Shown piece after piece: positions 1 to 64,000 of a stretch of 64,000 nucleotides of DNA; position 1 is the stretch's first letter, and the number at the start of each line of letters is the position of its first letter. The position numbers and the translations under genes were made by a program. The stretch covers positions 8,577 to 72,576 of the forward strand of contig CAYJDM010000004.1 of NCBI GenBank assembly GCA_964368945.1. The letters are read 5' to 3'. The DNA comes from an uncultured Candidatus Saccharibacteria bacterium (GTDB lineage: Bacteria > Patescibacteriota > Minisyncoccia > Phycocordibacterales > CAIZLB01). The notes below the pieces were generated by a model. That model was not told the DNA's origin, made no database searches, and saw only the letters and a list, made by a program, of their open reading frames with translations.

Positions 1-521
1 AATTGCTTCGCGAAATCAAATGCTTCCTGAGGCCCGAAGGTATAATGCCCGCCAACAGGAATGAGCGCATAATCGACTTCGAGATCCGTCACATCGATTC
101 CAGAAGGATAAAACATATCTCCGGCGAAATAGACAGTCTGACCGTCTGCATTGATCAGAAAACCGAAATTTTCAGGAAGGGCTACAGACACATTCGGCCC
201 ATGATCGACATTGAATGATTGCACGGATATTTCATTTATTGAAAAAGTTTCCCCTGCCCTTATTTCCACGATCTCGAAATCGAAAGCCTCTTCTCCCAAC
301 GACTCCTTGCATTCATGATTGAGATATACCTGTTTGGGCTGCAGCTTCTTTATCTGCTCAATCGAAAAATGATCTCCATGAATATGAGAAATGAGCACGG
401 CATCGCAAGTTATTCCTTCCAGCTTTTCCAAAGGCGTCTTATTGCCTATATCAAAAGCCAGCTTGAATCCTGAATTCGTTTCGAGAATAAATCCTGATTG
501 CTCAAATTTGGTAAGTTTCAT
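1..521 (-). CDS. MBL-fold metallo-hydrolase, partial (3' end runs off the window start)
   Basis: ATG at 521-519 on the minus strand. The translation MKLTKFEQSGFILETNSGFKLAFDIGNKTPLEKLEGITCDAVLISHIHGDHF carries the HxHxDH zinc motif typical of the metallo-beta-lactamase fold. There is no stop before position 1. Confidence 0.6.
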   Translation of the reverse strand, partial: MKLTKFEQSGFILETNSGFKLAFDIGNKTPLEKLEGITCDAVLISHIHGDHFSIEQIKKLQPKQVYLNHECKESLGEEAFDFEIVEIRAGETFSINEISVQSFNVDHGPNVSVALPENFGFLINADGQTVYFAGDMFYPSGIDVTDLEVDYALIPVGGHYTFGPQEAFDFAKQ

Positions 522-692
522 TCCAGTATATTAGCACTAATTTGTGGGCAGGAAATATGGCACCAGCTTGGGCAATGTTCAATGAAAGCTCTTGCCCGTC
601 TTCAGCGTCTCCAATATTGCCTCTGACCTTTTCTGGCGAGTTTCTGGTTTTTTGCAATAGATAAATGGCTGCTGATATTTGACAACGTCACC

Positions 693-2249
693 CTATCTCA
701 CGATTTCAGTTGGTTCCATCAGTCTTAGGCCTGCTCTTTGGCCATCGATTGCCATATCAACCTCATCCAAATCATTCTCAATCGCCTCCTTGATTTCCTT
801 TTCCTCCTTTGACAGAGTGCGCTCATGTCGAGTGCGCTGCAATATTTCAAGGTGTCTTTCAAGGCGCTTTTTAAATGTGAGGAGCACCTTTAGATTGTCT
901 CCATTGGACAAAGCCGCGCGCTTCTTGAATCGATTGCGAAGCTTGCTATAGTGAAGCCCGAATTCGAATGCGGCGAAGAGAAGCAAGATAAGCACGGACA
1001 AGATCAGTATCGCGAAGTAAAGCGCAGGCACGCTGAACGATCCTATCGAAATCAGCATCGGCTGCTTTGCTGAGGTGCTTGGCAGTGCGGATTCCGATGG
1101 ATGACTCTCGACAGCCGATACGTTGAAAGCCGCGAGCGACTCGACAGAATTGCCGGCACGGTCAATCGCAACGAGCCTTACCGTATTTTCCCCAGGAGTA
1201 TTCACGGCCATGCTGTATGCGCCATTTATGAATTCAGAAGATGGAACCTTTTTTATCAAAATATCATTTACATATATTTCGTAATAATCCAGACCTGAAG
1301 TTTCATCAACGATATCGGCAGCAATGCTCAATACCTTATTCTGGTCATCATAAGAAAATACGACATCGTTCTTTTTAGGAATCGTATTGTCTACCTGAGC
1401 TATATACGTGCTTGTCGGACCCCATGTCCCGTCTTTGCGCGCCCGAACCTTGAAATACCATGTTCCGTCTTTCAGATCCTGCGCAGACTTTTCATTTATG
1501 GCCGGACTATGCATTACTCGAGCTGAGCCGGATGCATTATTGTCAATTCCTGTCTGTACCGCATCTGCTCCCTTGGGTACCTTCCATCTGAATAGAGGGC
1601 TTGAATCCTTGTACCATGATTCTTGAGAGGGATGGGTCGGCGATGTGATTTGCAAGGCCAACGTTGAAGGCGCCGGTGCCGCGGCAGGTGTCGGTGCCGG
1701 AGCTGGCGTCGGCGTTGGAATATTTTCGACTACAGGCTCGCTGCTCTTGGCAATGGTTATTGTTCTGCCTTTTTTGCTCGTGAGAACATCCGTACCGAAT
1801 CCGTCATTTGCGCGAACAGCGGCATCAGAGAAAAATATATCCGCCTGACCAGCCTTTTTTGCCTTTACCACGATGGATAAGGCCGTGCCGTTTGAGCCGC
1901 CAAACCCAGGAGTCGGAACGCCTCCATTGAAGCTGATCGTTCCGGAAGGGTTTGAATATGCAGGCTCTTCCACCCATAGTGAGAAAACAGAATTGCTCTT
2001 GCTCACCGATACCACTTCCAATAAGTCGGACGGAAAAGCAATTCTTGCCTCAGCATTGTTTATGGCCTGTCCTTCGGCATTCACGACAATGGTCAATGTA
2101 GCTATTCCTCCGGGCGAAAGCGTTGCCGCGCTGGAAGTGATTTGCAAAGTGGCAGCATCCGCTTTGCTGCTGATGAAAAAGAATGCGCTGAGGAAAAAAG
2201 CCGTCGTCCAGAATCGAATGTTATTTTTTGTAACTTTTTTTATAAGCAT
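693..2249 (-). CDS. membrane-anchored cohesin-domain protein (scaffoldin-like)
   Basis: N-terminal signal peptide, then a domain of about 140 aa with a cohesin-like beta pattern (TLTIVVNAEGQAINNAEARIAFPSDLLEVVSVSK...). A PT/PA linker and a Big/FN3-like module follow. A C-terminal TM helix (ALYFAILILSVLILLLFAAF) and a charged coiled-coil tail close the protein. It lies immediately downstream of the dockerin-bearing giant gene. Confidence 0.55.
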   Translation of the reverse strand: MLIKKVTKNNIRFWTTAFFLSAFFFISSKADAATLQITSSAATLSPGGIATLTIVVNAEGQAINNAEARIAFPSDLLEVVSVSKSNSVFSLWVEEPAYSNPSGTISFNGGVPTPGFGGSNGTALSIVVKAKKAGQADIFFSDAAVRANDGFGTDVLTSKKGRTITIAKSSEPVVENIPTPTPAPAPTPAAAPAPSTLALQITSPTHPSQESWYKDSSPLFRWKVPKGADAVQTGIDNNASGSARVMHSPAINEKSAQDLKDGTWYFKVRARKDGTWGPTSTYIAQVDNTIPKKNDVVFSYDDQNKVLSIAADIVDETSGLDYYEIYVNDILIKKVPSSEFINGAYSMAVNTPGENTVRLVAIDRAGNSVESLAAFNVSAVESHPSESALPSTSAKQPMLISIGSFSVPALYFAILILSVLILLLFAAFEFGLHYSKLRNRFKKRAALSNGDNLKVLLTFKKRLERHLEILQRTRHERTLSKEEKEIKEAIENDLDEVDMAIDGQRAGLRLMEPTEIVR

Positions 2250-2853
2250 TGTGGAAAATTACATAGAGGACGATGGCTATTAGTAGAATTATTGTAGCAT
2301 ATTTAAATGCATTGCCACTGTCCTGTGAATAATTATTCGCATTATTATCATTCTTGTTATTGTCATTTGTTGCTGTCGCCGTCCCATCGTTAGCGGCACG
2401 AAGCTCAAGAGGGTTTGAAGAAACCGATTCTTTGGTTCCTTTCCCATCGTTCAAATATGCATTCCCGTCCACATAGGCAATCGTCAAATCATCCGGCTTT
2501 GTCTGAGAGATTTGCAGCCTAAAAAGAAGCCCTTTGGCATTGAAGCCATTCGGAACTCCGCCGACAAATGAAATCGACTTATCCTGCTCGTCATAGAGCG
2601 GCGGCGTAGGCCAAATAGGCAAAATAGACTGACCGTTTTCTATGCGAACCGTCAGACCGTCCGCGCCAGGTCCTGAAAATCGTATTTTTCCTTCGACCAC
2701 ATTCAATGATTTTGACTGTGGATCGATATGCACTTCGACAGTGCGAGAATCTGCAGACGCGCTAAAAAGAAGCTCAGCGGCGAATGCGCTGCGCGGCATG
2801 AGTATTGTCAGAAGAATGAAGGTTCCTATGAGATATGAAGGTATTTTAAGCAT
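2221..2853 (-). CDS. cohesin-like domain protein with C-terminal TM anchor
   Basis: Signal peptide plus a paralogous cohesin-like domain (ISFVGGVPNGFNAKGLLFRLQI resembles TISFNGGVPTPGFGGSNGTALSIVV in the neighbouring gene). An Asn/Asp-rich linker and a C-terminal TM helix follow. Confidence 0.5.
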   Translation of the reverse strand: MLKIPSYLIGTFILLTILMPRSAFAAELLFSASADSRTVEVHIDPQSKSLNVVEGKIRFSGPGADGLTVRIENGQSILPIWPTPPLYDEQDKSISFVGGVPNGFNAKGLLFRLQISQTKPDDLTIAYVDGNAYLNDGKGTKESVSSNPLELRAANDGTATATNDNNKNDNNANNYSQDSGNAFKYATIILLIAIVLYVIFHNAYKKSYKK

Positions 2854-2860
2854 GGTTTAA

Positions 2861-5800
2861 TTATTGTCTCTTGAATAAGGCAGGATTTTTACCCCACTGA
2901 TAAAGAAGTATCGAGAAATCGACTGAGTTGACTTGCTTGTCTGTATTCGTATCTACGCAGGCATTCTTATATGGTCCTGCAGTCTTCCAGAAAGCAAGCA
3001 TGATTGAGAAGTCTATTGAATTCACCTTGCCATCGCTATTGAGGTCTGCGCCCACGCATGCTCCGTTTGGCTTTGTCACGACTGGCGGAATTATGATGCT
3101 CACGCCTCCGCTGCCGCCGCCACCTCCTCCGCCACCGCCGCCAGTAGGTGGCTCAACGGGAGTGTCTGCCACTGCCGTGAATGACTGATGTGCGACTGAT
3201 GAATCTGATCCGAACTGAACATTGATATGGAAGAAGTAATTGCCAGCAACAGGAACCGTAGAGTTGAGGATCGTATCGAAGTTTTCTCCAGGCTGAATGA
3301 GTTTTGCAGCCGTTGAGCTAAAGACATCATCTCCGCTTCCGCAAAGATTGACAGCGCTGTCCGTTACGCACCATGTATATTGATATTCATATGCAACCGA
3401 ACCTTCATTGGTAATGCGAACCGCTGTACCGATTGTCGGAGTGATCAAATCGCTGAAGCTCTGGATAAGAACCTGCGCTGGCGCACCCGGCGTCGCGCTT
3501 ACAACAGAAGACGATGTTCCCGTACCGACGATGTTCTTGGCGTACACTCTAAAGTCATATGAATTGTCATTCGACAGGCTTGTTACTGTCGCATTAGGAA
3601 CCGTGCTCACGCCATCGGCAAATGTCGTCCATGTTCCGCCTATCGTCAGCTTGTATTGGATGACGTAATCAGTTAGCGCCGAACCGCCATCTGAAACAGG
3701 GGCCGTCCATGAAAGATCTATGCTGGAATCCCCGACAACAGCAGCAAGGTTTATCGGCGCTCCAGGCACGCTTGCCGGCGTCACGCCGGCGCTAGAACCA
3801 GAAGAAACGCTTGTACCAATAGCATTGGTAGCAGTGACGGTGAATGTATATGTTACTCCATTCGTCAATCCTGTGACTATGGCATTTGTAGTTGTGCTAT
3901 TGACCGTAATGCCGCCAGGACCCGAAGTGACGGTGTAGCCCGTGATCGCTGATCCTCCATTCGAAGCCGGAGCTGACCAGGTAACGCTGACGCTCGTATC
4001 GCCAATAGTTCCTGCGACATTCGTTGGCGCATCAGGCACGGTTGCAGGAGTGACGGAATTGCTTGCAATCGATGCGGTGCTCGTACCTGCGGCATTCGTC
4101 GCGGTCACGGTGAACGTATATGCCTGGCCGTTCGTAAGGCCAGTAATCGTGATCGGCGATGATCCTGCAGATGCAATATGTCCGCCGCTTGATGTGACTG
4201 TGTAGTATGTGATCGCAGAGCCGCCATTAGATACAGGAGGAGTAAAAGTAATCGTTGCCTGTCCATTTCCGCTAGTTGCTGTTCCGATAGTCGGAGCATC
4301 AGGAACTGTCGCCGGTGTAACTGAATTGCTTGCTGCCGATGCGGTGCTCGTACCTGCTGCATTTGTCGCAGTTACCGTGAATGTATATGCAGTGCCGTTT
4401 GTCAGGCCAAGGACCGTGATCGGCGAAGATCCGCCGGTTGCAGTGTGGCCTCCGCTTGAAGTTACCGTATATGAAGTGATAGCAGAACCTCCGTTGCTTA
4501 CAGGCGCCGTGAATGTGATCGTTGCTTGGCCATTTCCTAGAGTGGCTGTGCCAATTGTTGGAGCGCCAGGAACAGTTGCTGGCGTGACGGAATTTGAAAC
4601 TGCAGAAGCTGTGCTCGTGCCGGCTGCATTAATTGCGGCAACGGTGAACGTATACGTTGTTCCATTTGTAAGTCCCAAGACCGTGATAGGCGAAGATCCG
4701 CCGGTTGCAGTATGGCCGCCGCTTGATGTGACGATATAGCCAGTGATTGCAGAGCCTCCGCTATTCAAAGGCGGAGTGAATGTGATCGTCGCTTGTCCAT
4801 TTCCAGCTGTCGCTGTGCCGATCGTTGGCGCGAACGGAACGGTTGTCGGCGTTACGGAATTGCTTGATGCTGATGCGGTGCTTGTGCCAACTGCATTCGT
4901 AGCTGTCACAGTGAACGTATACGCCTGGCCGTTTGTAAGGCCCGTTATTACGATCGGAGAGCTTCCGCCCGTAGCGCTAAAGCCGCCAGTGTTTGAAGTG
5001 ACCGTATAGTACAGAATATTTGAACCGCCATTGTTCACCGGAGGAGTGAATGTAATTGTCGCTTCGCCATTTCCCAATGTCGCAGTGCCGATTATTGGTG
5101 CATCAGGAGTTGTTGCAGGAGTGACAGAATTGCTTGTCGGCGATGGCGTGCTAGTTCCGAATGCATTGCTTGCCGTTACCGTGAACGTATATGTTGTTCC
5201 GTTTGCAAGGCCTGTGATCGTGATCGGCGAGCTTCCACCTGTCGCGCTAAATCCTCCAACGTTAGATGTGACTGTGTAGTACGTAATTGCAGAACCTCCG
5301 TTTGATACAGGCGGAGTGAATGAAACCGTAGCTTCACCGTTTCCTCGAACTGCAGTTACGCCAGTAGGCGCTCCAGGCACTGTAATAGGGGTAACTGAAT
5401 TCGTGGCAGTTGAAGCAGAGCTTGTTCCTACGGCATTTGTCGCTGTGACTGTGAAATTATATGTAGTGCCATTTGTGAGGCCGGTAACTATTACTGGCGA
5501 TGCTCCACTGTATACGACAAACCCTCCAGTGTTTGAAGTCACCGTATAATACAAGACTGATGAATACCCATCGCTCGCCCCTGGAGTGAATGTGATAGTC
5601 GCTTCCCCATTGCCAGCAGTTGCAGTGCCGATCGTTGGCGCATCCGGAACAGTTGCTGGAGAAATTGAATTGCTAGCTACTGATGCAGTGCTTGTTCCTA
5701 CAGCATTCGTTGCAGTTACGGTGAATGTATAAGCCTGGCCATTCGTAAGACCAGTAACGATAAGCGGAGATGAAGCGCCGAATGCTGTCAGCCCTCCGAC

Positions 5801-8800
5801 ATTTGATGTGACCGTATAGCCAGTGATCGCTGAGCCGCCATTGCTTACAGGCGCCGTGAATGTAATTGTCGCCTGGCCATTTCCTCGAACTGCCGTTACG
5901 CCAGTCGGCGCATCAGGCACTGTCGCAGGCGTTACGGAATTTGTCGCGCTAGATGCAGAGCTTGTTCCGATTGCATTTGTTGCCGTAACAGTGAACGTAT
6001 ATGCAATGCCGTTAGTGAGGCCAGTAACCGTAATCGGCGAAGATCCGCCGGTTGCCGTATGCCCTCCGCTCGAAGTTACCGTATATGAAGTGATAGCAGA
6101 ACCTCCATTGCTGACTGGTGCTGTGAACGTGATCGTCGCCTGGCCATTTCCGCCAGTCGCCGTTCCGATAGTCGGAGCATCTGGCACAGTGGCCGGAGTT
6201 ACGGCATTGCTTGTTGCAGAAATCGTGCTAGTGCCAGCGCTATTTGTCGCTGTCACAGTAAATGTATACGTTACCCCATTCGTAAGTCCTGTGACTGTAA
6301 TTGGCGATGAGCCACCTGTCGCTGTAACTCCGGTATTTGATGTAACCGTATAGTATGAAATCGCTGCTCCGCCGTTTGATACTGGAGGAGTAAACGTAAT
6401 TGTCGCCTGGCCATTTCCATCAACTGCGCTTATGCCCGTTGGAGCGTCAGGAACGGTCGCAGGCGTTACTGAGTTCGTAGTAGCAGAAGCCGAGCTTGTT
6501 CCATATGCATTAGTCGCTGTGACCGTGAATGTATATGCCTGACCATTTGTAAGGCCCGTTACTGTGATTGGCGAAGATCCTCCGTATGCAATAAATCCTC
6601 CGACATTCGATGTGACAGTATAATATGTGATTGCTGACCCGCCATTAGATACTGGCGGAGTGAATGTGATCGTCGCCTGGCCATTGCCACCTGTTGCAGT
6701 GCCGATAGTCGGAGCATCAGGGATTGTCGCGGGAGTTACCGCATTGCTCGTTCCTGATGATGTGCTTGTTCCATATGCATTTGTCGCAGTAACCGTGAAG
6801 GTATATGTTACGCCATTTGTAAGGCCAGTAATTGTGATTGGTGACCCACCGCTTGTCGCGCTAAATCCTCCAGTATTTGAAGTCACCATATACGACAAGA
6901 TCTGTGATCCGCCAGTATTGCCAGGCGCCGTGAATGTAATTGTCGCCTGGCCATTTCCAGCAAGAGCAGTGACGTTAGTCGGAGCATCTGGCGCAACCTG
7001 ATAATTGAAATATGGATACGTAGTTGTCTCTGCGATCTTCCAAACAGGAAGAGTGCTGAAATCCCAGTTTGTAAATGTAGCCTGCTGCTTCATTTGAACA
7101 GTGGTTTTTCCTGCGGTATTTGTTGGTGTCGTCGCGTTTCCAGCGCCATCAGTTTTGCCCGATGTCGTCGTATCCCAATAGCTTGATGCCCATGTTCCGC
7201 TCACTGGGTTTCCGACGATTCCTCCAGCATACTGAAGCGACGCTGATGAGCCGGTAGCGCCAGTCGCGCCATCACTTCCTCCAGAACCGCCAGTACCCTT
7301 TGAACCAGCGGCACCACCGGCAGCTCCTGATGTCTTCGTCGCAGTTGGAACGCTTGATGAATATGTATTTGTAACTAGAGAAGTCGCATGGCTACCCAAA
7401 AGTCCTCCGACTAAGGCGCTCGCGCCAGCGCCTCCGACGCCTCCGTTTGCTCCGTTGCCATTTGCTCCAACGCTACCTCCTCCTGCCGCTCCTCCGTTTC
7501 CGCCATTTCCTCCTTTGCCTCCAAGAGCGGGTGATCCGGCAGTCGCAGTAACACTACCCAATGAATATGCATTGGTAATGACTCCTGTATTATCACCGAC
7601 GAGGCCTCCTCCCGTCACGGCTCCACCCGCGCCTCCGGTTGCGCCTGCGGCTCCGACTTGACCGGCACCGCCGTTTCCTGAGCCGCCCGAGCCGCCAACT
7701 CCTCCATTTCCGCCATTTCCTCCGATGCCTCCCGTTGCGCCATTTCCGCCTGTCATTGTTACAGTCGTCGAAGCATAGCTATTATTGAAAGATCCGGTCG
7801 TAAGGTTTGAGCCGATAAGTCCGCCGGCAATGCTTGCGCCTCCGACACCTCCAGCGCTACCTGCGACACTCGTACCGCCATTTCCTCCTGCAAGCGTTCC
7901 TCCATTTCCTCCATTGCCGGACAGTCCTCTGACGCCAGCAGTTCCGCCATTTCCCCCCGTTGTTGTAACGCTGCCTGCAGTCCAAGAGTTTGAAACCACT
8001 CCGGCAGTAAAGTTATATCCGATAAGGCCGCCGACATGCAATGCTGCGCCGTTTCCAGCATCAGAAGTCGCGCCTTGGTTGCCTCCATTTCCACCCGCGC
8101 CAGTCGCCCCTCCGTTTCCTCCGTTGCCGGCATTTCCTCCATTGCCCGCTGCGCCGCCATTTGCTCCGGTAACAGAAACGGCGCCAACTGAATAGACAGT
8201 TGCGATCGTGCCAAGGTTATAGCCCAGAAAACCTCCGACATATTTAATTCCGCCCACAGTACCGACTCCGCTCGCGCCAGCATTCCCGCCGGCTCCTCCA
8301 GTTCCAGCTGATGCGCCAGCTCCTCCCTGTCCGCCATTTCCGGCATTTCCTCCATTACCTCCGTTGCCACCGCTCAAAGTAACATTTCCTGTCGCATAAG
8401 AATCCTTGATCACTCTTGTAGTTTCATTGCGTGCGACAAGCCCTCCTCCGTACGCAAAACCTCCAACGCCTCCAGCGGTCGCTGCTCCGCCAATTCCTCC
8501 GTTGCCACCAGCGCCAGAAGTTCCGGCGCCACCGTTTGCTCCATTTCCGCCCGTTCCTCCCTGTCCGCCATTTCCAGCAACTCCAACCACATTTGAAGTA
8601 GAGTATGAATATGTCTGAATAGTTCCGTCATTCCTTCCGATAAGTCCGCCGACAAATACAGTTCCCGCAGAACCAGCAGCTCCGCCTGCACCCGCTGCAC
8701 CTCCAGCCGCAGCAATGCCGGAAGTTCCGCCATTTCCTCCAGTTCCTCCTTGTCCGCCATTTCCGCTCGTACCGCTTACAGTGGCGCCTATTGCATAGCT

Positions 8801-11800
8801 TGTCGTAACCGTATTCGCAGCGTTTATATTGTAGCCAATAAGTCCGCCTGCATAGCTATCTCCACCGGCGCCTGCAGCGCCTCCAATCGTTCCCGCTCCT
8901 CCATTCCCCGTGCTCAAAGACGCATCTGCGCCATTTCCTCCAGTTCCTCCATTTCCTCCATTTCGTGCAAGCGATGTCACTGATCCGGCAGCATAAGAAT
9001 TCAAGATAACTCCAGTCGCTGCATTGATTCCGACAAGTCCTCCTGCATATGAAGCGCCGCCTGCGCCCATTGCACCCACAGTTCCTCCTGCAGCACCAGT
9101 CGTAGCTGTGCCGCTATTGCTTGCGCCTCCTGCGCCTCCGTTTCCTGCCGTGCCAACATTGCCGCTCGTCGAAGTAACGTCTCCTGTAGCATATGAATTG
9201 CTTTCAATAATTCCTCCGCCTGCGAGACCGGCTGATCCGTTTGTTCCGACAAGTCCTCCCGCATACGATGCGCCTCCGGCACCCGAAGCGCCTCCTGCTC
9301 CTCCAACGCCTCCAATCGAATTAGTTCCACCGGCGCCTCCAATTATTCCAGCGCCTCCATTGCCGCTCGCACCTCCCGTCGCGCTAACTGCCCGCGTAGA
9401 ATAATTCGCTGTCACTTGAAAGTTATTGCTCGCAGTCGCATTGATTTGAGCAATCAATCCGCCGGCATACGCAGCGCCTCCGGCTCCAGTTGGGCCAGAT
9501 GCACCAGTTGAACCTCCTGCACCAGTTCCGCCGGCAGCAGATACGCCAGCATTTCCGCCAGTACCAGAAGCTCCTCCGATCGCAGTCACAGTTCCAGTGG
9601 CTGAATAATTATTCAAATAGTGAATGAATCCAGTCGTGACGCTCCCGAGCCCGATCAATCCGCCAGCATCCGCTTCACCGCCAATGCCCGATCCGCCGCC
9701 CGCTCCGCCTGCGCCTCCAATAGTTCCGCCTACGCCGCCATTGCCACCAGTGCTTCCAGAAGCGCCGATTCCACCCTGAGCGATTACAGCTCCTGTTGCA
9801 AATGAATTAATGATTCCGCTTCCCGCTGGGTTAACGGTAATTCTGTGAATACCGATAAGTCCGCCTGCATATGCAGCGCCTCCTGTCGCCGGTGTCAATA
9901 CGGATCCGCCGCCCGCGCCTCCAGCCGCGCCAGTCGCTGAGTCACCTCCTGTGCCGCTCGTACCCTGATTGCCCGCATCTCCTCCAGTCGCGCTTACATC
10001 ACCCGTAGCATTTAGCGTAAGGAAATCAATCGATCCTGATGTGAGGTTGCTCAGTCCAACTAATCCGCCAGCGACCGCTTCACCGCCGATTCCTGCAACG
10101 CCGCCCAAGCCTCCTGTCGCACCAGCATGCGTACCGCTTCCAGTGGAACCATCTCCTCCGGTTCCTCCCTGACCGGCATTTCCTCCATTGCCTGCGACAA
10201 CTTCAACATCGCCCGTAGCATTAGAATTTGATATACGCATCACTTGGGTTGTACCGCTGATTCGTCCGACTAATCCGCCGCCATATGCAGCCGCTCCTGC
10301 TCCTCCATTTCCACCAACTCCAGCAACCGCTGCAGTACCTGACGACTGACTTGCTCCAGATGTTCCTCCCGTTCCTCCCTGTCCGCCATTTCCTCCATTG
10401 CCACTAGTGACAGAAATATTTACTGTTGAATATGAAAATCCTTGAATCGTACCGATTGCCGATAGGAAATCTCCTACAAGCCCGCCAAAGGCACGGATAC
10501 CTCCCGCGCCTCCGGCTCCGCCGACAGAACCGGCTCCGCCATTATTTGCTCCGACTCCCGCGCCTCCGTTTCCGCCATTGCCTCCATTTCCTCCATTTCC
10601 TCCAGCCTGCTCAGTTCCTGAAATAGTCAATGTATCTGAATAAGACGAAGTAATTATTCCTGAGCTAAATCCGATAAGGCCTCCAGCATAAGTTCCGCCC
10701 GCTGCGCCACCAATACCAGCGGTACCCAAACCTCCCGCGCCGCCAACGCCGCCAGCAGCAAGCCCTGAACCGCCATTGCCAGCATTGCCGCCATTGCCAG
10801 GAGTTCCGCCTGTGATTACGATATTGCCTTTTCCTGAAGCGGAGTCGTAACTTGCATACGATGAAATGACATCAGAGATTGCATAGCCGACAAGACCGCC
10901 TGCGTATACGATACCTGATGCACCTCCGGCGCCAGCAACGCTTCCTGCCGCACCCGTATTAGCTCCAGCAGAAATACCCGCTGCGCCATTTGCGCCAGAC
11001 CCCCCCGTCAGGACGAGCGATGTTTTCGAATATGATTCCGCTTCAATAACGCCCGTCGTATATCCAGCCAGCCCGCCGACATATATGGCACCGCCAGCGC
11101 CACCGTTAGATCCGGCGCCTCCGACTCCATATATAGCAGTACCTGTACCAATTCCACCCGTTCCGCCGAGAGCAGATGCGCCTCCATTTCCACCAGTTAC
11201 GGTAACAGTTCCAGTTTGTGCATAGCTCGAGGTGATTGTTCCGAGGATGTTTTGACCGACCAGTCCTCCAGCAAATATAACCGCGCCGGCGCCACCTGCT
11301 CCAGCCGCTCCGCCGGCGCCACCGATATGGTTCGTACCAGCTGATCCGTTTCCACCATTTCCACCCACTCCTCCATTGCCTCCATTACCGCCAAGCGCAG
11401 TAACGCTTGTCGTTGCATACGAATTTGTAATAATTGCCAAAACTGCAGTGACGCCATTTCGTCCGGCCAACCCTCCAACAGACACCGTTCCGCCAACTCC
11501 TCCGTTAGCACCTGCGCCTCCGGCTGCTGCAGTACCGTTTGTAATGCTTCCTGATGCGCCTCCATTTCCGCCGGCGCCTCCATTGCCTGCATTTCCTCCT
11601 ATCGCCGTAACGGTTCCGCCTATATGATATGTATTCAAAATCGCAGCGGTGCTATCGCCAACCAAACCTCCGGTAAAATTAGATCCGCTGCTTGCGCCGA
11701 TGGTCCCTGCAGTTCCCACGGTGCCCGCCACCGAAGAACCTCCAGCGCCTCCTGCTCCTCCTGCGCCTGAATTTCCTCCATTACCAGAAGTTCCCTGCAC

Positions 11801-14800
11801 CGATCCTGTTGTATATGAATTTGAGATTTCTCCTGAAGTCACAAAGCCGATCAATCCTCCAGTATATGATGATCCCCCAATTCCTGCACCTCCGCCCGTT
11901 CCGCCGATTCCACCTACCTGGCCTGCTCCGCCCTGTGCACCAGCTCCGCCATTTCCTGCATTGCCACCATTACCAGCAAGGACTGTGACATTTCCTGATG
12001 CCGATGTTGATGCAATCGCTACAAGCGAGTTCGTAAAACCGATCAGGCCTCCTCCATATGCAAGTCCGCCGGCACCGCCTGTTCCGCCGTTTGCTCCTGC
12101 GCCTCCAACCACTGCGCTTATCGCAGCCGCACCAGCGCCTCCCGCCTGACCATTTCCTCCGTTTCCGCCCGTTACGGTAACATTGCCTGTCGCATAAGAA
12201 TTAACAATATTTTGAGCGGAGTTAGAGTTATACCCTTCGAGCCCACCTCCATACGCAGCCAATCCGGCTGCTCCTCCTGCACCACCAGCGCCGCCGACAC
12301 TTCCTGCTGCGCCATTTACTCCAGCAACTCCTGCGCCTCCATCGCCTCCGTTTCCTGCTGTCACGACAACATTGTTTGTCGAATATACCGTATCAATCAG
12401 TACGGATGCGAGTGAGCTATAACCGATTGCTCCTCCAGCATATACCGGACCAATCACACCGCCGGTTCCTCCAGCTCCTCCAACTCCATTTTTTCCATTG
12501 CCAGAACCCCCCGCTCCACCGGCGCTTCCTGCCCCGCCGGTTCCTCCATTTCCGCCAATAGTAACCGTGATCGTGCCTCCGATCGCGCTAGACTTTTGAA
12601 TATTTCCATTTCCCTGACCGGCAAGTCCGCCAATGTATACGGCACCTCCAGAAGATCCGTTACCGCCCGCTCCGCCAATGCCTCCCGCATGACCTCCGGT
12701 TCCAAGAGATCCGTTTCCGCCAATTCCGCCCGCTCCTCCATTTCCTCCATCTCTTCCAAATGCAGTAAGGCTTCCTGTAACAACCGAATCAACGATGACG
12801 CCAGAGTTATCTCCAGCAAGTCCTCCTATATATGCAGCTCCGCCGATGCCGCCAGCTCCTCCAGTTCCGGCTGTGGCCCCAGCGCCCGCAGCTATATTTC
12901 CTGATGCTCCGGCATTTCCTCCCGTACCTCCCGTTCCGGCGACTCCGCCTGCCGCAGTAATCGATGTAATCGTATATGTCACATCATGAATTACCCCGGC
13001 ATTAAATCCGAGTATTCCACCGCTCGCAGCGAGTCCGCCGTTTCCTCCAGCGCCGCCGATGCCGCCAGCGCCGCCAATTGCGCCCGCAGTGCTTCCTCCA
13101 TTTCCTCCATTGCCTCCGTTTCCACCATTTCCGGCAGTACCGCCAAGAGAAGCTACTGTTCCTGTTGTATTTGGAATTGAAATCGTCGTGCCCAGCACGC
13201 TGTCATTGCCGATCACTCCTCCGGCATACGCTGCTCCACCGTTCAATCCAGCTCCGCCAGCGACTCCTGCAACCCCGACAACGCCAGCTCCGCTCGCTCC
13301 TCCATTTCCTCCATTGCCTCCGTTTCCTCCATTTCCTCCATTTGCAAATACGCTTCCATTTGCATATGAATCAGATGCAACCGCACCATTGTTCAATCCA
13401 ATCAATCCGCCAGAAGCAGCAAGTCCTCCTGAAAGCCCGACGCCGCCAGCTATGCCCGTACCTCCGGTGAATGCGCCAGTGGACGTGCCGCCAGAAGCAC
13501 CCGTGAGTCCATTTGCCCCAGAACCTGCGGTCGAGGTCGCATTACCGCTTGCATGTGATGCGCCTTGAATGCTTCCGTTTGCTGCATTAAAACCAACAAG
13601 CCCGCCTGCATACGCTCCTCCACCGAGGTTTGTCGCCGTAGCTCCAGCAGCGCCGCCCGCGCCTCCTGCAGAGGTGCTGCTTGATCCGCCATTTCCACCC
13701 GCGCCGTTTGAGCTGCCGGCGCCTCCATTTGCAATTACATCTCCTGTAGCATATGAATTATTTATTATGCCGGTATTTGCCCCGACAGCACCGCCCGCAT
13801 AGCTCGGAGCGCCTACGAGACCCGCGCCGCCAGTTCCGCCGGCAGCTCCATAACCGCCAGTACCTCCATTTCCACCCGCGCCCGAAGCACCAGAAGTCGA
13901 GCTCGCAAGTATGAAAGCGTGAGAATTGCTTATCGTACCTGCAGAGTTGAAGCCAATCAATCCGCCGACGTATCCGATTGCGCCGAAGGCCCCAGAACCG
14001 CCAGTTCCGCCAGTCGCACCTAATGCCCCAGTTCCCGCGACTCCTCCTGCGCCGCCAGTCGCTCCGGCGCCGCCAGCACTTCCAACCACAGTCGCTGATC
14101 CTGACTCAATATATGTATTGGCAATAATCGCAGTATTCAAACCCGCAATGCCTCCGGCATATGCAACTGCACCAGCGCCACCTGCACCTCCGGTTGCGCC
14201 AGCAGCGCCAGTGCTCGAAGACCCTCCCGATGCATTGCTTCCGCCAAGACCTGCGGCACCTCCGTTTGCTCCAGCAGAAGCGGTTGCCAAAATAGTTCCG
14301 CTTGCATAAGAATTCTGAATCGTATTCGTATTATTACCTACGATGCCCGCAGCATAGGCGGTGGCACCCGCGCCTCCTGCTCCTCCAGCTCCGCCAATTG
14401 CGCCAGATCCGACAAATGTTCCGGCAGAGGCGCCTCCATTTCCGCCGATCCCTCCAACCTGTGCAGTTCCTGCCGTTGAAGTCACATTTCCAGTCGAATA
14501 TGAAGAAGCTTGAATTACGCCGGCGCTTTGTCCTGCAACTCCTCCAGCTGTTGCCACGGCGCCAGCTCCTCCAGTTCCGGCAATAGCGCCAACGCCTCCG
14601 GCAAAGTTTGTTCCGCCGACTCCGCCATTTCCTCCATTGCCCGCAACTCCTCCATTGCCGGCGTTCACGATAATATTTCCCGTATTATACGTTCCAGAAA
14701 TTACTCCCAAGATAATATTTCCAGCGACCCCTCCTGCGAATGCCGCGCCGCCAGTTCCGCCGGCAGCTCCCGCTCCGCCAGCTCCTCCGGTACCAGCTGA

Positions 14801-17800
14801 GCCCACGCCTCCATTTCCTCCATTGCCTCCGTTTCCTCCGTTTCCTCCTTGAGCCGTGATCGTGCCGGTTGAATATGAATTTGAAATTTCTCCATTATTT
14901 AAAAATCCGACGACTCCGCCAACATAAGCAATACCTCCAGTGAGTCCCACGCTGCCAGCGACGCCTGCAACTCCTGCGGTATTCGTATACCCCGCTCCGC
15001 CATTTGCGCCAGCTCCACCTGCACCCGAAGTTCCTGTTACATCAACTGTCGAATACAGATTAAGAAGCGATGTTCCTGTATTGTATCCAACCGCTCCTCC
15101 GGCATATACGATTCCTCCGACGATTGCAGCACCTGCTGCACCGGCAGTTCCTCCTGTCCAAGCGCCTCCTGCTCCGCCCGCACCCGCAGAGCCTCCAGCT
15201 CCAGCAGTACCGTTTACATCCCCAGTCGTATGATAGCTATCAACGATGGCGAGCGCATTATTTCCTGCGAGTCCTCCTATATATAGTATGCCTGCCGCGC
15301 CTCCTGTTCCACCGGCCAGACCCGCGAGTCCTGTCTGAGCCGCTACGCCAGTTCCGCCCGCGCCTCCTGCTCCAGCAGTGCCGTTTACCGCATTTGTAGA
15401 GTGTGCAAAACGAATCGTTCCCGTATTGTTTCCAACGAGTCCGCCGGCATACGATCCAGAAACTGCCGCAGAGCCTCCTATTCCGGAAGCTCCGCCTGCG
15501 CCCGATGTTCCAGCTGAACCCTTTGCACCTCCCGATCCGCCAGTGCCGCCGACTCCGCCATCGCCGCCGACTGCAGATACGAGTCCGCTTAATGAATTAG
15601 CCGTGATGATCGATCCTAGATTTATTGCGGACAATCCGCCTGCGAACGCAGCACCGCCCGCTCCGCCGGCTCCTGCTGCACCTCCGACTCCGCCAGTTCC
15701 TGTAGTCGTAAGTGATGCGCTGCCTCCCGCGCCTCCAGCTGCTCCATTTTTTCCATCAGAACCAGTAGCAGTGACTGCGCCAGTAGAATAGACGTTTACT
15801 ATCGAACCATTGATGAAGCCAGGCGTATTATTTTGTCCAACCAATCCTCCGGCATATGCAATTGCGCCAGCTCCGCCCGCTCCACCAATCGCAGATACGC
15901 CAGATGCTGCAATCGCTGACGAACCTGCAGCAGAAGCGCCGCCCGCGCCTCCTGCAGAGGCATTGCCAGCAACTCCTCCGATTGCCTGCACATCCCCAGT
16001 CGCATAGCTTCCATTTTCGATAGTGCCTGAATTGTTTCCAACAAGACCACCGACAAATACCGTTCCTGCCGCGCCGCCAGTAGCTCCAGCGCCGCCGAGG
16101 CCGCCGATATTTGCGCCGCCCACGCCAACTCCGGCATTGCCTCCTGTACCTGCAGTTCCAGCATTGCCTCCTGCGCCGCCCCTTCCGGTAACATTTCCCG
16201 TCGCAGCAGAAGACACGATTGTTCCTGCCTGTACCCAGCCAATAAGCCCACCAACATATGCAAGGCTACCTGCACCGGCGACTCCCGCCGCACCTCCTGC
16301 TCCTCCAATGCCGGTACCCACACCTGCTACTGATCCATTGCCTCCATTACCTGCATTTCCGCTTGAGCCACCAGCGCCTCCTGCACCTGTAACAGTTGCA
16401 GAACTTGTAGCTGCAGTGATGCTTCCCTGCTGAGAATATCCGGCAAGCCCTCCAACATATGCAACTCCTCCTGTTGCTGCAGCATTGCTTGCTGCCGCTC
16501 CGCCAGGACCTGCGATGCTCGAACCCGTCGTAATATTTCCTGCATTGCCACCGTTTCCTCCATTTCCGCCGGCGCCTCCCGCACCGTTAATGTTTCCACT
16601 GATACTTACATTCGTAATTGTTCCCGTATTGTATCCAACCACTCCTCCCAAATATAATACGCTTCCCGCCGTACCAGCACCGCCAGCCGTACCGGCTGAA
16701 GGCCCGGGTCCGTTTGTTCCGTTTACGCCATTGCTGCCCGCCGTACCAGCAGTGCTCGTCGCGCTGATTGAAACGCCAGAGAGAGTTACGTTTTTTATAA
16801 GATTAGTAGAATATGCAAAAAGACCTACATAGCTCGAAGTCGTCGTACTTATATATAGGTTGCTGATCGTAAAATTATTTCCATCAAAGATACCAGCGAA
16901 AGGAGTCGAAACGTTTCCGATCGGATCGAATCCTGAGCCAGATGACCAGCCGGTAGTTGTCGCCGCATCAATATCATTGTTGAGCTTGAATGAGCTAGAC
17001 AGGTTCGTCTTCATGCCCTGCAGTCCGTATACATCGAAAACCAAGAAAGGATCCGCGCTATTCCCAATGCCTGTATAACGTCGAAAAGTTCCCGCAGTGA
17101 CGTTGAAGCTTCCGCTTACAGTCAGTATATTCGTTCCGGGATTCGTCGCAGTAAAAGTCGCAGCAGATGTCTGAGTATAATTTCCAGACTGTCCGCCTGA
17201 GTTCGTCACGGTAAGGTTTGCGTTTTGCAAAATCGTGCCAGCATAACCATTGATGGCAAAAGATCCGACCGTTGCAGCAGTATCAATAGTAATGATAGTT
17301 GAGGCCGCACCTGAAGATGCATCGAAAAATACATTCGTCGTGGCATCGGGCAGGTTGCCAGCGCCAGGAGTTCCGTTTGATACCGTTGCCCAGTGGTTTG
17401 CCGCATCAGACCAATTTCCCGTACCTCCTACCCAGTATGCATTCGCTGGCGGATCAGTCACATAGTCGACATCGACATTTCCAATTATCTTCAGGTCAAA
17501 GACATCCGTAGGCGTTGCAAGGCTCGAAAGGTTGATGCGGTACTTTCCATCATGATCAATATAAAAAGTTCCGACAAGCGTACCGTCCTGTGCATAAGCC
17601 TCGATAGTCGCCGGAGCATTGGCATCTGTCGGCCGAGCATAGAGCGTAATGTCATTCGTATTATTGAGGAGCTTCTCAAAGGTCACTCGAATATACTGCC
17701 CGTTGAGCAAGCTCACATAATTCTGATCAAGCGAGCCAACGCCAGGAAAAATATCTTCCAAAGCATTTTTATGCTCATCGAGGCGCAATGCATCTGAGAT

Positions 17801-18775
17801 CAAGATGATTTCAAATGTCTGCGTCGAAAGATGCGGGACTATCCATGCGACATGATCCAAGTAGCCATTTCCGTCTTCATCAGTTGCGACGAACTCCATT
17901 TCTTGGTTCTCATTATTCTGCCATTTGATTTTTATCTTGCCCTCTTCCCCAACTTTGAATATTTCTGGAATCTCTATTTTGACTGGAACATTCGTCATAT
18001 GCTCGATCAAGTCTTGTTCCGGCGTAGATGCGACTACGACGATTTTTCCAGTAGCGCTATTTTCTTCTGTGATAGTCGGCAATGACGATGTCGCTGTTGA
18101 TGTGGCCGTCGATGTCGCAGTGACCTCTGAAATTGATGAGGTCGTAGAGGCTGTAGAAGTCGCGGAAGTTTCTGCTTCGTTAGAAGTCGCGACATCCGAT
18201 GTCGTTGAAGCCGCATCAGTCGAAGGCTCAGTTGCAGAAGATTGAGTCGGAGTTTCAGTTTGATCTTCTATCGGTGTCGAAGTCGAGGTTGATGTAGAAG
18301 TAGAAGTAGAAGTAGAAGTAGATGCAAAGGCGGATTCTGATGTCGATGTTGAGGCCTGCTGCGTATCTGAAGTGGCGGTCCCTTCGGATGTAGTTGGAGC
18401 CGTCGAAGTGTCCTCAACAGAAGCGGCGTCAGGGACCGATTCGGGAACGGATTCAGGATCAGGATCAGAATCAGAAACCGGATCGACGCTTTCAGATGTC
18501 TCATCTGGAGCTGTTACATTTTCCACCGTCGGAGTCGATGGTTCAGAAATATTATTTTCAGATGGCTCTGATACAGTCGGGCTTGATGTTTCTGGAGCAG
18601 CTGCTGGTTCTGATGATGGAGCCGCATCAGGAACCGGTGCAGAAATTTGCGGCGCGCTAACATCTGATGCAGGAGCTGCACTTTCTTCAGCAAATGCTGT
18701 TGAGAAAAAACCGCAAAGCATTATTGCTGCGATTAGTGAGAAAGATATTTTTTTGAGACGAGTACTCAGTTGCAT
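2861..18775 (-). CDS. giant secreted surface protein (5,304 aa) with C-terminal dockerin
   Basis: A single uninterrupted ORF. It has a signal peptide (MQLSTRLKKISFSLIAAIMLCGFFSTAFA), then an acidic S/T/P/E-rich region with an (ST)n tract. About 50 Gly-rich repeats follow (...YAGGLVGxNxGxIxNSYxTGxVxxxGGxGGxGG...), then 13 FN3-like repeats (PDAPTIGTATGGNGQATITFTPPVSNGGSAITYYTVTS...TGLTNGQAYTFTVTATNA.GTS). The C-terminal ~60 aa show the dockerin type-I duplicated Ca-binding motif (GADLNSDGKVNSIDFSIML / VDTNTDKQVNSVDFSILL). Confidence 0.85.
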   Translation of the reverse strand: MQLSTRLKKISFSLIAAIMLCGFFSTAFAEESAAPASDVSAPQISAPVPDAAPSSEPAAAPETSSPTVSEPSENNISEPSTPTVENVTAPDETSESVDPVSDSDPDPESVPESVPDAASVEDTSTAPTTSEGTATSDTQQASTSTSESAFASTSTSTSTSTSTSTSTPIEDQTETPTQSSATEPSTDAASTTSDVATSNEAETSATSTASTTSSISEVTATSTATSTATSSLPTITEENSATGKIVVVASTPEQDLIEHMTNVPVKIEIPEIFKVGEEGKIKIKWQNNENQEMEFVATDEDGNGYLDHVAWIVPHLSTQTFEIILISDALRLDEHKNALEDIFPGVGSLDQNYVSLLNGQYIRVTFEKLLNNTNDITLYARPTDANAPATIEAYAQDGTLVGTFYIDHDGKYRINLSSLATPTDVFDLKIIGNVDVDYVTDPPANAYWVGGTGNWSDAANHWATVSNGTPGAGNLPDATTNVFFDASSGAASTIITIDTAATVGSFAINGYAGTILQNANLTVTNSGGQSGNYTQTSAATFTATNPGTNILTVSGSFNVTAGTFRRYTGIGNSADPFLVFDVYGLQGMKTNLSSSFKLNNDIDAATTTGWSSGSGFDPIGNVSTPFAGIFDGNNFTISNLYISTTTSSYVGLFAYSTNLIKNVTLSGVSISATSTAGTAGSNGVNGTNGPGPSAGTAGGAGTAGSVLYLGGVVGYNTGTITNVSISGNINGAGGAGGNGGNGGNAGNITTGSSIAGPGGAAASNAAATGGVAYVGGLAGYSQQGSITAATSSATVTGAGGAGGSSGNAGNGGNGSVAGVGTGIGGAGGAAGVAGAGSLAYVGGLIGWVQAGTIVSSAATGNVTGRGGAGGNAGTAGTGGNAGVGVGGANIGGLGGAGATGGAAGTVFVGGLVGNNSGTIENGSYATGDVQAIGGVAGNASAGGAGGASAAGSSAIAASGVSAIGGAGGAGAIAYAGGLVGQNNTPGFINGSIVNVYSTGAVTATGSDGKNGAAGGAGGSASLTTTGTGGVGGAAGAGGAGGAAFAGGLSAINLGSIITANSLSGLVSAVGGDGGVGGTGGSGGAKGSAGTSGAGGASGIGGSAAVSGSYAGGLVGNNTGTIRFAHSTNAVNGTAGAGGAGGTGVAAQTGLAGLAGGTGGAAGILYIGGLAGNNALAIVDSYHTTGDVNGTAGAGGSAGAGGAGGAWTGGTAGAAGAAIVGGIVYAGGAVGYNTGTSLLNLYSTVDVTGTSGAGGAGANGGAGYTNTAGVAGVAGSVGLTGGIAYVGGVVGFLNNGEISNSYSTGTITAQGGNGGNGGNGGNGGVGSAGTGGAGGAGAAGGTGGAAFAGGVAGNIILGVISGTYNTGNIIVNAGNGGVAGNGGNGGVGGTNFAGGVGAIAGTGGAGAVATAGGVAGQSAGVIQASSYSTGNVTSTAGTAQVGGIGGNGGASAGTFVGSGAIGGAGGAGGAGATAYAAGIVGNNTNTIQNSYASGTILATASAGANGGAAGLGGSNASGGSSSTGAAGATGGAGGAGAVAYAGGIAGLNTAIIANTYIESGSATVVGSAGGAGATGGAGGVAGTGALGATGGTGGSGAFGAIGYVGGLIGFNSAGTISNSHAFILASSTSGASGAGGNGGTGGYGAAGGTGGAGLVGAPSYAGGAVGANTGIINNSYATGDVIANGGAGSSNGAGGNGGSSSTSAGGAGGAAGATATNLGGGAYAGGLVGFNAANGSIQGASHASGNATSTAGSGANGLTGASGGTSTGAFTGGTGIAGGVGLSGGLAASGGLIGLNNGAVASDSYANGSVFANGGNGGNGGNGGNGGASGAGVVGVAGVAGGAGLNGGAAYAGGVIGNDSVLGTTISIPNTTGTVASLGGTAGNGGNGGNGGNGGSTAGAIGGAGGIGGAGGNGGLAASGGILGFNAGVIHDVTYTITSITAAGGVAGTGGTGGNAGASGNIAAGAGATAGTGGAGGIGGAAYIGGLAGDNSGVIVDSVVTGSLTAFGRDGGNGGAGGIGGNGSLGTGGHAGGIGGAGGNGSSGGAVYIGGLAGQGNGNIQKSSAIGGTITVTIGGNGGTGGAGSAGGAGGSGNGKNGVGGAGGTGGVIGPVYAGGAIGYSSLASVLIDTVYSTNNVVVTAGNGGDGGAGVAGVNGAAGSVGGAGGAGGAAGLAAYGGGLEGYNSNSAQNIVNSYATGNVTVTGGNGGNGQAGGAGAAAISAVVGGAGANGGTGGAGGLAYGGGLIGFTNSLVAIASTSASGNVTVLAGNGGNAGNGGAGAQGGAGQVGGIGGTGGGAGIGGSSYTGGLIGFVTSGEISNSYTTGSVQGTSGNGGNSGAGGAGGAGGSSVAGTVGTAGTIGASSGSNFTGGLVGDSTAAILNTYHIGGTVTAIGGNAGNGGAGGNGGASGSITNGTAAAGGAGANGGVGGTVSVGGLAGRNGVTAVLAIITNSYATTSVTALGGNGGNGGVGGNGGNGSAGTNHIGGAGGAAGAGGAGAVIFAGGLVGQNILGTITSSYAQTGTVTVTGGNGGASALGGTGGIGTGTAIYGVGGAGSNGGAGGAIYVGGLAGYTTGVIEAESYSKTSLVLTGGSGANGAAGISAGANTGAAGSVAGAGGASGIVYAGGLVGYAISDVISSYASYDSASGKGNIVITGGTPGNGGNAGNGGSGLAAGGVGGAGGLGTAGIGGAAGGTYAGGLIGFSSGIITSSYSDTLTISGTEQAGGNGGNGGNGGNGGAGVGANNGGAGSVGGAGGAGGIRAFGGLVGDFLSAIGTIQGFSYSTVNISVTSGNGGNGGQGGTGGTSGASQSSGTAAVAGVGGNGGAGAAAYGGGLVGRISGTTQVMRISNSNATGDVEVVAGNGGNAGQGGTGGDGSTGSGTHAGATGGLGGVAGIGGEAVAGGLVGLSNLTSGSIDFLTLNATGDVSATGGDAGNQGTSGTGGDSATGAAGGAGGGSVLTPATGGAAYAGGLIGIHRITVNPAGSGIINSFATGAVIAQGGIGASGSTGGNGGVGGTIGGAGGAGGGSGIGGEADAGGLIGLGSVTTGFIHYLNNYSATGTVTAIGGASGTGGNAGVSAAGGTGAGGSTGASGPTGAGGAAYAGGLIAQINATASNNFQVTANYSTRAVSATGGASGNGGAGIIGGAGGTNSIGGVGGAGGASGAGGASYAGGLVGTNGSAGLAGGGIIESNSYATGDVTSTSGNVGTAGNGGAGGASNSGTATTGAAGGTVGAMGAGGASYAGGLVGINAATGVILNSYAAGSVTSLARNGGNGGTGGNGADASLSTGNGGAGTIGGAAGAGGDSYAGGLIGYNINAANTVTTSYAIGATVSGTSGNGGQGGTGGNGGTSGIAAAGGAAGAGGAAGSAGTVFVGGLIGRNDGTIQTYSYSTSNVVGVAGNGGQGGTGGNGANGGAGTSGAGGNGGIGGAATAGGVGGFAYGGGLVARNETTRVIKDSYATGNVTLSGGNGGNGGNAGNGGQGGAGASAGTGGAGGNAGASGVGTVGGIKYVGGFLGYNLGTIATVYSVGAVSVTGANGGAAGNGGNAGNGGNGGATGAGGNGGNQGATSDAGNGAALHVGGLIGYNFTAGVVSNSWTAGSVTTTGGNGGTAGVRGLSGNGGNGGTLAGGNGGTSVAGSAGGVGGASIAGGLIGSNLTTGSFNNSYASTTVTMTGGNGATGGIGGNGGNGGVGGSGGSGNGGAGQVGAAGATGGAGGAVTGGGLVGDNTGVITNAYSLGSVTATAGSPALGGKGGNGGNGGAAGGGSVGANGNGANGGVGGAGASALVGGLLGSHATSLVTNTYSSSVPTATKTSGAAGGAAGSKGTGGSGGSDGATGATGSSASLQYAGGIVGNPVSGTWASSYWDTTTSGKTDGAGNATTPTNTAGKTTVQMKQQATFTNWDFSTLPVWKIAETTTYPYFNYQVAPDAPTNVTALAGNGQATITFTAPGNTGGSQILSYMVTSNTGGFSATSGGSPITITGLTNGVTYTFTVTATNAYGTSTSSGTSNAVTPATIPDAPTIGTATGGNGQATITFTPPVSNGGSAITYYTVTSNVGGFIAYGGSSPITVTGLTNGQAYTFTVTATNAYGTSSASATTNSVTPATVPDAPTGISAVDGNGQATITFTPPVSNGGAAISYYTVTSNTGVTATGGSSPITVTGLTNGVTYTFTVTATNSAGTSTISATSNAVTPATVPDAPTIGTATGGNGQATITFTAPVSNGGSAITSYTVTSSGGHTATGGSSPITVTGLTNGIAYTFTVTATNAIGTSSASSATNSVTPATVPDAPTGVTAVRGNGQATITFTAPVSNGGSAITGYTVTSNVGGLTAFGASSPLIVTGLTNGQAYTFTVTATNAVGTSTASVASNSISPATVPDAPTIGTATAGNGEATITFTPGASDGYSSVLYYTVTSNTGGFVVYSGASPVIVTGLTNGTTYNFTVTATNAVGTSSASTATNSVTPITVPGAPTGVTAVRGNGEATVSFTPPVSNGGSAITYYTVTSNVGGFSATGGSSPITITGLANGTTYTFTVTASNAFGTSTPSPTSNSVTPATTPDAPIIGTATLGNGEATITFTPPVNNGGSNILYYTVTSNTGGFSATGGSSPIVITGLTNGQAYTFTVTATNAVGTSTASASSNSVTPTTVPFAPTIGTATAGNGQATITFTPPLNSGGSAITGYIVTSSGGHTATGGSSPITVLGLTNGTTYTFTVAAINAAGTSTASAVSNSVTPATVPGAPTIGTATLGNGQATITFTAPVSNGGSAITSYTVTSSGGHTATGGSSPITVLGLTNGTAYTFTVTATNAAGTSTASAASNSVTPATVPDAPTIGTATSGNGQATITFTPPVSNGGSAITYYTVTSSGGHIASAGSSPITITGLTNGQAYTFTVTATNAAGTSTASIASNSVTPATVPDAPTNVAGTIGDTSVSVTWSAPASNGGSAITGYTVTSGPGGITVNSTTTNAIVTGLTNGVTYTFTVTATNAIGTSVSSGSSAGVTPASVPGAPINLAAVVGDSSIDLSWTAPVSDGGSALTDYVIQYKLTIGGTWTTFADGVSTVPNATVTSLSNDNSYDFRVYAKNIVGTGTSSSVVSATPGAPAQVLIQSFSDLITPTIGTAVRITNEGSVAYEYQYTWCVTDSAVNLCGSGDDVFSSTAAKLIQPGENFDTILNSTVPVAGNYFFHINVQFGSDSSVAHQSFTAVADTPVEPPTGGGGGGGGGGSGGVSIIIPPVVTKPNGACVGADLNSDGKVNSIDFSIMLAFWKTAGPYKNACVDTNTDKQVNSVDFSILLYQWGKNPALFKRQ
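3485..6995 (-). repeat. tandem array of 13 FN3-like coding repeats (~270-nt period) inside the giant gene
   Basis: The near-identical ~90-aa protein repeats are mirrored by the series of similar antisense ORFs in the ORF track (MIAEPPL.TGAVNVIVAWPFP...). Confidence 0.8.
7100..16800 (-). repeat. Gly-rich (GGxGGxGG / GGLVG) coding repeat array inside the giant gene
   Basis: Dozens of ~55-aa repeats with consensus YxGGL(V/I)GxNxGxIxxSYxTGxV followed by poly-GG(A/N/S/T)GG. The antisense strand reads as Pro-rich shadow ORFs. Confidence 0.75.
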
Positions 18776-18877
18776 TTATGGCCTTAATTATAACAGCAAA
18801 GTGTGGATTTTTACGCTCAGAACGGTACTTTTTCATATATATTTTGGGGATAAACCAGGATATTTTTTTGCTATAAT

Positions 18878-19435
18878 ATGCAAATGCCAAAGAATGCCAA
18901 AAGATCTGTATACAGAGAGAAAGAATTTGAAATGTATGTGCTCTGGAAATCTATGCCGGCATATTTCAGAGGCATGAAAAAAACAGAGCTTCATGCACAT
19001 GGATTCACTGATCCATTGGTCATGGAAATCGCTGCGATAAAAAGTCAGACAGCGTTTGCAAAAAAATTTCGCATCAAAGATCTCGGAACGCTGACAGATT
19101 GGAATGCGAAAATTTCAAAAAATAAAATAAATTCAAACGAATCGCACTCCCCTTTTCAAAAACAAACTATCGCGGTCAATGATGCATTGACTGCGACGCC
19201 AGACAATGCACTAAAAATCGAGCTGCATGAATTGCGCAAATTGGTATCAGAACTTAGGAAAGAAAATAAAATATTGGCAGAACGGCTTGGGGTGAATGCT
19301 CCGAAAATTCATGCGCGGACAAAGCGCGAACCGGCGCCGGCGGCTGATACTCCTGTCATTTTGCTTGAGCCTAAAATTGTCGAACAAGTTGGTTTTTTCA
19401 AAAAAGCTCTGTCTATTTTTAAGGGCAGGAAGTGA
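18878..19435 (+). CDS. hypothetical protein (divergent from the giant gene)
   Basis: 185-aa ORF with a C-terminal coiled-coil region. No recognisable motif. Confidence 0.4.
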   Translation: MQMPKNAKRSVYREKEFEMYVLWKSMPAYFRGMKKTELHAHGFTDPLVMEIAAIKSQTAFAKKFRIKDLGTLTDWNAKISKNKINSNESHSPFQKQTIAVNDALTATPDNALKIELHELRKLVSELRKENKILAERLGVNAPKIHARTKREPAPAADTPVILLEPKIVEQVGFFKKALSIFKGRK

Positions 19436-19477
19436 TATAGATAGCGATCAGCTTAATGCCACGTTTTCGGAGCAGAC

Positions 19478-20008
19478 TTATATTCGGTCAGAAACCCTGT
19501 ATCCGTAATACGCCTGATCGCCCGTAACTTCAGATAGATCATAAGGGAATTCGGAAGGATCGAACGAACCTCTTTCCTCTTCAGATGCAGCATCGACTTC
19601 GAGTATGCGCAGGTCGCTGTCTACGAACTCATCATACTTCATGACAAAAGGCTTCTCATTCTGAACGAGGCTGAATTCATATCGGGTTTTTTCAAGTCTT
19701 AGCACGGATGACGCAAGCAGTTCTGCATATTCACCTTCTGATATCTTGGTCTTTTCAGAAACCCTGTTGCCGTCCTTGGTCACCTTCGAAATAAGCAAGA
19801 TCTGTACATCGCCGTTCGGGTACGTCTTGTGAGCGAGCTTCTTTTCACTTTCCTCATCGGTTATCAGCCAATCTGAAGCAAGGACAAATGATGAAGCGTG
19901 GTTGGCTTCGAGAAAAGATTGTTCGATCGGCGCTGAAATGAATTTGCGCGCATTGTCCTCCATGCTTTCTTTTTTCTCAGGATTATGCGGTTGGATTGAT
20001 TCGGTCAT
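19478..20008 (-). CDS. hypothetical protein
   Basis: 176-aa ORF with coding-like composition. Possible weak CYTH-like N-terminus (NARKF) but not convincing. Confidence 0.4.
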   Translation of the reverse strand: MTESIQPHNPEKKESMEDNARKFISAPIEQSFLEANHASSFVLASDWLITDEESEKKLAHKTYPNGDVQILLISKVTKDGNRVSEKTKISEGEYAELLASSVLRLEKTRYEFSLVQNEKPFVMKYDEFVDSDLRILEVDAASEEERGSFDPSEFPYDLSEVTGDQAYYGYRVSDRI

Positions 20009-20068
20009 GATTATGTTGATATTAGAATTTCTTAAAAACCGTTAGTAAAAAACATGTCAGTTTGGATA

Positions 20069-20425
20069 TCATCGTAGCGCGAAGTTGGAACCTATCTTAG
20101 CATCAGAAAAAATACGATTACTGCCATTACAACCTGAATCGCAATACCAAAAAAATATCCTCTTTAGCCCGGTCACGGGAACAGCTGACAATGCAATGAA
20201 GACATCAGAAACCCCTGACGAGTCGCCGGTAGCCCTGTCGCCATGCGTTTTTGGATCGAAAAGATAGACGACTGACGAGAGCGCGAAAATGCCGATCGCG
20301 CCGAGGATGACGGCGGAGAGGCCGTTCGCATCTAGCCCGTTGGACAGCCAGGCAACAGCGAACGAGATCACTGCCGCGGTTGCAAACAGGACAAGAAGCG
20401 AAAAAGACTTTGATTTGTAGTACAT
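20069..20425 (-). CDS. hypothetical small membrane protein
   Basis: Two predicted TM helices in the N-terminal half. Confidence 0.35.
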   Translation of the reverse strand: MYYKSKSFSLLVLFATAAVISFAVAWLSNGLDANGLSAVILGAIGIFALSSVVYLFDPKTHGDRATGDSSGVSDVFIALSAVPVTGLKRIFFWYCDSGCNGSNRIFSDAKIGSNFALR

Positions 20426-20649
20426 GATTTTATGCTATCAGCCTTTATGCGGAATGTGAAGTCATTACAGAGCACGTCACATTTTTATACGATTGTTAGG
20501 ACTCGGTCACCGGTTCATTCTGCTGCGCAGAATGCCCGTCGACCCCGCCTCCTCGTTGCGCTTCGCCGTTAGGGGTAATGCAACAATTGTGACAGGTGGC
20601 GGCTCACTGCGCAACTTCGTCCGGCTTTCTCGTATCCTATTCCCTGGTC

Positions 20650-20699
20650 AGGAAAATCAAAAGACCCGGCCTGACGGCTGCGGGTCTTTTGATTTTCCT
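20650..20699. terminator. bidirectional intrinsic terminator-like palindrome (AGGAAAATCAAAAGACCCG ... CGGGTCTTTTGATTTTCCT)
   Basis: 19-bp perfect inverted repeat with a 12-nt loop, flanked by A/T runs on both strands. It lies downstream of the copper operon. Confidence 0.5.
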
Positions 20700-20958
20700 G
20701 ATGCTGACTGTCGCGGTCTTGAACCTACGTGATGAGACACCGTAAGGCTTTCTTATGATCCCTTCTACTCCTTATATGAGGCGTTTCGGTCTCTAGGGTG
20801 TTTTTATAGACCAAGCAAACTAAGCGTATTTCACCCGTCTCGGTCACTGTCTCATTTTCAAAATGAAGCACTTTCGCTCCGCCTTGAGGAATATGGGTAT
20901 TCTAGTAAAAATGAGACAGAATAAGACACTTTGGAGGTAGCCAATTTTGTGTCTCGTT

Positions 20959-21393
20959 TTAAGACTGAAACTCTACTTCGAATGGATACATTCCCATTCC
21001 GCACGATCCCTTAAGTGAACCAATTTTCCCACTGCCAATATCTATATCTGTTGATCCTGATTGGGGTAGTGATTTGGTTATATCCAAACTTGGAATACGG
21101 ACTGAGGATGAGCAATCAAAAGTCCCTTTTGTATTGAATCGAATGATTGTCGGTATTCCTGCCTTAGCAATACTCTTTCGTGGTTGATACCCGCCTCTAG
21201 CGGTTATCTCAATAATCTGTTTTCCATCTACAACACTGACATTGTTTGCATTTATAACTTGCCCAGTATCACCACCGTCTCGTGTGAATATGAAAGCTCC
21301 CCCGATGAGAACTACCGCCACAATAATTGAAATAATAGTTGCTTTCATAACTGGAATTATACTAGAAATTAAACACTGGCGGTATGACCCCAA
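20959..21393 (-). CDS. cupredoxin-like copper-binding protein
   Basis: N-terminal TM helix. Cupredoxin_1-like core (IEITARGGYQPRKSIAKAGIPTIIRFNTKG...GSCGMGMYPFEVEF) with a C-terminal CxxxxM copper motif. It is the last gene of the copper operon. Confidence 0.6.
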   Translation of the reverse strand: MGSYRQCLISSIIPVMKATIISIIVAVVLIGGAFIFTRDGGDTGQVINANNVSVVDGKQIIEITARGGYQPRKSIAKAGIPTIIRFNTKGTFDCSSSVRIPSLDITKSLPQSGSTDIDIGSGKIGSLKGSCGMGMYPFEVEFQS

Positions 21394-22393
21394 TTACTAC
21401 CAGGCTATTAATAAGGTTGAAGAGCGCAAACATGATAACAATCAGTCCTGCTGTCTTGAAGAAGATTCCTGCCTTTGAACTTTTTTGAATACTGAATGAG
21501 CTGAAGCTAATGAGAGCCAGAACTGGCAACGTACCAAGTGCGAACGCAAACATCGTTAGTCCTCCAGTGAGAAAACTTCCTGTGGTAAGTGTGTAGAGTT
21601 GCATGGATTGTGTGAAGCCACATGGCAAGAAGAATGTCGCCACACCAACAAGAAGCGGAGTAAGAGTGTGGTTGAATTTCGACACACCGTGAGCATGCTT
21701 AGCGATAAACTTCGGCATTGACGGCTGAAGTTTTTTTGCCCAATGAAAAGTATCAAGGAGATTGATACCTAGAATAAGCATGACGATGCCGATGATTAGA
21801 CTCAGGATAAATGTTGCCGAGGTGTTAAGTGTGAATGCTGATCCGATAGTACCTATTACTCCACCGAGTATAAAGAATGATGCAATACGGCCACCATGGA
21901 ACATGAGTTGAGGTTTTATCTTGTCACCTTCTTTCGCAAACGTAGCAGACATCGAGAGAACCAATCCACCGACAACTGCCATACAGGTTGAGAGTGAAGC
22001 AATGATACCTATCACGAATGCTGTGCCATAGGTTACATTTCCAGCACTCACAAGATTTACTATTCCCATTTTCTGTAGCACCACAAAGAGTACTGCAAAG
22101 CCGAGAGCAATCGGGACCGCAATCCTGAAGTCTCCCCATTTGGCATTATGCTGTTGTTTTTCAACTGAAACACTATAGCCATGGGATTTTAAAGGAATAG
22201 TAAGTTCTAGAGCGATCTGTTCCAGTGTCTTATCACCAAAATCACCAATAACTTCTACTGAATGATTCTTGAGACTCGATTTGACATGGGTGATATTTGG
22301 CAGATCACTAAGCTCGCTTTCTGTCATGAGCACACAAGCGTTGCAGTGCATACCGTGTACATGAAAGGTATATTTTTGTGTTTGTGTAGTCAT
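21362..22393 (-). CDS. HMA-domain fused to a CcdA/DsbD_2-like multi-pass membrane protein
   Basis: N-terminal heavy-metal-associated motif GMHCNAC. A polytopic membrane domain follows with conserved Cys in two helices (LSTCMAVVGG and FFLPCGFTQS). Confidence 0.55.
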   Translation of the reverse strand: MTTQTQKYTFHVHGMHCNACVLMTESELSDLPNITHVKSSLKNHSVEVIGDFGDKTLEQIALELTIPLKSHGYSVSVEKQQHNAKWGDFRIAVPIALGFAVLFVVLQKMGIVNLVSAGNVTYGTAFVIGIIASLSTCMAVVGGLVLSMSATFAKEGDKIKPQLMFHGGRIASFFILGGVIGTIGSAFTLNTSATFILSLIIGIVMLILGINLLDTFHWAKKLQPSMPKFIAKHAHGVSKFNHTLTPLLVGVATFFLPCGFTQSMQLYTLTTGSFLTGGLTMFAFALGTLPVLALISFSSFSIQKSSKAGIFFKTAGLIVIMFALFNLINSLVVIGVIPPVFNF

Positions 22394-22398
22394 GATAA

Positions 22399-24678
22399 TT
22401 ATAATTTTTTAGCTTTAATGCGAAGCGAGTTCGATACGACCGATACAGACGACATCGCCATAGCAAATCCCGCAAAGATTGGGTTGAGTAGCCAACCAAA
22501 AATCGGATAAAATAAACCAGCAGCAAGCGGAATTCCAACAATATTGTAGATAAATGCCCAGAAGAGGTTCTGCTTAATTCCTCTCATAGTGATTCGTGAC
22601 AACTTGATAGCTTTTACCAGTTTAGAGATATCACCATGAAGCAGTGTTATACCCGCAGATTCGATAGCGACATCTGTTCCTGTACCCATAGCAATACCAA
22701 CATTGGCTTGTGCGAGAGCGGGAGCGTCGTTTACTCCATCTCCTGCCATGGCCACTATTCTTCCCTGATCCTGAAGTGCTTTGACTTTATTCATCTTGTC
22801 TTCGGGCAATACATGAGCCATTACTTCGTCAATACCAACTTGAGAGGCGATGTATTTTGCGGTCTTCTCATCATCACCTGTAAGCATAATCACTTTTATA
22901 CCCAATTTATGGAGGCTTGCGATAGCATCTTTTGATTCTTTCTTCACTTCATCAGCTACCATAACAAAACCAAGAAACGTATCTTTGGTACTCATAAGCA
23001 CTGGAGTTTTCCCTTGAGCTGTGTATTTTTCTAACTGCTTTTGATCAAAAGAAACCCCAAGCACTTCAATCAATTTTGCATTACCGACAAAATATTCTTT
23101 TCCTTCAATTACCCCCTTGAGACCCTTTCCTTGAATGATTGAAAAATCCGACGCTGTTTTTAACGATATATTTTTACTTTTTGCATACTGCGTAATAGCG
23201 TGCGCGATTGGATGCTCTGATTTATTTTCAAGGGAAGCAATTATACCTATGAGAGATTCGTCACTTAAATCCGATTTATTGTGTATATCAACTACAGACG
23301 GCTTGCCGATAGTAATGGTTCCTGTTTTATCTACCACTACAGTATCTGCCTTGTGCAAATGTTCTAGGGAAGCTGCGTCTTTGATGAGGATTCCATTTCG
23401 TGCCCCTTTACCTACACCAACAATGATTGCTGTGGGAGTTGCAAGACCGAGTGCACATGGACAAGCGATAACAAGAACACTTACAAACGATAGAATGCCT
23501 AGTGATAATGCTTGCGAGAATCCAATAAATTGTGAACCAACTGAAAGCCAGACAACAAGAGAAACAAAAGCAATGATAAGCACTATTGGCACAAATATAC
23601 CCGACACTCTATCTGCAAGGGCTTCTATCGGAGCCTTACTGCCTTGTGCATCTTCAACCATTTTAATAATTTGGGATAGGAGTGTTTCTTTGCCGACCTT
23701 TTTGGCTTCGAATACAAATGAACCGTTGGTATTAATTGTTCCTGCGACGACAGAATCACCAACATTTTTTTCGACAGGAATTGGCTCGCCAGTAATCATT
23801 GATTCGTCAATAAATGAACCACCTTCAATAATCGAGCCATCAACAGGTATTTTACTGCCGGGCTTTATCACGATTTTATCACCGTGCACCACTTCATCGA
23901 TTTTCACCTCCACTTCGTTTCCCTTTCGAATAACAAGAGCTGTCTTTGACTGAAGATTCAATAATTTTTCAATAGCATCACCTGTCTTTTTCTTTGATCG
24001 TGCTTCAAGATATTTACCGAGAGTTATAAAACCAATGACGACAATGGTGACATCAAAATATGTATACTCGGGAACACGTAGTAGCACTCCAAGTGATGGT
24101 GAAAGTGTAACCAAAATACTGTAGGTATACGCAACAAGCGTGCCGAGACCAATAAGTGTATCCATATTAGCGACTCTGTGCTTAATGAATCTTGTCACTC
24201 CAAGCAGATATGGTTTACCTACCCAGAACAATGCCACAGTTGCCAAGACCATAGAAATGGTATTAAAAAGAGCCATCGGAATCGGTAGATTCGGCATCCA
24301 TGTAGTTGTCCGAGCAAGAATGTCCCACATCATAAGAACAAACACCACCAGTGTAATGGGTATGATAAACTCAGTTTTATTTTTGAGTTCATCAAGTTCA
24401 TTTTCTTTGGGGGCTGTATGATTATGTTCAGCATTAACCTGATTTTCTCCCATGACAAAGGAGTATCCTAATTCGCTTATTTCCTTATTCATTACATCAA
24501 TTGAGACACGGCTTTCGTCATAATCAATTTTTGCCTTTTCATTTCCATAATTTACAGAAACAGAATTAATATATGGCACACTCGAAAGTTTTTTGGTGAT
24601 AATCGAAGCACAGCTGGCACAATGCATTCCTTTCACTTTTAAGATTTGTGTAGTCATGATGATTATATGTTGTACCAA
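22399..24678 (-). CDS. copA: copper-translocating P1B-type ATPase
   Basis: N-terminal HMA motif GMHCASCAS, membrane CPC motif ([11 protein letters not shown]), phosphorylation site DKTGTIT, and hinge [10 protein letters not shown]. Confidence 0.9.
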
Positions 24679-25223
24679 GTAGTTCTAAGACCCTTGAGTG
24701 TCTGTAAGCCATTTGAAAGAAATGCTTCGACAGCATCCGCATTATTCAAAACTTCAGCTCGACTTGATTTTGATCTTGTCTCTTTTGTCATAACTATCCC
24801 TGCTTCATGGTGAGCAATAATGGCATTAAGAAAACGTAGATCAAATGTATCGCCCGCAGGTCCAAGATTTGCTACGATTGGATCTCTCACTGTTTTAGTG
24901 TCTCCATACCAGTCTTTCTTCCAAGCATATAGTTCAGCAATAGTTTTTGGTTCATCATTTAGGATATTTTGTGAGAGAGTCTTCATCTCAGGACGAACAG
25001 TATTTTTTCCGAGTTGCTCAGCCAAAAGCATCGCTCCACGATGATGAGATATCATCGCATTTACATATCGCAGATCAAAAGTCCTATCAGCCTGACCGAG
25101 GCTCATCGTATTTTTCTCATACATAGAAACTTTGTATTCGGGAGTGAGGTAATATCCAAAGCTAACACCTAACACCGCACCAACTACCATAAGACCGAAT
25201 GCTAAATATATTGATATTTTCAT
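24663..25223 (-). CDS. DUF305 family protein (copper-resistance associated)
   Basis: Signal/TM N-terminus. Two DUF305 repeats ([16 protein letters not shown] and [16 protein letters not shown]). Confidence 0.65.
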
Positions 25224-25224
25224 T

Positions 25225-25500
25225 TTATTTTCTTTTTAGACGATATACTTTGATAATTTCTTCTGTAGCTTTGGCTGCTTTTCCTTCCTTGATCTGGTTT
25301 ACAAGACAATGACCAAGGTGATGCTCAAGAAGTTTGTCTTCCACATTAGAAATGCCCTGCTTTACCGCAGAGGCTTGAGTAATAACATCAATGCAATACG
25401 CACCTTTTTCAATCATATCTTGAAGACCCCGAACCTGACCCTCGATTATCTTAAGACGCCGAACTAATTTTTCTTTATCTGTTTTCATACTACTCATCAT
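25225..25500 (-). CDS. csoR: CsoR/RcnR-family copper-sensing transcriptional repressor
   Basis: LKIIEGQVRGLQDMIEKGAYCIDVITQ...HHLGHC: DUF156 fold with the C-H-C metal ligands. Confidence 0.75.
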   Translation of the reverse strand: MMSSMKTDKEKLVRRLKIIEGQVRGLQDMIEKGAYCIDVITQASAVKQGISNVEDKLLEHHLGHCLVNQIKEGKAAKATEEIIKVYRLKRK

Positions 25501-25518
25501 ATACCCCCTAGGGGGTAT
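25501..25518. promoter_or_regulatory. CsoR operator-like perfect palindrome ATACCCCCTAGGGGGTAT
   Basis: 18-bp perfect GC-rich inverted repeat of the TACCC-N-GGGTA type. It lies between a TATAAT -10 (rc of 25533-25538) and the csoR start codon. Confidence 0.5.
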
Positions 25519-25564
25519 ATGTCAACAACACAATTATACCCAGATTCCCATTTCAATAATCTGA

Positions 25565-26803
25565 CTATTTCTTAATTCTTTTAGACGGTGGCACATAATC
25601 CGTCTCCAGATACCAATATCTGTACCTCTTCGGTCTGTCTGGATAATCAAAGAATCGAGTTTCTGGAGTACTGTTCTGTACTCGCTTGAGGCTTGGACCA
25701 TCAACCTTTCCTTTCTTGATATATTCAGCTTCTATCTTCTTCCATCGCTCCACTGGATACCCGTCCTCGTCGTCAAACCACATGCTGAAATTCTGACGCT
25801 CGTGTTCTGGAAAGTAATTGATATGTCCCATACCCCACATCGGAGCGGATATCTCAAAACTCTTCGCTGTCTTTCCGCCGACACGGATCGGTTCCATATG
25901 CTTTTCCTCCATAAAATCATCGATGCCGACACATGACATGTCCAAGAGATACTCACGAGAGAATACCGTCCAGAGATCATGGTTTCTTGGATTAGGCAGA
26001 CCTCGTTCTACGTTCTTGATTGCCTTAGCATCTGGATACTTCGCAGACCACAATATACGATTCCTATCATCAAGAAGTGGGTACGCCTTGAATATGCCAG
26101 ACATCTCGTCATGCTTGATTGCCTTATATAGACGAATCAGTATTGACCTTGGATCAAGTAAGTTTCCCAGAACGACGATGTTGGTTGTCTCATCCCCGAT
26201 GGAGAGAAGCTCTCCCATGAACCACTCGTAAAGCAGGTCAACCTTAGCTTGATCGGTAAACGAGGTTACGTCTTCGATGTCGTCACAGATAATGAGGTCG
26301 GGTCGGTGGTCACGATATTTGAGCCCTCGGATATTTTGATTTGCCCCGATACACATGATCTTCGCTCCGTACTTTGGAATCTCAATCGTGTACGCACCCC
26401 AGTCTTCCTTGGTCGCTTGGAACGGACCAAGATCGCTCTTGAGCAGTTCATTTTCTTCTAGCTCCTGCTTGATGTTGTCGAAGTGGGATTGGGACTGGAC
26501 TCTGGTTTTAGAAACGATCAACACGAACTTCTTCTGGTGCTTTCCGAGGATACTCCACAGAGCATTAGAAAGGTTCAGGATGGTTGATTTTCCTGAACCT
26601 CTAAATGCCATGAACACGTTAAGCTTGTGTTGGTATGACTCGGTAATGCGGAACATCTCCTTATGGAACCAAGCGAACTCATACTTCAAATGCCTCCGAA
26701 GATAGATACTGCAAAATGCCTCGTGATTTTGATACACGAGTGCGGTTCGCACGGCGGTATCATTGATGACCGCCTGTATTATTTCTGGAGATAGTTTTTT
26801 CAT
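25565..26803 (-). CDS. phage terminase large subunit
   Basis: Walker A in the ATPase domain (AFRGSGKST) and a C-terminal RNaseH-like nuclease region. The overall ~410-aa architecture fits a terminase large subunit. Confidence 0.75.
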   Translation of the reverse strand: MKKLSPEIIQAVINDTAVRTALVYQNHEAFCSIYLRRHLKYEFAWFHKEMFRITESYQHKLNVFMAFRGSGKSTILNLSNALWSILGKHQKKFVLIVSKTRVQSQSHFDNIKQELEENELLKSDLGPFQATKEDWGAYTIEIPKYGAKIMCIGANQNIRGLKYRDHRPDLIICDDIEDVTSFTDQAKVDLLYEWFMGELLSIGDETTNIVVLGNLLDPRSILIRLYKAIKHDEMSGIFKAYPLLDDRNRILWSAKYPDAKAIKNVERGLPNPRNHDLWTVFSREYLLDMSCVGIDDFMEEKHMEPIRVGGKTAKSFEISAPMWGMGHINYFPEHERQNFSMWFDDEDGYPVERWKKIEAEYIKKGKVDGPSLKRVQNSTPETRFFDYPDRPKRYRYWYLETDYVPPSKRIKK

Positions 26804-27186
26804 TTGAAAAGTTTGAGTGCGTCCTTGAGAATTTCCTTTTGTTGAGCATTCAGCTCAGTTTTCTTTTGCACCTTTCGTATCAGGTCTCTCTTGTCCTCAG
26901 ACATGAAGCGATGGTGGTTGTTCTTGAGCCACAGAGCAATCGCCTGATATTTCTTCTCTCTGATGAGAGCAATGAGATGAGCTTCGGACATATCGTTTAT
27001 GTTCTCCACGCCATCGACCTTGGCGTTATCAACGTTTGCCTTGAAGTCTTCGTCTTCATTGCACCAGCGGTAGAACGTGGCTCGTGAGATTCCACCTTTC
27101 TTGCATGCCACTTCCACAATCGGAACGGTACGCAGATGCTCCAGCAGAACTTCCTTCTGCTTTTTTATCTTCAGATCTACTGCCAT
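26800..27186 (-). CDS. phage terminase small subunit-like HTH protein
   Basis: 128 aa with HTH (GGISRATFYRWCNED). It overlaps and lies immediately upstream of the large-subunit gene. Confidence 0.5.
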   Translation of the reverse strand: MAVDLKIKKQKEVLLEHLRTVPIVEVACKKGGISRATFYRWCNEDEDFKANVDNAKVDGVENINDMSEAHLIALIREKKYQAIALWLKNNHHRFMSEDKRDLIRKVQKKTELNAQQKEILKDALKLFK

Positions 27187-27188
27187 GA

Positions 27189-28511
27189 CTAGCTTATTTT
27201 CTTACGCTTCTTGCCAGTCTCTTTCTCCCAGCGATTCATGATGACTTCTGCATAGACGTGAGACTTTTCCATGATGAAGCAACGACGACCCATCTTCACT
27301 GATGCAATGAGTGTGCTTCCACTTCCTCCAAATGGTTCGAGGATGAGGTCGTCTCTCTTTGTAAGGACTTTGAGATACGGTACGAGGAGTTCGATCGGCT
27401 TCGTACCGAATATAATCTCCTGTCCAGAAGACTTCTTGTCTGCGGCGGTATGCGAGATGAAGTCCGTGGGACAAATTTTCTTTCCTTTCTCGTATGGCTC
27501 GAAGTGCGGATGTCCTGACGTTGCGAAGATGGCATTCTCGTACTCGTTTTGAAACAATCCTTCTTCTGGTTCGAGGTTTAGATCTACTTCTCCCGAAGTA
27601 CCGACAAGGGCGATATCAGTCTTGTTGAAGAACTTGTTTGAAGCTGAGAATCCCTGCATCCGATTTGGCACATGCCACGTTATCGTATTGCGATATTTCC
27701 AGTGAACTTCGAGTGCGTTCCAGATGGTGCGAAGGTTCTTCGGATTCTCGAAGATGATTATCGAGAAGTCAGGTTTTTGCACCTTAGCGACGTTTGCCAT
27801 CCAGAGATCTGAAAAGTTCTCAGGCAACACATCTGTTTCCAGATAGCGACGATTCTTCTTTGAACCGAATCCGACAGTTGGACCATCCTTTCCTCGACCT
27901 TTACCTTTGAGATAATCGAGGATATACGGAGGGTCAGTTAGCACCATGTCCGCTTTGTTTTCTCCCATGAGTTTGAGCATATCTGCCTCGACGGTCGAGT
28001 CACCAATCATCAATCGTGAGCCGTCGAGATCGTATACTTCGCCTTTCTTTGCATCGACTGTGATATCAAGCTTTTCGAGTTCCTTTTGGAGATCAAACTG
28101 TTCCTCGTTCTTTTCCATTGGGAAGATATCGTCAATATCCTCAGACGTGAATCCGATATCGAGGAGCATCGAGCTGTCGAACTCGGCGAGCATATCAAGA
28201 TCAAACTCTCCTTGGTTTCGATTGAGTCTGAGATTGAGTTCTGCTTCTTTTTCTGGTGTGAGATTCACGAACACGACTGGCATATTCTTGTATCCCAACT
28301 CTTTGCACGCTTCCACACGGAAATGACCTCCAACGATGACGTTCATTCTTTCCTCGTGCGTGTTCACGATTATCGGATCGACATTGCCGAACCGATTGAT
28401 ACTTTCCTTGAGCTGTTTCTTTTGCTCGTCCGTCCACTTGCGTGGGTTCTTGTCGTTTGCGACGAGACTGTCGATTGAGACGTACTCAATCTTTAGATTT
28501 TCTTTGTTCAT
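27189..28511 (-). CDS. ParB-like nuclease domain fused to DNA (N6-adenine/N4-cytosine) methyltransferase
   Basis: N-terminal ParB/Srx motif (NPRKW...GGHFRVEA). Methyltransferase motif IV DPPY (VLTDPPYI) and motif I FGGSGST near the C-terminus. This is a typical phage arrangement next to terminases. Confidence 0.75.
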   Translation of the reverse strand: MNKENLKIEYVSIDSLVANDKNPRKWTDEQKKQLKESINRFGNVDPIIVNTHEERMNVIVGGHFRVEACKELGYKNMPVVFVNLTPEKEAELNLRLNRNQGEFDLDMLAEFDSSMLLDIGFTSEDIDDIFPMEKNEEQFDLQKELEKLDITVDAKKGEVYDLDGSRLMIGDSTVEADMLKLMGENKADMVLTDPPYILDYLKGKGRGKDGPTVGFGSKKNRRYLETDVLPENFSDLWMANVAKVQKPDFSIIIFENPKNLRTIWNALEVHWKYRNTITWHVPNRMQGFSASNKFFNKTDIALVGTSGEVDLNLEPEEGLFQNEYENAIFATSGHPHFEPYEKGKKICPTDFISHTAADKKSSGQEIIFGTKPIELLVPYLKVLTKRDDLILEPFGGSGSTLIASVKMGRRCFIMEKSHVYAEVIMNRWEKETGKKRKKIS

Positions 28512-28932
28512 ATACTTTCTAGATAGTTAGTGAGTAATCTAGAAGCAACAAAAAACCGCCTACGATATCAAAGTTATCTTTAATACCAAAGGCGGGTTCT
28601 CGTTTCTATATTTATCGACCTGAACAATAGAAAGACCTTTAACCTTTGGGGGTTAAAAATATTTCTATTGCCAGAATGGTCACCTTCGCCAGTCCACTAT
28701 CATGAGATAGTTTCTGAAGTTTCTTCCATTTAAGCTACGTTGCATAGAACTTTAACTAAGGATGCTTGCATTAATCCATCTTAGCCGTTTTTAGATATGG
28801 GTGATGTATTGGTGCTTCTGTGAGTATTTTAGCACAAAACTCAATACAGCAAGTGTCTTTTTTGAGACAAATACGTGTCACTTTCAAAAACCGCTATGTT
28901 TCAAAGTGATTTAGGTAATTGACTGTTGATAA

Positions 28933-29802
28933 CTATTTCCAAAAAGCGAACCTCTTGAAGAATCCGAACACTTTCTGCACGAATGTCTCTTTTAGCGGTT
29001 CAGGTGTCTTTACCTCCTCAACTACAGGAGCTTCGACTACTGAAGTCGTGGTAGATTCCACTTTTACTTCTGGCTTCGACTCTATCTTCTTGATTGTCTC
29101 AGTTTTCTTTTGAACGGCGGTAGTAGGCACAATCTTTGGAGCTACTGTCTCAGTTGCTTGTGAGAAAAATTCAGGATGTTTTACTCTATAGATATCCTCA
29201 ATCTTTTTGTAGTTCTCAGGATTCATCGACTTAAGGAGATTCAGTTGGGCAGACCATTCGTCGGGAGGTAGTGTCTCAAGCCAGTCGTATAAATCGTAGA
29301 TGGTAGCTGATGACTTTGGAATCTCAGTCGCTCTTTCGTACTCGGCAGTCTGCATGTCGTATTCGAGCTGTTTGATTTTCAGTTTCAGCTCGGCAATCTC
29401 TGCTTCTTTTGCATTAGTGTCTGACTGAGATTGATACGATGACTTCTGTGATTCGAGTTCGCTTATCTGCGATGCGTATTTTGCGGTTATCTCGGCAACC
29501 TTTGCGTCTGCTTGGTTTGAGATTCCACTTTGTGCGTAGAGACCACGGATGTAGTTTATCTCCGCATCTCGCTCTGACTTTAATTCAGATATTCGGGCGT
29601 TGATAGTACTGATTGAAGCCGATGGATTATTCGACAGTTGCGACTCAAGACTTCTTAATCGATATTCTAAAGCCGACAGTGCTTCCTTTTGTTTTATCCC
29701 AACATCAGCTGGGAGATAATTGTAATCTGTTGCGTGTGCGATTGATGCTTGGAATACAAAGATTCCTAGCACGAACACACATGTTCGTAATTTATTTTTC
29801 AT
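28933..29802 (-). CDS. secreted coiled-coil protein (hypothetical)
   Basis: Signal peptide followed by a long heptad-rich region and a Pro/Glu/Lys-rich tail. Confidence 0.4.
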   Translation of the reverse strand: MKNKLRTCVFVLGIFVFQASIAHATDYNYLPADVGIKQKEALSALEYRLRSLESQLSNNPSASISTINARISELKSERDAEINYIRGLYAQSGISNQADAKVAEITAKYASQISELESQKSSYQSQSDTNAKEAEIAELKLKIKQLEYDMQTAEYERATEIPKSSATIYDLYDWLETLPPDEWSAQLNLLKSMNPENYKKIEDIYRVKHPEFFSQATETVAPKIVPTTAVQKKTETIKKIESKPEVKVESTTTSVVEAPVVEEVKTPEPLKETFVQKVFGFFKRFAFWK

Positions 29803-30177
29803 AAGCCACTGTAGCGGTTTTAGCCTATTAATTTAATAATAGACGAAGAATCTTGAGTCGTGAGACAGAAGACTCCTCGCCATTGTGATCCAACCTTTCG
29901 GTCAGACCCATATACCCTTTCGGGTACACGACCGCTACAGTGACTCTGACGAGGAGTCTTCTATACTGTAGCGGTTTTATATTCCGACCATATCCTAAGG
30001 AAACTAAGCGTTTTCTAAGGGGTTAGGTCTTTGTTGTATGTGTACATGATAGCAAAAATCGAGCTATCTATCTAGACTCTAGCTTAGATTCGGAGCCTTG
30101 CGAAGCATCGGTTACCAACAGCTGAATTTGAAGACTATGCGGTATCTAAAAGGGCTCAATTTTAGTAAAATAGAAAT

Positions 30178-30777
30178 ATGGGAGACTGCTTAAGTACAAT
30201 GGATATAATCACAATAGTAACCTCAATTGCAACACTTATTGCACTTGGCTTTACTGTATACCAAGCTCGACTCACAAGAGATACTCTTTTAGAAACCAAA
30301 AAGAGTATTGATCAAGAAAAAGTTAACCGTCAGATATCTCTACTTCCAAAATTTGAATACATTATCGAGGTGGATGTCGAACTAATGCATTGGCAAGAGG
30401 AATTGGAAACAAGAAGTAAGAAACTTAAGGAAGCATTCGCAAGAAAGGATTCTAAAATCTTGGAAGATCTATCTAAAACAAAGACGAAAAATCCAAGCGA
30501 CTTGAGACTTTCAAGATATCAATATGAGAAGATGCCCGATTGGCTTTCTCAGCTATGGCTTTCAGGAGCACAATACTATTACGACGCTATGGCATCAATG
30601 CAATTTTTGTATAAGGATGATAAAGGAGAATTCGGTCTAGCGGAAATGCTCTATCAGAGATGTGACGGCAGTGCATACTCAATAAAAGAATTGCGCGCTT
30701 ATATTTCTGGAATGATACCTGAAGTTATTCTTGAGACTCCTGCCAGTACAAGAAATAGTGAGTTTTTTAGAGACTAA
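30178..30777 (+). CDS. hypothetical membrane-anchored protein (island cargo)
   Basis: N-terminal TM helix (IITIVTSIATLIALGFTV). No known motif. Confidence 0.4.
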   Translation: MGDCLSTMDIITIVTSIATLIALGFTVYQARLTRDTLLETKKSIDQEKVNRQISLLPKFEYIIEVDVELMHWQEELETRSKKLKEAFARKDSKILEDLSKTKTKNPSDLRLSRYQYEKMPDWLSQLWLSGAQYYYDAMASMQFLYKDDKGEFGLAEMLYQRCDGSAYSIKELRAYISGMIPEVILETPASTRNSEFFRD

Positions 30778-30867
30778 ACAACAGAGTTTAGAGGAGAAAA
30801 GTTACCAACTTAATGGGTCTAGGACGCTCTAGACTCCTAGAGCGATCAGCGTCATCAATGTAGTTGT

Positions 30868-32187
30868 ATGAAAATACAAAAACCGCTACAAGTGACTCCT
30901 GACGAGGTCGTACCAATTAAGTACTGTCTCTATGCTCGCAAATCAACGGAGCAAGAAGATAAGCAAGCATTATCAATAGAATCGCAGGTTAAAGAGATGA
31001 TAAGTCTCGCCGAGCGAGAGGGTTTAAAAATAGTCGAAATCAAGCGTGAATCGCACTCCTCTAAGGAGGTTGGGCAAAGACCGGTATATAACGAGCTGAT
31101 CAATGAAATCAGGCAAGGTAAATTCAACGGTATCCTGACATGGGCACCTGATCGCCTATCGAGAAATGCTGGTGATCTTGGATCGGTCGTAGACCTGATG
31201 GATCAGAAGCTTCTACACGAAATTCGGACTTATGGACAGAAGTTCACGAACAATCCAAATGAGAAGTTCTTGCTCATGATTCTCGGATCACAAGCAAAGC
31301 TTGAGAACGACAACAAGATGGTAAACGTGAAGCGAGGACTTCGAGCGAGATGTGAGATGGGCTTATGGCCATCAGTGCCTCCAACCGGATATCTGAGCCA
31401 TTCAGACAGGAACAAGAAGTGTGAGGTGGTGTTGGACGAACAAAGGAGTCATGTGATAAAGCTGATGTTTGAGAAGGTAGCCTATGATGGTTGGTCGGGA
31501 CGAAAGCTATTCAAATGGTTGGCTGAGGATATACGATTCAAGACCAAACACGGAAAGCCCCTGACACTGAGTAATGTGTATATCATTCTCAAAAGCACCT
31601 TCTACTACGGTGAATTTGAATATCCAAAAGAAAGCGGACAATGGTATGTCGGAAAGCACGAGCCGATAATCACCAAAGATTTATATAACCAAGTGCAAGA
31701 CAAGATAAATAATGATCATCTGACGCGGACTCAAGATAAAGAGTTCGCTTTTACCAAGATGATAACCTGCGGACTCTGTGGATCAGGCATAACCGCTGAC
31801 GAGAAATTCAAGAAGCTCAAAGATGGTACGACAAATCGCTACGTCTACTATGGATGCACGAAGTTTAAAGACAAGGACTGCCCTTGCGGGTACATCCGAG
31901 AGGAAGATCTAATTGAGCAACTAGCAATGGTTCTAGATACAATTTCGCTGGACGAGATCGGAATGAAAGACAGGATCAAGACTGAGATTGAATCACATAA
32001 TGAATTCCAAGAATCAGTACTGGGGCGAGAGGTCAAAGAGAAAGTGAAGATAAAGGAAGTAGACATCAGAAACTACGCAAAACACATACTAAGAAAAAGA
32101 CCGCTGTACGAAAAACGAGAACTATTAAGTCATCTGAGAAGCAAGTTGGTACTGAAAGAAAAGATACTCAGTGTGATCAAGAATTAA
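30868..32187 (+). CDS. large serine recombinase (resolvase/invertase-type catalytic domain plus recombinase domain and zinc ribbon)
   Basis: Catalytic YARKSTEQED serine motif near the N-terminus, a recombinase domain, and Cys-rich CGLCGS...YYGCTKFKDKDCPCGY. Confidence 0.8.
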   Translation: MKIQKPLQVTPDEVVPIKYCLYARKSTEQEDKQALSIESQVKEMISLAEREGLKIVEIKRESHSSKEVGQRPVYNELINEIRQGKFNGILTWAPDRLSRNAGDLGSVVDLMDQKLLHEIRTYGQKFTNNPNEKFLLMILGSQAKLENDNKMVNVKRGLRARCEMGLWPSVPPTGYLSHSDRNKKCEVVLDEQRSHVIKLMFEKVAYDGWSGRKLFKWLAEDIRFKTKHGKPLTLSNVYIILKSTFYYGEFEYPKESGQWYVGKHEPIITKDLYNQVQDKINNDHLTRTQDKEFAFTKMITCGLCGSGITADEKFKKLKDGTTNRYVYYGCTKFKDKDCPCGYIREEDLIEQLAMVLDTISLDEIGMKDRIKTEIESHNEFQESVLGREVKEKVKIKEVDIRNYAKHILRKRPLYEKRELLSHLRSKLVLKEKILSVIKN

Positions 32188-34730
32188 CGAAGCCTTCTCT
32201 GTAGACTTTCTTTGAGCTTACCAATTTCTTTCTTTGCAGCAGGCGCAATCTCAAACATCGAGACATCATTCGCCAAGAGCCATTCTATACACTCTTTTCT
32301 TCCAAGATTGATATCTCCAACATACTGTGACAATTCAATGGCAGTGTGTCTACTCAGACCGAGATTAATGAGGGATATTTGAGTCCTCTGCGAAACACCG
32401 AACTCAACCCACATGTTCAACTGTGGTACAGATTCTAGGAGTTCAGGGTGTTCGTTGCCAAGATAGTATTTGAGAATATCTATGTAACAAGAAGAATATT
32501 TTGCAAATTTGAATCTAACATACTCCTCAATATCGCTCATCGTATCTCGGATGATTTTGGAGAGCTTTCTACGTGGCTCTTTTCTGCCCCAATATGTGAT
32601 GTTGGATCTGATGATTCGTGCAAGTGGATATCCATTCATCCAGTTGATTACCAATATTGCATGGTACGGAGCAAGACCCTCATGATCACCCGAGAGAATC
32701 TTGCTTATCCTTTTAATGATCGCAACATAGTGACCTAGAGCCGCGTCTTCTGTGTCTGGTAAAACAGGAATGAGATTTTTGACATCCTTGTCATAGTTCT
32801 TGAAATACTCTAAAAGCTTTTGCTGGGCGACAGGGCTGATACCAGGGTTTCTGTAAACGATATCCTCAGGAACTTCTAAGGTTTCCTTTACCCTCGCACA
32901 CTCAGCCTCAAGCTCAGCTATGTAACTCGCTTCCAAAGGCTCTCCTTGAAGATTTTGATTTTTGAGAAACTTTGTAAAGTAGTAACTGAATGCGTATTCG
33001 AGATTGGGCTTGAACGATCCTTCTGAAGTGCCTTTTATGTAATCCAGAAGATCCTCTCGGCTTTCAGATATTTCAGCAATAGCTCTTTTTATAAAATGCT
33101 TTGTCTTTTCCCTGACAGGCTTATTATCCCATTCTTCAGGATCAATACAGACGATATTTCCTTGGAACTCTTTCTTTAAGCGACCTGCTCTACCCGCAAG
33201 GTTCCAGAAGTCAGACTCTGTCATCGGCAATCGATTACCTCTCTTTGGCTTCCTGATAAAGATAGACTTAGCAGGAAGATTCACACCCTCAAGCAGAGTT
33301 GAGGTGCAGACTAAGTATTTTATGTGACCCTCTGTATAGAGCCTCTCAATCTCTTTTCTGATAACCAACGGCATGTTGCCATAATGAAACGCAATCTTTC
33401 TCTTCAAGACCTTAGCTAGCAGATAGTCTGTATGTATCAACTTTTTGGTTAGGTCGATAAGCTCCTCTATTTCATCATCTTCAGTTTCCTGTGATTCACC
33501 AACAAGGTCAAAGAGTTTTTCTGACACATCTTCAGCGTCAGCCTGTCCGTTTACGTAAATCATGTTACCGCCATCTTCAGACCCAAGCATATGACAAAAC
33601 ATAGGGAGCTTATCTTTTTCTCCAAGAATATCCCTGGTGCTAAGCGTTCCAAGGTTTATAGAGTATGTCTTTAGGCAGAGATCAATACTCCACTGACGAG
33701 GATGTCCTGATGCTTGAGAGACCCACACAAGGTTCTGATTAACCGCAACGTACTCTGTGACGATTGTCGATTTTCTTTCAGGATTGGGTAAACCATCGAG
33801 GAGTATCTCTGGATTCTGTGAAAATGGACTACAGAACAGCATCTTAAGATCAGGTAAACGGCTGACCAGTTCCTCAATCTTTTGTTGTAGTAAAACACCT
33901 CTTCCTCCATCACCAATCTTATGAGCCTCATCAACGATAAGGAAATCAATTCGGTAGTCCTTGTTCTCGTTGAGAAACCAGTGCAATCTCTCTTGGGTGA
34001 AGATGAGAAGACTCGGCTTGCTTCCGTCTTCATCGTCAGGCAGTTGAGGTACAGAACTAAGATATACGGAGTGATTGTCGTTTTTAAAAAGCTGATCCGA
34101 AAAATCCTGCTCTACCTGATTAATCAACGCTCTTGTTGGCACAAGATATACAATATTCTTTGGATTTCCCAAATCGCTCAACTGCTCCAAAACAAAGGTA
34201 TTTAAAATAAAAGACTTTCCAGAAGATGTTGGGGCGGATGCACTTACATAACTAGAAGCGTGAGCTTTATCGTAAAAATCCTTTTGAAACTTATTAAGAT
34301 AAATTGGTTCATTAGTGTCTTTCGTGAACACGATATGTTCAACATCTCGTTGTGTATTTTCCATCTGGAATGGCAGAGGGATGTCACTCTCATAGTCAGC
34401 TGGCAAATGCTCTTTTTTGAGAGCAAGTTCTATGGCAGGTCTATTGGTGAGCTTGTGAAATATCACTGAGGATGCAACCCTCTGATTTTTAGTGGTATCA
34501 GGATGAGTAAGACAGCATTGTGCAATTCTCAAGGCGGCATCCTGACAGTCTGGATTATCTGAATGAGCCAGAGCACTCGCACACATCAAAAGATGATTCC
34601 AGTTCACAGAAGAAAATAGATCATCCTGCTGATTCAGGGCTGGAAAAAGCCTTGTTACTGAATATTTAATAACCTTCAATAGATCCCTTTGGAAACTAAC
34701 TAAATTGTATATTTTTTCAGGAAGGTTCAT
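32184..34730 (-). CDS. SF2 DExD/H helicase, candidate HamB-like defence helicase
   Basis: Motif I APTSSGKS, motif II VDEAHKI, motif VI AGRAGR. 848 aa. It overlaps the upstream partner gene by 14 nt. Confidence 0.6.
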   Translation of the reverse strand: MNLPEKIYNLVSFQRDLLKVIKYSVTRLFPALNQQDDLFSSVNWNHLLMCASALAHSDNPDCQDAALRIAQCCLTHPDTTKNQRVASSVIFHKLTNRPAIELALKKEHLPADYESDIPLPFQMENTQRDVEHIVFTKDTNEPIYLNKFQKDFYDKAHASSYVSASAPTSSGKSFILNTFVLEQLSDLGNPKNIVYLVPTRALINQVEQDFSDQLFKNDNHSVYLSSVPQLPDDEDGSKPSLLIFTQERLHWFLNENKDYRIDFLIVDEAHKIGDGGRGVLLQQKIEELVSRLPDLKMLFCSPFSQNPEILLDGLPNPERKSTIVTEYVAVNQNLVWVSQASGHPRQWSIDLCLKTYSINLGTLSTRDILGEKDKLPMFCHMLGSEDGGNMIYVNGQADAEDVSEKLFDLVGESQETEDDEIEELIDLTKKLIHTDYLLAKVLKRKIAFHYGNMPLVIRKEIERLYTEGHIKYLVCTSTLLEGVNLPAKSIFIRKPKRGNRLPMTESDFWNLAGRAGRLKKEFQGNIVCIDPEEWDNKPVREKTKHFIKRAIAEISESREDLLDYIKGTSEGSFKPNLEYAFSYYFTKFLKNQNLQGEPLEASYIAELEAECARVKETLEVPEDIVYRNPGISPVAQQKLLEYFKNYDKDVKNLIPVLPDTEDAALGHYVAIIKRISKILSGDHEGLAPYHAILVINWMNGYPLARIIRSNITYWGRKEPRRKLSKIIRDTMSDIEEYVRFKFAKYSSCYIDILKYYLGNEHPELLESVPQLNMWVEFGVSQRTQISLINLGLSRHTAIELSQYVGDINLGRKECIEWLLANDVSMFEIAPAAKKEIGKLKESLQRRLR

Positions 34731-35700
34731 AGCTTATTCCGAGTGCCTCTAAAAAATGCTTCCTAAATTCTTCTACTGAGGGAAAAGGCAGAAGAAACAC
34801 ATGGATATCAAATGTGTTCAAGTTTGTATGTTTGGAAATCTGACCTATCACGCTTGTTGACCATGCTTCAATTTCCGCTTGTATCTTCGCTTTGATTTGT
34901 TCCGTCGTTTCGCTATTTGCGACCGCAGGATACTTGTCGTAATCAAAACCTATAAGACAAACACCTTTGTAGTTAACCTGATTGTGAAGAGGGTCATCTT
35001 TATCAAGATATTTCAAAATCACTGTCCCAAGCCTTTCATCAATAACATCAAGATTGCCTCTGAGGAGCTGGAGATCTCTTTCAGCGGGAGCATCTTCTCC
35101 TCCGTCAGAGAGTAAGAACTCCTTGAGGCTTTCGAAACAACTTGAGATAGCACCACTCATATCCTTATGCAGTTTCGATTCTCCCCAATACAGAGAAAGG
35201 ATGTCCTGTCCGCTTTCGTTAGTCTCTACGGATACATGTATTCCATCAGCACCGTTTACATGAAGTTCTGAATTTGTTTTCAGGGGCATCTTACAAATCA
35301 GTTGCGGAAGTTTCAAAAATTCTTGTACAAGGATATAAAGAAGCATCTCACCACCTTCACCTGTCTTTTTTAAAGACGTAAACAATGCTTCGGCTTTCTT
35401 TACCAATTGTGTGGTCTTGGTAGAAGTATTGTGCTCACGATCATACTTTTGAGCCTCAGCAAATTCCTTTCTAGGAATAGCGTAATCGGCAACATGCCGT
35501 GCGATAAATCTTGCAAAATCTTTTGTCTGAGGTCTTCCGTTTCCATCTAAAGTAAGAAAGTAGCAGTGGGACACTGCTTTAGTATCTTTTAGATTTACAT
35601 GTGAAATAACCTCAGTTATGTAGCTGTTTATTTCCTGCTCACTGGTTCTAAGGAGTTCAGTGATAAGTTCTGCTAATGTTTTATTATCTTCTGTGTCCAT
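34717..35700 (-). CDS. candidate HamA-like (DUF1837-type) effector with PD-(D/E)xK-like residues
   Basis: 327 aa, translationally coupled to the helicase. D...ExK pattern (GADGIHVSVE...WGESKLHK). The size and gene order match Hachiman type I. Confidence 0.45.
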   Translation of the reverse strand: MDTEDNKTLAELITELLRTSEQEINSYITEVISHVNLKDTKAVSHCYFLTLDGNGRPQTKDFARFIARHVADYAIPRKEFAEAQKYDREHNTSTKTTQLVKKAEALFTSLKKTGEGGEMLLYILVQEFLKLPQLICKMPLKTNSELHVNGADGIHVSVETNESGQDILSLYWGESKLHKDMSGAISSCFESLKEFLLSDGGEDAPAERDLQLLRGNLDVIDERLGTVILKYLDKDDPLHNQVNYKGVCLIGFDYDKYPAVANSETTEQIKAKIQAEIEAWSTSVIGQISKHTNLNTFDIHVFLLPFPSVEEFRKHFLEALGISYEPS

Positions 35701-35701
35701 A

Positions 35702-35890
35702 TTAGTGGTTTATAAGCTTAAGGATGTCCGACTTCTTGTATCGACGATCCTTTCTTGTGCCAAATCGGATAGGCACTAGAATACCCTTCTTGTCCCAATT
35801 CCTTAGAGTATTTGGATGGCAGTTTAAAATCTCACAAGCTTGTTTAAGGCTTAAGATTTCGGGATATTGACTGTAATCGTTTTTAGTCAT
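35702..35890 (-). CDS. excisionase/MerR-family HTH DNA-binding protein
   Basis: 62 aa (LSLKQACEILNCHPNTLRNWDKKGILVPIRFGTRKDRRY), the Xis-type HTH_17 pattern. Confidence 0.55.
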   Translation of the reverse strand: MTKNDYSQYPEILSLKQACEILNCHPNTLRNWDKKGILVPIRFGTRKDRRYKKSDILKLINH

Positions 35891-35931
35891 ATCTTAGACT
35901 TAACATAAGTTAACAACAAAAGCAATCCTAC

Positions 35932-35981
35932 AGAAATCAAAAGACCACCCATGTAGGTGGTCTTTTGATTCTGGATACTGC
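35932..35981. terminator. palindromic hairpin AATCAAAAGACCACC-CATGT-AGGTGGTCTTTTGATT
   Basis: 15-bp perfect inverted repeat between the Xis-like gene and tRNA-Gln. It shares the AAATCAAAAGACC / GGTCTTTTGATT arms with the hairpin at 20650-20699. Confidence 0.45.
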
Positions 35982-36106
35982 ACTCAGCAGGTATGCAATT
36001 TACGGAATAGTATCGTGTGATTTGGGAAAGTTCGAGCCCATGACTGGTTCTCAAAACTCTTCCCCCTAAACAGCCATTTTAGGCGTTTAGGTAGGTCTCA
36101 CATAAC

Positions 36107-36177
36107 TGCTGGGAGATAGGGACTCGAACCCCAATTAAACGGACCAGAACCGTTTGTCCTACCATTAGACGATCTCC
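36107..36177 (-). tRNA. tRNA-Gln (anticodon CUG)
   Basis: Reverse complement folds as UGGGAGA-UC-GUCU-AAUGGUA-GGAC-A-AACGG-UUCUGGU-CCGUU-UAAU-UGGGG-UUCGAGU-CCCUA-UCUCCCA-G. U1-A72 and the CUG anticodon fit Gln. No encoded CCA. Confidence 0.85.
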
Positions 36178-36321
36178 CAATAGGCAAAAAGATAACACTT
36201 TTGGCCCTAAAAATCAACCCGGACCAGGGCCGAAGAGGCGCTCCATTCTTGCATTGCATGCCCCGAGGAGTATGCTGTTCTCGGAACACAGACCCACAAA
36301 CCCAAACCCCCGCCCTTTACA

Positions 36322-37239
36322 ATGAACACCTACCCCCACCCGACGAATATCGGCCTAGGCGGCATGCTCGGCTGGACTTGGACACAGTTCGCCGTTTTGT
36401 ATGCCATCTGCCTAATCATACTGGCCATTTTCTTTGGAGGCCGAGTGATACTGAGAAAAATCAAGAAGCGTAAATCCGACAAAGCAGCCCGAATCCCGCA
36501 CTGGCATGAGCCAACTGAGAAAACGATCCATATCGATTTTCAATATATGCATGCGACATACATGATCCCGACTGACTGGACCTGTCGCATATCGATATTC
36601 GCTTGCAGGCATTGCGACAAGGCAAAGCTTGAACAAGCCCTCATCCGAAATATCACCCGCGCGATGGGACGGTACTGCGAATTCACATTCGTCGCATCGC
36701 CTCCCAGACTCCGTCTGAACATATGCGAAAGCAATATCAACCATGAGCGTATGCCCTGCCCTACGGGAGACCATGATCTGCATGTCCGCGACTTCAGCGT
36801 GACGAGCCATGCGCCCGACCCTATTGAGCCCTTGCTTCGAAAGATGGCTGCGGATTCTTTTACGCAAGGCCTCGAGAATGCGCAGCGCGAAAAAAAGGAA
36901 AAAGAAGATGCCGAAAGGAAATCCCTCTCCGATGCACGTACGGCAGAAATATATGCAGCCGCGCAGAGATATGCGGAGCTGCAGAGCCGCGCAGTGGAAT
37001 TGGCCCGCGTCTCCAGGGAACTCCAATCGAAGTCCGAAGCGGCTCGCGCCCATGCAGACGAAATGTCTGCTCGCGCCCGCCTTTCTGCCGCTGAGGCCGA
37101 GGAGCGTAAAAAGGCGGATGATTGGCTGGATGAAAATCCAGCATGCGAAGACGATGAATCGTATTATTCGCTTGGCGACGATGCCAGGCAAGAATACGGC
37201 CTTGGATACGATATGGGCCACGATCCCGATGACCCATGA
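36322..37239 (+). CDS. hypothetical membrane / coiled-coil protein
   Basis: N-terminal TM helix and a C-terminal charged coiled coil. Followed by a hairpin plus T-run terminator at ~37242-37290. The overlapping minus ORF (36412-37323) was rejected. Confidence 0.4.
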   Translation: MNTYPHPTNIGLGGMLGWTWTQFAVLYAICLIILAIFFGGRVILRKIKKRKSDKAARIPHWHEPTEKTIHIDFQYMHATYMIPTDWTCRISIFACRHCDKAKLEQALIRNITRAMGRYCEFTFVASPPRLRLNICESNINHERMPCPTGDHDLHVRDFSVTSHAPDPIEPLLRKMAADSFTQGLENAQREKKEKEDAERKSLSDARTAEIYAAAQRYAELQSRAVELARVSRELQSKSEAARAHADEMSARARLSAAEAEERKKADDWLDENPACEDDESYYSLGDDARQEYGLGYDMGHDPDDP

Positions 37240-37370
37240 CTCAAAGCAAAAGCCCGGACCTATGCCTATTGATGGCGAGGCCCGGGCTTTTTTATAAAAA
37301 ACAAATGCAAAATCAAAATTCAACCCGCACTGTATTATTGTAAAAGCTACCTGCGGCGACTTTTACACCT

Positions 37371-38306
37371 TTACACCTTAAGGTACTTCCTCACCGCAAG
37401 ATAGCTCGAAATGAATCCGAGCACTGCGCCAGCGCCGATGACGATGCCGAAGACCGAGAAGAAGTTCGCCATATAGAATGCCCAGATATTGATGCCCGTG
37501 CCAAGGCTGACCGTGATCGGACCGACATAATATGCGACTGGGAACAAGATCAGAATCGTGAGGATGGCAGAAACGATTCCATACATAAGGCCGACCGTGA
37601 GGAATGGACCGCGGATATACATTTCGCTGGCACCGACGAGTCGCATGACCGAGATTTCTTCTCGGAAAACATAGATCGCCAATCGCACGGTATTGAATGT
37701 GATGAGGATGGCGACGAATGCAAAGAATACGATGAGCGCGAAGCCGAGCTTATTCGAAGAATCGATGATATTCGACAATGCATCGATGGCCTGCTTATTA
37801 TTCGCATAGTTCACGCGGTCGATGATGTCTCCTGCGCTGCCCGCTGATGAATCGGAATCCTGGACGTTTTTGATATAGGAAACGATGCCCTCATATTCGC
37901 TCGGGCTCTTTGCCTTGATATTGAAGCTTGCGCCGAGAGGATTGCCTCCGATCTCATCGAGAGCGGCAAGCGTTGACTTATCATCCTGATGCCGATCTCG
38001 GAACTGTGCGAGAGCCTCGTCTCGAGAAAGGTAAGCGACGCTTTCAACCTGCGGCTGCCCTTCCAATCGCTTCTTGAAAACCATGATATCCGCCTCGGGA
38101 GCTTCCGTCTTGAAATAGAGGCTGATGTCCACCTTGTTCTGAATCGTAGTCAGGGTCGACTTGAGCATTGCGCCGAACAGGAACATCGAAGAGATTACGA
38201 GCAAAGTCACCGTCATCACGAGCACTGATGCGAGCGAGACATAGCCATTTCTCCAGAAGCTGACGAATCCCGACTTTAATGTTCTTTTTATTTTTGTTAT
38301 GAGCAT
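37371..38306 (-). CDS. ftsX: cell-division ABC transporter permease FtsX
   Basis: Four-TM FtsX topology with a periplasmic loop. Lies immediately downstream of ftsE. Confidence 0.8.
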   Translation of the reverse strand: MLITKIKRTLKSGFVSFWRNGYVSLASVLVMTVTLLVISSMFLFGAMLKSTLTTIQNKVDISLYFKTEAPEADIMVFKKRLEGQPQVESVAYLSRDEALAQFRDRHQDDKSTLAALDEIGGNPLGASFNIKAKSPSEYEGIVSYIKNVQDSDSSAGSAGDIIDRVNYANNKQAIDALSNIIDSSNKLGFALIVFFAFVAILITFNTVRLAIYVFREEISVMRLVGASEMYIRGPFLTVGLMYGIVSAILTILILFPVAYYVGPITVSLGTGINIWAFYMANFFSVFGIVIGAGAVLGFISSYLAVRKYLKV

Positions 38307-38361
38307 GTTTTTGTTTTGTGAAAAAATTTGGGCCGCAGCACCTCATTGCTGCGCGCTCGTC

Positions 38362-39042
38362 TTATATGACGTACTTCCCATCCGGGCTATCATGCGCGAC
38401 CTTGCCATTCTTCATCGAGATGACGCGGCGGCCGATATGCTCCACGATGCCGGTATTATGCGTAGTAAGGAGGATTGTCGTGCCGAGATCATTGATCTTT
38501 TTCAAAATCTGTACGACTTCATATGTATTGGCAGGATCGAGATTTCCCGTAGGCTCATCAGCGATGATGAGATCAGGCTGATTGACGATGGCTCGCGCGA
38601 TGGCGATTCGCTGCTTTTCCCCTCCTGACAATTGTCCTGGGAAAGAATGCATCTTGCGGTGCAAGTCCACGAGCTCGAGCACATGCGGTACATCCGCTGC
38701 GATCTCCTCATCAGTTCGCCCTGCGGCTTCCATGGCGAATGCCACATTTTCATATGCGGTCTTGTCGGGCAAAAGCCTGAAGTCCTGGAATACCGTGCCG
38801 ATTCGTCGGCGATATTCATTGATCTCTTTTTTATCCAAAGAGGAAATGTCCATGCTCTCAAAGAGGACATGGCCGTCGGTCGGCTTCTCTTCTCCGAGAA
38901 TCATCTTGAGGAGGGTCGATTTGCCGGCGCCAGAATGGCCGACGATCGTTACGAACTCCTTTGGCTTTATGTGCAAAGTCACTCCATCCAGCGCAAGCGA
39001 ATTATCCGTATAAAGCTTGGTTATTTTTTCGAGTCGAAGCAT
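38362..39042 (-). CDS. ftsE: cell-division ABC transporter ATP-binding protein FtsE
   Basis: Walker A GHSGAGKST, signature LSGGEKQR, Walker B IIADEP. Confidence 0.85.
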   Translation of the reverse strand: MLRLEKITKLYTDNSLALDGVTLHIKPKEFVTIVGHSGAGKSTLLKMILGEEKPTDGHVLFESMDISSLDKKEINEYRRRIGTVFQDFRLLPDKTAYENVAFAMEAAGRTDEEIAADVPHVLELVDLHRKMHSFPGQLSGGEKQRIAIARAIVNQPDLIIADEPTGNLDPANTYEVVQILKKINDLGTTILLTTHNTGIVEHIGRRVISMKNGKVAHDSPDGKYVI

Positions 39043-39068
39043 GGGCTATATTTTAGCAATTTGCGCCG

Positions 39069-39092
39069 GCCGGCGCAATGCGAGTTGAGGGC
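39069..39092. terminator. palindromic GC hairpin TTGCGCCGGCCGGCGCAA between prfB and ftsE
   Basis: Perfect 18-nt palindrome with A/T-rich flanks. Confidence 0.4.
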
Positions 39093-39143
39093 GCTGCATA
39101 TGGCCAATTTGAACAACTTTCATCAAAACTTCACAATCATGCT

Positions 39144-40157
39144 TTATGCATCCGCATCGGCGCCGGCGCCGCCACTCTCGCCTGCCTTATCGCCGCGCTG
39201 CATCGCTTCGATGAATCCGTCGATTTCGCCGCCGAGGACTTTGTCCACTTGGCTCGTTTCGAAACCCGTTCTATGATCCTTGACCATCTTGTATGGATGC
39301 ACGACATATGAGCGGATCTGGCTTCCCCATTCATTGTCCGTCGTCTTTGAAACATACATGCCTTTTTCTTTTGCCAATCGCTCTTCCTCTTCGCGAGCAT
39401 AGAGCTTGGCCTTGATGATGGCGAGAGCGCGCTCCTTATTCTGCGCCTGAGATCGCTCATTGCTGACATGCGCGGAAATCTTGGTCGGCCTATGCACGAT
39501 GCGCACCGCTGTCTCGCGCTTATTCACATTCTGTCCGCCAGGTCCGCCCGCTCGCGCATAGGTGATATCGAGATCGTCATCGGGAATCTCCATCGCTTCC
39601 GCGCCGCTTTTGCCGCCTTTGCCACCAGTGTCGAATTTCGGAATAGTTTCGACGAGCGCGAAGCTGGTATGCCGCATCTGCTTTGCATTGAAAGGAGAGA
39701 TTCGCACGAGCCGATGCACGCCGCTCTCATGCTTGAGCAAACCGTACGGCCCCATCCCATTGCTCTTGCCGCTGATCTCGAATGAGATATTTCTATAGCC
39801 GCCATGATCGTTCTCATGCTCATGAAGGATGCCTGCGGCCCAGCCTTTTTTCGCAATATATTTCGAATACATCTGAAAAAGCATCGATACGAAATCCTCC
39901 GAATCGTCTCCGCCTGCGCCAGCGAAAATCGTGACGATCGCACCTCCGCCATCATATGGCCCGGCATTCGCATCCTTTATGCGCGGACCATTTTCGAGCT
40001 CATCCTTGAGATCCTGATATTCCGCGACCACGGCCTGCGCCGCGGCATTGTCAGCCCAAAAATCCGCCTGAGACATCCTCGCCTCGATTTCTTCTATCTT
40101 TCTTTGCAGCTCGGCTTTTTCTTCCGGCGTATATTTTGGGATTTCGGTTTCTGTCAT
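39144..40157 (-). CDS. prfB: peptide chain release factor 2
   Basis: SPF tripeptide (RISPFNAKQ) and GGQ motif ([19 protein letters not shown]). There is a TATAAT at about 25 nt upstream of the ATG. No in-frame UGA frameshift site was seen. Confidence 0.85.
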
Positions 40158-41182
40158 TTGTGATGATTAGAGTGAGGCCATTATACTATCTTATGAGAAA
40201 AAAGGACCGTCGCCCGTGCTGTGAATTTGTCGTGACCCCTCATATGAGTGGAATAACATCATCAAAAAGCATTATGGGCAACGGTCCACGGCAATGAGCC
40301 GGGCGGTATCTGATCTGAGCCAAACCCAGAAACAGAGGGGCTATGCCCTGAGTTCTTTTGGCGGAGGAACGGCCTCCGAGAACAACAGGTACCCTACCTC
40401 GCATGATACGGCTTCGAATAGCCGCATAGCCGTTTTGCCAAAGACGGTTCGCGAGAGCTCCGCCTTGTCGAATCGTTGGCGGCGGCCTCCCATTCGACGA
40501 AGCAGTAGTAATACTGCCAGAAAATCCATTTTGCGCAATCGCCATCCGCCCGCGCAAACCTCGCGATAGGCGAAATATAAAAAAATATACGAAAAAAGCG
40601 TCGCCATTGGCGTCGCTTCTATATTGGTGCGGCATCCGGCCGCAGCGCACTCGCCACCTCGGCGAGTTTTGCTGCGGCCGGAGCCTTTCCTCCCTCCGGT
40701 ATATGCGGGATAGACTGACGCTCTCCCTCCCCTTAAGAGGAGTAGCGTTGCATCTGACCGGAAGCTGTATCAAAAATCAAAAGATCGAACTTGGAATTGA
40801 ATGGATCGGGACGCCTGGCCCCGAGCCGGTGATCGCAATAGGCCCTATGGCCTTGCTCACGAATATCAGAGGGAAACCTGCAGGAAACCCATCCTTAACG
40901 TATCTTGCAGCGATCACCGGCTCTGCCTTTTTTCACGTACCTCAAACCACACTCCAAGCCAATCCGATCTCATCGATCAAGTGCGGCGACCATCGCCGAC
41001 AACCACGCGCTCGAGCGCCCCCTGCCGCGGAAAGTACCCGGCGCATGGTTGCCAGCAAATGGTTTGCCGCCTCAACTGATGAGAAGATTTCATGCGGCCT
41101 CATTGGCGCGCACCGAGCTGAATTTGGCATTGCTGCGCATTCGCTCTCCTGCATATAATCGTATGCCTATGCTGGCCGACTG

Positions 41183-42283
41183 TCAAATCTCTTGTGGAGG
41201 GCGATTGTTGACAAATGTCTGAGCAAAGCTTTCCTTATCATCCTTCTCGACGGAATCGAATCGGCCTTCAAAAGCCTTTGACCACATCGTGATTTCCCTC
41301 TTTGTCTTATCCGTACCATGCGAGATGAACCAATGGCCGATCTCATCGTCGGTAAGGCCGCGCGCGACGGACTTCTCGAATTCTTCCGGATCGATATCCT
41401 TGAATGCGAATAATTTCTGCTCAAGCGGGCCATTGAACTTGAAGGCGCCGAGCTTATGAGTAAGATGAGCGCGACAGACATCGATGGTTCTAGCAAGGAG
41501 GACGAACCCGGCGATTTTTTCATATGGACTTCGCGGAGGCACCAATCGCAAATCGCGGGCATAATGATGAACCAGAGAATTCACATCTATGCTTCCGAGA
41601 TAATTCGTCTCGAGCACATCCTCATCATCAGAGAACCAAAGCTCAAGCCATCGATGGATGATATTCGAGCTCGCTGGCAATAGATTGAAAAGAATGGCGA
41701 TCGTAAACACGATCAGCGAGACATTCGTATCCCAGAATCCTACGATGATTGCAAAGAGGGCCGCAAAAACGGGAAATAGAATTCGGATATACCCGCTGCG
41801 ATGATCCGCCTTGGTGATCGGTACGGTTTCGATGTGAGGGCTATGCTCTGCATGTTTTCTCATCCAGAACAAAACCAATCCGATCAGGATGACATTCACC
41901 CCATAGACTACGATCGCTATGATATTGTGATTGTATTGTCCGAGCAGATGCGCGGTGAACGGCACGAATACGATCGTGAGAAAGAAGAGCGCATTGATAT
42001 TTGCAAAAGGCACCGTCACATTCTTTGAATAGACCGAAGCGATATAGTGATGGGCGCGCCAGTATGTAAAAAGCAAAGCGAAGCTCAGGATCAGGCTGAC
42101 GAGCACCGGCCAGCTCTTTTCAAGCTCATGCCAGAGTATGCCCGGGCTATTCGAAGCGACCGTCGGCACATGCAATTCGATAGCGAGGAGCGTCATTACG
42201 ATTGCGAATATTCCGTCGGCGAGCCCATCGAGTCTTTGTTGTTTCATTTGTAAATATTCTAGCATCAAATTTCCGCGCCGCAT
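41183..42283 (-). CDS. TMEM175/DUF1211-family potassium channel with C-terminal cytosolic domain
   Basis: Signature RLDGLADGIFAIVMTLLAIEL at the start of TM1 and six TM helices. A C-terminal soluble domain of ~150 aa follows. Confidence 0.6.
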   Translation of the reverse strand: MRRGNLMLEYLQMKQQRLDGLADGIFAIVMTLLAIELHVPTVASNSPGILWHELEKSWPVLVSLILSFALLFTYWRAHHYIASVYSKNVTVPFANINALFFLTIVFVPFTAHLLGQYNHNIIAIVVYGVNVILIGLVLFWMRKHAEHSPHIETVPITKADHRSGYIRILFPVFAALFAIIVGFWDTNVSLIVFTIAILFNLLPASSNIIHRWLELWFSDDEDVLETNYLGSIDVNSLVHHYARDLRLVPPRSPYEKIAGFVLLARTIDVCRAHLTHKLGAFKFNGPLEQKLFAFKDIDPEEFEKSVARGLTDDEIGHWFISHGTDKTKREITMWSKAFEGRFDSVEKDDKESFAQTFVNNRPPQEI

Positions 42284-42528
42284 ATGTATTCCCCAATCTT
42301 GTCCTCGTCGATTGATTTTTATTAAAAAATTACAAAGTGCCTCCTGCGAAGGAGGGTCGGGAGAGAAATTGGGAAAAAGAAAAAGGCGAAGCGTCCGAAT
42401 TGGATTTGCTTCACCTATAGGGTGGGCGCTAACGGCAGATGCTTAAGACATATGCAGAGAGCGAAAGAAAGAGCTGGAAAGAACGGTTACGGCTGCGGAA
42501 TAATCCGCGACTGTTTCTTGTTGGGGGT

Positions 42529-42597
42529 GGAACGCCCTGGGTCGTTCGAGCCGACCAGGCAGGAAAAGCACTTTTGTGCTGTGACCCAGGGCGTTCC
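42529..42597 (-). ncRNA. structured leader element (15-bp stem GGAACGCCCUGGGUC / GACCCAGGGCGUUCC with internal hairpins)
   Basis: Perfect 15-bp inverted repeat enclosing two small hairpins (GGTCG-TTCGAGC-CGACC and GCAC-TTTT-GTGC). It sits inside the long 5' leader of the channel gene, upstream of two hairpin-plus-U-tract elements. Confidence 0.4.
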
Positions 42598-42632
42598 GGT
42601 TACCAACAAGTCATGGTCCGTACCTGATGAAT

Positions 42633-42661
42633 AGTATATTACAAACCACAGGCAAAGTCAA
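42633..42661 (-). promoter_or_regulatory. sigma70-like promoter (TTGACT-17-TATACT) reading toward the K+ channel gene
   Basis: rc of 42656-42661 is TTGACT, a 17-nt spacer, and rc of 42633-42638 is TATACT. It would give a ~340-nt leader. Confidence 0.45.
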
Positions 42662-42712
42662 TAGCCCTGGATCGGCATCTCATTTCCAGGGCGGATTAGA
42701 GCCTTTTCCCGC

Positions 42713-43132
42713 CTATTCAGTCGGTTCGGTATTTTTTTCACCAGGAGGAGACTTCTTGAAAGCGCCGGTCACGGAGTCCCAGAATTTTTTCATAAAGCCT
42801 CTCGTATCCTCTACGGGCACAGGCAATTTCTCATCGACGACGACGATAACGCCCTCATCAGCCTTGACCACATCGAATTTTGAGCGGATCTCGGACTCTA
42901 TCCCCTCTTCGGTTCGGAGCCGGCTATTGTTGGCGGAGACGCTTGCGAGGCGCGAATCGAGCTCGGCTTTCTTTTTTTCCAATAATTCCAACTCCATCCT
43001 GCTGCTGCTCTCCTTCGCATAGACGCTGAGCACGCCGCGGCCGATGAAGATGACAATGATAAGCAGCACCAATACCGATGTCTTGGAGTATAGGCGCTTC
43101 TTTATCTTTTGCTTGTCTTGAAATTCTCGCAT
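42713..43132 (-). CDS. septum formation initiator (FtsB/DivIC-like)
   Basis: N-terminal TM helix followed by a coiled coil (LELLEKKKAELDSRLASVSANNSRLRTE), ~140 aa. Confidence 0.5.
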   Translation of the reverse strand: MREFQDKQKIKKRLYSKTSVLVLLIIVIFIGRGVLSVYAKESSSRMELELLEKKKAELDSRLASVSANNSRLRTEEGIESEIRSKFDVVKADEGVIVVVDEKLPVPVEDTRGFMKKFWDSVTGAFKKSPPGEKNTEPTE

Positions 43133-43178
43133 AATGCCTAGATTGAATAGACGTATTATAGTACACTATCAAGCACTT

Positions 43179-43295
43179 ATGCTATTCGACCCCCGAGCCA
43201 AGAAAGCCATCAAGATTGTCTGGTATATCCTCGTCATCCTGATCATCATTTCAATGATCCTCTTGTATATGCCAGGAATTTCAGCGTATTAGAGT
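43179..43295 (+). CDS. small membrane protein (38 aa), tentative
   Basis: MLFDPRAKKAIKIVWYILVILIIISMILLYMPGISAY. Followed by a GC hairpin plus T-run at ~43318-43352. Confidence 0.3.
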
Positions 43296-43317
43296 CTAGA
43301 GAGTTTTTATATAAAAA

Positions 43318-43352
43318 GGCAAGCCCGTATCGGCGAACCGATACGGGCTGTT
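43318..43352 (+). terminator. intrinsic terminator (GCCCGTATCGG-CGAA-CCGATACGGGC then TGTTTAT)
   Basis: 11-bp stem followed by a U-rich tract. Confidence 0.5.
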
Positions 43353-43389
43353 TATGATTCAATACGGCTAGCATAGCGGCAACCTCCAT

Positions 43390-43929
43390 CTAAACACTGG
43401 AAGTAACCGCCCCTGAAAGACGCGGTGTCGGAATCGTCCTCACGAGAATGACCTCGGCATCCATATGACCATAATCGACCAGAAGGATTGCGCCGTCTCT
43501 GTTTCTCGCGAACTGTTCAGCCCTCAGAGAGTCACATACTTGCCCAGCCGCTTGATCGAGCCGGGCCAACGGAGATTCGCGGCGTATGTCTTCTTGGCTG
43601 ACCCTGTCGCCTGATGACTGGATGTTCACGATTCCGAAAAGCAGGCTGCATTTCACGGGCATCACGCGAGGATCATGCGAACGTTTCCAATACGCATATT
43701 CCTGACGATTGCTCCGAACCCCTGCTCGAAGGTATTCCATAAGCACGAACTTCATCGGCATATTGTAGCGATGGCGCATTATTGGCCAAAGAATTATTCG
43801 AGCGAAGAAGCGTATGAGCCTGAATCTTGCAAACTTGATAGCAAAGGGGCCGGCAATTATCACAAACCGGGTTGTTCCGTAAGCGCATCTGATTTTCATG
43901 CTTTCCTTTCTATGCCACGGTAGCGGCAA
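43390..43929 (-). CDS. hypothetical protein
   Basis: 179-aa ORF with no clear motif. Coding assignment is weak. Confidence 0.3.
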   Translation of the reverse strand: MPLPWHRKESMKIRCAYGTTRFVIIAGPFAIKFARFRLIRFFARIILWPIMRHRYNMPMKFVLMEYLRAGVRSNRQEYAYWKRSHDPRVMPVKCSLLFGIVNIQSSGDRVSQEDIRRESPLARLDQAAGQVCDSLRAEQFARNRDGAILLVDYGHMDAEVILVRTIPTPRLSGAVTSSV

Positions 43930-44131
43930 TTTGGTTTTGTTTTTTGGTGTTGTTCTTTGGAAAAAACAACGGAACTTTTTTACACAAGGATATGCCTAGC
44001 ACACCCGCATGTCAAATGTAAAAAAATGAACCGAGAAAGAACCTTATGCACCTTATGCACTCAAGCCATTAGACAGACGGCTTGCACAGGCATAGACTTA
44101 TGGTAGAGGAAGCCAGTCGCACGGATATACC

Positions 44132-45166
44132 TTGGACGAGTTTTCATCTATACAAAACAGACATATTCGGAAAATCAAAGCCATGAACCTTGAAAATGGT
44201 GATGTTCCAGACAACGGGTCCCCGACCCATATCCACTCGGGCATTCAGAGAGCTGCGCTCATCATGACCGCATACTCCGCGCTCGATCAAGCAGCATCTG
44301 AATCGCGAATCGAAGCCGCATCAAATACCGCGCTGCCGCAGATCATCGCAAAGGATGCGCCACGGCAGAAAGCAGATGCCAAAAGAATAACAGAGCAGGA
44401 ATGGCGCGATATGCTCGCGGCAGTCCGGCCATTGCCGCATAGTCGCGGCACGATATTGCTCATGCTCTTTCGCCATTGCGTCGGCGAGACCAGCCTATTT
44501 GTCCCGATTGAAGCATTGCGCGCTACCAAGAAAGAGCGGATCAAAAGCGTGCAAAGCGTCGAAGCCCTCATTGCCGAAATCAATGACAAGCTGCGAAACC
44601 GCACCAAGACGCCCTTTCTCCTCTATCGCACTCCCGCATACGGACCGACGATCACGGGCTATTCTCTCGAGCGCCGGCCGCTTGCCTCATCGAAAAGAGA
44701 CCGAGGCCGCAGGACACGCGCAGAGACCGAAGCGGATCGCAAAGCCGCATCAGAGACTCATCCGATGCCAGCCGAGGAACCTTCTGCGCCGGCCGCAGCC
44801 GAAGCATCAGCGCCCTTGTCTCTCGACCCGCAGCATTCGGATCTCAGCAAGGACCAATGGTCCGCTTTGGGACAATTGCTCGAGCAAAATGCCGAAGATT
44901 GGAACTGGCATCCATTGCTCAATCATATATATGAATCGAAGCCGAATCCGGTTCCGCTTGTCGAGCTCGACGTCATTGCCAAAGGCTGCGGCAATTCTTA
45001 CCAATATGCCTGGGGCACTGCAATCGTGCAGGTCAATAAATGGCTGCAGAAAAAATCCCTGCCCTATCGCATCATGCGCTGCCCATCTGAACGCATCGCG
45101 GGCTTCAAGAAATCGCATAACATATATGCCGGCAATGTGACGCTCTATCTGCTGTCGCAATCATGA
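44132..45166 (+). CDS. hypothetical protein
   Basis: 344-aa ORF (true start possibly at Met18, MNLENG). A terminator hairpin follows at ~45298-45335. Confidence 0.4.
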   Translation: MDEFSSIQNRHIRKIKAMNLENGDVPDNGSPTHIHSGIQRAALIMTAYSALDQAASESRIEAASNTALPQIIAKDAPRQKADAKRITEQEWRDMLAAVRPLPHSRGTILLMLFRHCVGETSLFVPIEALRATKKERIKSVQSVEALIAEINDKLRNRTKTPFLLYRTPAYGPTITGYSLERRPLASSKRDRGRRTRAETEADRKAASETHPMPAEEPSAPAAAEASAPLSLDPQHSDLSKDQWSALGQLLEQNAEDWNWHPLLNHIYESKPNPVPLVELDVIAKGCGNSYQYAWGTAIVQVNKWLQKKSLPYRIMRCPSERIAGFKKSHNIYAGNVTLYLLSQS

Positions 45167-45443
45167 TAGAGATTAAGTTTTGATAAAATTAAAAACAATT
45201 GCGGCAAAAACCCAAGGCACCTGGCACCCACCATCTCCAGGACACCTTGCGGCATGCATTCACCGCATGCCGAGCGCGCACCGTGCGTGCAAAAAAACAA
45301 GCGCCCACCACCTCACAGGTCGGGCGCCTTTTTAGTTCGCGCGATTTTATTTTTATGAAAAAAGAGAAAACCGGTCCCGGCGCTGAAGCGCACCGGGACC
45401 GGCTGATAACAGTTTTATATGCTCACGAGAAGAAATAGCGGAC

Positions 45444-46490
45444 TTACTTTTTCTTCTTCTGCTTCGCTTTGTCGAACTGCGCATCGAAGACGATGTTCGA
45501 CGGCGGGAAGTCGATCTTTTTGACGTAGGCGCAGGACTCGGTAGCGCCGAACTCGCGATCCATGCCGCCGTCTTCCCATTCGACGCTGAGCGGGCCCTTG
45601 TAGCCGATGTCATTCAGCGCGCGGATGATCTTCTCGAAGTCGATGTCGCCGCGGCCCACGGACTTGAAGTCCCAGTAACGGTTAGGCTTGTGAAAATCCA
45701 CGTGACCGCCGAAGACCCCGGCTTCATTGCCCAGATTCCAGGCCACGTCTTTCATGTGGACGTGGAAAATCCGATCGTAAAACTTGCGGATGAAACCGAC
45801 ATAGTCCACGCCTTGGTAGCCGAAGTGCGACGGATCGTAATTGAAGCCGAATGCCGGATGGTAATCGACGGCCTGGAGCGCGCGCTCGGCGCTGGCGATG
45901 TCAAAAGCGATTTCCGTCGGATGGACTTCCAAAGCGAATTTGACCCCGCAGTTCTGGAATTCATCGAGGATCGGACCGAACCGATTTGCGAAATCCTTGT
46001 AGCCGGCATCGATCTGTCCCGGAAGAACGGGAGGGAAGCTATAGCACAGGTGCCAGATGCTCGAGCCGGTGAATCCATTGACCACGTTGACTCCGAATTT
46101 CTGTGCGGCCCTTGCGGTCAGCTTCAGCTCGTCGGCGGCGCGTTGACGCACCCCCTCGGGATCGCCGTCACCGTAGACATGATCCGGGAGGATCACTTTG
46201 TGGCGCTCGTCGATCAGGTCGCAGACGGCCTGGCCAACGAGATGGGTCGAGATCGCATGGCATTCGAGACCGGTGTGCTCAAGCGCTCCGCGAAGTTCAG
46301 GACAATACTTTTCGTCAGAGACGGCTTTGCCAGGATCGAAATGATCGCCCCAGCAAGCCAGCTCGACGCCGTCATAGCCGAAGCGTTTGATCATTTCGGC
46401 CAGCGGCTTGGCTTGGCCCTTGGCTTCATTGACACCAAAGAGCGAGAAATCGGCCCATTGGCCGGTGAATAGAGTTACGGGTCTTGACAT
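45444..46490 (-). CDS. sugar phosphate isomerase/epimerase (xylose isomerase-like TIM barrel)
   Basis: [22 protein letters not shown] and other TIM-barrel metal-site signatures. Followed by a terminator hairpin at ~45372-45405. Confidence 0.7.
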
Positions 46491-46823
46491 GATATGTAGG
46501 AGCGTTCAGCTCGGTTGTAGTTTGGATTGCGGGTTTATCAGGGGATATCTCATACCAATTTCCACGAAGAAGACGTAGCGATTGAGATGAGAAGCATGGG
46601 CTTTTTTATACAAAAAGCCGACGATTCTCATCTCAATGCACATGGCAAAGAACCTAGTTCAGGCGAAATAGTACACGAGAAATTCATTTGGTCAATGCCC
46701 CTTTTTTTGGGTGGCATTAGCACTAGCCGGAGAATAGAAAAGGGTCCCAGGGACTTTAGTCGTTCGACGGAACGACTACCGAGTAATTTTTCAGCAGAAA
46801 AATTACGTTCCTTTGAGGTTGTT

Positions 46824-48695
46824 TCACTCGCCTGTCTTCATCATCTTGAGGAAAACTTCATGAGGGATATTCACATTTCCCTGTCCTCGCTCCTTCATCT
46901 TCTTTTTACCCTTCTTCTGCTTGTCGAGAAGCTTATTCTTTCGCGTGACATCGCCGCCATAGAGATGGCCGATAACGTCCTTGCGCATAGCGGACTTCGT
47001 TCGAGATGCGACGATGCGCCCATTGGCCTGAGCCTGGATCTTTGTGACGAACATCTGATGCGGCAATACGGCTTCCAATTTGTCGACGGCCTTATTTCCC
47101 TCCTCATCGATGCGGCGCTCCGCAATCACTCGCGTGAATGCTTCGACAGGCTCCCCTGCTACGAGAATATCCATGCGCACCACTTCAGCCTTGCGCAAAG
47201 ATTCGAATTCATATGAAAGAGATGCATAGCCTGACGAAACGCTTTTCAATTCATCGAAAAAGTTTCGCATCAATTCTCTAAGCGGCATCTTGATATGCAT
47301 GCTCGTTCGCCCATCGCCGAATGTCTCCGAATCGACAAGCTCGCCTTCATGATCATAGAGCAGCTGATATACGGGGCCGACATAATCCGAAGGAGAGATG
47401 ATATTGAGCTTCATCCATGGCTCATGCACTTCGAGATAGTTTCCATGATCAGGGAAAAGCGATGGCGAATATACCGTGACTTCCTTGCCATTCTTGAGCT
47501 TCACTTCATAGGTGATGCTTGGCGTGGCGATGACGAGCTCGAGATTGAATTCGCGCTTCAATCGCTCGGTGATGATTTCGAGATGAAGCAGCCCGAGGAA
47601 TCCGCAGCGGAATCCGCGACCTAATGAGCCAGATGATTCTTCTTCATGAGAAAAAGCCGAGTCCGACAATCGCAATCGTCCGAGCGCCTGCTTCAGCAAT
47701 TCGAAATCGTCAGCATCCTCCGGATATACGGATGCCCAGACCACGGGTGCCGGCTGCATATATCCTGCAAGCTCAGGCAGAGGTTTTTTATACAAAGTAA
47801 TAGTATCTCCTACCGATGCGATGCCGGGACGCTTGATTCCCGTCACGATATAGCCGGTTTCTCCAGCATTCAATCGCTCAACAGGAACTTCCTCAGGCGT
47901 AAAGATTCCGACTTCGAGGGCATTGAATTTTTCATCTGCAATCTTGAATAAGAGATCATCGCCCTTCGCAACGGATCCTTCCATCACGCGGATATATACG
48001 ATGACGCCCTTATGATTCGAATACTGAAAATCGAAGACCAGAGCGCGCAATGAATTCGAATTCTCGATCTCCTCATGCGGCGGCGGAATATGCTTGATGA
48101 TTTCCTGGAATAAAACATCGACGCCTTGCCCTGTCTTTCCAGATGTCGCCATGATGTCTTCGGGCTTGCAGCCGAGCAATGTGCACATTTCCTTTTTGAT
48201 ATCGTCGATGCGAGCGAGCGGCGAATCCACTTTGCTGAGAACCGGGATGATAGTGAGACCCGTATCGCGCGCCATGCGAAGCGTCGTCAATGTCTGTGCC
48301 TGTACGCCCTGCGTCGCATCAACGAGAAGAATGCATCCTTCTACGGCCTTGAGCGCTCGCGATACTTCATATGAAAAGTCGATATGTCCCGGAGTATCGA
48401 TGAGGTTAAGCTGAAATTCCTCGCCCGCCTTATACGCATGCGCGGTAACGCTGCCGGTCTTTTCGTCGATAGCCTCTGCATTGAGATCTATCGGCGACTT
48501 ATATCTCATCTGCACAGGCCGCATCTTGATCGTAATTCCTTTCTCCCGCTCCAGTTCCATATTGTCGAGGACCTGATCCATCATCTTGCGCTTTTCGATG
48601 GTATGTGTGAGCTCAAGCATTCGATCGGCCAGCGTAGACTTGCCATGATCGATATGGGCGATGATGCTGAAATTGCGGATATTGGATAGTTTCAT
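46824..48695 (-). CDS. lepA: elongation factor 4 (LepA)
   Basis: IRNFSIIAHIDHGKSTLADR G1 motif, DTPGH, NKID, and the LepA C-terminal domain. The start was moved to the Met before MKLSNIRNF. The track ORF is extended by 47 codons upstream. Confidence 0.9.
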   Translation of the reverse strand: MKLSNIRNFSIIAHIDHGKSTLADRMLELTHTIEKRKMMDQVLDNMELEREKGITIKMRPVQMRYKSPIDLNAEAIDEKTGSVTAHAYKAGEEFQLNLIDTPGHIDFSYEVSRALKAVEGCILLVDATQGVQAQTLTTLRMARDTGLTIIPVLSKVDSPLARIDDIKKEMCTLLGCKPEDIMATSGKTGQGVDVLFQEIIKHIPPPHEEIENSNSLRALVFDFQYSNHKGVIVYIRVMEGSVAKGDDLLFKIADEKFNALEVGIFTPEEVPVERLNAGETGYIVTGIKRPGIASVGDTITLYKKPLPELAGYMQPAPVVWASVYPEDADDFELLKQALGRLRLSDSAFSHEEESSGSLGRGFRCGFLGLLHLEIITERLKREFNLELVIATPSITYEVKLKNGKEVTVYSPSLFPDHGNYLEVHEPWMKLNIISPSDYVGPVYQLLYDHEGELVDSETFGDGRTSMHIKMPLRELMRNFFDELKSVSSGYASLSYEFESLRKAEVVRMDILVAGEPVEAFTRVIAERRIDEEGNKAVDKLEAVLPHQMFVTKIQAQANGRIVASRTKSAMRKDVIGHLYGGDVTRKNKLLDKQKKGKKKMKERGQGNVNIPHEVFLKMMKTGE

Positions 48696-48850
48696 CGTGT
48701 TTAAGAATTCCTCTACGTCGGGACTTTGCCTTCTTGCGATTCCGCAGGAGTTGTTAGAGCCCGAATAAGTAGGCCGAGGACTTAGCAAGAAGGCAAATGT
48801 CTTGAGGTAGAGGGTACTATAAAGGTTTTTCCCCATTGGGGCAATACTTC

Positions 48851-49438
48851 CTACTGAGGCACCACGTCATAGCATGATTCCGCTGTAGCAGCGCCTGAAG
48901 GCTGAGGAACTCCTGAAACTCCGCTGCACTGAAGCAGAGCGGTTGAGCTATATGACAAGCCTGCGAAGTCTGCCAGGCTTCCGGCGCAGATATTCAAAGT
49001 CGCAGGAGCATCGGAACCATTTCGAAGGGATTGGTTGTTTTTGTCTTCCAAAGTGGACCCTAGATGATAGCTGGTACACGTTGATCCTCCCGCACTTGTG
49101 GCCAGACCTGCATATGCATAAGGCGCAGCAGTCTTGGGATCAACCGGAACGTTTTTCATGAAAGTCGTGCCATTGAGCGTCGTGCCGCAGCCCGCCGCTA
49201 CATATAAACATTGAGGATATTGGCCATTCACCAATCGATACTGCTCGAGCGCATAGCGTATCTGTCTGATTTGTGAGACGCGATTGCCGTCCCTGCCTTT
49301 GATCCTGGCGCTATTCGTCATGGTAACGATTACCGTCGACAATACCGCGATGATCGCGACCGTCACAAGCAATTCCAATACCGTAAAGCCGCGATCGCGA
49401 TGGTGTTTATTTTTCATATGAATATACCAATAATACAC
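48851..49438 (-). CDS. type IV pilin / pseudopilin (prepilin-type N-terminal cleavage-methylation domain)
   Basis: KHHRDRGFTVLELLVTVAIIAVLSTVIV: class III signal with G-F-T-x-x-E and a hydrophobic helix. Cys-containing C-terminal region. Confidence 0.6.
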   Translation of the reverse strand: MYYWYIHMKNKHHRDRGFTVLELLVTVAIIAVLSTVIVTMTNSARIKGRDGNRVSQIRQIRYALEQYRLVNGQYPQCLYVAAGCGTTLNGTTFMKNVPVDPKTAAPYAYAGLATSAGGSTCTSYHLGSTLEDKNNQSLRNGSDAPATLNICAGSLADFAGLSYSSTALLQCSGVSGVPQPSGAATAESCYDVVPQ

Positions 49439-49456
49439 TATCTCCTCATGGATTAC

Positions 49457-51112
49457 TTAATCTTTCCCCAATTCATCAGCGATCTTTCCATGAATGCCAT
49501 CGAATGCTCCATTGCTCATGACGACGATCACATCGCCCGGCAGAATATGCGGCGCCATTGCAGCGACGAGTTCATCCGTAGTCTCAGTCAGGATTATTTC
49601 CTTGCCCAAAGCCTGCACATCGCGCTCGATCACATGCGGATCCAGCAAGTCTTGGCCGGCATCTACTTCAGCGCGGTATGGCGGAGTCTTGATTCCGATG
49701 AGATCAGCCGTCGCGAGCGCTGCTGGATATGTATGCTCAAACATCTTTCGGCGGCTGGTATTGGATCGAGGCTCGAACAATGCAACGATGCGCCGATTCG
49801 GAAATCGATTGCGAATGCCCTTGAGCGTTTCGAGGACAGCGGTCGGATGATGCGCGAAGTCATCTATGATAGTGACTTTCGCATTGGCATCTTGGCTCGC
49901 GCCAGCGTCTGCATTAGAATTCTTTATCAAAATTTCACCCACAACTTCCTGTCTTCGCCTCATGCCCGGAAAGCTTGCCACCGCATCGCGCACTGCCTGA
50001 GACTGGATATCGAATCCGGCCTGATGCAGAATCCCGAGAACTGCCACGGTATTGAGCGCATTGTATTCGCCATACATGGGTGTGGTGAATATGCCGAATG
50101 ATTTGGTTTCGCTGGTTTTTTTATCTCTTATAAAAAGCTCGAACTCCTGGCCTCGATCGCTGACTGCGCCGAGCACCGGACGCAAATCCGGCACGATGCC
50201 GTCTTTTTCTTCCATTCCATATACGAGCACTTCGGCTTGATGCGGCACGCTCGCAATCAATTCATTTAAGAGCGGATATTGATCCGAAACGACAAGCCCT
50301 TTCTTCGTGACTTCGATGAGATGCGCGAATGCCGTCTTATACTCCTGGATGTTTTCATAAATATCGACATGATCCCATTCGACAGACGTGATGATCGCGA
50401 ATGACGGTCGATAATGGAGGAACTTCGGGCGAGCATCGAAATACGCAGTATCGTATTCATCGCCTTCGAGCGCGACATACTTCCCCGTTCCGACATGATG
50501 GCTGGTTCCCTCTTTGGCGCTAATATCGCCCGCCGCTGTCTTTCTCTTCTGCATTACGCCTCCGATGAGATATGTCGGATCGCAATCAGGAATTCCCGAA
50601 GCCGCCAATTCAGTCAGCATATGAGAAAGCAGGCCGGTCGTCGTGGTCTTGCCATGCGTTCCTGCGACTACGATGGAAGTTTTTTCTCCATGCTCATCTG
50701 TGCCATCCACATAAAAAGCGCCGATCAATTCGGGCAGAGACATGAGCGGCAAGCCCCGTCGCTGCGCCTCGATGACTTCGATATGCGTCGGACCGCATGC
50801 ATTGCCCACGACGACGAGATCCACATCATCAGCGATATTGCTGGCATTCCAGCCTTCATAAATTTCTACGCCATTGGCCTTGAGATGGGGACCCATCGGA
50901 GGCCAGAATCCGATATCCGATCCGCTAACCTTGAATCCTGAATCGAGGAGCATCAATGCCAAAGTCCCCATCGCCGTGCCGCAGATGGCGATAATATGAA
51001 TATGCTTGCAAGCGCGTAGGTCTACCTCGCCGACTTTCCTGTCTGGAAAGCGAAGCTCGGGATTGGCCTTCTTGCGCAGCTTGGCATCATAATATTCTTT
51101 GAAGAGTTCCAT
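49457..51112 (-). CDS. Mur ligase family protein (MurC/Mpl-like UDP-N-acetylmuramate-peptide ligase)
   Basis: KHIHIIAICGTAMGTLALMLLDSGFKVSGSD N-terminal Rossmann domain, GTHGKTTTTGL P-loop, and the Mur ligase C-terminal domain. The start was set at the internal Met (MELFKEYY). Confidence 0.7.
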   Translation of the reverse strand: MELFKEYYDAKLRKKANPELRFPDRKVGEVDLRACKHIHIIAICGTAMGTLALMLLDSGFKVSGSDIGFWPPMGPHLKANGVEIYEGWNASNIADDVDLVVVGNACGPTHIEVIEAQRRGLPLMSLPELIGAFYVDGTDEHGEKTSIVVAGTHGKTTTTGLLSHMLTELAASGIPDCDPTYLIGGVMQKRKTAAGDISAKEGTSHHVGTGKYVALEGDEYDTAYFDARPKFLHYRPSFAIITSVEWDHVDIYENIQEYKTAFAHLIEVTKKGLVVSDQYPLLNELIASVPHQAEVLVYGMEEKDGIVPDLRPVLGAVSDRGQEFELFIRDKKTSETKSFGIFTTPMYGEYNALNTVAVLGILHQAGFDIQSQAVRDAVASFPGMRRRQEVVGEILIKNSNADAGASQDANAKVTIIDDFAHHPTAVLETLKGIRNRFPNRRIVALFEPRSNTSRRKMFEHTYPAALATADLIGIKTPPYRAEVDAGQDLLDPHVIERDVQALGKEIILTETTDELVAAMAPHILPGDVIVVMSNGAFDGIHGKIADELGKD

Positions 51113-51570
51113 AGAATATACATAGTATATCCGACCATACCTCAAATCAAGCAATCCGTTACGGTCGATCATAAATAAAAAAGACTCCCTCCGCCGGCAC
51201 TTGCCGGGGAGGGGTCGCGAGATGACAGAAGCGGTGTCAGGCCGCTTACATGAATGCGGCGAGAACGCCATAGCGCTGTGCATGTGTCGCATCGGGGCCG
51301 ATGATGGGCCGATTGGCAAACCATTCATCGTGCTTGTCCGTTATCGCCGGACGGGTATCAGCGCCAGGACATTCGCCGCCCCAATCAATGTCGAGGAGCA
51401 GCGCCAGTTGCGAAGAATACTCCGCATGCGACAAGACAAGAGGAGGCGCGGACGATGCGCGGTGTGTTTTGAGCATTGGTAACAGACGGTTCTTGTACGT
51501 CTGCATTTAAGGGTACCACTCAGATGCAACGCGTCAACCCTTTTCCGCATATTTCCGCACTTTTTCAACC

Positions 51571-52257
51571 CTACTTCCTCCTCTCTTCATGAATCACCCC
51601 ATCCTTCATCACGAGGACGCGATCTGCCGCAGACGTATATTCCTCTTCATGCGTAACCATGATTATGGTCTGGCCCTTTTTATGCAAATCCGAAAAGATA
51701 TCGAGGATCATGCCAGAGCTCTCCGTATCGAGATTGGCAGTAGGCTCATCGGCAAAAATGATTCGAGGGTTGTGAGCGATGGCTCGCGCGATAGAAACTC
51801 GTTGCTGCTGTCCTCCTGACAATTTCGCAGGCAGATTATGCAATCGGTCGCCGAGGCCGACTTTGGTCAAAGCCTCGTCAGCCATTCTGTATGCAAGCTC
51901 TTTGGACTTATTCTGCATGAGCAGAGGCACTGCAACATTTTCTCGCGCAGTGAGATCCGGCAGCAAGGCATAGTCCTGGAAAACATATCCGAGCTGATCG
52001 AGGCGGAACTGAGTCTTTTGATCGATCTTCAATGCATGCGTATTCGTGCCATCGATGATGACCTCGCCAGAAGTCGGCTCATCGAGAAGACCGAGCTGAT
52101 AGAGCATCGTAGACTTGCCTGCTCCTGACCGTCCGATGATGCAAACGAATTCCCCTTCGTTTATCACAGCGTCGATGCCGCGCAATACCTGCGTAATTCT
52201 ATCGCCGTCGGTGAACGTTTTTGTCAGGCCTTTCGTCTCTATGATTGGTTTTGGCAT
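51571..52257 (-). CDS. ABC transporter ATP-binding protein (MacB/LolD-like)
   Basis: GRSGAGKST, LSGGQQQRV, IIFADEPT. Confidence 0.85.
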   Translation of the reverse strand: MPKPIIETKGLTKTFTDGDRITQVLRGIDAVINEGEFVCIIGRSGAGKSTMLYQLGLLDEPTSGEVIIDGTNTHALKIDQKTQFRLDQLGYVFQDYALLPDLTARENVAVPLLMQNKSKELAYRMADEALTKVGLGDRLHNLPAKLSGGQQQRVSIARAIAHNPRIIFADEPTANLDTESSGMILDIFSDLHKKGQTIIMVTHEEEYTSAADRVLVMKDGVIHEERRK

Positions 52258-52297
52258 ATATTGGAGGTTATGTGGAGGTTTTATTTTTTATAAAAAA

Positions 52298-53563
52298 TTA
52301 TCTGCCCAAGATAGAATCCAATGTATTCCTCTTAACAATCATTCTCGCAGGAATATATCCCGCAAGCATCGAGACGACGAGCAGGATGGCCGCCCTAATG
52401 AAGGACCCCGCCATTGGCGCATAAATCGTACCATCGCTGAATGGGAAATTGATCGGATGGGCATTGAAGAATGGCACGAGCATTCCATAGAGCAAAGCCA
52501 TGCCGATTGCAGATCCGACGACAGCATAGAAAATCGACTGCATTACATATGACATCTCGATCGCTCGCGAATGCACTCCGATGCCCTTGAGGATGCCGAT
52601 GAACTTTCGTCGAGTGATGGCATTCACGAAGATTACGATGAATACCGTGATGCCGGCTACGACCACGCCGATGAAGCCGATCATATTTCCGAGCATGCCG
52701 AACATCGCCGTCATATCCTTGAGGAATTTAGGCAAGGCCTCTTCGAATGTCTGGATATTGGCATTGGCATCGAAGCCATTGCGAATGAGGATATCCTTTA
52801 CCTCGAGCACTTCGGCATACGATGAGCCGGGCTTCAATTTGATGGCGATTTCATCGAGGTTATAGTCAGAGCGGCCGATGAGCTTTCGCAATTCGCTCTG
52901 ATTCATGATGATGCGGGCATCGACCTGATCGATCTTGGACTTCATGATTCCTCGCACGATGAATTCCTTTGAATTGTTACCCACGCTCACTTTCATCTTC
53001 TGCCCTATCTTCACATTTCGAAGCTGCTCGAATCCAGGAGAATCCACAGGCGTCAGCTCTCGGATCAGATAGGCTCCGATCAGGATGCCGTCTCGATCAT
53101 TGTCATCGAGATAATTTCCTTCGAGCACATATTTGGACAAGCCCGTCTGAGCATCCTCATTGAGCGGCTCGATTCCTCCGATGCCGGCATTCGTAGCATT
53201 CGGAGTCTCATCATCGCGCAAGATTCGTCGATAGTCGGCATTTATTTTTCCTCCTGCCACGACGCGGCCAATCACCCCCTCTACCTGAGGCAGATTCTTG
53301 ATGACGCTCATGATCTCATTCGATCTCTCGATATACGGATTCTGCCTCAGATTAGTGACAACGAGATCCCCTGAATACCTATCCTTGGCTGCCTCGACGG
53401 AGCTCTGAATGAGGCCCACGAGCACGCCGCTCACGACGGTGAGGTTGAGGAAGATCAATGTCATGATCAAAATCATCATGCTCGTAGTCCAAATGCTCGC
53501 GCGCCGGATCTGCCGCACTGCGAGAAAGAATGCCACGCGTCGATGATTGAGAAAGTTTTTCAT
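52298..53563 (-). CDS. ABC transporter permease (FtsX/MacB-type)
   Basis: N-terminal TM, a large periplasmic domain, and the C-terminal 3-TM FtsX-like module. Confidence 0.75.
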   Translation of the reverse strand: MKNFLNHRRVAFFLAVRQIRRASIWTTSMMILIMTLIFLNLTVVSGVLVGLIQSSVEAAKDRYSGDLVVTNLRQNPYIERSNEIMSVIKNLPQVEGVIGRVVAGGKINADYRRILRDDETPNATNAGIGGIEPLNEDAQTGLSKYVLEGNYLDDNDRDGILIGAYLIRELTPVDSPGFEQLRNVKIGQKMKVSVGNNSKEFIVRGIMKSKIDQVDARIIMNQSELRKLIGRSDYNLDEIAIKLKPGSSYAEVLEVKDILIRNGFDANANIQTFEEALPKFLKDMTAMFGMLGNMIGFIGVVVAGITVFIVIFVNAITRRKFIGILKGIGVHSRAIEMSYVMQSIFYAVVGSAIGMALLYGMLVPFFNAHPINFPFSDGTIYAPMAGSFIRAAILLVVSMLAGYIPARMIVKRNTLDSILGR

Positions 53564-53613
53564 GAATTGATTTGTCTGGTTTTTTCCTAATTAGCCTGCA
53601 TTATATGCCGAGT

Positions 53614-55257
53614 CTATTCTGTCGCGGCATCCTCCTTTGCCACAGTCTTTATTACTATGACATCTCCGGCATTCAAGCCGGTGAGAACTTCGAGATCTCC
53701 TTCCCTGTCGATAGTTCCGGTAATGACTGGAACGAGCGTCGCCTTGGCATCGACATCCTTTGTCCATGCAGCAGTGCCAGCAGGAACCACTTTTACCATC
53801 TTCTTTCCTTTCGAGATGACGATTGCCGACTGCGGAACCTTGATGACGCCAGTTCGCTTATCCGTCTCCACGACCACATTCGTAGTGAGGCCAGATTTGA
53901 TTCGCTCATCGCGAGTCTGGAACTGCAATCGAGTGAGATATGTCACGACGCCATCCTTGATCGTTTCGGAAAGGTCTACCTGGCTGACCGCAGCATCGAA
54001 TACGATGGCATCGCCCAATGCATCGAGGGTGACCTTGGCAATCTGTCCGATCTTGAGCTTTGGCACATCATTCTCAGAAACAAATGTCTCGATCTCGAAT
54101 GATGCATCGCTCATGAGCGTGATCACGGCTTCTGCAGCTCCGACCGATTCGCCGGTCTTATACTGAACGCGAGTGACGATGCCATCGAATGGCGCGGTGA
54201 TGACGGTCTTGCTCAGTGATGCCGATGCGCTCGATATGCTTGCCGCTGCTCCTTGGGCATTTGCGAGCGCCACTTTGATTTCCTCAGGAGTGCTTCCTGA
54301 CTGCTGCAATGTGAGAGATTGGTTGGCGCGAGCGAGAGCGGATTCCGCATTCTTGAGCGCGGTGGCAGACGTATTGAATGACTGCACTGCCGCATTCACA
54401 TTCGTTCGAGCGGTATTCACGTCCGCTTTCTTTGCCTGGAACGAGGCATCAGAAGCGAGGCTTGAATTTACGGAAGTGACCGCGGTATTCAAATCCCCTA
54501 GGAAGCCCTGAATCACCGCTGCATATCCTTTGGCCTGAGCGATCTGAGCATCGTTCAATGTCGCCACATTCAATTTGGAATTGAGAGCGAGCCAAGCATT
54601 CAATGTCTCGGTAACAACGACGCGCTGCTCCTGAAGCCTCATTCGCAATGTCGAATTTCCTTCGACGAAGAATGTCAGTTCGGGATTATTGCTTCGCGGA
54701 TTCGTGAAGACTGAATCCGACTTATTCTTTATCGCATCGTCAGCCTTTGCGAATGCATCCTTGCTCTCCTCGATTATGCCGACCCGTCCCTGCGTAACGT
54801 TCTGCGCCGCCGTATCGACATCCGCCTTTGCTATAGCGATCGATTCCGGTCGATTTCCCTTTTGAATATCTGCAAGCCTTGCCTGCTCGCTCTGATATGC
54901 AGCCTGGCTCTTTTGCAGGTTCGCATAATAGTCAGCATTGCTGATATTCGCCAAAGACTGGCCCTTCTTCACCTTCTGTCCAACGACGACATTCACCTTC
55001 GCCAAACGCCCGCCTGTCTCGAATCCGAGATCCACTTTCTGAGCTGGCACGACTTTGCCCGTAACCGATACCTCCTGTACGAAATCAGTCGGCTGAACTG
55101 CGAGCACCTCATATGCCGCCGCAGACGTATCCGGCTTGAATACGCCGATCAATATGATGATGACGATTATCGTGGGTATCCATACTTTCGGCTTTGTCTT
55201 ATTGCGCCATAGATATGGGAAAAAATTCTTTAGCTTTGTCATAAATGAAGTTTGCAT
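53614..55257 (-). CDS. HlyD/MacA-family periplasmic adaptor subunit
   Basis: N-terminal TM anchor, a long coiled-coil hairpin (Q/A/L-rich) between biotinyl/lipoyl-like half-barrels, and a C-terminal beta-barrel. Confidence 0.65.
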   Translation of the reverse strand: MQTSFMTKLKNFFPYLWRNKTKPKVWIPTIIVIIILIGVFKPDTSAAAYEVLAVQPTDFVQEVSVTGKVVPAQKVDLGFETGGRLAKVNVVVGQKVKKGQSLANISNADYYANLQKSQAAYQSEQARLADIQKGNRPESIAIAKADVDTAAQNVTQGRVGIIEESKDAFAKADDAIKNKSDSVFTNPRSNNPELTFFVEGNSTLRMRLQEQRVVVTETLNAWLALNSKLNVATLNDAQIAQAKGYAAVIQGFLGDLNTAVTSVNSSLASDASFQAKKADVNTARTNVNAAVQSFNTSATALKNAESALARANQSLTLQQSGSTPEEIKVALANAQGAAASISSASASLSKTVITAPFDGIVTRVQYKTGESVGAAEAVITLMSDASFEIETFVSENDVPKLKIGQIAKVTLDALGDAIVFDAAVSQVDLSETIKDGVVTYLTRLQFQTRDERIKSGLTTNVVVETDKRTGVIKVPQSAIVISKGKKMVKVVPAGTAAWTKDVDAKATLVPVITGTIDREGDLEVLTGLNAGDVIVIKTVAKEDAATE

Positions 55258-55277
55258 GTCGGTTTTATAGTATTCGT

Positions 55278-55775
55278 TTAGTATAGCGTATTTTTTGATA
55301 AAGATTCCAGTACCTTATATAGGTGCGTCGCGAGCTGGCCTTTCATCGTCTTGGATACCGGCCTGAATATTCTGCCCAATTCCCTGTCTACCATGCGCAT
55401 CGTCTTTGAAACGAATACCTTGCCTTTGGCAGTGAGGCCCAGAACCGTTTTCCTCATCTCATCGGGATCGCTTGATCTGGTAATGAGCTTGTCTTTGGCC
55501 AGAATCCCTATCTGCCTGCTGATTGCCGCTTCCGAGACTCCCCATAATTGAGCGATGGATGCCTGGCAGCAATCCTGGTTTTTTTTCGATCGCTGGATCG
55601 AGAGCAGGATCTTGAATTGAGTCAGGCCATAGCTATTGGAATTCGCCTGCCTGATGAATCCGTCTATATGCCTTTCCAGGATCATGGACGCGGTGAGAAG
55701 CGGCTCTATGAAGGCTATCTTTGATTTGCGCGGCACGATACTTGCTATGTTAAGTATTTTGCCAGGGCATGTCAA
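55278..55775 (-). CDS. MarR-family transcriptional regulator
   Basis: Winged-HTH pattern (LTQFKILLSIQR...CQASIAQLWGVSEAAISRQIGILAKDKLITRS). Confidence 0.6.
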   Translation of the reverse strand: MTCPGKILNIASIVPRKSKIAFIEPLLTASMILERHIDGFIRQANSNSYGLTQFKILLSIQRSKKNQDCCQASIAQLWGVSEAAISRQIGILAKDKLITRSSDPDEMRKTVLGLTAKGKVFVSKTMRMVDRELGRIFRPVSKTMKGQLATHLYKVLESLSKNTLY

Positions 55776-55903
55776 CGCTATGGCAGGGTTTTCTTCATGC
55801 TTTTTATGTCCTTATAGATATTTCTCGCATTTCTGCGCCTTTTAGGTTTTTTTGGGCTTTTTTCAGTATTAAAAAACTTCATGAAGAAGCGGTCTGTCAG
55901 CTA

Positions 55904-55933
55904 TTGACAAGAACAAAGAATGAGGCGTAAAAT
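55904..55933 (+). promoter_or_regulatory. sigma70-like promoter TTGACA-18-TAAAAT
   Basis: TTGACA at 55904-55909 and TAAAAT at 55928-55933, upstream of the plus-strand ORF at 56002. Confidence 0.4.
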
Positions 55934-56001
55934 ATCCTCGCCAAACCACAACTCTGCAAAACACAGTCCAACACCCTGTGTGAAATGCCAGAATTGAAAC
56001 C

Positions 56002-56652
56002 GTGGTAGGCAACCAACATAGTACAAAAAGAAATACCGTGATACAGATACAACACAAAAGCCCAACAGCGAAGCAACCGCCAACACTTGCTTCTCTCTCC
56101 CTCGCAATGATCTTGGCGTCAACTCCGGCACACGCACGGCTCACCATGCTGCCTGATGCCGATGACGGACCATGTACGGCGCTCGTAACTCTGACCCAGC
56201 AACAACACGGCTGGCACGAACTCGACAAAGCCAGCATCGTCTTCCCTGATCAGGTCTTCGGCGCCACGACGGACATCCGCGCCCTGATCGTCGATGAAGT
56301 CAGAACGAACCTCAGGCATGCGCGCTCACAATACGCCATCTTCAAGCAGCGCGTTCCTGGCGAGCCAAACCTGGCCTGCTGGAAAGTCCTCAAAAGGACC
56401 GGCTCCGGCATGAGCATGCGGTGGGATGTCATCGACGAAGCGCCCGAAGAATGGCTTGTCGGGGACGGCAAGTACGAGGTCCCCACAGACATCCTGGTGC
56501 TCAAGAAGTTGGAATTGTCCACGGCTGAAGAAACCCCCTCGATCGGCTTTCCCGTGACCACCCCGCTTCTATGGCAGGAAGCCCATGCAGACCTGCCCAA
56601 ACCGACCCCGCGGACTCGCAAACAGCCCCATGGGAGGACGACGATGAGCTGA
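56002..56652 (+). CDS. hypothetical protein
   Basis: 216-aa ORF preceded by a promoter-like site and followed by a hairpin plus T-run (~56690-56745). Competing minus ORFs lack signals. Confidence 0.35.
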   Translation: MVGNQHSTKRNTVIQIQHKSPTAKQPPTLASLSLAMILASTPAHARLTMLPDADDGPCTALVTLTQQQHGWHELDKASIVFPDQVFGATTDIRALIVDEVRTNLRHARSQYAIFKQRVPGEPNLACWKVLKRTGSGMSMRWDVIDEAPEEWLVGDGKYEVPTDILVLKKLELSTAEETPSIGFPVTTPLLWQEAHADLPKPTPRTRKQPHGRTTMS

Positions 56653-56919
56653 CTTCCCCTCGGCCAAAGCAGGCCCAATAATGAAACCCGGCTTCCAGCC
56701 TCGACGTATCTCAAAACGTCGCGGCTGGGGCCTTTTCTTTTCCCGCAGCCAGGAAGGGCATCTCTTTGCCTTTTTCTCAAAAACAATGTATAGTGTGCTT
56801 CATATTTATAGGCCTAACCGCCTTTTATTTTTTACAAAAATTTATCACCAAATTTAATCGGCGTCTGCTCTGGCCTCGGCGAGAAGAAGTGCGCGGAAGA
56901 TTTTATCATCAACATTCAT

Positions 56920-58707
56920 ATGAAAATTAGAAATATCGCCATCATCGCCCATGTAGACCATGGCAAGACAACCATCGTAGACGCAATGATGCGCGCCACA
57001 GGAGCAGTAAAGGAAGGGTCTTCGAGCATGGACTCGAATGCCCTTGAGCAGGAGCGAGGAATCACCATCTATGCCAAGAACGCTTCCCTCATATATAAGG
57101 ATACGAAGATCAATATCATCGATACGCCTGGTCACGCCGACTTCGGCTCTGAAGTGGAGCGAGTTCTTCGATCTATCGATTGCGTAATCCTTATCGTCGA
57201 TGCCCAGGAAGGCCCCATGCCACAGACTCGATTCGTTCTCAAGAAGTCACTCGAGCTCGGCCTCCGACCTATCGTCGTTTTGAATAAGCTCGACAAGCCT
57301 GCCGCTGATCCTCATCGAGTGCATGACGAAGTTCTCGAATTGTTCATGGAGCTCGGAGCCAATGATGAGCAGCTCGACTTCCCTACCGTATATGCGGTCG
57401 GACGAGAAGGAAAAGCGAAATTGAAGCTTGATGAAGAATTCATCAATTTGGATCCGCTTTTCGATATGATCCTCAGCCATATTCCAGCAGCCGATGACGA
57501 TGCCGCATCTCCATTGCAGGCACAGCCTTTCAACCTCGCATATGACAACTACCTCGGACGAATGGCCGTCGTGCGAATCTGGAAAGGAACGGTCAAGACG
57601 AATGCGAATGTTTTTGTAAAAAAGGCAAATGGAGAAATCAAGACAGGCCGAGTGACGAAGATCTATACATTCGAAGGAATGGGCAAGACTGATGCCGCCG
57701 AAGCATATGCAGGCGACGTTGTCATGATCGCAGGTATTCCTGAAATCTATATCGGCGACACCGTTACCGACAATGCTGATACAGCTTTGTTGCCGACTAT
57801 TACCGTAGATGAGCCGACTATCTCCCTCAACTTCTTGGTAAACGACTCACCATTCGCTGGACGAGAAGGAAAGTACGTTACGAGCCGACAGATTCGAGAT
57901 CGACTCGAGAAGGAGCTCGAAGTAAACGTAGGATTGCAGGTCAATTTCGACAATGCCGACTCATTCAAGGTATATGGCCGAGGAGAACTCCATGTAGCCG
58001 TGCTTCTCGAGCAGATGCGACGAGAAGGATTCGAAATGCAGGTATCTCAGCCTGAAGTTATCATGAAGGAAATCGATGGCGTTAAGTCAGAGCCATATGA
58101 GGAATTGATCATCGACACTCCTGATGAATTCACGGGAACTATCATTGAGAAGCTCGGCAAGCGAAAAGCCGTGATGACGAATATGGTTCAGAAAAATGGC
58201 CTCAGCCGACTGACATTCGATATCCCAACTCGAGGATTGCTCGGATACCGAAGCGTATTCGTAGTCGATACGAAGGGCGAAGGAATCCTTTCTAGCCGAT
58301 TCGTTTCATTCAAGCCATATGCAGGACCTATCGAGAAGCGAGCCGCAGGTTCGATGATCTCTATGGAAAACGGCAAGGCATTGCACTTCGCCCTCGGATC
58401 CCTCCAGGACCGAGGAGCCCTCTATATCGTCCCTGGTACGGAAGTATATGCCGGCATGGTTATCGGAAATACTTCGAAGGGAGATGAAATGGAAGTGAAC
58501 CCTACGAAGGGCAAGCAGCTTACGAATATGCGAGCGTCAGGAACTGATGCCACGGTATATCTCGACCCTGCTCTCGAAGTCACTATCGAGCGAGGCCTCG
58601 AAATCATGACCGATGACGAATATCTCGAAATCACCCCAGAAAGCGCCCGACTTCGAAAGAAGTATTTGACGAAGACTGATCGAGACAAGGCGATGAAGAA
58701 GTCTTAG
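56920..58707 (+). CDS. typA: translational GTPase TypA/BipA
   Basis: IRNIAIIAHVDHGKTT, DTPGHADF, NKLD, and the BipA C-terminal domain. Followed by a terminator at 58752-58780. Confidence 0.9.
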   Translation: MKIRNIAIIAHVDHGKTTIVDAMMRATGAVKEGSSSMDSNALEQERGITIYAKNASLIYKDTKINIIDTPGHADFGSEVERVLRSIDCVILIVDAQEGPMPQTRFVLKKSLELGLRPIVVLNKLDKPAADPHRVHDEVLELFMELGANDEQLDFPTVYAVGREGKAKLKLDEEFINLDPLFDMILSHIPAADDDAASPLQAQPFNLAYDNYLGRMAVVRIWKGTVKTNANVFVKKANGEIKTGRVTKIYTFEGMGKTDAAEAYAGDVVMIAGIPEIYIGDTVTDNADTALLPTITVDEPTISLNFLVNDSPFAGREGKYVTSRQIRDRLEKELEVNVGLQVNFDNADSFKVYGRGELHVAVLLEQMRREGFEMQVSQPEVIMKEIDGVKSEPYEELIIDTPDEFTGTIIEKLGKRKAVMTNMVQKNGLSRLTFDIPTRGLLGYRSVFVVDTKGEGILSSRFVSFKPYAGPIEKRAAGSMISMENGKALHFALGSLQDRGALYIVPGTEVYAGMVIGNTSKGDEMEVNPTKGKQLTNMRASGTDATVYLDPALEVTIERGLEIMTDDEYLEITPESARLRKKYLTKTDRDKAMKKS

Positions 58708-58751
58708 TCCTAAGTCGCGATTAAGTTTTGATCAATGTTTAGATGAAAAAA

Positions 58752-58780
58752 TGCCGCCGCAAGGGCGGTGTTTTTTTGTG
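58752..58780 (+). terminator. intrinsic terminator (GCCGCC-GCAA-GGGCGG then TGTTTTTTTG)
   Basis: GC stem followed by a 7-T run just after the typA stop. Confidence 0.6.
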
Positions 58781-58849
58781 GATAAGTTTTCCACATTCGT
58801 GCGATTTTCTTCATAAGTACTTGAACTATCATTGTATATAAATACGCCT

Positions 58850-59515
58850 ATGAAAATCCTCATAATCGAAGACGATGAATATCTGAGACTGACGCTGAAG
58901 CAAGCGCTCGAGGCCGATATGTTTACCGTCGACCATATGCCCGATGGCGTGAATGGCTCGTATATGGCCAGAACCAATGTATACAATCTCATAGTCATCG
59001 ACTATATTCTTCCTGGCAAAAACGGCCTCGAAATCGTCAAAGAGATTCGGGCCGCTGGCCTCCAATGCCCCATCATGATGATATCGGTGCGCGGCGAAGT
59101 CGAGGACAAGGTCAATCTGCTCGAGCACGGCGCCGACGATTATCTCGCCAAGCCTTTTTCATATCCTGAATTCCGCGCGCGAGTGCACGCCCTGACGAAG
59201 CGGAATTATAAGATCTCCGAGGAGATCCTCACAATCGATGACCTTACGATCGATACCCGCCGAATCGAGATCACCAAGAGCGGCGAGCGCGTCTATCTGA
59301 CGCGGAAGGAATTCGGCATTCTGCAGACCCTCTCACGCAAGCGCGGACAGGTCGTATCCAGGCAGGAAATCGTAGAGGAAGTCTGGGATATGAATTCCGA
59401 TCCTTTTTCCAATACCGTTGAGGCTCATATGCGCAATTTGAGGAGAAAGATCGACTCCCCTAACCGCCAGATCATCCAGACCATTCCGGGTCGCGGATAC
59501 AAGATGGTCGAATGA
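58850..59515 (+). CDS. OmpR-family two-component response regulator
   Basis: Receiver domain (MKILIIEDDE...D...K) plus a winged-helix trans_reg_C domain (LTRKEFGILQTL...RNLRRKID). The start was set at MKILII. Confidence 0.85.
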   Translation: MKILIIEDDEYLRLTLKQALEADMFTVDHMPDGVNGSYMARTNVYNLIVIDYILPGKNGLEIVKEIRAAGLQCPIMMISVRGEVEDKVNLLEHGADDYLAKPFSYPEFRARVHALTKRNYKISEEILTIDDLTIDTRRIEITKSGERVYLTRKEFGILQTLSRKRGQVVSRQEIVEEVWDMNSDPFSNTVEAHMRNLRRKIDSPNRQIIQTIPGRGYKMVE

Positions 59516-59862
59516 TTGGCGCGCCGTCGTTGATTGAACGCACTCTCGCTTGCCGCATAGAATCTTTATCAAAACTTAATATCGACTCAGGTATGATGCT
59601 TGCGGGCATGAGAGATAACGGTCACATGCTGACGCTCGGATATGCCCATACTTATCAAAATAACCAATCAAATACATATGATCCAAAGCATCATCGAAGG
59701 CAAAGCTTCGACCAGAGAGGCCAAGGCCATGAATCAGAAGAAGCTGAACAGAGCCTTGCAAGCCCCATGGAAATAGATAATCTATATACGCTGCCGATGA
59801 GGCTGCCTTAGAACGAAATGCAATAACCGGTCGCAAGGCTGGTTATTGCATGCTTAAAGAAA

Positions 59863-61242
59863 ATGATCAGATATCTCAAGCCCAAATCAATCGAGCCCGA
59901 CAGGCATAGAAAAGAGCTGATACTGAATACCATACTCGGATTCTGCCTTTTGATGATCTTTCTGTTCCTGATCATGGTTTTGAACAATGATCTCAATGAT
60001 CGCAGCTATATCGGACTGGGATATTTTCTGATTATCATATCCCCTGTCGCCATCGCATATTACCTATCGAGAAAAGGAAGGATCGCCGCTGCGTCATATC
60101 TGACAATCGGATTCTTCTCATTCGGATTGCTGTATACGGCATATAGCTGGGGCGTAATTCTGCCGACGGTATTGCTCGGAATCGCATTCATCAGCACCTG
60201 CACAAGCCTCCTCATCAATAGCCGCGCAGGCTTCGTGTATGCGATCATATCCAGCGCCACGATATTCGCAATACATATAATGCATGCCACCGGAGTCCAT
60301 GCGCCAGATTATTCATGGACGAGCATTGCGCCGGATGCGATGGACATAGCGGAATATTCGATCCTCATCTTATTCATATCCGGAATATCCTGGCTATCGA
60401 ATAAGCAGACGGAAGCTGCGCTGAATCGAGCCAGGTCATCGGAGCATGACCTCAAGATCGAGCGAGATGGGCTGGAATTGAAAGTGATCGAGCGAACCAA
60501 AGCCCTCGAATATGCCCAAATCGAAAAGACCACCGAGATGTATCGATTCGTAGAATTCGGCAAGCTCTCTGCCGGCTTAATCCACGACCTCATGAGTCCC
60601 CTAACGGCTTTATGCATGCAAGCCGATGAGAAGAATTCCGAGACAATGAATTCACTGATCGGTGCCAGCCGCAAGATCCAGGACATCATCCATGCGACGA
60701 GGAATCAGATCAAAGCGGACTACAAAGTCGAAAAGATAATCCTCGCGCAGATTATCGATGAGGCGACCCTGCTTCATCAGAGCAGGATCAAGAAGCTGAA
60801 TATCGATATTCGAAAAAGCATTCCAGCCGGCCTGTATCTGAACGGCAGCCCTTCCCTTTTATCCCATATTCTGACCAATCTGATCAGCAATGCCATAGAT
60901 GCCCTCGATGAGCGAATCAATCATGACAGATCCGCAGGCCAAGATCCCAAGGCAAATCCTCCAACGCTTGAAATCTATGCGATGCGCAATTCGGACCACA
61001 TAAAGATCATCGTTCGCGACAATGGAATCGGGATCCCTGAGAATATCCGCCAGTCCATCTTCGATCCATTCTTTACGACCAAAAAGCATACCGGCTGGGG
61101 CTATGGCCTTTCGGCTTCCAAGCATATAGCCCAGAAGCATTTCGATGGCACTATTTCCATAGAAACCAAGACTTCGCCCAGCGGCCTCAGCAAGACCTCC
61201 TTCAATCTGACGCTTCCTTTGAAAAAAGAAAAAAGCCGCTGA
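59863..61242 (+). CDS. sensor histidine kinase
   Basis: Multiple N-terminal TM helices, HisKA H-box (GLIHDLMSPL) and HATPase_c (N box NAIDAL, DNGIGIP, G boxes). Confidence 0.75.
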   Translation: MIRYLKPKSIEPDRHRKELILNTILGFCLLMIFLFLIMVLNNDLNDRSYIGLGYFLIIISPVAIAYYLSRKGRIAAASYLTIGFFSFGLLYTAYSWGVILPTVLLGIAFISTCTSLLINSRAGFVYAIISSATIFAIHIMHATGVHAPDYSWTSIAPDAMDIAEYSILILFISGISWLSNKQTEAALNRARSSEHDLKIERDGLELKVIERTKALEYAQIEKTTEMYRFVEFGKLSAGLIHDLMSPLTALCMQADEKNSETMNSLIGASRKIQDIIHATRNQIKADYKVEKIILAQIIDEATLLHQSRIKKLNIDIRKSIPAGLYLNGSPSLLSHILTNLISNAIDALDERINHDRSAGQDPKANPPTLEIYAMRNSDHIKIIVRDNGIGIPENIRQSIFDPFFTTKKHTGWGYGLSASKHIAQKHFDGTISIETKTSPSGLSKTSFNLTLPLKKEKSR

Positions 61243-61279
61243 TAGCGACTCTTTTCTACGATTTTGATCTACCTAATTG

Positions 61280-61580
61280 CGCGGCTGATGGGTGCTGACC
61301 CCACGGCCTCTCCCGTGCGTGACTCCTATATTTTCATATAAGTACGGACTATATCTTTACCATATCTGATTACTCAGGGTTAGGTACTCTGGTATCTAGT
61401 CTCTACGGCGCTCTCCCTAAATCAAGATTGATAAAAGGAGTTCCCTCGGTATTCGCATATTACGAGTCATTTGCATGATTCGAACTTAGCCTTCACCGAT
61501 ATCCCAAAGAGTTTCAATCTGCCTTTAAGCAGAAAGCTGCCAATTTACAGGGGAGTGCTCTACCGTTGAGCTACAGCCGC
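61280..61580 (-). tRNA. tRNA-Asp (GUC) interrupted by a group I intron. Exons are 61547-61580 and 61280-61317.
   Basis: 5' exon: GCGGCUG-UA-GCUC-AACGGUA-GAGC-A-CUCCC-CUGU. 3' exon: CAC-GGGAG-AGGCC-GUGGG-GUCAGCA-CCCAU-CAGCCGC-G. The acceptor, anticodon and T stems all pair. The spliced anticodon loop CUGUCAC equals the universal tRNA-Asp loop, and the discriminator is G. The T-loop GUCAGCA is non-canonical. Confidence 0.6.
61318..61546 (-). mobile_element. group I intron (229 nt) inserted between anticodon positions 35 and 36
   Basis: 5' exon ends in U, with GCAG available as the internal guide sequence. Conserved R-like (GUAGAGACUAGAU) and S-like (AAGAUAUAGUCCGUAC) elements are able to form P7. 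The intron ends in omega-G (..GUCACG). Confidence 0.6.
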
Positions 61581-62240
61581 AATTGTGATGAATTTCTCAA
61601 ATATCGCCCTCTTCCGCCCTAGGAAGAGCGGCGAGGTGAGACCATTATACATAAAACTATAGATTTTCAAAGAGTCTACCCTAGAGAATTGAAGCCTATG
61701 GCAGCCAGTTTTGACCGAAAATAAAGACCCTCTGACCCCAAGGATATCCGCCAGACTGGCCTGAATTTGTTCCAAGAAACGTCTTGAACAGGAGGTGAAC
61801 GCCATAAGCATCGCCACAGATGCATGGGAGGTTTTCCTATTATTCATACCTGTCCAGATATTCCCATCCCCATCGAAAAAACCTCGTATAAAATCCCTTA
61901 TAAATCCTGACGGGACAAAAGGCACGGCAATGCTATTGGTTTTATTTAACCAAAACCCCAATCTGTGCAGATCGTCACACATTTCCTTGCTTCCAATTTG
62001 AAGGCGGTATGTTACTCCACCAAAGCCCTTCTTCTCACGAGCCGAGATACGATGATCCGACCCTATACATGAGCGGATTGATTCAAGTAGATCCTTATCT
62101 GCAATTTGGATTGACCAATACTGACTCCCCCGCTTATTCATTGTAATGTATCCATCTGCAGCAAAAAAACCAAGCACATACGCCATATCGGGCGTCCAAG
62201 TCTTGAAAAAATCCTTATTAACTTTTCGCATCATCGGCAT
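61560..62240 (-). CDS. LAGLIDADG homing endonuclease (double-motif)
   Basis: Two LAGLIDADG motifs (LGFFAADGYI and IRGFFDGDGNI) about 100 aa apart. ATG at 62240 with a TATAAT just upstream. The last 7 codons overlap the tRNA-Asp 5' exon. Confidence 0.7.
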   Translation of the reverse strand: MPMMRKVNKDFFKTWTPDMAYVLGFFAADGYITMNKRGSQYWSIQIADKDLLESIRSCIGSDHRISAREKKGFGGVTYRLQIGSKEMCDDLHRLGFWLNKTNSIAVPFVPSGFIRDFIRGFFDGDGNIWTGMNNRKTSHASVAMLMAFTSCSRRFLEQIQASLADILGVRGSLFSVKTGCHRLQFSRVDSLKIYSFMYNGLTSPLFLGRKRAIFEKFITIAAVAQR

Positions 62241-62354
62241 AAGCAGATTATATGCTCGAATGTGTTTTTGAAAATATTGACAAAAGAAAAGCCGCCGGTA
62301 ATTGCCTACCGGCGGCCGCAATCTACGTACTACAGATTCATTCTGAGCCACACA

Positions 62355-63056
62355 TTAATCGTATCGCAATTTTTTCACATCAAGCCCAAATTCCAAATGG
62401 AATATCCCCTCGACCAATTGGCCGGCAGCCCCCTTCTCCTTGACCCAGGCCGAATGACCTGAAAGAAAAGCCTGTACGGTGGCAGCCTGATCTTTTTCCT
62501 GCGTATCGATCACGAGATCGAAACCGACACAATCTTCCCAGAGGCACTTATCGCCATACAGTCGCTTGTAGCGAGGGCTATCATCCTTGAGATCGCGCTT
62601 AGTGACGCGCCTCATAGATTCCTCCTCCGAAATGCCATCCCTTATCGCTATGCGCCGGGCGCATTCTTCGCGAGGGCAAACCAGCAGGACCTTGAAAGCT
62701 CCGGGCATGAGGATATGCGGAAGACGCCCTTCGCATATCACAAAATCCTGGGTGGCGAAGATATTGAGCATCTGATCCATCTCATTATCGATCCCCCATT
62801 CCGGATGCTCGCGATTCTGCTCCGCAAGAATCTCAATCGGAACGCCGCGCTTGGCGGCAACGGCGCGCATGATATCGCCCCCCGAAGGAAACCTGTATGG
62901 AGCCTTCTCAAATTCCCTTTTCAGGGCAGTGAGAAGAGCGCTGCTACCACAGCCAGAGAGCGAAGTGATAGATGCCTGATGTCTGAAAAACTTGCTATTC
63001 ATGTGTTTTTTGATTTGGTGGATTGAGGATATGCGGATTGAACTGAATTTAGACAA
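62355..63056 (-). CDS. cytidylate kinase-like family P-loop protein
   Basis: ITSLSGCGSSALLTALKREF resembles the Cytidylate_kin2 N-terminus. Followed by a strong hairpin plus T-run at ~62285-62320. Confidence 0.4.
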   Translation of the reverse strand: MSKFSSIRISSIHQIKKHMNSKFFRHQASITSLSGCGSSALLTALKREFEKAPYRFPSGGDIMRAVAAKRGVPIEILAEQNREHPEWGIDNEMDQMLNIFATQDFVICEGRLPHILMPGAFKVLLVCPREECARRIAIRDGISEEESMRRVTKRDLKDDSPRYKRLYGDKCLWEDCVGFDLVIDTQEKDQAATVQAFLSGHSAWVKEKGAAGQLVEGIFHLEFGLDVKKLRYD

Positions 63057-63164
63057 AAAACACTGAGCCTGAAAGGATCAATGTCTGCCGCAAGAATACA
63101 TACCGAAAGCGATATTGGCAAGAAACCCCGCAGGCAAACCTACGGGAAACAGCTCAAAAAAATG

Positions 63165-63238
63165 TGTCGACGGGTGGGATCGAACCACCGACCTGAGGCT
63201 TATGAGTCCTCCGCTCTAACCATCTGAGCTACGTCGAC
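63165..63238 (-). tRNA. tRNA-Met (anticodon CAU; Ile-lysidine not excluded)
   Basis: GUCGACG-UA-GCUC-AGAUGGUUA-GAGC-G-GAGGA-CUCAUAA-GCCUC-AGGUC-GGUGG-UUCGAUC-CCACC-CGUCGAC-A. Canonical arms apart from an A31-G39 mismatch. Confidence 0.75.
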
Positions 63239-63536
63239 GTCCATGTTTTATAACATATCCTGGGCCTAAAATAAAGGCCGCCCAGGCCAGACCCCCGATC
63301 CCCCTTCATTTACTGGCGCAAGACAAAAGCGCGCCTTTCCGGCACGCCTTTGTCTTTGGTCTCTGGCTACTTTGTTGCGGGGCCAAGAATTGCACTTGGT
63401 CATCAAGGTTATGAGCCTTGCATGCAACTGTTACACCTCCCCGCAATTGCATTATCTTTGCTGAATATTACTACGATCGGCCCCAGGACTTGCGCCACTG
63501 AGACCGAAAGCGTTTTACTATATTGACCGAATTCGC

Positions 63537-64000
63537 CTATTTAGTCAAGGTTCCGATTCGGTACTTCGCAAAGACAGCCTGCTGTTCCCGTCCGCCCATG
63601 CCATGCTGCTCGTGAAAATCAGCGGATCCGTCCTTTCCGCAAAGAGACAATATCGCAATATCGCCGCCCTCATGCTGCCCTACGAAAGATGTCATATCAT
63701 ATACGCTGCCATCGACAGCGACCCAGCAGCTCGACGCATCCTTATGAGAAGAGATATCGGCAAGCGTATACGACGACACTGAAGATGAAGCCGTCGTGCT
63801 GGTACTGTTTGTTCCAGAAATATCCGTATTCGTATTCGCCGGAACCGTATTCGGATAACTCACCGCATCAGATTCGGTATTTGCGAATGCCCATGCAATT
63901 CCCGCGATGATAAGGACGATAATGATGATTATTGCGACAAGACCCTTTCCTTCAGAACGATTCGCCGTAGCGTTGGCAGCAGCAGTGCTTTCTTGATTTT
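63537..64000 (-). CDS. cytochrome b5-like heme-binding domain membrane protein, partial (5' end beyond window)
   Basis: VYDMTSFVGQHEGGDIAIL matches the cyt-b5 HPGG-type heme pocket. The reading frame stays open upstream through a TM helix (LVAIIIIVLIIAGIAWAF) to the window edge. The track start codon is a GTG. Confidence 0.55.
   Translation of the reverse strand, partial: NQESTAAANATANRSEGKGLVAIIIIIVLIIAGIAWAFANTESDAVSYPNTVPANTNTDISGTNSTSTTASSSVSSYTLADISSHKDASSCWVAVDGSVYDMTSFVGQHEGGDIAILSLCGKDGSADFHEQHGMGGREQQAVFAKYRIGTLTK

What the first reader, a model, noticed from the sequence alone, without database searches (positions are those of the whole stretch)
693..18775. Cohesin-dockerin surface module: a 5,304-aa dockerin-tipped giant protein followed by two membrane-anchored cohesin-like proteins
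The giant secreted protein ends in a textbook type-I dockerin. It is a duplicated DxNxDGKVNxxD segment preceded by a poly-Gly hinge.

The next two genes on the same strand each encode a signal peptide, a cohesin-like domain and a C-terminal TM anchor. One of them also has a cytoplasmic coiled-coil tail.

This reads as a self-contained anchoring system, cellulosome-style, with no glycoside hydrolase. The cohesin proteins would hold the dockerin-bearing fibre on the membrane. The fibre is built from about 50 Gly-rich repeats plus 13 FN3 modules, like an adhesin or S-layer-type fibre.

Cohesin-dockerin pairs tethering a multi-thousand-residue repeat protein are poorly described outside cellulolytic Firmicutes. 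This could be a novel surface-display or host-attachment system.
Basis: partly seen in the sequence, partly recalled or inferred. Interest (0 to 1): 0.8.

Follow-up and report, generated by a model that had tools for sequence, protein, structure and literature searches.

The report
Dockerin-tipped giant fibre with membrane cohesins
A tiny symbiotic-type (Parcubacteria) bacterium encodes a 5,304-residue secreted fibre ending in a dockerin, followed by two membrane-anchored cohesin proteins; the trio recurs in many related genomes and probably tethers the fibre to the cell surface, though binding was not tested.

Summary
Three tightly packed minus-strand genes encode:
- a 5,304-aa Sec-exported protein (about 47 GLUG/Gly-rich units, 13 FN3, poly-Gly hinge, C-terminal type-I dockerin);
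- a 210-aa protein (A);
- a 518-aa protein (B).

A and B each have a signal peptide, one cohesin-fold ectodomain and a TM helix. B also has two Ig-like domains and a helical cytoplasmic tail.

The order dockerin cargo, then A, then B recurs in 59 of 68 informative loci from Parcubacteria-type species genomes. It recurs even where the cargo body is unrelated and small. Recurrent A-B fusions exist. Dockerin divergence tracks both cohesin domains better than a control domain.

Best reading: a non-cellulosomal, membrane-anchored cohesin-dockerin tether for a surface fibre, probably used for attachment. Binding itself is inferred, because no multimer prediction was possible.

The domains are already auto-annotated in databases. 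I found no paper describing the system. I rate it a new variant of a known kind, interest about 0.6.

The parts
18873..18900 (-). Sigma-70-like promoter candidate (TTGGCA-16-TATTAT), about 100 nt upstream of the giant gene
   Evidence: Consensus scan, 10 of 12 matches. This is a consensus match only, not evidence of function.
2861..18775 (-). Giant secreted fibre gene (5,304 aa), the dockerin-bearing cargo
   Evidence: ORF and translation. The only hydrophobic segment is the N-terminal signal peptide.
18689..18775 (-). Signal peptide of the giant protein (aa 1-29, ...STAFA/EES)
   Evidence: Sequence. Hydropathy peak at aa 10-28.
18056..18688 (-). Ser/Thr/Ala/Pro/Glu-rich low-complexity region (aa 30-240). 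It would be the distal end of the fibre if the C-terminus is tethered.
   Evidence: Composition S 22%, T 18%, A 13%.
16658..18055 (-). N-terminal globular region (aa 241-706): Ig-like domain(s), then the lead-in to the GLUG array
   Evidence: Weak Big_6 hit just below cut-off (26.5 against 27.6 bits). Nothing else in Pfam.
7175..16657 (-). About 47 GLUG-core / Gly-rich repeat units (aa 707-3867; G 31-38%, A 13-22%)
   Evidence: My repeat HMM gives 46 positive and 3 weak units spaced about 60-68 aa. Pfam Glug PF07581 scores 31.5 and 21.4 bits against a cut-off of 20.5 in two sampled segments. Composition.
3482..7003 (-). 13 tandem fibronectin type III modules (aa about 3925-5098)
   Evidence: Pfam fn3 E 1.7e-109, 13 stretches. 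Twelve linker motifs occur about every 90 aa. A 267-nt tandem array at 68% identity argues against an assembly collapse.
3161..3481 (-). Unassigned domain between the last FN3 and the hinge (aa 5099-5205), probably beta-rich (inferred). It is conserved in orthologues.
   Evidence: No Pfam hit. Conserved in the C-termini of other loci.
3104..3142 (-). Poly-Gly hinge (G10SGG, aa 5212-5224)
   Evidence: Sequence. A poly-Gly run occupies the same place in all five orthologues read.
2864..3064 (-). C-terminal type-I dockerin (aa about 5238-5304): two Ca-loop-plus-helix segments (DLNSDGKVNSIDFSIMLAFW and DTNTDKQVNSVDFSILLYQW), each preceded by a Cys
   Evidence: Dockerin_1 above cut-off. It matches only dockerins in the PDB. 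65 unique orthologous dockerins were aligned. The Cys pair co-occurs: 26 both, 37 neither, 2 one only.
2221..2853 (-). Gene A: 210-aa type-I membrane protein. Signal peptide (aa 1-25), cohesin-fold ectodomain (aa 26-152; nt 2398-2778), Asn/Asp-rich linker, TM helix (aa 182-204; nt 2242-2310), KKSYKK tail.
693..2249 (-). Gene B: 518-aa type-I membrane protein. Signal peptide, cohesin-fold domain (aa 33-166; nt 1752-2153), Pro-rich linker, two Ig-like domains (aa 200-377; nt 1119-1652), TM helix (aa 406-432; nt 954-1034), helical cytoplasmic tail (aa 433-518; nt 696-953).
   Evidence: AF2 model pLDDT 80. Foldseek hits: 2w1n at 2.9e-11 and type-I cohesins at target-normalised TM-score (TMt) 0.65-0.76. 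Pfam Cohesin is below threshold here, but 8 of 33 family members hit it, best E 3.7e-6, and 12 of 33 hit DUF7743. BLASTP of A against B gives E 3e-6 over the cohesin domain.

Best explanation
This is a three-gene operon of a Parcubacteria/Paceibacteria-type (CPR) bacterium. It most likely builds a non-covalently tethered surface fibre.

Proposed mechanism:
- The 5,304-aa protein is exported by Sec.
- Its C-terminal, calcium-binding type-I dockerin plugs into the cohesin ectodomain of one or both downstream proteins (A and B), which sit in the cytoplasmic membrane as type-I membrane proteins.
- This holds the fibre by its C-terminus. The poly-Gly hinge, 13 FN3 modules and about 47 GLUG/Gly-rich units then project the Ser/Thr-rich, Ig-like N-terminal end away from the cell.
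- The fibre is likely an attachment or contact fibre.
- A would hold the dockerin close to the membrane. B would hold it on a stalk made of a Pro-rich linker and two Ig-like domains. B's conserved cytoplasmic helices may oligomerise it or couple it to something inside the cell.

Shown: domain identities, topology, operon structure, conservation of the triad, and recurrent A-B fusions.
Inferred: the dockerin-cohesin contact itself, which cohesin is used, the fibre geometry and the attachment role.
For: Dockerin identity:
- Pfam Dockerin_1 is above cut-off.
- All 19 PDB sequence matches are dockerins.
- The dockerin lies within 7 residues of the C-terminus in 67 of 68 dockerin-bearing ORFs.

Cohesin identity of A and B:
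- A and B are paralogues.
- Residues invariant in both families fall on predicted strands 3, 5, 6 and 8 and the 8-9 loop. In canonical cohesins these strands form the dockerin-binding face (established knowledge from 1OHZ). Equivalence of the strand numbering is assumed, not checked in 3D.

Genomic linkage:
- The giant's stop and A's start are 7 nt apart, and A and B overlap by 29 nt.
- The order dockerin ORF, then A, then B occurs in 59 of 68 loci with enough upstream sequence. The loci come from species-representative genomes, 227 of which encode a B relative.
- The linkage survives replacement of the cargo body. Ten of 10 divergent cargos (309-1,436 aa, most with MG2-like domains, no GLUG) still end in a Dockerin_1 above cut-off.
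- A-B fusion proteins recur and keep both TM segments as a hairpin.

Conservation and co-variation:
- The dockerin (67% mean pairwise identity) and the B cohesin (54%) are the slowest-evolving parts.
- Dockerin distances correlate with cohesin A and cohesin B distances after controlling for B's Ig domains (partial Mantel r 0.36 and 0.42, p 0.001). The correlation with B's cytoplasmic tail is much weaker (r 0.12, p 0.065).

No other dockerin motif occurs in the 64-kb window.
Against: - No direct or in-silico test of binding was possible.
- The window's own cohesins fail Pfam's Cohesin threshold.
- Family profiles find no cohesin in the PDB by sequence. Cohesin identity therefore rests on fold plus family-level HMM hits.
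- Nine of 68 loci have B with neither a dockerin ORF nor A upstream, so B can exist outside the triad.
- Mirror-tree correlations are confounded by shared phylogeny and by rate differences.
- The attachment role and the fibre geometry have no evidence beyond domain types.
Confidence: 0.65

Rival explanations
1. There is one true receptor and one accessory. Only B, the more conserved cohesin, binds the dockerin. A binds something else, for example cell-wall polymer, B itself or a host ligand, or it acts as a competitor or assembly chaperone. The converse, with A as the receptor, is also possible.
For: Cohesin B is much more conserved than cohesin A (54% against 35% mean identity) and tracks the dockerin slightly better. 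B also occurs alone in 9 loci.
Against: A and B share the same invariant motifs (W..P, F.GG.P.GF, NDGxGT) despite only 26% identity. A is present in every dockerin-bearing locus (68 of 68). The two halves of the dockerin are nearly identical, so two binding faces are possible.
Confidence: 0.3
2. The adjacency is functional, but not because the dockerin docks onto A or B. The cohesin-fold proteins would be independent surface or adhesin proteins, or export/assembly factors for the cargo. The dockerin would act as a calcium-dependent folding or glycan/cell-wall-binding module, or it would bind a cohesin on another cell.
Confidence: 0.12
3. The tether is real, but the fibre is a structural envelope component (an S-layer-like coat, spacer or sheath) and not a host-attachment adhesin.
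For: The module is widespread and well conserved across Parcubacteria lineages, as expected for a housekeeping envelope part. No recognisable ligand-binding or enzymatic domain was found in the giant protein.
Against: Cargo bodies vary greatly between lineages, from 309 aa to more than 5,000 aa with different domains. That pattern is more typical of adhesins and contact proteins under diversifying pressure than of a core envelope lattice. The GLUG plus FN3 fibre architecture resembles fibrillar adhesins (my own knowledge).
Confidence: 0.2
4. It is a miniature cellulosome or other polysaccharide-degrading complex.
For: It uses cohesin and dockerin modules. The NCBIfam CelK model touches the dockerin only.
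Against: There is no glycoside hydrolase, CBM or other CAZyme domain in the cargo or the neighbours. Each receptor carries one cohesin, so there is no multi-cohesin scaffoldin. There is no SLH or sortase anchor.
Confidence: 0.02

Closest known systems
Single-cohesin cell-surface anchoring proteins of Clostridium thermocellum (OlpA, OlpC; complexes 3UL4 and 4DH2)
   Same: Each protein has one cohesin and is fixed at the cell surface, where it captures a protein carrying a C-terminal type-I dockerin. These structures are among the best fold matches to A and B.
   Different: OlpA and OlpC are anchored to the cell wall by SLH modules, and their cargos are enzymes of a cellulolytic Firmicute (my own knowledge). 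Here the anchor is a C-terminal TM helix. There are two paralogous receptors encoded in an operon with a single giant non-enzymatic fibre.
Non-cellulosomal cohesin-dockerin systems: Clostridium perfringens glycosidase/toxin complexes (2W1N, 2VO8, 2O4E), Archaeoglobus fulgidus cohesin (2XDH), Ruminococcus bromii amylosome (PMC4611034)
   Different: Those systems link secreted enzymes to one another or to scaffoldins. None is a membrane-anchored receptor pair dedicated to a repeat fibre of several thousand residues, as far as I know.
'Dockerin-type giant proteins' of Omnitrophota (bioRxiv 10.1101/2023.11.21.568195)
   Same: These are giant extracellular proteins of ultra-small, host-dependent bacteria. 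They carry dockerin-type calcium-binding repeats and are proposed to act in attachment.
   Different: They exceed 30,000 aa and carry many internal dockerin/thrombospondin repeats, CBM-like and enzymatic domains, and their own C-terminal TM anchor. Here there is a single terminal dockerin and the membrane anchor is supplied in trans by separate cohesin proteins.
GLUG-motif and FN3 fibrillar surface proteins / giant adhesins (such as LPXTG-anchored Gram-positive fibrillar adhesins and SiiE-type giant adhesins)
   Same: Long tandem-repeat stalks project a distal tip. Glug and fn3 Pfam matches are present, and SiiE Ig arrays appear among the Foldseek hits to B's Ig-like domains.
   Different: Known examples are anchored covalently by sortase or through outer-membrane or T1SS retention modules (my own knowledge), not by a dockerin docking onto membrane cohesins.
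Essential dockerin-domain envelope protein SEML1_0315 of the Saccharibacterium Southlakia epibionticum (PMC10633639)
   Same: A dockerin-domain protein in another Patescibacteria lineage. The authors flag it as an essential cell-envelope protein and speculate that it targets host-cell glycans for adhesion or degradation.
   Different: The paper reports no cohesin partner or operon. Homology to this module was not tested here.

Membership tests
Type-I dockerin (Pfam PF00404) | Profile HMM match above the curated gathering score | tested here: met
   30.0 and 33.5 bits against a cut-off of 22.9. Ten of 10 divergent orthologous cargos are also above cut-off.
Type-I dockerin (Pfam PF00404) | Tandem duplication of a segment of about 22 residues: a 12-residue EF-hand-like Ca loop (D-x-N/D-x-D-...-D) followed by a helix | tested here: met
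   DLNSDGKVNSID+FSIMLAFW and DTNTDKQVNSVD+FSILLYQW, with starts 31 residues apart. Conserved in 65 unique orthologues.
Type-I dockerin (Pfam PF00404) | Sequence similarity to experimentally solved dockerins rather than to generic EF-hands | tested here: met
   All 19 PDB sequence hits with E up to 1 are dockerins or dockerin-bearing enzymes (best 1DAQ at 1.2e-4; 2Y3N_B aligned over both segments).
Type-I dockerin (Pfam PF00404) | Calcium-dependent folding and binding to a cognate cohesin | not testable with these tools
   Needs multimer modelling or biochemistry.
Cohesin (Pfam PF00963) | Profile HMM match above the gathering score | tested here: not met
   B scores 15.6 bits against a cut-off of 24.1, over profile positions 3-121 of 139. 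A has no hit. At family level, 8 of 33 B homologues hit Cohesin at E up to 0.01, best 3.7e-6. Family profiles find no cohesin in PDB sequences.
Cohesin (Pfam PF00963) | Nine-stranded flattened beta-sandwich (jelly-roll) fold superimposable on solved cohesins | tested here: met
Cohesin (Pfam PF00963) | Binds a dockerin through the 8-3-6-5 sheet | not testable with these tools
   Indirect only. Invariant residues of both families lie on predicted strands 3, 5, 6, 8 and the 8-9 loop. Partial Mantel correlation with the dockerin.
Cellulosome / amylosome-type multi-enzyme complex | Scaffoldin with multiple cohesins that assembles dockerin-bearing carbohydrate-active enzymes | tested here: not met
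   Each receptor carries one cohesin. The cargo has no GH, CBM or other CAZyme domain. No other dockerin occurs in the window.
Cellulosome / amylosome-type multi-enzyme complex | Cell-wall attachment by SLH modules or a sortase signal | tested here: not met
   No SLH or LPXTG features were found. A and B instead end in a TM helix plus a basic tail.
GLUG-motif repeat proteins (Pfam PF07581) | Glug HMM above the gathering score | tested here: met
   31.5 bits (5 stretches) and 21.4 bits (4 stretches) against a cut-off of 20.5, in two segments of about 300 aa. The match was missed when 3,104 aa were scanned at once.
Fibronectin type III array (Pfam PF00041) | fn3 HMM above the gathering score, in tandem | tested here: met
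   E 1.7e-109, 13 stretches.

The most novel reading that the evidence does not exclude
Parcubacteria may use a dedicated heterotrimeric anchor. The near-symmetrical dockerin would be clamped on both faces at once by two paralogous membrane cohesins (A close to the membrane, B on a stalk). This would replace sortase or SLH anchoring. B's conserved cytoplasmic helices would relay fibre load or host contact across the membrane. Different lineages would swap interchangeable dockerin-tipped cargos, from about 300-aa proteins to fibres of more than 5,000 aa, onto the same receptor. That would make it a modular surface-display and host-contact platform specific to this radiation.
Probability: 0.2. 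Interest if true: 0.8.

Novelty: new variant of a known kind. Interest (0 to 1): 0.6.

Why it matters
How CPR/Patescibacteria cells, with their tiny genomes, attach to and interact with hosts is a central open question. Almost no surface machinery other than type IV pili has been defined for Parcubacteria.

This module spends about 18 kb of a very small genome. A relative of B is encoded in 227 species-representative genomes, and the full triad is conserved in 59 of 68 informative loci. The system has a simple, directly testable logic: a terminal dockerin plugging into membrane cohesins.

If the binding is real, three things follow.
- It defines a non-covalent, trans-encoded membrane anchor for giant surface fibres.
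- It gives handles (dockerin, cohesin A, cohesin B) for pull-downs, labelling and cryo-ET assignment in uncultured cells.
- It extends cohesin-dockerin biology from enzyme assembly to cell-surface architecture in a major uncultivated radiation.

Tried and rejected
- Scanning the 3,104-aa Gly-rich core in one piece against Pfam gave nothing. Scanning 300-aa pieces recovered Glug, so the first negative came from query length or compositional bias.
- Sequence searches of A, B and their family profiles against PDB sequences found no cohesin, only chance antibody-like hits. Fold comparison was needed.
- The first hhalign of A2 against A1 was dominated by an A-B fusion member (P0115) and did not test paralogy directly. 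Pairwise BLASTP did.
- NCBIfam has no model for any of the three proteins.
- Exact-sequence look-ups gave no names or accessions. The giant protein's exact sequence is not in the collection, and no contig is on record for the exact B sequence.
- Literature searches pairing cohesin with dockerin and Parcubacteria, or with Parcubacteria alone, returned nothing. Pairing dockerin or cohesin with Patescibacteria or 'candidate phyla radiation' found no description of this module. The OD1/Paceibacteria and GLUG+dockerin searches also found nothing relevant, and the paper I checked for surface proteins does not mention it.
- A cellulosome or CAZyme reading was rejected for lack of any enzyme, CBM or scaffoldin features.
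- A 'generic EF-hand' reading was rejected.
- Assembly artefact for the giant ORF was considered. The repeats are only about 68% identical at the DNA level, and orthologues of 5,194-5,419 aa exist on other contigs, so this is unlikely.
- Dockerin-cohesin complex prediction could not be attempted.
Full report
**What is there**

Window positions 693-18775 hold three co-directional genes on the minus strand:
- a 5,304-aa ORF (2861-18775);
- a 210-aa ORF, 'A' (2221-2853);
- a 518-aa ORF, 'B' (693-2249).

The giant's stop and A's start are 7 nt apart, and A and B overlap by 29 nt. The only promoter-like site nearby lies about 100 nt upstream of the giant gene (18900-18873, 10 of 12 consensus matches). 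The flanking genes are unrelated. Upstream lie copper-resistance genes. Downstream an ORF begins at about position 519 on the minus strand; from its sequence it looks like a metallo-hydrolase, but it was not scanned. The unit is therefore these three genes.

**The giant protein**

From N- to C-terminus:
- A signal peptide, aa 1-29. It is the only hydrophobic segment.
- A Ser/Thr/Ala/Pro/Glu-rich low-complexity stretch, aa 30-240.
- A globular region, aa 241-706, with only a near-threshold Big_6 hit.
- A 3,160-aa core with 31-38% Gly. A repeat HMM that I built from the sequence finds 46 positive and 3 weak units of the type xYxGG(L/V)xGxNxGxIxNSYxTGxV, spaced about 60-68 aa apart and separated by (GGX)n-rich spacers. 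Pfam's Glug motif passes its cut-off once 300-aa segments are scanned (31.5 and 21.4 bits against 20.5). It was missed in the 3,104-aa scan.
- 13 fn3 modules (E 1.7e-109). Their DNA is a 267-nt tandem array with only 68% matches, which argues against an assembly collapse.
- An unassigned domain, aa 5099-5205.
- A G10SGG hinge.
- The dockerin.

**The dockerin**

- Pfam Dockerin_1 scores 30-33.5 bits against a cut-off of 22.9.
- The two segments, DLNSDGKVNSIDFSIMLAFW and DTNTDKQVNSVDFSILLYQW, have the canonical Ca-loop-plus-helix layout.
- The last 70 residues match 19 distinct PDB sequences at E up to 1. All are dockerins or dockerin-bearing enzymes, and 2Y3N_B aligns across both segments.
- It is therefore not a generic EF-hand.

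**The two downstream proteins**

*Sequence evidence.* B gives only a sub-threshold Cohesin hit (15.6 against 24.1 bits, though over 119 of 139 profile positions). A gives none.

*Families.* Both belong to sizeable families:
- B has at least 429 homologues and A has 113.
- One B homologue is named 'cohesin domain-containing protein [Candidatus Paceibacterota]' by NCBI.
- 8 of 33 sampled B homologues hit Pfam Cohesin (best 3.7e-6), and 12 of 33 hit DUF7743.

*Paralogy.* A and B are paralogues in their N-terminal domain (BLASTP E 3e-6, 26% identity over 137 aa). They share invariant motifs: N-V/A-x-E-G, W...P, F-x-G-G-x-P-x-G-F and N-D-G-x-G-T.

*Structure.* AlphaFold2 models built on the family alignments are confident (pLDDT 80 for B and 84 for A).
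- For A, the top 18 Foldseek PDB hits are all cohesins, and only 2 of the top 30 are not.
- For B, the best Foldseek hit is the cohesin-FN3 construct 2W1N (2.9e-11). Type-I cohesins align with a target-normalised TM-score (TMt) of 0.65-0.76.

*Topology.*
- A is signal peptide, cohesin (26-152), Asn/Asp-rich linker, TM helix (182-204), KKSYKK tail.
- B is signal peptide, cohesin (33-166), Pro-rich linker, two Ig-like domains (200-377), TM helix (406-432), then about 85 helical cytoplasmic residues.
- Both are thus type-I membrane proteins that display a cohesin outside the cell.

**Comparative evidence**

*First five loci.* All five loci retrieved through B homologues carry giant (or its contig-truncated C-terminus), then A, then B.
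- The complete giants called there are 5,194-5,419 aa. Another is split into fragments, and one is cut by the contig end.
- DNA was available for four of these loci, plus a near-duplicate of one. In all of them the upstream ORF ends in a poly-Gly run plus the same dockerin.

*Species-genome scan.* A scan of species-representative genomes found 227 that encode a B relative, and 78 loci were retrieved. The record titles are Parcubacteria-type MAGs (Nomura-, Falkow-, Wolfe-, Adler-, Yanofsky-, Taylor- and Kaiserbacteria, and Paceibacterota). Some automated TPA labels look unreliable.

*HMM scan of the retrieved loci.* I scanned stop-to-stop ORFs with my own HMMs.
- 59 of the 68 loci with at least 1.3 kb upstream have dockerin ORF, then A, then B. 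Of these, 52 are clean and 7 have a long A form or an A-B fusion.
- Nine loci have B alone. In two of these that I read, a different ORF of about 200 aa sits upstream.
- The dockerin ends within 7 residues of the stop codon in 67 of 68 dockerin-bearing ORFs.

*Variable cargo.* The cargo body is not conserved. In more divergent loci the dockerin ORF is 309-1,436 aa. Seven of the ten examined have MG2-like domains and none has GLUG. All ten examined still end in a Dockerin_1 above cut-off. What is conserved is therefore 'a terminal dockerin next to A and B', which is the signature expected of a docking relationship.

*A-B fusions.* A-B fusions recur: about 12 of the top 150 representatives in an exhaustive search. 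In P0115 the fusion keeps A's TM helix, a short basic loop and B's signal/TM segment. That gives a membrane hairpin that places the two cohesins side by side.

*Family size.* The cohesin subfamily is large. It has 5,700 50%-identity representatives at E up to 1e-3 and 2,817 at E up to 1e-10.

**Co-variation**

I compared 62 non-redundant triads.

| Part | Mean pairwise identity |
|---|---|
| Dockerin | 67% |
| Cohesin B | 54% |
| B Ig-like domains | 36% |
| Cohesin A | 35% |
| B cytoplasmic tail | 22% |

- Dockerin distance matrices correlate with those of cohesin A and cohesin B after controlling for B's Ig domains (partial Mantel r 0.36 and 0.42, p 0.001).
- The correlation with B's cytoplasmic tail is much weaker (r 0.12, p 0.065).
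- This is consistent with co-evolving interfaces. It is weak evidence, because mirror-tree signals are confounded by phylogeny and by rate differences.

Two further details fit a real, structured dockerin.
- A Cys before each Ca loop co-occurs across 65 unique dockerins (26 both, 37 neither, 2 one only). This suggests a lineage-specific disulphide.
- The two dockerin halves are about 64% identical in the consensus. That leaves open dual-mode binding or simultaneous binding of two cohesins.

Residues invariant in both cohesin families fall on predicted strands 3, 5, 6, 8 and the 8-9 loop. In solved type-I complexes these strands form the dockerin-binding sheet (established knowledge from 1OHZ). 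I could not check the mapping in 3D.

**Mechanism proposed**

The giant protein is exported by Sec, and its dockerin folds with calcium. The dockerin inserts into cohesin A and/or cohesin B on the outer face of the cytoplasmic membrane. The fibre is thereby tethered by its C-terminus. The hinge, FN3 stalk and GLUG core project the N-terminal Ig-like and Ser/Thr-rich end outward.

- Shown: the modules, the topology, the operon, the conserved linkage and the fusions.
- Inferred: the contact itself, the stoichiometry, the length (probably of the order of 100 nm, a rough estimate from typical domain sizes that was not modelled) and the biological role.

Attachment to a host or substrate is the most plausible role given the episymbiotic lifestyle reported for cultivated relatives. 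A structural envelope role is a live alternative.

**Comparison with what is known**

Functionally it works like the single-cohesin anchoring proteins of C. thermocellum (OlpA, OlpC), which capture type-I dockerin proteins at the cell surface. It also resembles the non-cellulosomal cohesin-dockerin connectors of C. perfringens and A. fulgidus, and both groups are among the best structural matches.

It is not a cellulosome. It has no enzymes, no multi-cohesin scaffoldin and no SLH or sortase anchor.

It differs from the Omnitrophota 'Dockerin-type giant proteins', which carry many internal dockerin repeats and their own TM anchor.

Databases already auto-annotate relatives of the individual parts:
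- 'dockerin type I repeat-containing protein [Minisyncoccia]';
- 'fibronectin type III domain-containing protein';
- 'cohesin domain-containing protein'.

Full-text searches found no paper describing the triad. A Saccharibacteria Tn-seq study mentions an essential dockerin-domain envelope protein only in passing. Note that the searchable library omits most subscription-journal papers.

**Verdict**

It is a new variant of a known kind: a membrane-anchored, operon-encoded cohesin pair tethering interchangeable dockerin-tipped surface proteins, here a 5,304-aa GLUG/FN3 fibre, in Parcubacteria. I rate the interest as moderate to high (0.6), because it offers a concrete, testable piece of surface machinery for a poorly understood radiation.

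Noticed in passing
window about 19,500-36,180: Low-GC block (about 40-45%, against about 50% elsewhere) ending at tRNA-Gln (36108-36179). It looks like an integrated genomic island. Contents: copper P-type ATPase (22399-24678), HMA/DsbD_2 protein, cupredoxin, DUF305, ParB-N6/N4 DNA methylase (27189-28511), transposase-type HTH, and a large serine recombinase (30868-32187).
   Followed up: partly
window 32184-35700 (-): HamA (34717-35700, Pfam E 1e-60) is directly followed by an 848-aa DEAD/ResIII helicase (32184-34730). This is the gene pair of a Hachiman-type anti-phage defence system, sitting inside the island. It was not checked against PADLOC.
   Followed up: no
window 61325-62351 (-): Group I intron (Rfam 53.8 bits against 50) at 61325-61648, with an overlapping LAGLIDADG homing-endonuclease ORF (61560-62351). 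No rRNA or tRNA exon was detected around it, so the host gene is unclear.
   Followed up: partly
window 29887-30029 (-): LOOT RNA motif above Rfam's gathering score (50.9 against 46.4 bits), inside the putative island. A weak second LOOT-like match lies at 61306-61386, overlapping the intron.
   Followed up: no
window 63375-63445 (-): A third tRNA-like gene found by Rfam (49 bits) but not reported by ARAGORN.
   Followed up: no
P0115, P0315; loci L031, L053: Natural fusions of cohesin proteins A and B into one polypeptide of 813-872 aa. They retain A's TM helix, a short basic loop and B's signal/TM segment, which implies a membrane hairpin with both cohesins outside.
   Followed up: partly
window 2864-3064 (-) and 65 orthologous dockerins: A Cys just before each calcium loop of the dockerin is either present in both positions or absent from both (26, 37 and 2 sequences respectively). 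This suggests a lineage-specific disulphide stapling the two halves.
   Followed up: partly
window 696-953 (-) (B, aa 433-518): The cytoplasmic tail of B is predicted to be helical. Across the sampled closer B homologues it carries conserved positions (L463, R477, E483, L494; motif KKRLEKHLExLQxTRHxRxLTKEEKxIKEAIExDLDEVD), with no Pfam or NCBIfam match. Across all 62 triads the tail is the most divergent part (22% mean identity). Its partner or role is unknown.
   Followed up: no
L007, L008, L035, L046, L067, L071-L073, L078: Nine loci have a B-type cohesin protein without a dockerin ORF or A upstream. In L008 and L035 a different conserved secreted ORF of about 200 aa precedes B, and L007 has two B genes in tandem.
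   Followed up: partly
L005 5337-12638: In one related locus a further 2,433-aa ORF without Pfam hits, and without a dockerin hit in my HMM scan, follows directly after the B gene.
   Followed up: no

Follow-up and report, generated by a model that had tools for sequence, protein, structure and literature searches.

Large serine recombinases move a range of elements, among them Tn4451/Tn5397, SCCmec and prophages of the phiC31 or A118 type, and SCCmec has its insertion site at the very 3' terminus of a conserved gene; to our knowledge, integration at the end of a tRNA gene is unusual for these enzymes. The genomes of CPR bacteria are tiny, the organisms rely on other cells, and little is known about gene exchange among them. 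For Patescibacteria, a 2025 survey of horizontal transfer was based on bulk island prediction and makes no mention of recombinases, terminases or copper. In Prochlorococcus, a minority of tycheposons use large serine recombinases, and some are satellite-like with a small terminase (bioRxiv 10.1101/2020.12.28.424599).

The window analysed here, 64,000 nucleotides from a CPR (ultra-small) bacterium of the Parcubacteria/Paceibacteria type, contains an inserted mobile element of ~15.4 kb at 20707-36106. Like tycheposons (10.1101/2020.12.28.424599), it is a cargo-carrying integrative element at a tRNA gene in a streamlined genome, its cargo is modular with metal/nutrient and defence genes, and tandem arrays occur, where a newly arrived element displaces older ones and partial tRNAs to the outside. 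Unlike them, it has CPR hosts, a large serine recombinase in all members seen, no recognisable replication module (primase/helicase), a conserved set of TerS- and TerL-like genes, ParB-methylase and LOOT RNA, and a junction identity of 5 nt instead of a long partial tRNA. PICIs and other phage satellites share with it a size of ~15 kb, an integrase at one side, site-specific integration, a packaging gene (TerS) without structural genes and accessory cargo including defence, whereas the CPR element has no recognisable repressor/derepression module, primase or ori, adds a TerL-like gene, carries a serine and not a tyrosine integrase, and has neither a known helper phage nor a relative that could be found in IMG/VR.

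The comparison with other elements moved by large serine recombinases is similarly mixed. The Resolvase + Recombinase + zinc-ribbon enzyme, the few identical junction bases and the absence of target duplication past the core are shared, but the CPR element targets the end of a tRNA gene and mimics the tRNA 3' end with one of its own ends, its recombinase gene lies in the interior, separated from the att end by a cargo slot, and no partner directionality factor was identified. Islands placed at tRNA genes by tyrosine integrases likewise insert at the tRNA 3' end and leave the tRNA intact, with a tRNA-like repeat at the far junction; they also contrast with the host in composition and provide the sequence downstream of the tRNA. 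Here, however, there is no tyrosine integrase, and the apparent repeat is borne by the element and matches at 15/24 positions, the true identity being 5 nt.

Table 1. Features of the element and its surroundings, with positions in the window.
Feature	Position	Strand	Basis or remark
Low-GC left flank, three orphan genes	18776-20646		GC 0.444
Left hairpin	20647-20702		-40 kcal/mol, z = -9
Left core copy TGCTG	20702-20706		last 5 nt of far end
Far end (P'), tRNA-3'-end-like GGTTCAAGACCGCGACAGTCAGCA	20702-20725	-	same in all copies
Copper-resistance operon, cargo slot 3	20959-25500	-	Pfam
Conserved operon (289-aa, ParB-methylase, TerS-like, TerL-like)	25565-29802	-	Pfam, PHROG
TerL-like	25565-26803	-	PHROG 38 E = 2e-33; PDB TerL ATPase domain E = 5.5e-4
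TerS-like	26800-27186	-	PHROG
ParB-N6/N4 DNA methylase	27189-28511	-	Pfam, PHROG
289-aa protein	28933-29802	-	no informative matches
LOOT RNA (RF03000)	29887-30029	-	Rfam 50.9 bits vs gathering score 46.4
199-aa protein, variable slot 2	30178-30777	+	no Pfam/PHROG match
Large serine recombinase, 439 aa	30868-32187	+	Pfam Resolvase + Recombinase + Zn_ribbon_recom (PF00239, PF07508, PF13408)
Hachiman type I pair, cargo slot 1	32184-35700	-	Pfam, PADLOC
HamB	32184-34730	-	Pfam DEAD/Helicase_C; PADLOC HamB1 9.6e-287
HamA	34717-35700	-	Pfam HamA (DUF1837) E = 1e-60; PADLOC HamA1 7.8e-121
62-aa HTH_17/MerR-like protein ('excisionase-like')	35702-35890	-	Pfam HTH_17 E = 1.6e-10; PADLOC mad1-like
Right hairpin, bidirectional terminator-like stem-loop	35931-35973		-32 kcal/mol, z ~ -6
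Leader ('spacer'), 125 nt, starts GTTATGTGAGACC at tRNA end	35983-36106	-	conserved at four tRNA-Gln genes or fragments
Right core copy TGCTG (5 nt)	36107-36111		L125-vs-window BLAST; junction display
tRNA-Gln(CUG) (ctg), integration target, left intact	36108-36179	-	ARAGORN; Rfam 56.3 bits

The element is inserted at the 3' end of tRNA-Gln

The limits of the insertion were determined by comparison with a relative that lacks the island (L125), in which prfB-ftsE-ftsX is 83-85% identical to the window at the nucleotide level and tRNA-Gln is 100% identical. The inserted DNA is placed at ~20707-36106 because in this relative tRNA-Gln is followed, after 3 nt, by a homologue of the left hairpin and then of the left flank. 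By BLAST, L125 4195-4306 corresponds to window 36219-36108 and L125 4303-4405 to window 20706-20602, and the shared L125 4303-4306 matches the window twice, at 36108-36111 and 20703-20706; on the right, the inserted DNA reaches the last base of tRNA-Gln (36107/36108). The existence of this empty site bears out the mosaic mobile island proposed in the initial annotation. The gene at 36322 had been expected next to the tRNA when the island is absent, but it sits on the opposite side of the tRNA and is therefore not its neighbour in the empty state. The AT-richness that had been noted is significant, with a GC content of 0.416 across 20707-36107 versus 0.504 across 36108-64000 (Mann-Whitney on 1-kb windows, p = 2e-7), although the GC change on the left is not sharp, as 18.8-20.7 kb has a low value too (0.444).

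The two junctions have only the 5-nt TGCTG in common, and beyond it the sequences are unrelated in both directions. The right core, which reads CAGCA on the tRNA strand, spans the final bases of the acceptor, the discriminator base and the first 2 nt of the trailer. The far end of the element matches the 3' end of tRNA-Gln at 15/24 positions, in register, and a degenerate copy of the tRNA-Gln 3' end was indeed found near 20.7 kb, where a repeat had been suspected. The far-end sequence is invariant among all copies, and 11 different flanks adjoin it after TCAGC(A). At the tRNA-proximal end, the leader is not present in L125, and it is conserved where the element follows four tRNA-Gln genes or fragments, the bodies of which differ in the alignment; the 125-nt stretch thus belongs to the element and moves with it to other tRNA-Gln genes, and the island does not end 120 nt from the tRNA as first thought. 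The consensus fold of the leader shows few covariations, and the leader may be structured; it probably holds the P arm of the recombinase site.

Some observations would place the tRNA-side junction at 35982/35983 (core CT), giving an element of 20708-35982 and assigning the 125-nt stretch to the host or to an earlier scar. It is at precisely this point that the ERR4405439 assembly graph branches, with an overlap of 30 nt between L028 and L001, a near-palindrome, ATACTGC-ACTCA-GCAGGTAT, is centred on 35983-35984, and L005 and L006 are ~10% diverged inside 35982 with 1 mismatch in 57-58 nt outside it. We nevertheless consider this placement very unlikely, given that the stretch is missing from the empty site and is conserved at three other tRNA-Gln genes or fragments with different tRNA bodies and upstream flanks, and that position 35982 is a mere T/A polymorphism between element variants. 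The contig ends in the ERR4405439 metagenome (20707, 35983) do not fit a simple mixture of occupied and empty sites at the proposed junctions.

Conserved genes, cargo and copies in other genomes

The accessory gene list of the initial annotation (copper, terminase, ParB-methylase, recombinase and a defence pair) agrees with the Pfam, PHROG and PADLOC matches. The conserved parts of the element are the recombinase, the LOOT RNA, the 289-aa protein, the ParB-methylase and the TerS- and TerL-like genes, to which three exchangeable cargo slots are added. The large serine recombinase matches the PHROG 95 integrase (E = 5e-64) and is the sole recombinase gene of the element; a homologue is found in all copies whose available sequence covers that region, and it is the single gene constantly linked to both conserved ends. 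No tyrosine recombinase (Phage_integrase domain) is encoded among the ORFs of the island or its relatives. The LOOT RNA lies immediately 5' of the conserved operon, and has an identical position and strand in L007, L019, L022, L023 and L026 (47-84 bits). Synteny of the operon persists down to 68% identity, and at least 25 public-assembly blocks encode a TerL-like protein with 100% identity to that of the window.

In slot 1 the HamA and HamB helicase genes are adjacent, which is the arrangement of Hachiman type I, whereas other copies have a methyltransferase with a Z1 helicase, or ATPase, M23 and Dsb genes. The gene first described as excisionase-like does encode an HTH_17 protein; it is found only alongside Hachiman (L005, L006, L059, L129), is absent in L127, and is part of the Hachiman cargo module and not of the conserved part. 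Slot 2 in other copies is occupied by an AAA_13 gene set or by methylases. The copper operon of slot 3 consists of CsoR, DUF305, the CopA P-type ATPase, DsbD_2+HMA and a cupredoxin, the last being 100% identical in 45 public-assembly blocks, and the copper sets of other family members are diverged or duplicated.

With its leader and hairpin, the element also follows further tRNA-Gln genes at their 3' end, namely those of L129 and L127 (anticodon UUG) and that of L059, where the tRNA bodies differ and conservation starts directly past CAGCA; this conservation applies to copies whose sequence extends to the tRNA-proximal end, unlike L007 and L128 with their long slot-1 cargo. A distant Saccharibacteria variant (L027) is also located at tRNA-Gln, without leader and without hairpin. 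L127 is a complete copy of 15.3 kb with both flanks present and is 98.9% identical to the window over 11.5 kb, and still higher identities were obtained for L130 (99.7% over 9.1 kb) and L015 (99.95% over 8.2 kb). Near-identical copies adjoin at least 11 different flanks in MAGs of Paceibacterota and Saccharibacteria; these CPR hosts range in GC from 0.365 to 0.51 and their CTP synthases are only ~55% identical. Copies that are ~99% identical despite host housekeeping proteins at ~55% identity indicate that the element has spread recently.

No capsid, portal, tail or other structural genes were detected in the ~15 kb with Pfam and PHROG, and no replication module (primase/rep, origin) was recognised, the 289-aa and 199-aa proteins giving no informative matches. 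These absences would suit a decayed and immobile prophage remnant, in which terminase, ParB-methylase and recombinase are leftovers and copper and Hachiman genes are ordinary cargo, and so would the lack of a circular form and an AF2 model of the TerL-like protein that is uninformative. Such a remnant is very unlikely, however, to have left copies of 98-100% identity that adjoin 11 or more distinct flanks and whose hosts are down to 55% CTP-synthase identity, with intact ORFs, with both ends conserved to the base and with a gene order that is constant in the family down to 68% identity and never includes structural genes. The data are better accounted for by a mobile element with conserved ends and exchangeable cargo.

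The hairpins at the edges of the island

The hairpins reported at 20650-20699 and 35932-35981 were confirmed in position and in their identical arms, AAATCAAAAGACC (13 nt) and GGTCTTTTGATT (12 nt). The window has exactly 4 occurrences of the 12-mer AATCAAAAGACC, one in each arm of each hairpin. If 1 mismatch is allowed, the number of matches rises to 6, where 0.42 would be expected, and 0/100 shuffles gave as many. The motif is not ubiquitous: all its occurrences in ~658 kb of sequence from related CPR are either downstream of tRNA-Gln or at the tRNA-proximal end of the element. The two hairpins had been described as bracketing the island, but there is no such symmetry: the left one is outside the insertion, where it adjoins the crossover and is contained in flank contig L003, and the right one is inside, ending 126 nt from the tRNA and lying 137 nt from the crossover.

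T-runs directly follow the stable stems of both hairpins on both strands. In 5 variants the right hairpin retains its stem although the loops differ, and changes within the stem are compensated. The inner stems of the hairpins compared are CCCG/CGGG, CACC/GGTG, ACCACC/GGTGGT and GCCACC/GGTGGC, with different loops. Between variants with different cargo, homology stops directly past this hairpin (L127), which is now the first terminator-like structure after tRNA-Gln and the start of cargo slot 1. These features suggest that both hairpins terminate transcription, the left one as the resident tRNA-Gln terminator, displaced by 15.4 kb, and the right one as an element-borne replacement; they would be alike because both belong to one family of tRNA-Gln-downstream terminators. 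Look-alike hairpins at island edges can thus be an old and a replacement terminator, and not recombination sites.

Of the original description as terminator-like boundary repeats or scars, the terminator-like character is retained in the stable stems and T-runs, but the crossover lies in TGCTG. One might see recombination substrates or scars in the hairpins (like integron attC sites or IS200/IS605 ends, or a duplicated target), since there is one at each edge with 12-13-nt identical arms and about 4-5 of the 11 flanks adjoining the far end begin with a hairpin. Yet the junction is 137 nt away from the right hairpin, half of the other sites have no junction-adjacent hairpin (z ~ 0), the distant variant L027 has none, the stem variation is compensated as in terminators, and the empty site itself consists of the tRNA and then a hairpin, all of which renders this role highly improbable.

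Proposed integration and transfer

In light of these data, we propose as the likely explanation a site-specific integrative element with three cargo slots, joined by its large serine recombinase at the CAGCA of tRNA-Gln, the hairpins being a displaced and a replacement terminator. The recombinase would join the circular element to the chromosome within the 5-nt CAGCA at the 3' extremity of tRNA-Gln, the proposed partners being ...GACAGTCAGCA/GTTATGTGAG... and ...TCTCCCAGCA/TCAGGAAAATC..., and the tRNA-Gln gene stays intact. The far end mimics a tRNA 3' end, and the tRNA-proximal end is a conserved module of the 125-nt leader, a 12-nt linker and the right terminator-like hairpin. Through integration, tRNA-Gln would lose its adjacent native terminator, the left hairpin, which is now found 15.4 kb off behind the copper operon, and the terminator of the element would take the place of the resident one and halt tRNA read-through ahead of the cargo genes.

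The serine recombinase is the favoured candidate for the enzyme that performs integration because the junction identity is only 5 nt, which fits that class. The att sites of serine recombinases are ~40-50 bp long, with imperfect dyad symmetry around a central dinucleotide; here, reconstruction of attB and attP gives left half-sites that are alike (15/24), and no clear dyad or inverted symmetry was seen by eye in the four half-sites. Neither an excised circle (attP) nor a same-strain empty site was found among the sequences compared, the empty site coming from a relative at ~85% identity; a tandem junction in L031 is the one joint that resembles attP. A tyrosine integrase that was lost or acts in trans, with the serine recombinase reserved for other rearrangements such as cargo exchange, would explain two features that are classic for such islands, a far end resembling the tRNA 3' end and partial tRNA repeats (L059, L125), as well as cargo exchange exactly at the stop codon of the serine recombinase, but is most improbable with no such gene in any copy, a junction identity of just 5 nt and the serine recombinase always linked to the two ends.

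As for transfer, the TerS- and TerL-like genes suggest packaging into helper-phage capsids, from which we infer capsid hijacking. More tentatively, the element could be the founding example of CPR/Patescibacteria satellite-like islands that are tRNA-Gln-specific, driven by a large serine recombinase and self-packaging (TerS/TerL, LOOT-RNA leader) into CPR-phage capsids, a reading that we regard as possible but doubtful. If true, copper resistance and anti-phage defence would be carried between Paceibacteria and Saccharibacteria, and the orphan LOOT RNA would have its first biological context. This concrete CPR element, with ends resolved to the base, a defined target at the tRNA-Gln end and three cargo slots, now opens to testing by which route CPR cells exchange DNA (hijacked capsids versus uptake of free DNA), what role the LOOT RNA has, and whether the serine recombinase, with its 5-nt core at a universally conserved tRNA end, can be used as a CPR genetic tool.

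Tandem arrangements occur in L059 and L031, and the left flank in the window contains a degenerate tRNA 3' fragment at about 20495-20510, the corresponding flank in L125 retaining a 17-nt repeat of the tRNA 3' end. No homologues were found for the 118-aa protein of this flank, and its 185-aa protein has a match in an element-like module of L126 (46% identity over 67 aa). The left flank is probably what earlier integrations at this tRNA left behind.

Insertion at the 3' end of tRNA-Gln

The AT-rich island of the initial annotation stands out significantly from the DNA to its right, with a GC content of 0.416 for 20707-36107 against 0.504 for the following 28 kb (p = 2e-7); on the left the contrast is blurred by the 18.8-20.7 kb segment, itself at only 0.444, and by the adjacent giant gene, whose GC of 0.54-0.58 is unusually high. 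The island resides in a CPR bacterium; the PrfB relatives that carry names are all Ca. Taylorbacteria, Parcubacteria or Paceibacterota with 63-67% identity, and other relatives reach 82-85%. Comparison with related genomes, advised in the initial annotation, gave an empty site in one of these relatives, contig L125 of sample SRR29476927, whose prfB-ftsE-ftsX genes have 83-85% nucleotide identity to the window and whose tRNA-Gln is 100% identical. In L125 a hairpin, AAAAATCAAAAGCACC...GGTGCTTTTGATTTTT, starts three bases past tRNA-Gln and is followed by the homologue of the left flank of the window. By BLAST, L125 4195-4306 corresponds to window 36219-36108 and L125 4303-4405 to window 20706-20602, and thus approximately 15.4 kb are present in the window and absent from L125. 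The insertion lies site-specifically at the 3' end of tRNA-Gln, bounded by a 5-nt direct repeat, TGCTG; read on the tRNA strand as CAGCA, it covers the final bases of the acceptor stem, the discriminator and two bases of trailer. The proposed joint of the excised circle (attP) would read ...GGTTCAAGACCGCGACAGTCAGCA joined to GTTATGTGAGACCTACC..., and that of the empty target (attB) ...GAGTCCCTATCTCCCAGCA joined to TCAGGAAAATCAAAAGACCC....

These boundaries modify the initial description. The island had been placed 120 nt from tRNA-Gln; the association with the tRNA is closer than claimed, as the island abuts the gene and includes the 125 nt that had been left outside. The two hairpins do not bracket the island, the comparison with L125 placing the right one inside and the left one outside. 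A repeat of the tRNA-Gln 3' end near 20.7 kb is present as a degenerate copy, perfect in L125, and as the tRNA-like far end (15/24), with exact identity at the junction confined to 5 nt.

The contigs of sample ERR4405439 do not follow this junction model. Of the two flank contigs, the left one ends at 20707 and the right one begins at 35983; the island contig begins at window 36012 and shares exactly k-1 = 30 nt with the right one. A mixture of occupied and empty sites predicts breaks at 20706 and 36107, unlike these contigs, whose ends mark assembly-graph branches at 20707/20708 and 35982/35983 and not insertion junctions. Element variants have either T or A at position 35982, so co-occurring variants are the likely cause of the right-side break and we suspect a second variant in this sample; the left-side break at 20707 remains without explanation under the junction model. 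Metagenome contig ends and 11 different flanks had been the basis of a model with a right junction at 35982/35983 and a CT core, the element being a low-specificity, transposon-like insertion beside TGCTGA; it was dropped given the empty site in L125 and the copies at other tRNA-Gln genes, and the empty-site bridging pattern built on it gave no match in JGI metagenomes.

Features of the window and of related loci
Feature	Locus	Position	Strand
Giant ORF	window	2861-18775	-
Low-GC left flank	window	18776-20646	
Degenerate repeat of tRNA-Gln 3' end	window	~20495-20510	
Left hairpin	window	20650-20699	
TGCTG, left copy	window	20702-20706	
Insertion	window	20707-36106	
LOOT RNA	window	29887-30029	-
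LOOT RNA	L007	6821-6953	
LOOT RNA	L026	6448-6572	
LOOT RNA	L023	6791-6923	
LOOT RNA	L019	7200-7343	
LOOT RNA	L022	5834-5975	
Cargo boundary at recombinase stop codon	window	32184-32187	
Cargo boundary at recombinase stop codon	L007	1853-1856	
Cargo boundary at recombinase stop codon	L027	3854-3857	
Cargo boundary at recombinase stop codon	L127, L129	~6331	
Inverted methylase/TerS/TerL block	L059	7649-9939	
Inverted methylase/TerS/TerL block	L126	3350-7468	
Right hairpin	window	35932-35981	
Near-palindrome	window	35975-35994	
Leader	window	35983-36106	
TGCTG, right copy	window	36107-36111	
tRNA-Gln(CUG)	window	36108-36179	-
Hairpin and 17-nt repeat region	L125	4307-4490	
HxlR+SnoaL islet	L059	1099-2283	
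Far-end joint	L031	10620-10700	
Group I intron	window	61325-61648	-
Flanks of intron	window	~61283-61320, 61578-61612	
tRNA-Met	window	63164-63238	
Third tRNA	window	63375-63445	-

Copies at other tRNA-Gln genes

The element has spread recently among distant CPR hosts. Exact-sequence matches in public assemblies were found in at least 25 blocks for the TerL-like protein, 25 for the ParB-methylase and 45 for the cupredoxin, and the genomes matched were all MAGs of CPR bacteria, either Ca. Paceibacterota or Ca. Saccharibacteria. At the nucleotide level L127 is 98.9% identical to the window over 11.5 kb, L130 99.7% over 9.1 kb and L015 99.95% over 8.2 kb; the CTP synthases of two hosts are only ~55% identical. 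Host GC varies from 0.365 to 0.51, whereas that of the element is constant at 0.40-0.42, and "AT-rich" therefore holds relative to the host of the window.

Further copies lie at the 3' end of tRNA-Gln genes with UUG or CUG anticodons: L129, which carries Hachiman and shares its sample with L125; L127, where the full 15.3-kb copy is present between both flanks and the cargo is MTase+Z1 helicase; L059; and L027, a distant Saccharibacteria variant. The empty site, these copies and the exchangeable cargo bear out the initial view of a real, mobile and mosaic island. Both ends are conserved and borne by the element. In the near-end alignment A4 (window, L129, L127, L059 and L006) the tRNA bodies differ and conservation begins directly past CAGCA with GTYATGTGAGACCTACC..., spans the 125-nt leader, a 12-nt linker and the hairpin, and in copies with different cargo ends directly after it; leader and hairpin are both missing from L027. 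All copies have an identical far end, ...GGTTCAAGACCGCGACAG-TCAGC(A), to which 11 different flanks are joined; it matches the tRNA-Gln 3' end in register at 15 of 24 positions, including the T-loop motif GGTTCnAG and the final CAGCA. These flanks are the DNA downstream of tRNA-Gln in many hosts, which explains the strong hairpin, the resident tRNA terminator, at the start of four or five of them.

Sample SRR29476927 contains a host of ~0.50-0.51 GC with an empty tRNA-Gln(CUG) site (L125), and a contig similar to L125 in GC and length (L129) in which tRNA-Gln(UUG) is occupied by a Hachiman-type element. Should the two belong to a single genome, either isoacceptor gene would be open to the element.

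In L125, the tRNA 3' end and, 180 nt downstream of the tRNA, a perfect 17-nt copy of it (CGAGTCCCTATCTCCCA) enclose the hairpin and ~150 nt; these tRNA repeats and the low-GC left flank of the window look like relics of older integrations. In L059, a 1.07-kb HxlR+SnoaL islet precedes the Hachiman element, with an intact tRNA-Gln on one side and a tRNA 3' fragment on the other; in L031 the far end is joined, after ...CAGCA, to GTCATGTGAC..., the start of another family member, forming either a tandem array or an attP-like joint. Tandem accretion at tRNA-Gln is seen directly in L059 and, if its joint is an array, in L031. The L059 islet, which may be a mini-element mobilised in trans, has no recombinase, and its tRNA-Gln and tRNA fragment are each followed by a leader-like sequence. 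The left flank of the window (GC 0.444) holds three orphan genes; one of them, encoding 185 aa, matches a gene from an element-like module of L126 with 46% identity over 67 aa. Among the flank proteins, a 305-aa one has no relative in GTDB genomes, and no homologues of a 118-aa one were found.

Hairpins, leader and LOOT RNA

Both hairpins were recovered where the initial annotation had placed them. Their 5' arms have AAATCAAAAGACC (13 nt) in common and their 3' arms GGTCTTTTGATT (12 nt). The window contains exactly four copies of the 12-mer AATCAAAAGACC, one in each arm of each hairpin; allowing up to one mismatch gives 6 matches versus 0.42 expected. As RNA, the left hairpin folds at -40 kcal/mol (z = -9) and the right at -32 kcal/mol (z ~ -6), and both have a T-run after the stem on either strand; on the left flank, Rfam gave only chance miRNA matches, on the hairpin. 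The inner stems are CCCG/CGGG (left) and ACCACC/GGTGGT (right) in the window, CACC/GGTG in L125 and GCCACC/GGTGGC in L127. The stem is kept despite sequence change and the loops are unrelated across copies, the signature of a structural element, for instance a terminator. The host-lineage terminator shares its outer arms, (A)ATCAAAAG...CTTTTGAT(T), with most copies of the element hairpin; those of L127 have diverged (AACAAAAAG...CTTTTTG).

Comparison with L125 indicates that the left hairpin is the putative pre-insertion terminator of tRNA-Gln, now behind the copper operon of the element. The right hairpin belongs to the conserved near-end module of the element, is directly followed on the same strand by the cargo genes, and after integration would be the first predicted terminator behind tRNA-Gln, 137 nt from the tRNA end. 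Of the earlier suggestion of terminator-like boundary repeats or insertion scars, the terminator-like character agrees with the fold, T-runs and stem conservation; the hairpins would be an old and a replacement terminator, not boundary repeats of recombination.

Across ~658 kb of related CPR DNA the hairpin occurs only downstream of tRNA-Gln or at the near end of the element. A scan of 241 million metagenome records for the arms returned 83 contigs, the L059 locus among them; in nearly all of these the inner stem, the loop and the context show no relation. Such a shape recurs as a terminator solution, yet is far too rare for two copies 15 kb apart by chance; the simplest reading is common descent, the near-end module being derived from a tRNA-Gln locus, and an earlier integration may have left the resident hairpin itself behind.

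The leader, better conserved than the genes beside it, folds into several stems that show a few compensated changes; it would share a transcript with tRNA-Gln only once the element is integrated. At its end lies an invariant near-palindrome, ATACTGC-ACTCA-GCAGGTAT, which is without explanation in the proposed model. LOOT RNA (Rfam RF03000) is a conserved component of the family: five diverged members have it in the matching location and orientation (47-84 bits), always directly 5' of the 289-aa/ParB-methylase/TerS/TerL operon and on its strand. The literature covered gave no description of its function.

Gene content, recombination and transfer

The gene list of the initial annotation was correct for the copper genes (CsoR, DUF305, CopA, DsbD_2/HMA and cupredoxin), the terminase genes (TerL-like and TerS-like), the ParB-N6/N4 methylase, the large serine recombinase and the defence pair, which is Hachiman type I (HamA, HamB). 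The 62-aa HTH_17 protein, previously called excisionase-like, travels with Hachiman, is absent from L127 and is thus cargo outside the conserved set. From the tRNA, the order is leader, right hairpin, slot 1, serine recombinase, slot 2, LOOT RNA, 289-aa/ParB-methylase/TerS-like/TerL-like genes, slot 3 and the tRNA-like far end. Slot 1 holds Hachiman and the HTH protein in the window, MTase+Z1 helicase in L127, and a P-type ATPase, M23 peptidase, DsbA/DsbB and DUF305 in L128; slot 2 holds a 199-aa gene in the window and AAA_13 or methylase sets elsewhere; slot 3 holds the copper operon.

The recombinase is convergent with the last cargo gene, the two genes overlapping by 4 nt at the recombinase stop codon. 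The cargo boundary lies exactly at this stop codon and the last ~6 recombinase codons differ between variants; such base-exact exchange is without explanation in the proposed model. An element end at the stop codon, considered since the adjacent M23 peptidase has thousands of CPR homologues, was rejected in view of the metal/redox cargo, including DUF305, beyond it in L128 and of cargo between hairpin and recombinase in L127 and L129. Some family members have the methylase/TerS/TerL block in the reverse orientation with respect to the recombinase; their TerL is a longer, 494-aa form with a recognisable Terminase_6C nuclease domain in L059.

The serine recombinase is the only recombinase in the element and has a homologue in every copy whose sequence reaches that region; together with the 5-nt core, which suits a large serine recombinase better than a tyrosine integrase, this makes it the probable enzyme of the recombination. 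The TerS/TerL-like proteins might load element DNA into the capsids of a helper phage, satellite fashion: in every member, down to 68% identity, their genes are intact, keep their order and are never accompanied by structural genes, and the TerL-like N-terminus matches terminase ATPase domains (its AF2 single-sequence model, pLDDT 38, was uninformative). No replication module was recognised in the element and no helper phage was found, an IMG/VR scan with the TerL-like protein giving no match. Alternatively, transfer may proceed by uptake of free DNA followed by recombinase-mediated integration.

Tn4451/Tn5397, SCCmec and phiC31-like prophages are moved by large serine recombinases and have the enzyme and short core in common with the element, but are not known to have a tRNA target or a tRNA-mimicking end. 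PICIs are of similar size and follow the same logic of packaging genes; they differ by their tyrosine integrases, replication modules and known helpers. The closest concept is that of tycheposons, which are likewise tRNA-targeted, arranged in tandem arrays and laden with cargo, although they were described in Prochlorococcus and have replication modules and long partial-tRNA repeats; part of them resemble satellites and carry a small terminase, and large serine recombinases are used by a minority (Hackl et al., bioRxiv 10.1101/2020.12.28.424599). A 2025 survey of horizontal transfer in Patescibacteria predicted islands in bulk, with recombinases, terminases and copper unmentioned. The tRNA-Gln-specific serine-recombinase islands of CPR are a previously undescribed, well-delimited family.

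Elsewhere in the window, Rfam places a group I intron (53.8 bits) in the anticodon loop of a tRNA gene that is not reported by ARAGORN, and a third tRNA (49 bits), also missed by ARAGORN, adjoining tRNA-Met. The giant ORF (GC 0.54-0.58, strongly negative GC skew) encodes 5304 aa; fibronectin type III repeats number at least 13, the C-terminus carries a dockerin and the N-terminal half has no domain match. The product is probably a surface adhesin of the episymbiont.

What the first reader, a model, noticed from the sequence alone, without database searches (positions are those of the whole stretch)
32184..35890. Candidate Hachiman-like anti-phage system (HamA-like PD-(D/E)xK protein plus HamB-like SF2 helicase) with an adjacent Xis/MerR-type HTH gene
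A 327-aa protein with a D...ExK nuclease-like pattern is translationally coupled (14-nt overlap) to an 848-aa SF2 helicase. The helicase carries motifs I, II (DEAH-like VDEAH) and VI (AGRAGR). Gene order, sizes and coupling match the two-gene Hachiman architecture.

The pair sits in a mobile island between a serine recombinase and a 62-aa excisionase-family HTH protein. That small protein could be either the island Xis or a dedicated regulator.

An operational defence island, or a divergent variant of the system, may be new for this lineage.
Basis: partly seen in the sequence, partly recalled or inferred. Interest (0 to 1): 0.7.

Follow-up and report, generated by a model that had tools for sequence, protein, structure and literature searches.

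The report
Hachiman defence cassette in CPR prophage
This is an ordinary, intact type I Hachiman anti-phage system (HamA nuclease plus HamB helicase); the modest extra is a small DNA-binding gene in front of it that looks like the cassette's own switch, not the island's excisionase.

Summary
Three co-oriented genes lie on the minus strand: a 62-aa HTH (35702-35890), HamA (34717-35700) and HamB (32184-34730). A convergent large serine recombinase (LSR) sits on one side and tRNA-Gln on the other.

The host is a Paceibacteria-like CPR bacterium. A published survey already lists Hachiman in CPR, so "new for the lineage" fails.

HTH-hamA-hamB is a precise 3.75-kb presence/absence cassette. It lies between the integrase gene and the tRNA-Gln-side end of a prophage-like island. 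In related loci that slot holds many other defence genes.

The HTH is probably not an Xis. It is absent from cargo-free LSR loci. Its homologues sit 2-7 nt upstream of unrelated defence genes (type I, IIG and III RM, DrmD) and once are fused to HsdM. All share a 17-nt motif 7 nt upstream of the start codon. It is best read as a portable controller. This is a new member of a known kind, of low to moderate interest.

The parts
34717..35700 (-). hamA: DUF1837/HamA PD-(D/E)xK effector nuclease, 327 aa. Candidate catalytic residues are D152 (35245-35247) and E174-x-K176 (35173-35181).
32184..34730 (-). hamB: Ski2-like SF2 sensor helicase, 848 aa. Motif I 34212-34232, motif II VDEAH 33921-33935, motif VI AGRAGR 33180-33197. 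Overlaps hamA by 14 nt.
   Evidence: PADLOC HamB1 PDLC00186 E=9.6e-287, profile positions 6-860 of 864. Pfam DEAD, ResIII and Helicase_C. PDB 9wh1_B 2.5e-62 and 8vx9_B HamB. Housekeeping helicase equivalogs score far below cut-off.
35702..35890 (-). 62-aa HTH_17/MerR-superfamily DNA-binding protein, the first gene of the cassette and translationally coupled to hamA. Inferred to be a controller of the operon.
   Evidence: Pfam HTH_17 1.6e-10 and MerR_1 1.7e-09; PADLOC mad1 1.4e-10. Sub-threshold HspR, BldC and IS607 HTH matches. Homologues lead other defence operons. dN/dS 0.023.
35898..35914 (-). Conserved 17-nt motif GTTAACTTATGTTAAGT, 7 nt upstream of the HTH ATG. Inferred to be an extended -10 promoter and/or operator, possibly giving a leaderless mRNA.
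   Evidence: Present once in each of 13 loci that carry an HTH-family gene, always upstream of that gene and nowhere else in 130 loci. It is the only match in the window even with 2 mismatches, against 0.02 expected. Alignment of upstream regions.
32188..35930 (.). The 3.75-kb HTH-hamA-hamB cassette, defined as a presence/absence polymorphism relative to syntenic loci.
   Evidence: L057 and L059 align with the window on both sides, but there the LSR stop codon is followed directly by the terminator hairpin.
35935..35970 (.). Perfect 15-bp inverted repeat with flanking A and T runs. It looks like a bidirectional intrinsic terminator that separates the tRNA-Gln/non-coding stretch from the cassette (and from the LSR in cargo-free loci).
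   Evidence: Inverted repeat I20. Sequence. Conserved, with changes on both arms, in L057, L059 and L067.
30868..32187 (+). Large serine recombinase (phage-type integrase), convergent with hamB. Carries the YARKST motif that holds the expected nucleophile serine.
   Evidence: Pfam Resolvase, Recombinase and Zn_ribbon_recom. phrog_95 integrase 5.3e-64. 142 relatives in metagenomes, most with a convergent tRNA downstream.
36108..36179 (-). tRNA-Gln (CTG), the landmark that bounds the cargo slot and the probable target region of the integrase.
   Evidence: ARAGORN and Rfam. A tRNA-Gln occupies the same position in L003, L005, L037, L038 and many other LSR loci.
35930..36107 (-). Conserved non-coding stretch of about 170 nt between tRNA-Gln and the cassette. 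It includes a near-invariant block of about 45 nt. It is a candidate att site or tRNA-linked small RNA and is not part of the cassette.
   Evidence: No Rfam family. No covariation.
30795..30867 (+). Conserved 75-nt block upstream of the LSR start codon, with the dyad GACGCTCTAGACTCCTAGAGCGATCAGCGTC. Similarity between loci ends at its outer edge.

Best explanation
Window 32184-35890 encodes an intact type I Hachiman anti-phage system.

Mechanism (by homology with the characterised E. coli systems, PMC12278908 and PMC11914072). HamB is a Ski2-like helicase that holds the HamA PD-(D/E)xK nuclease in check while the complex surveys intact DNA. A free 3' single-stranded end, as produced by phage replication or DNA damage, enters the helicase. 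ATP hydrolysis then remodels HamB and activates HamA, which degrades phage and host DNA (abortive infection).

Shown here: family membership, fold, intact catalytic and helicase motifs, operon structure and strong purifying selection.

Inferred here: the mechanism itself.

Context. The two genes are the distal part of a three-gene cassette, HTH-hamA-hamB. The cassette is cargo in the slot between the integrase gene (a large serine recombinase) and the tRNA-Gln-side end of a prophage-like island in a Paceibacteria-like CPR bacterium. In related elements that slot is a hotspot for alternative defence cargo.

The HTH. The 62-aa HTH is most likely a transcriptional controller of the cassette. It would bind the conserved 17-nt element that overlaps its own promoter and so gate expression of a potentially self-toxic nuclease-helicase, much as C proteins do for restriction-modification systems. 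This role is inferred from comparative context, not shown.
For: Identity:
- PADLOC HamA1 E=7.8e-121 and HamB1 E=9.6e-287, both full length.
- Pfam PF08878 205.9 bits, plus DEAD, ResIII and Helicase_C.
- More than 1000 HamA homologues.
- D152/E174/K176 are invariant. Helicase motifs I, Ia, II, V and VI are present.
- dN/dS against L078 is 0.023 (HTH), 0.031 (HamA) and 0.035 (HamB).

Cassette and context:
- L057 and L059 are syntenic on both sides but lack 32188-35930.
- The same cassette sits behind LSRs of 100, 90 and 79% identity.
- It recurs in L127, L129 and L130.
- The slot between LSR and tRNA carries 73 cargo clusters in other loci. These include a KAP NTPase, Mrr+nSTAND3, a Shedu SduA_C protein, Mrr, HNH, DUF6602+SMODS, AAA_15/21 and type I RM.
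- Phage character: phrog_95 integrase, phrog_38 terminase and phrog_498 methyltransferase, plus three IMG/VR contigs.

HTH role:
- Every HTH-family member in 130 loci lies 2-7 nt upstream of, or overlaps the start of, a gene matched by a PADLOC defence model. These are HamA, DrmD, type I REase, type IIG RM, type I MTase and type III MTase. In L123 the HTH is fused to HsdM.
- All but the fused copy share the 17-nt motif at a fixed distance from the ATG.
- PADLOC mad1 gives 1.4e-10.
- Published precedent for upstream modules that repress Hachiman: PezAT, PMC13064477.
Against: - There is no experimental evidence of defence for this copy, and the host is uncultured.
- The simple sigma-70 scan found no promoter upstream of the HTH. 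The promoter/operator reading of the 17-nt motif therefore rests only on conservation and spacing.
- Hachiman relatives at 79% and 73% HamA identity (L005, L008) lack the HTH, so it is not required for the system.
- HTH_17 and PHROG excisionase families do match the HTH weakly.
Confidence: 0.85

Rival explanations
1. The 62-aa HTH is the recombination directionality factor (Xis) of the island. It works with the serine recombinase to excise the element and is only incidentally co-transcribed with hamAB.
For: - Pfam HTH_17 is the excisionase-type fold.
- There are weak PHROG matches to 'excisionase and transcriptional regulator' (phrog_66, 1.2e-06) and to excisionases.
- The gene lies next to the tRNA-Gln-side border of the island.
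- It co-occurs with the LSR in the window, L003, L078, L127 and L129.
Against: - LSR loci that are syntenic but cargo-free (L057, L059), and loci with other cargo (L037, L038-L043), keep the LSR without any such HTH in the slot.
- Homologues at 52-67% identity sit kilobases from the LSR as the first gene of RM or DrmD operons. One is fused to HsdM.
- L130 carries HTH-hamAB without a visible adjacent LSR, though the contig ends inside hamB.
- From general knowledge, known serine-integrase directionality factors (for example Bxb1 gp47 and phiC31 gp3) are not HTH_17 proteins.
- Constitutive co-expression of an Xis with a defence operon would destabilise the island.
Confidence: 0.08
2. The HTH is a functional third subunit or an antitoxin-like neutraliser of this Hachiman clade. 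It would tether or inhibit HamAB at the protein level and not act as a transcription factor.
For: - Tight translational coupling to hamA: a 1-nt gap in the window and an 11-nt overlap in L003.
- It is conserved with hamAB down to 69% HamA identity.
- It is under the same strength of purifying selection as HamA and HamB.
- The HsdM fusion in L123 shows the domain can act in cis with an enzyme.
Against: - The same HTH family heads mechanistically unrelated systems: type I, IIG and III RM and a DrmD-like SNF2 helicase. That fits a generic role better than a Hachiman-specific partner.
- A conserved DNA motif travels with the gene.
- Close Hachiman relatives lack it.
Confidence: 0.07
3. The locus is a decaying or inactive remnant, or the helicase is a housekeeping Hel308/Lhr/RecQ-type enzyme next to an unrelated nuclease.
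For: - The surrounding prophage looks degraded: the terminase-like ORF covers only part of the profile, and metal-resistance genes are interspersed.
- PDB and NCBIfam searches give partial matches to Ski2, Hel308 and Pol theta helicases.
Against: - The ORFs are full length, with complete coverage of the HamA and HamB profiles.
- All catalytic and helicase motifs are intact.
- dN/dS is 0.02-0.035.
- Hel308 scores 63 bits against a cut-off of 1200. The ligase-associated DEXH helicase scores 45.6 against 850.
- hamA-hamB pairing is conserved in all 28 genome loci found.
Confidence: 0.02

Closest known systems
Type I Hachiman (HamA/HamB), as characterised in E. coli ECOR31 (PDB 8VX9/8VXY; PMC12278908) and in the E. 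coli system of PDB 8ZUE (PMC11914072)
   Same: - A two-gene hamA->hamB operon with overlapping genes.
- HamA has DUF1837 with D...ExK.
- HamB is a Ski2-like SF2 helicase with DExH and motif VI, matched over the full profile including the region N-terminal to the helicase core.
- The HamA fold matches the solved chains.
   Different: - Sequence identity to the solved HamA chains is only 12-14%.
- The host is a CPR bacterium.
- A small HTH gene is translationally coupled upstream.
- The system is cargo of a serine-integrase prophage-like island.
Pez-Ham of Streptococcus thermophilus (PMC13064477)
   Same: Hachiman preceded by an extra module that represses its expression and balances fitness cost against defence, according to the paper's abstract. 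This is conceptually the same role as proposed here for the HTH.
   Different: The upstream module there is a PezAT toxin-antitoxin pair. Here it is a single 62-aa HTH_17/MerR-like protein. No regulation has been shown here.
Controller (C) proteins of restriction-modification systems
   Same: A small HTH encoded as the first gene of a defence operon, tightly coupled to the downstream gene. A conserved DNA element lies at its own promoter, spaced from the ATG in a way that is compatible with a leaderless transcript. Members of this HTH family do head RM operons in related loci.
   Different: From general knowledge, C proteins are Xre-type HTH_3 proteins that bind palindromic C-boxes. This protein is HTH_17/MerR-like, and the motif looks like two direct half-sites (GTTAAC...GTTAAG). 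This is a functional analogy only, not family membership.
mad1 of the MADS defence system (PADLOC PDLC04133) and BldC-type minimal MerR-like regulators
   Same: The closest profile matches are mad1 at 1.4e-10 and BldC family at 4.9e-04, below its cut-off. Like mad1, it is a gene of about 60 aa in a defence system.
   Different: No other MADS genes are adjacent. BldC, HspR and IS607 matches are all far below their curated cut-offs.
Defence hotspots of temperate phages and satellites (P2/P4-type hotspots)
   Same: A fixed position in a family of integrative elements, next to the integrase and the attachment-site end, holds mutually exclusive and highly diverse defence cargo.
   Different: The integrase here is a large serine recombinase and the hosts are CPR bacteria. 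The element ends (att sites) were not defined here.

Membership tests
Hachiman type I | HamA protein carrying the DUF1837/HamA domain (PF08878) | tested here: met
   Pfam PF08878 at 205.9 bits (cut-off 25), covering profile positions 1-230 of 230. PADLOC HamA1 E=7.8e-121.
Hachiman type I | HamA PD-(D/E)xK active site (E138/K140 in E. coli ECOR31 HamA; mutating them abolishes defence, PMC12278908) | tested here: met
   D152, E174 and K176 are invariant in 64 homologues. In the AF2 model, D152 precedes strand 153-160 and E174/K176 lie in strand 166-177. Equivalence to E138/K140 is inferred from the motif and fold, not from a residue-level alignment.
Hachiman type I | HamA fold like solved HamA | tested here: met
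Hachiman type I | HamB Ski2-like SF2 helicase with Walker A, DExH and motif VI | tested here: met
   PADLOC HamB1 E=9.6e-287. Pfam DEAD and Helicase_C. PTSSGKS, VDEAH and AGRAGR are present. PDB HamB chain 8vx9_B, and 9wh1_B (deposited under another name but paired with a HamA-domain chain), are matched.
Hachiman type I | HamB N-terminal helical domain that binds HamA (PMC12278908) | tested here: inconclusive
   The HamB1 profile match starts at residue 3, so the region N-terminal to the helicase core is homologous. No complex model was made, so the interface was not tested.
Hachiman type I | Adjacent, co-oriented hamA-hamB genes | tested here: met
   14-nt overlap. The same pairing is seen in all related loci.
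Hachiman type I | Anti-phage activity through DNA degradation | not testable with these tools
   Needs heterologous expression and phage challenge.
Excisionase / recombination directionality factor of the island | Co-inheritance with its cognate recombinase across related elements | tested here: not met
   The HTH is absent from the slot in L057, L059, L037 and L038-L043, all of which keep the LSR at 84-94% identity. Homologues occur as leaders of other defence operons.
Excisionase / recombination directionality factor of the island | Excisionase-type HTH_17 DNA-binding domain | tested here: met
   Pfam HTH_17 1.6e-10. Weak PHROG excisionase matches. The fold alone does not discriminate between roles.
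RM controller (C) protein family | Xre-type (HTH_3) fold and palindromic C-box operator | tested here: not met
   Pfam assigns HTH_17 and MerR_1, not HTH_3. The conserved motif is not a clear palindrome. This is a functional analogy only.
MADS system (mad1) | mad1 accompanied by the other mad genes | tested here: not met
   The mad1 profile matches at 1.4e-10, but the neighbours are hamA and hamB. The only other mad-like match is a weak mad2 hit (1.8e-05) to the ParB-methyltransferase 7 kb away.
Large serine recombinase (phage-type integrase) | Resolvase catalytic domain + Recombinase domain + zinc ribbon | tested here: met
   All three Pfam domains are present. phrog_95 integrase 5.3e-64. A convergent tRNA lies downstream in most relatives. 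Recombination activity and att sites were not tested.

The most novel reading that the evidence does not exclude
The 62-aa HTH and its 17-nt upstream element form a portable, self-contained expression-control module. The module is exchanged among mechanistically unrelated defence systems (Hachiman, type I, IIG and III RM, a DrmD-like SNF2 helicase) in phage-derived islands of CPR bacteria. It would be a MerR/Xis-fold functional analogue of RM C-proteins, letting toxic defence cassettes establish safely after transfer. A more speculative extension is that the conserved serine integrase and the near-invariant 45-nt block beside tRNA-Gln define a dedicated cargo-exchange site.
Probability: 0.4. 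Interest if true: 0.5.

Novelty: new member of a known kind. Interest (0 to 1): 0.3.

Why it matters
For Hachiman itself this adds little: it is one more intact member of a well-characterised family, in a phylum where surveys already record it at about 0.5-2% of genomes.

The context is more useful. It gives a clean natural example of a defence cassette as a precise presence/absence insertion, and of a defence hotspot in integrative elements of ultra-small CPR bacteria, whose mobile elements and phage biology are poorly known.

It also points to a small HTH with a conserved cis element that recurs in front of unrelated defence systems. That is a testable candidate for a general regulator of defence-gene expression.

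Tried and rejected
- phmmer of HamA against PDB sequences found nothing. A 64-sequence profile reached only 9wh1_A (2.6e-04) and 8zue_A (0.58), so E138/K140 of 8vx9_A could not be aligned by sequence. The fold search was used instead.
- NCBIfam has no model that matches HamA.
- A repeat search over 17-36.4 kb found no convincing direct repeats of tRNA-derived sequence that would mark island ends. That is expected for a serine integrase.
- The sigma-70 consensus scan found no promoter upstream of the HTH, and the terminator scan did not list the 35935-35970 hairpin.
- Rfam at a permissive E-value found only sub-threshold chance matches in 35650-36350 apart from the tRNA.
- RNAalifold on 16 copies of the 170-nt stretch gave a 4-bp hairpin with no covariation. 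The structured-RNA idea is therefore unsupported.
- Full-text searches returned no paper combining Patescibacteria, serine recombinase and prophage. Only one paper co-mentions Hachiman and Patescibacteria.
- I considered that the LSR is a resident host gene, because L057 is syntenic on both flanks. I set this aside because more divergent LSRs sit next to other tRNAs (Glu, Arg, Trp, Ile), because of the PHROG integrase and terminase matches, and because of the IMG/VR hits. The element's far end was not found.

Full report
**1. Observation**

- hamA is 34717-35700(-), 327 aa.
- hamB is 32184-34730(-), 848 aa, and overlaps hamA by 14 nt.
- The HTH gene is 35702-35890(-), 62 aa. One base separates its stop codon from the hamA ATG.
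- A 439-aa serine recombinase is at 30868-32187(+). It is convergent with hamB, and the two stop codons share the palindrome TTAA.

HamB carries PTSSGKS (motif I), VPTRAL (Ia), VDEAH (II), TSTLLEGVNLP (V) and AGRAGR (VI). HamA carries D152 and E174-S-K176.

The block lies at the edge of a low-GC region, about 0.38-0.47 from roughly 17 to 36 kb against 0.50-0.58 in the flanks.

**2. Identity of the two large genes**

- PADLOC profiles match over their whole length: HamA1 PDLC00163 at E = 7.8e-121 (positions 4-313 of 314) and HamB1 PDLC00186 at E = 9.6e-287 (6-860 of 864). Type II models score slightly lower.
- Pfam gives PF08878 HamA at 205.9 bits against a cut-off of 25. HamB gets DEAD, ResIII and Helicase_C.
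- The protein database holds more than 1000 HamA homologues, and all those listed carry PF08878.
- An AlphaFold2 model of HamA built from 64 homologues has mean pLDDT 90.7 and pTM 0.90.
- Foldseek finds one significant PDB match, 8zue_A, the HamA chain of a Hachiman cryo-EM structure (E = 7.7e-07).
- D152, E174 and K176 are invariant across the 64 homologues. In the model, D152 immediately precedes strand 153-160 and E174/K176 lie in strand 166-177. That is the usual PD-(D/E)xK arrangement.
- HamB's best solved relative is 9wh1_B (2.5e-62, residues 116-798). It is co-deposited with a HamA-domain chain. 8vx9_B HamB is also matched.
- The housekeeping reading fails. Hel308 scores 63 bits against a cut-off of 1200, and the ligase-associated DEXH helicase scores 45.6 against 850.
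- Between the window and L078, dN/dS is 0.023 for the HTH, 0.031 for HamA and 0.035 for HamB. All three genes are under strong purifying selection.

This is a bona fide, intact type I Hachiman.

**3. Mechanism (from the literature, inferred for this copy)**

In E. coli, HamAB is a heterodimer. HamB restrains HamA while the complex surveys intact dsDNA. Entry of a 3' ssDNA end into HamB triggers ATP hydrolysis and remodelling of the N-terminal helical domain. HamA is then activated and degrades phage and host DNA. HamA E138A/K140A and HamB D431A abolish defence (PMC12278908; see also PMC11914072). Nothing in the sequence here argues for a different mode of action.

**4. Lineage**

- The window's PrfB has its nearest named relatives, at 63-67% identity, in Candidatus Taylorbacteria, Parcubacteria and Paceibacterota.
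- Members of the recombinase's 90% cluster are named Candidatus Paceibacterota.
- The closest HamA-bearing genome, at 87%, is labelled Candidatus Saccharibacteria.

The host is therefore a Paceibacteria-like member of the CPR/Patescibacteria.

Hachiman in this phylum is not new. The Fig. 3D source data of the aquifer defensome survey list it in 0.59% of Paceibacteria MAGs, 1.06% of Saccharimonadia MAGs and 2.2% of JAEDAM01 MAGs (PMC12259885).

**5. The cassette is a precise presence/absence insertion**

- blastn shows that window 30795-36181 is one homologous block (79% identity) with L003/L009. Similarity stops at both ends.
- L057 is syntenic with the window on both sides: ParB-methyltransferase, a coiled-coil gene, the LOOT region and the LSR on the left, and the conserved non-coding stretch, tRNA-Gln, ftsE and prfB on the right. 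L059 aligns through the tRNA-Gln.
- In both loci the LSR stop codon is followed directly by the terminator hairpin. Window 32188-35930 (hamB, hamA, HTH and 45 nt upstream) is missing.
- The same three-gene cassette sits behind LSRs that are 100, 90 and 79% identical (window, L003, L078). Within it the HTH is 92-97%, HamA 87-97% and HamB 92-93% identical.
- It recurs in L127 and L129 with an LSR, and in L130 beside a small terminase and a ParB-methyltransferase.
- Hachiman relatives at 79% (L005) and 73% (L008) HamA identity lack the HTH.

**6. The setting is a prophage-like island with a defence hotspot**

- The LSR matches phage integrases (phrog_95, 5.3e-64). ORF 25565-26803 matches a terminase large subunit (phrog_38, 2.2e-33). 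ORF 27189-28511 is a phage-type ParB-methyltransferase (phrog_498, 7.2e-77).
- Metal-resistance genes are interspersed.
- A metagenome scan found 142 LSR relatives, of which 80 were kept. Three more lie on IMG/VR contigs.
- Where enough sequence follows the LSR, a convergent tRNA lies downstream. It is tRNA-Gln for most. For LSRs of 61-69% identity it is sometimes tRNA-Glu, -Arg, -Trp or -Ile. The gap ranges from 95 bp to 6.8 kb.
- The gap holds 73 unrelated cargo clusters, nearly all on the tRNA strand. They include a KAP NTPase, a metal-resistance cluster, type I RM, Mrr+nSTAND3, a Shedu SduA_C protein, Mrr, HNH, DUF6602+SMODS, AAA_15/21, DUF4238 and DUF5677.

Hachiman is therefore one of many alternative cargoes at an integrase-proximal hotspot. 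The island's far end and the att sites were not determined.

**7. The HTH**

Pfam assigns HTH_17 and MerR_1. PADLOC matches mad1 at 1.4e-10. NCBIfam gives only sub-threshold HspR, IS607 HTH and BldC matches.

An HMM of the family found 15 members in about 1.6 Mb of loci. Each lies 2-7 nt upstream of, or overlaps the start of, a large gene on the same strand. PADLOC identifies those genes as follows:
- HamA, in the Hachiman loci;
- DrmD (9.6e-215, L052);
- type I REase (4.7e-290, L053);
- type IIG RM (1.5e-137, L066);
- type I MTase (L067 and L105);
- type III MTase (L111).

In L123 the HTH is fused to the N-terminus of a type I MTase.

All except the fused copy carry the motif GTWAACTWRTGKTAAGT ending 7 nt before the ATG. 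The exact pattern occurs once in each of 13 HTH-bearing loci, always upstream of the HTH gene and nowhere else in 130 loci. L003, L004 and L009 carry a one-base variant. In the window it is the only match even with two mismatches, against 0.02 expected.

The spacing fits TGnTAAGTy as an extended -10, with transcription starting at or near the ATG. That reading is an inference. The two GTWAAC/GKTAAG half-sites lie about one helical turn apart.

Upstream ORFs of 26 other HamA loci are unrelated to this HTH. Some are HicA-like by their sequence, which I did not test with a profile.

Taken together, the HTH travels with defence cassettes, not with the recombinase. A controller role is the best reading. 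A published parallel is PezAT, which represses Hachiman expression in Streptococcus (PMC13064477).

**8. Verdict**

The claim of novelty for the lineage is not supported. Of the two HTH roles offered, the regulator is favoured over Xis.

This is a new member of a known kind. The modestly new elements are the HTH-led three-gene cassette, the recurrent HTH and motif module in front of unrelated defence systems, and the LSR/tRNA-Gln defence hotspot in CPR elements.

Noticed in passing
window 35930-36107 (- strand): A conserved non-coding stretch of about 170 nt lies between tRNA-Gln and the cassette. A block of about 45 nt (TACTATTCCGTAAATTGCATACCTGCTGAGnGCAGTATyCAGAA) is almost invariant, even in loci whose LSR is only 65% identical. 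There is no Rfam family and no covariation. It is a candidate integrase att site or a tRNA-linked small RNA.
   Followed up: partly
window 30795-30867: A 75-nt block just upstream of the LSR start codon is conserved in all LSR loci compared. It contains the dyad GACGCTCTAGACTCCTAGAGCGATCAGCGTC. Similarity between loci ends at its outer edge. It could be a regulatory site or an att site.
   Followed up: partly
L037-L123 (the slot between LSR and tRNA); window 32188-35930 is the equivalent slot: In related elements the slot between the serine integrase gene and the convergent tRNA holds 73 unrelated cargo clusters, most of them defence-like. Examples are a KAP NTPase, Mrr+nSTAND3, Shedu, HNH, SMODS, AAA_15/21 and type I RM. 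This is a defence hotspot in CPR integrative elements.
   Followed up: partly
L052:4504-4704, L053:4522-4725, L066:4156-4356, L067:4707-4910, L105:2312-2515, L111:6473-6679, L123:8134-9879: Homologues of the HTH (52-67% identity) are the first gene of DrmD-like, type I, type IIG and type III RM operons. In L123 the HTH is fused to HsdM. All except the fused copy share the same 17-nt upstream motif.
   Followed up: yes
window 29887-30029 (- strand): Rfam LOOT RNA (RF03000) match at 50.9 bits against a gathering score of 46.4. It lies between the coiled-coil gene and a 199-aa ORF inside the island. The region is conserved in L055, L057 and L059.
   Followed up: no
window 61325-61648 (- strand) and 63375-63445 (- strand): Group I intron match (RF00028, 53.8 bits against a gathering score of 50) overlapping ORF 61560-62351. 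A tRNA at 63375-63445 is found by Rfam but not by ARAGORN.
   Followed up: no
window 2861-18775 (- strand): A single ORF of 5304 aa. Most of it has GC 0.54-0.58 and an unusually strong GC skew, about -0.2 to -0.33. It was not annotated.
   Followed up: no
window 21362-28511: The low-GC island also carries a P-type ATPase with an HMA domain (22399-24678), a DsbD_2/HMA protein (21362-22393), a DUF305 protein (24663-25223), a terminase-large-subunit-like ORF (25565-26803) and a ParB-methyltransferase (27189-28511). This looks like a degraded prophage with metal-resistance cargo. A similar metal cluster fills the LSR slot in L037.
   Followed up: partly
window 36108-36179 versus L003:9521-9592: The window's tRNA-Gln has anticodon CTG and L003's has TTG. 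The anticodon stems differ on both strands, yet the downstream 170 nt are about 95% identical.
   Followed up: no
PDB 9wh1 (chains A and B): The best solved match to HamB (2.5e-62) is deposited as 'DNA polymerase theta (Helicase domain only)'. It is paired with a chain named 'HamA C-terminal domain-containing protein', so it appears to be a Hachiman complex under a misleading name.
   Followed up: no
L026-L028 and L035, about 170-190 nt upstream of hamA: Solirubrobacterales Hachiman loci have a 71-75-aa ORF upstream of hamA that looks HicA-like by its sequence. This was my reading of the sequence and was not tested with a profile. It may be another case of a small accessory module in front of Hachiman.
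   Followed up: no
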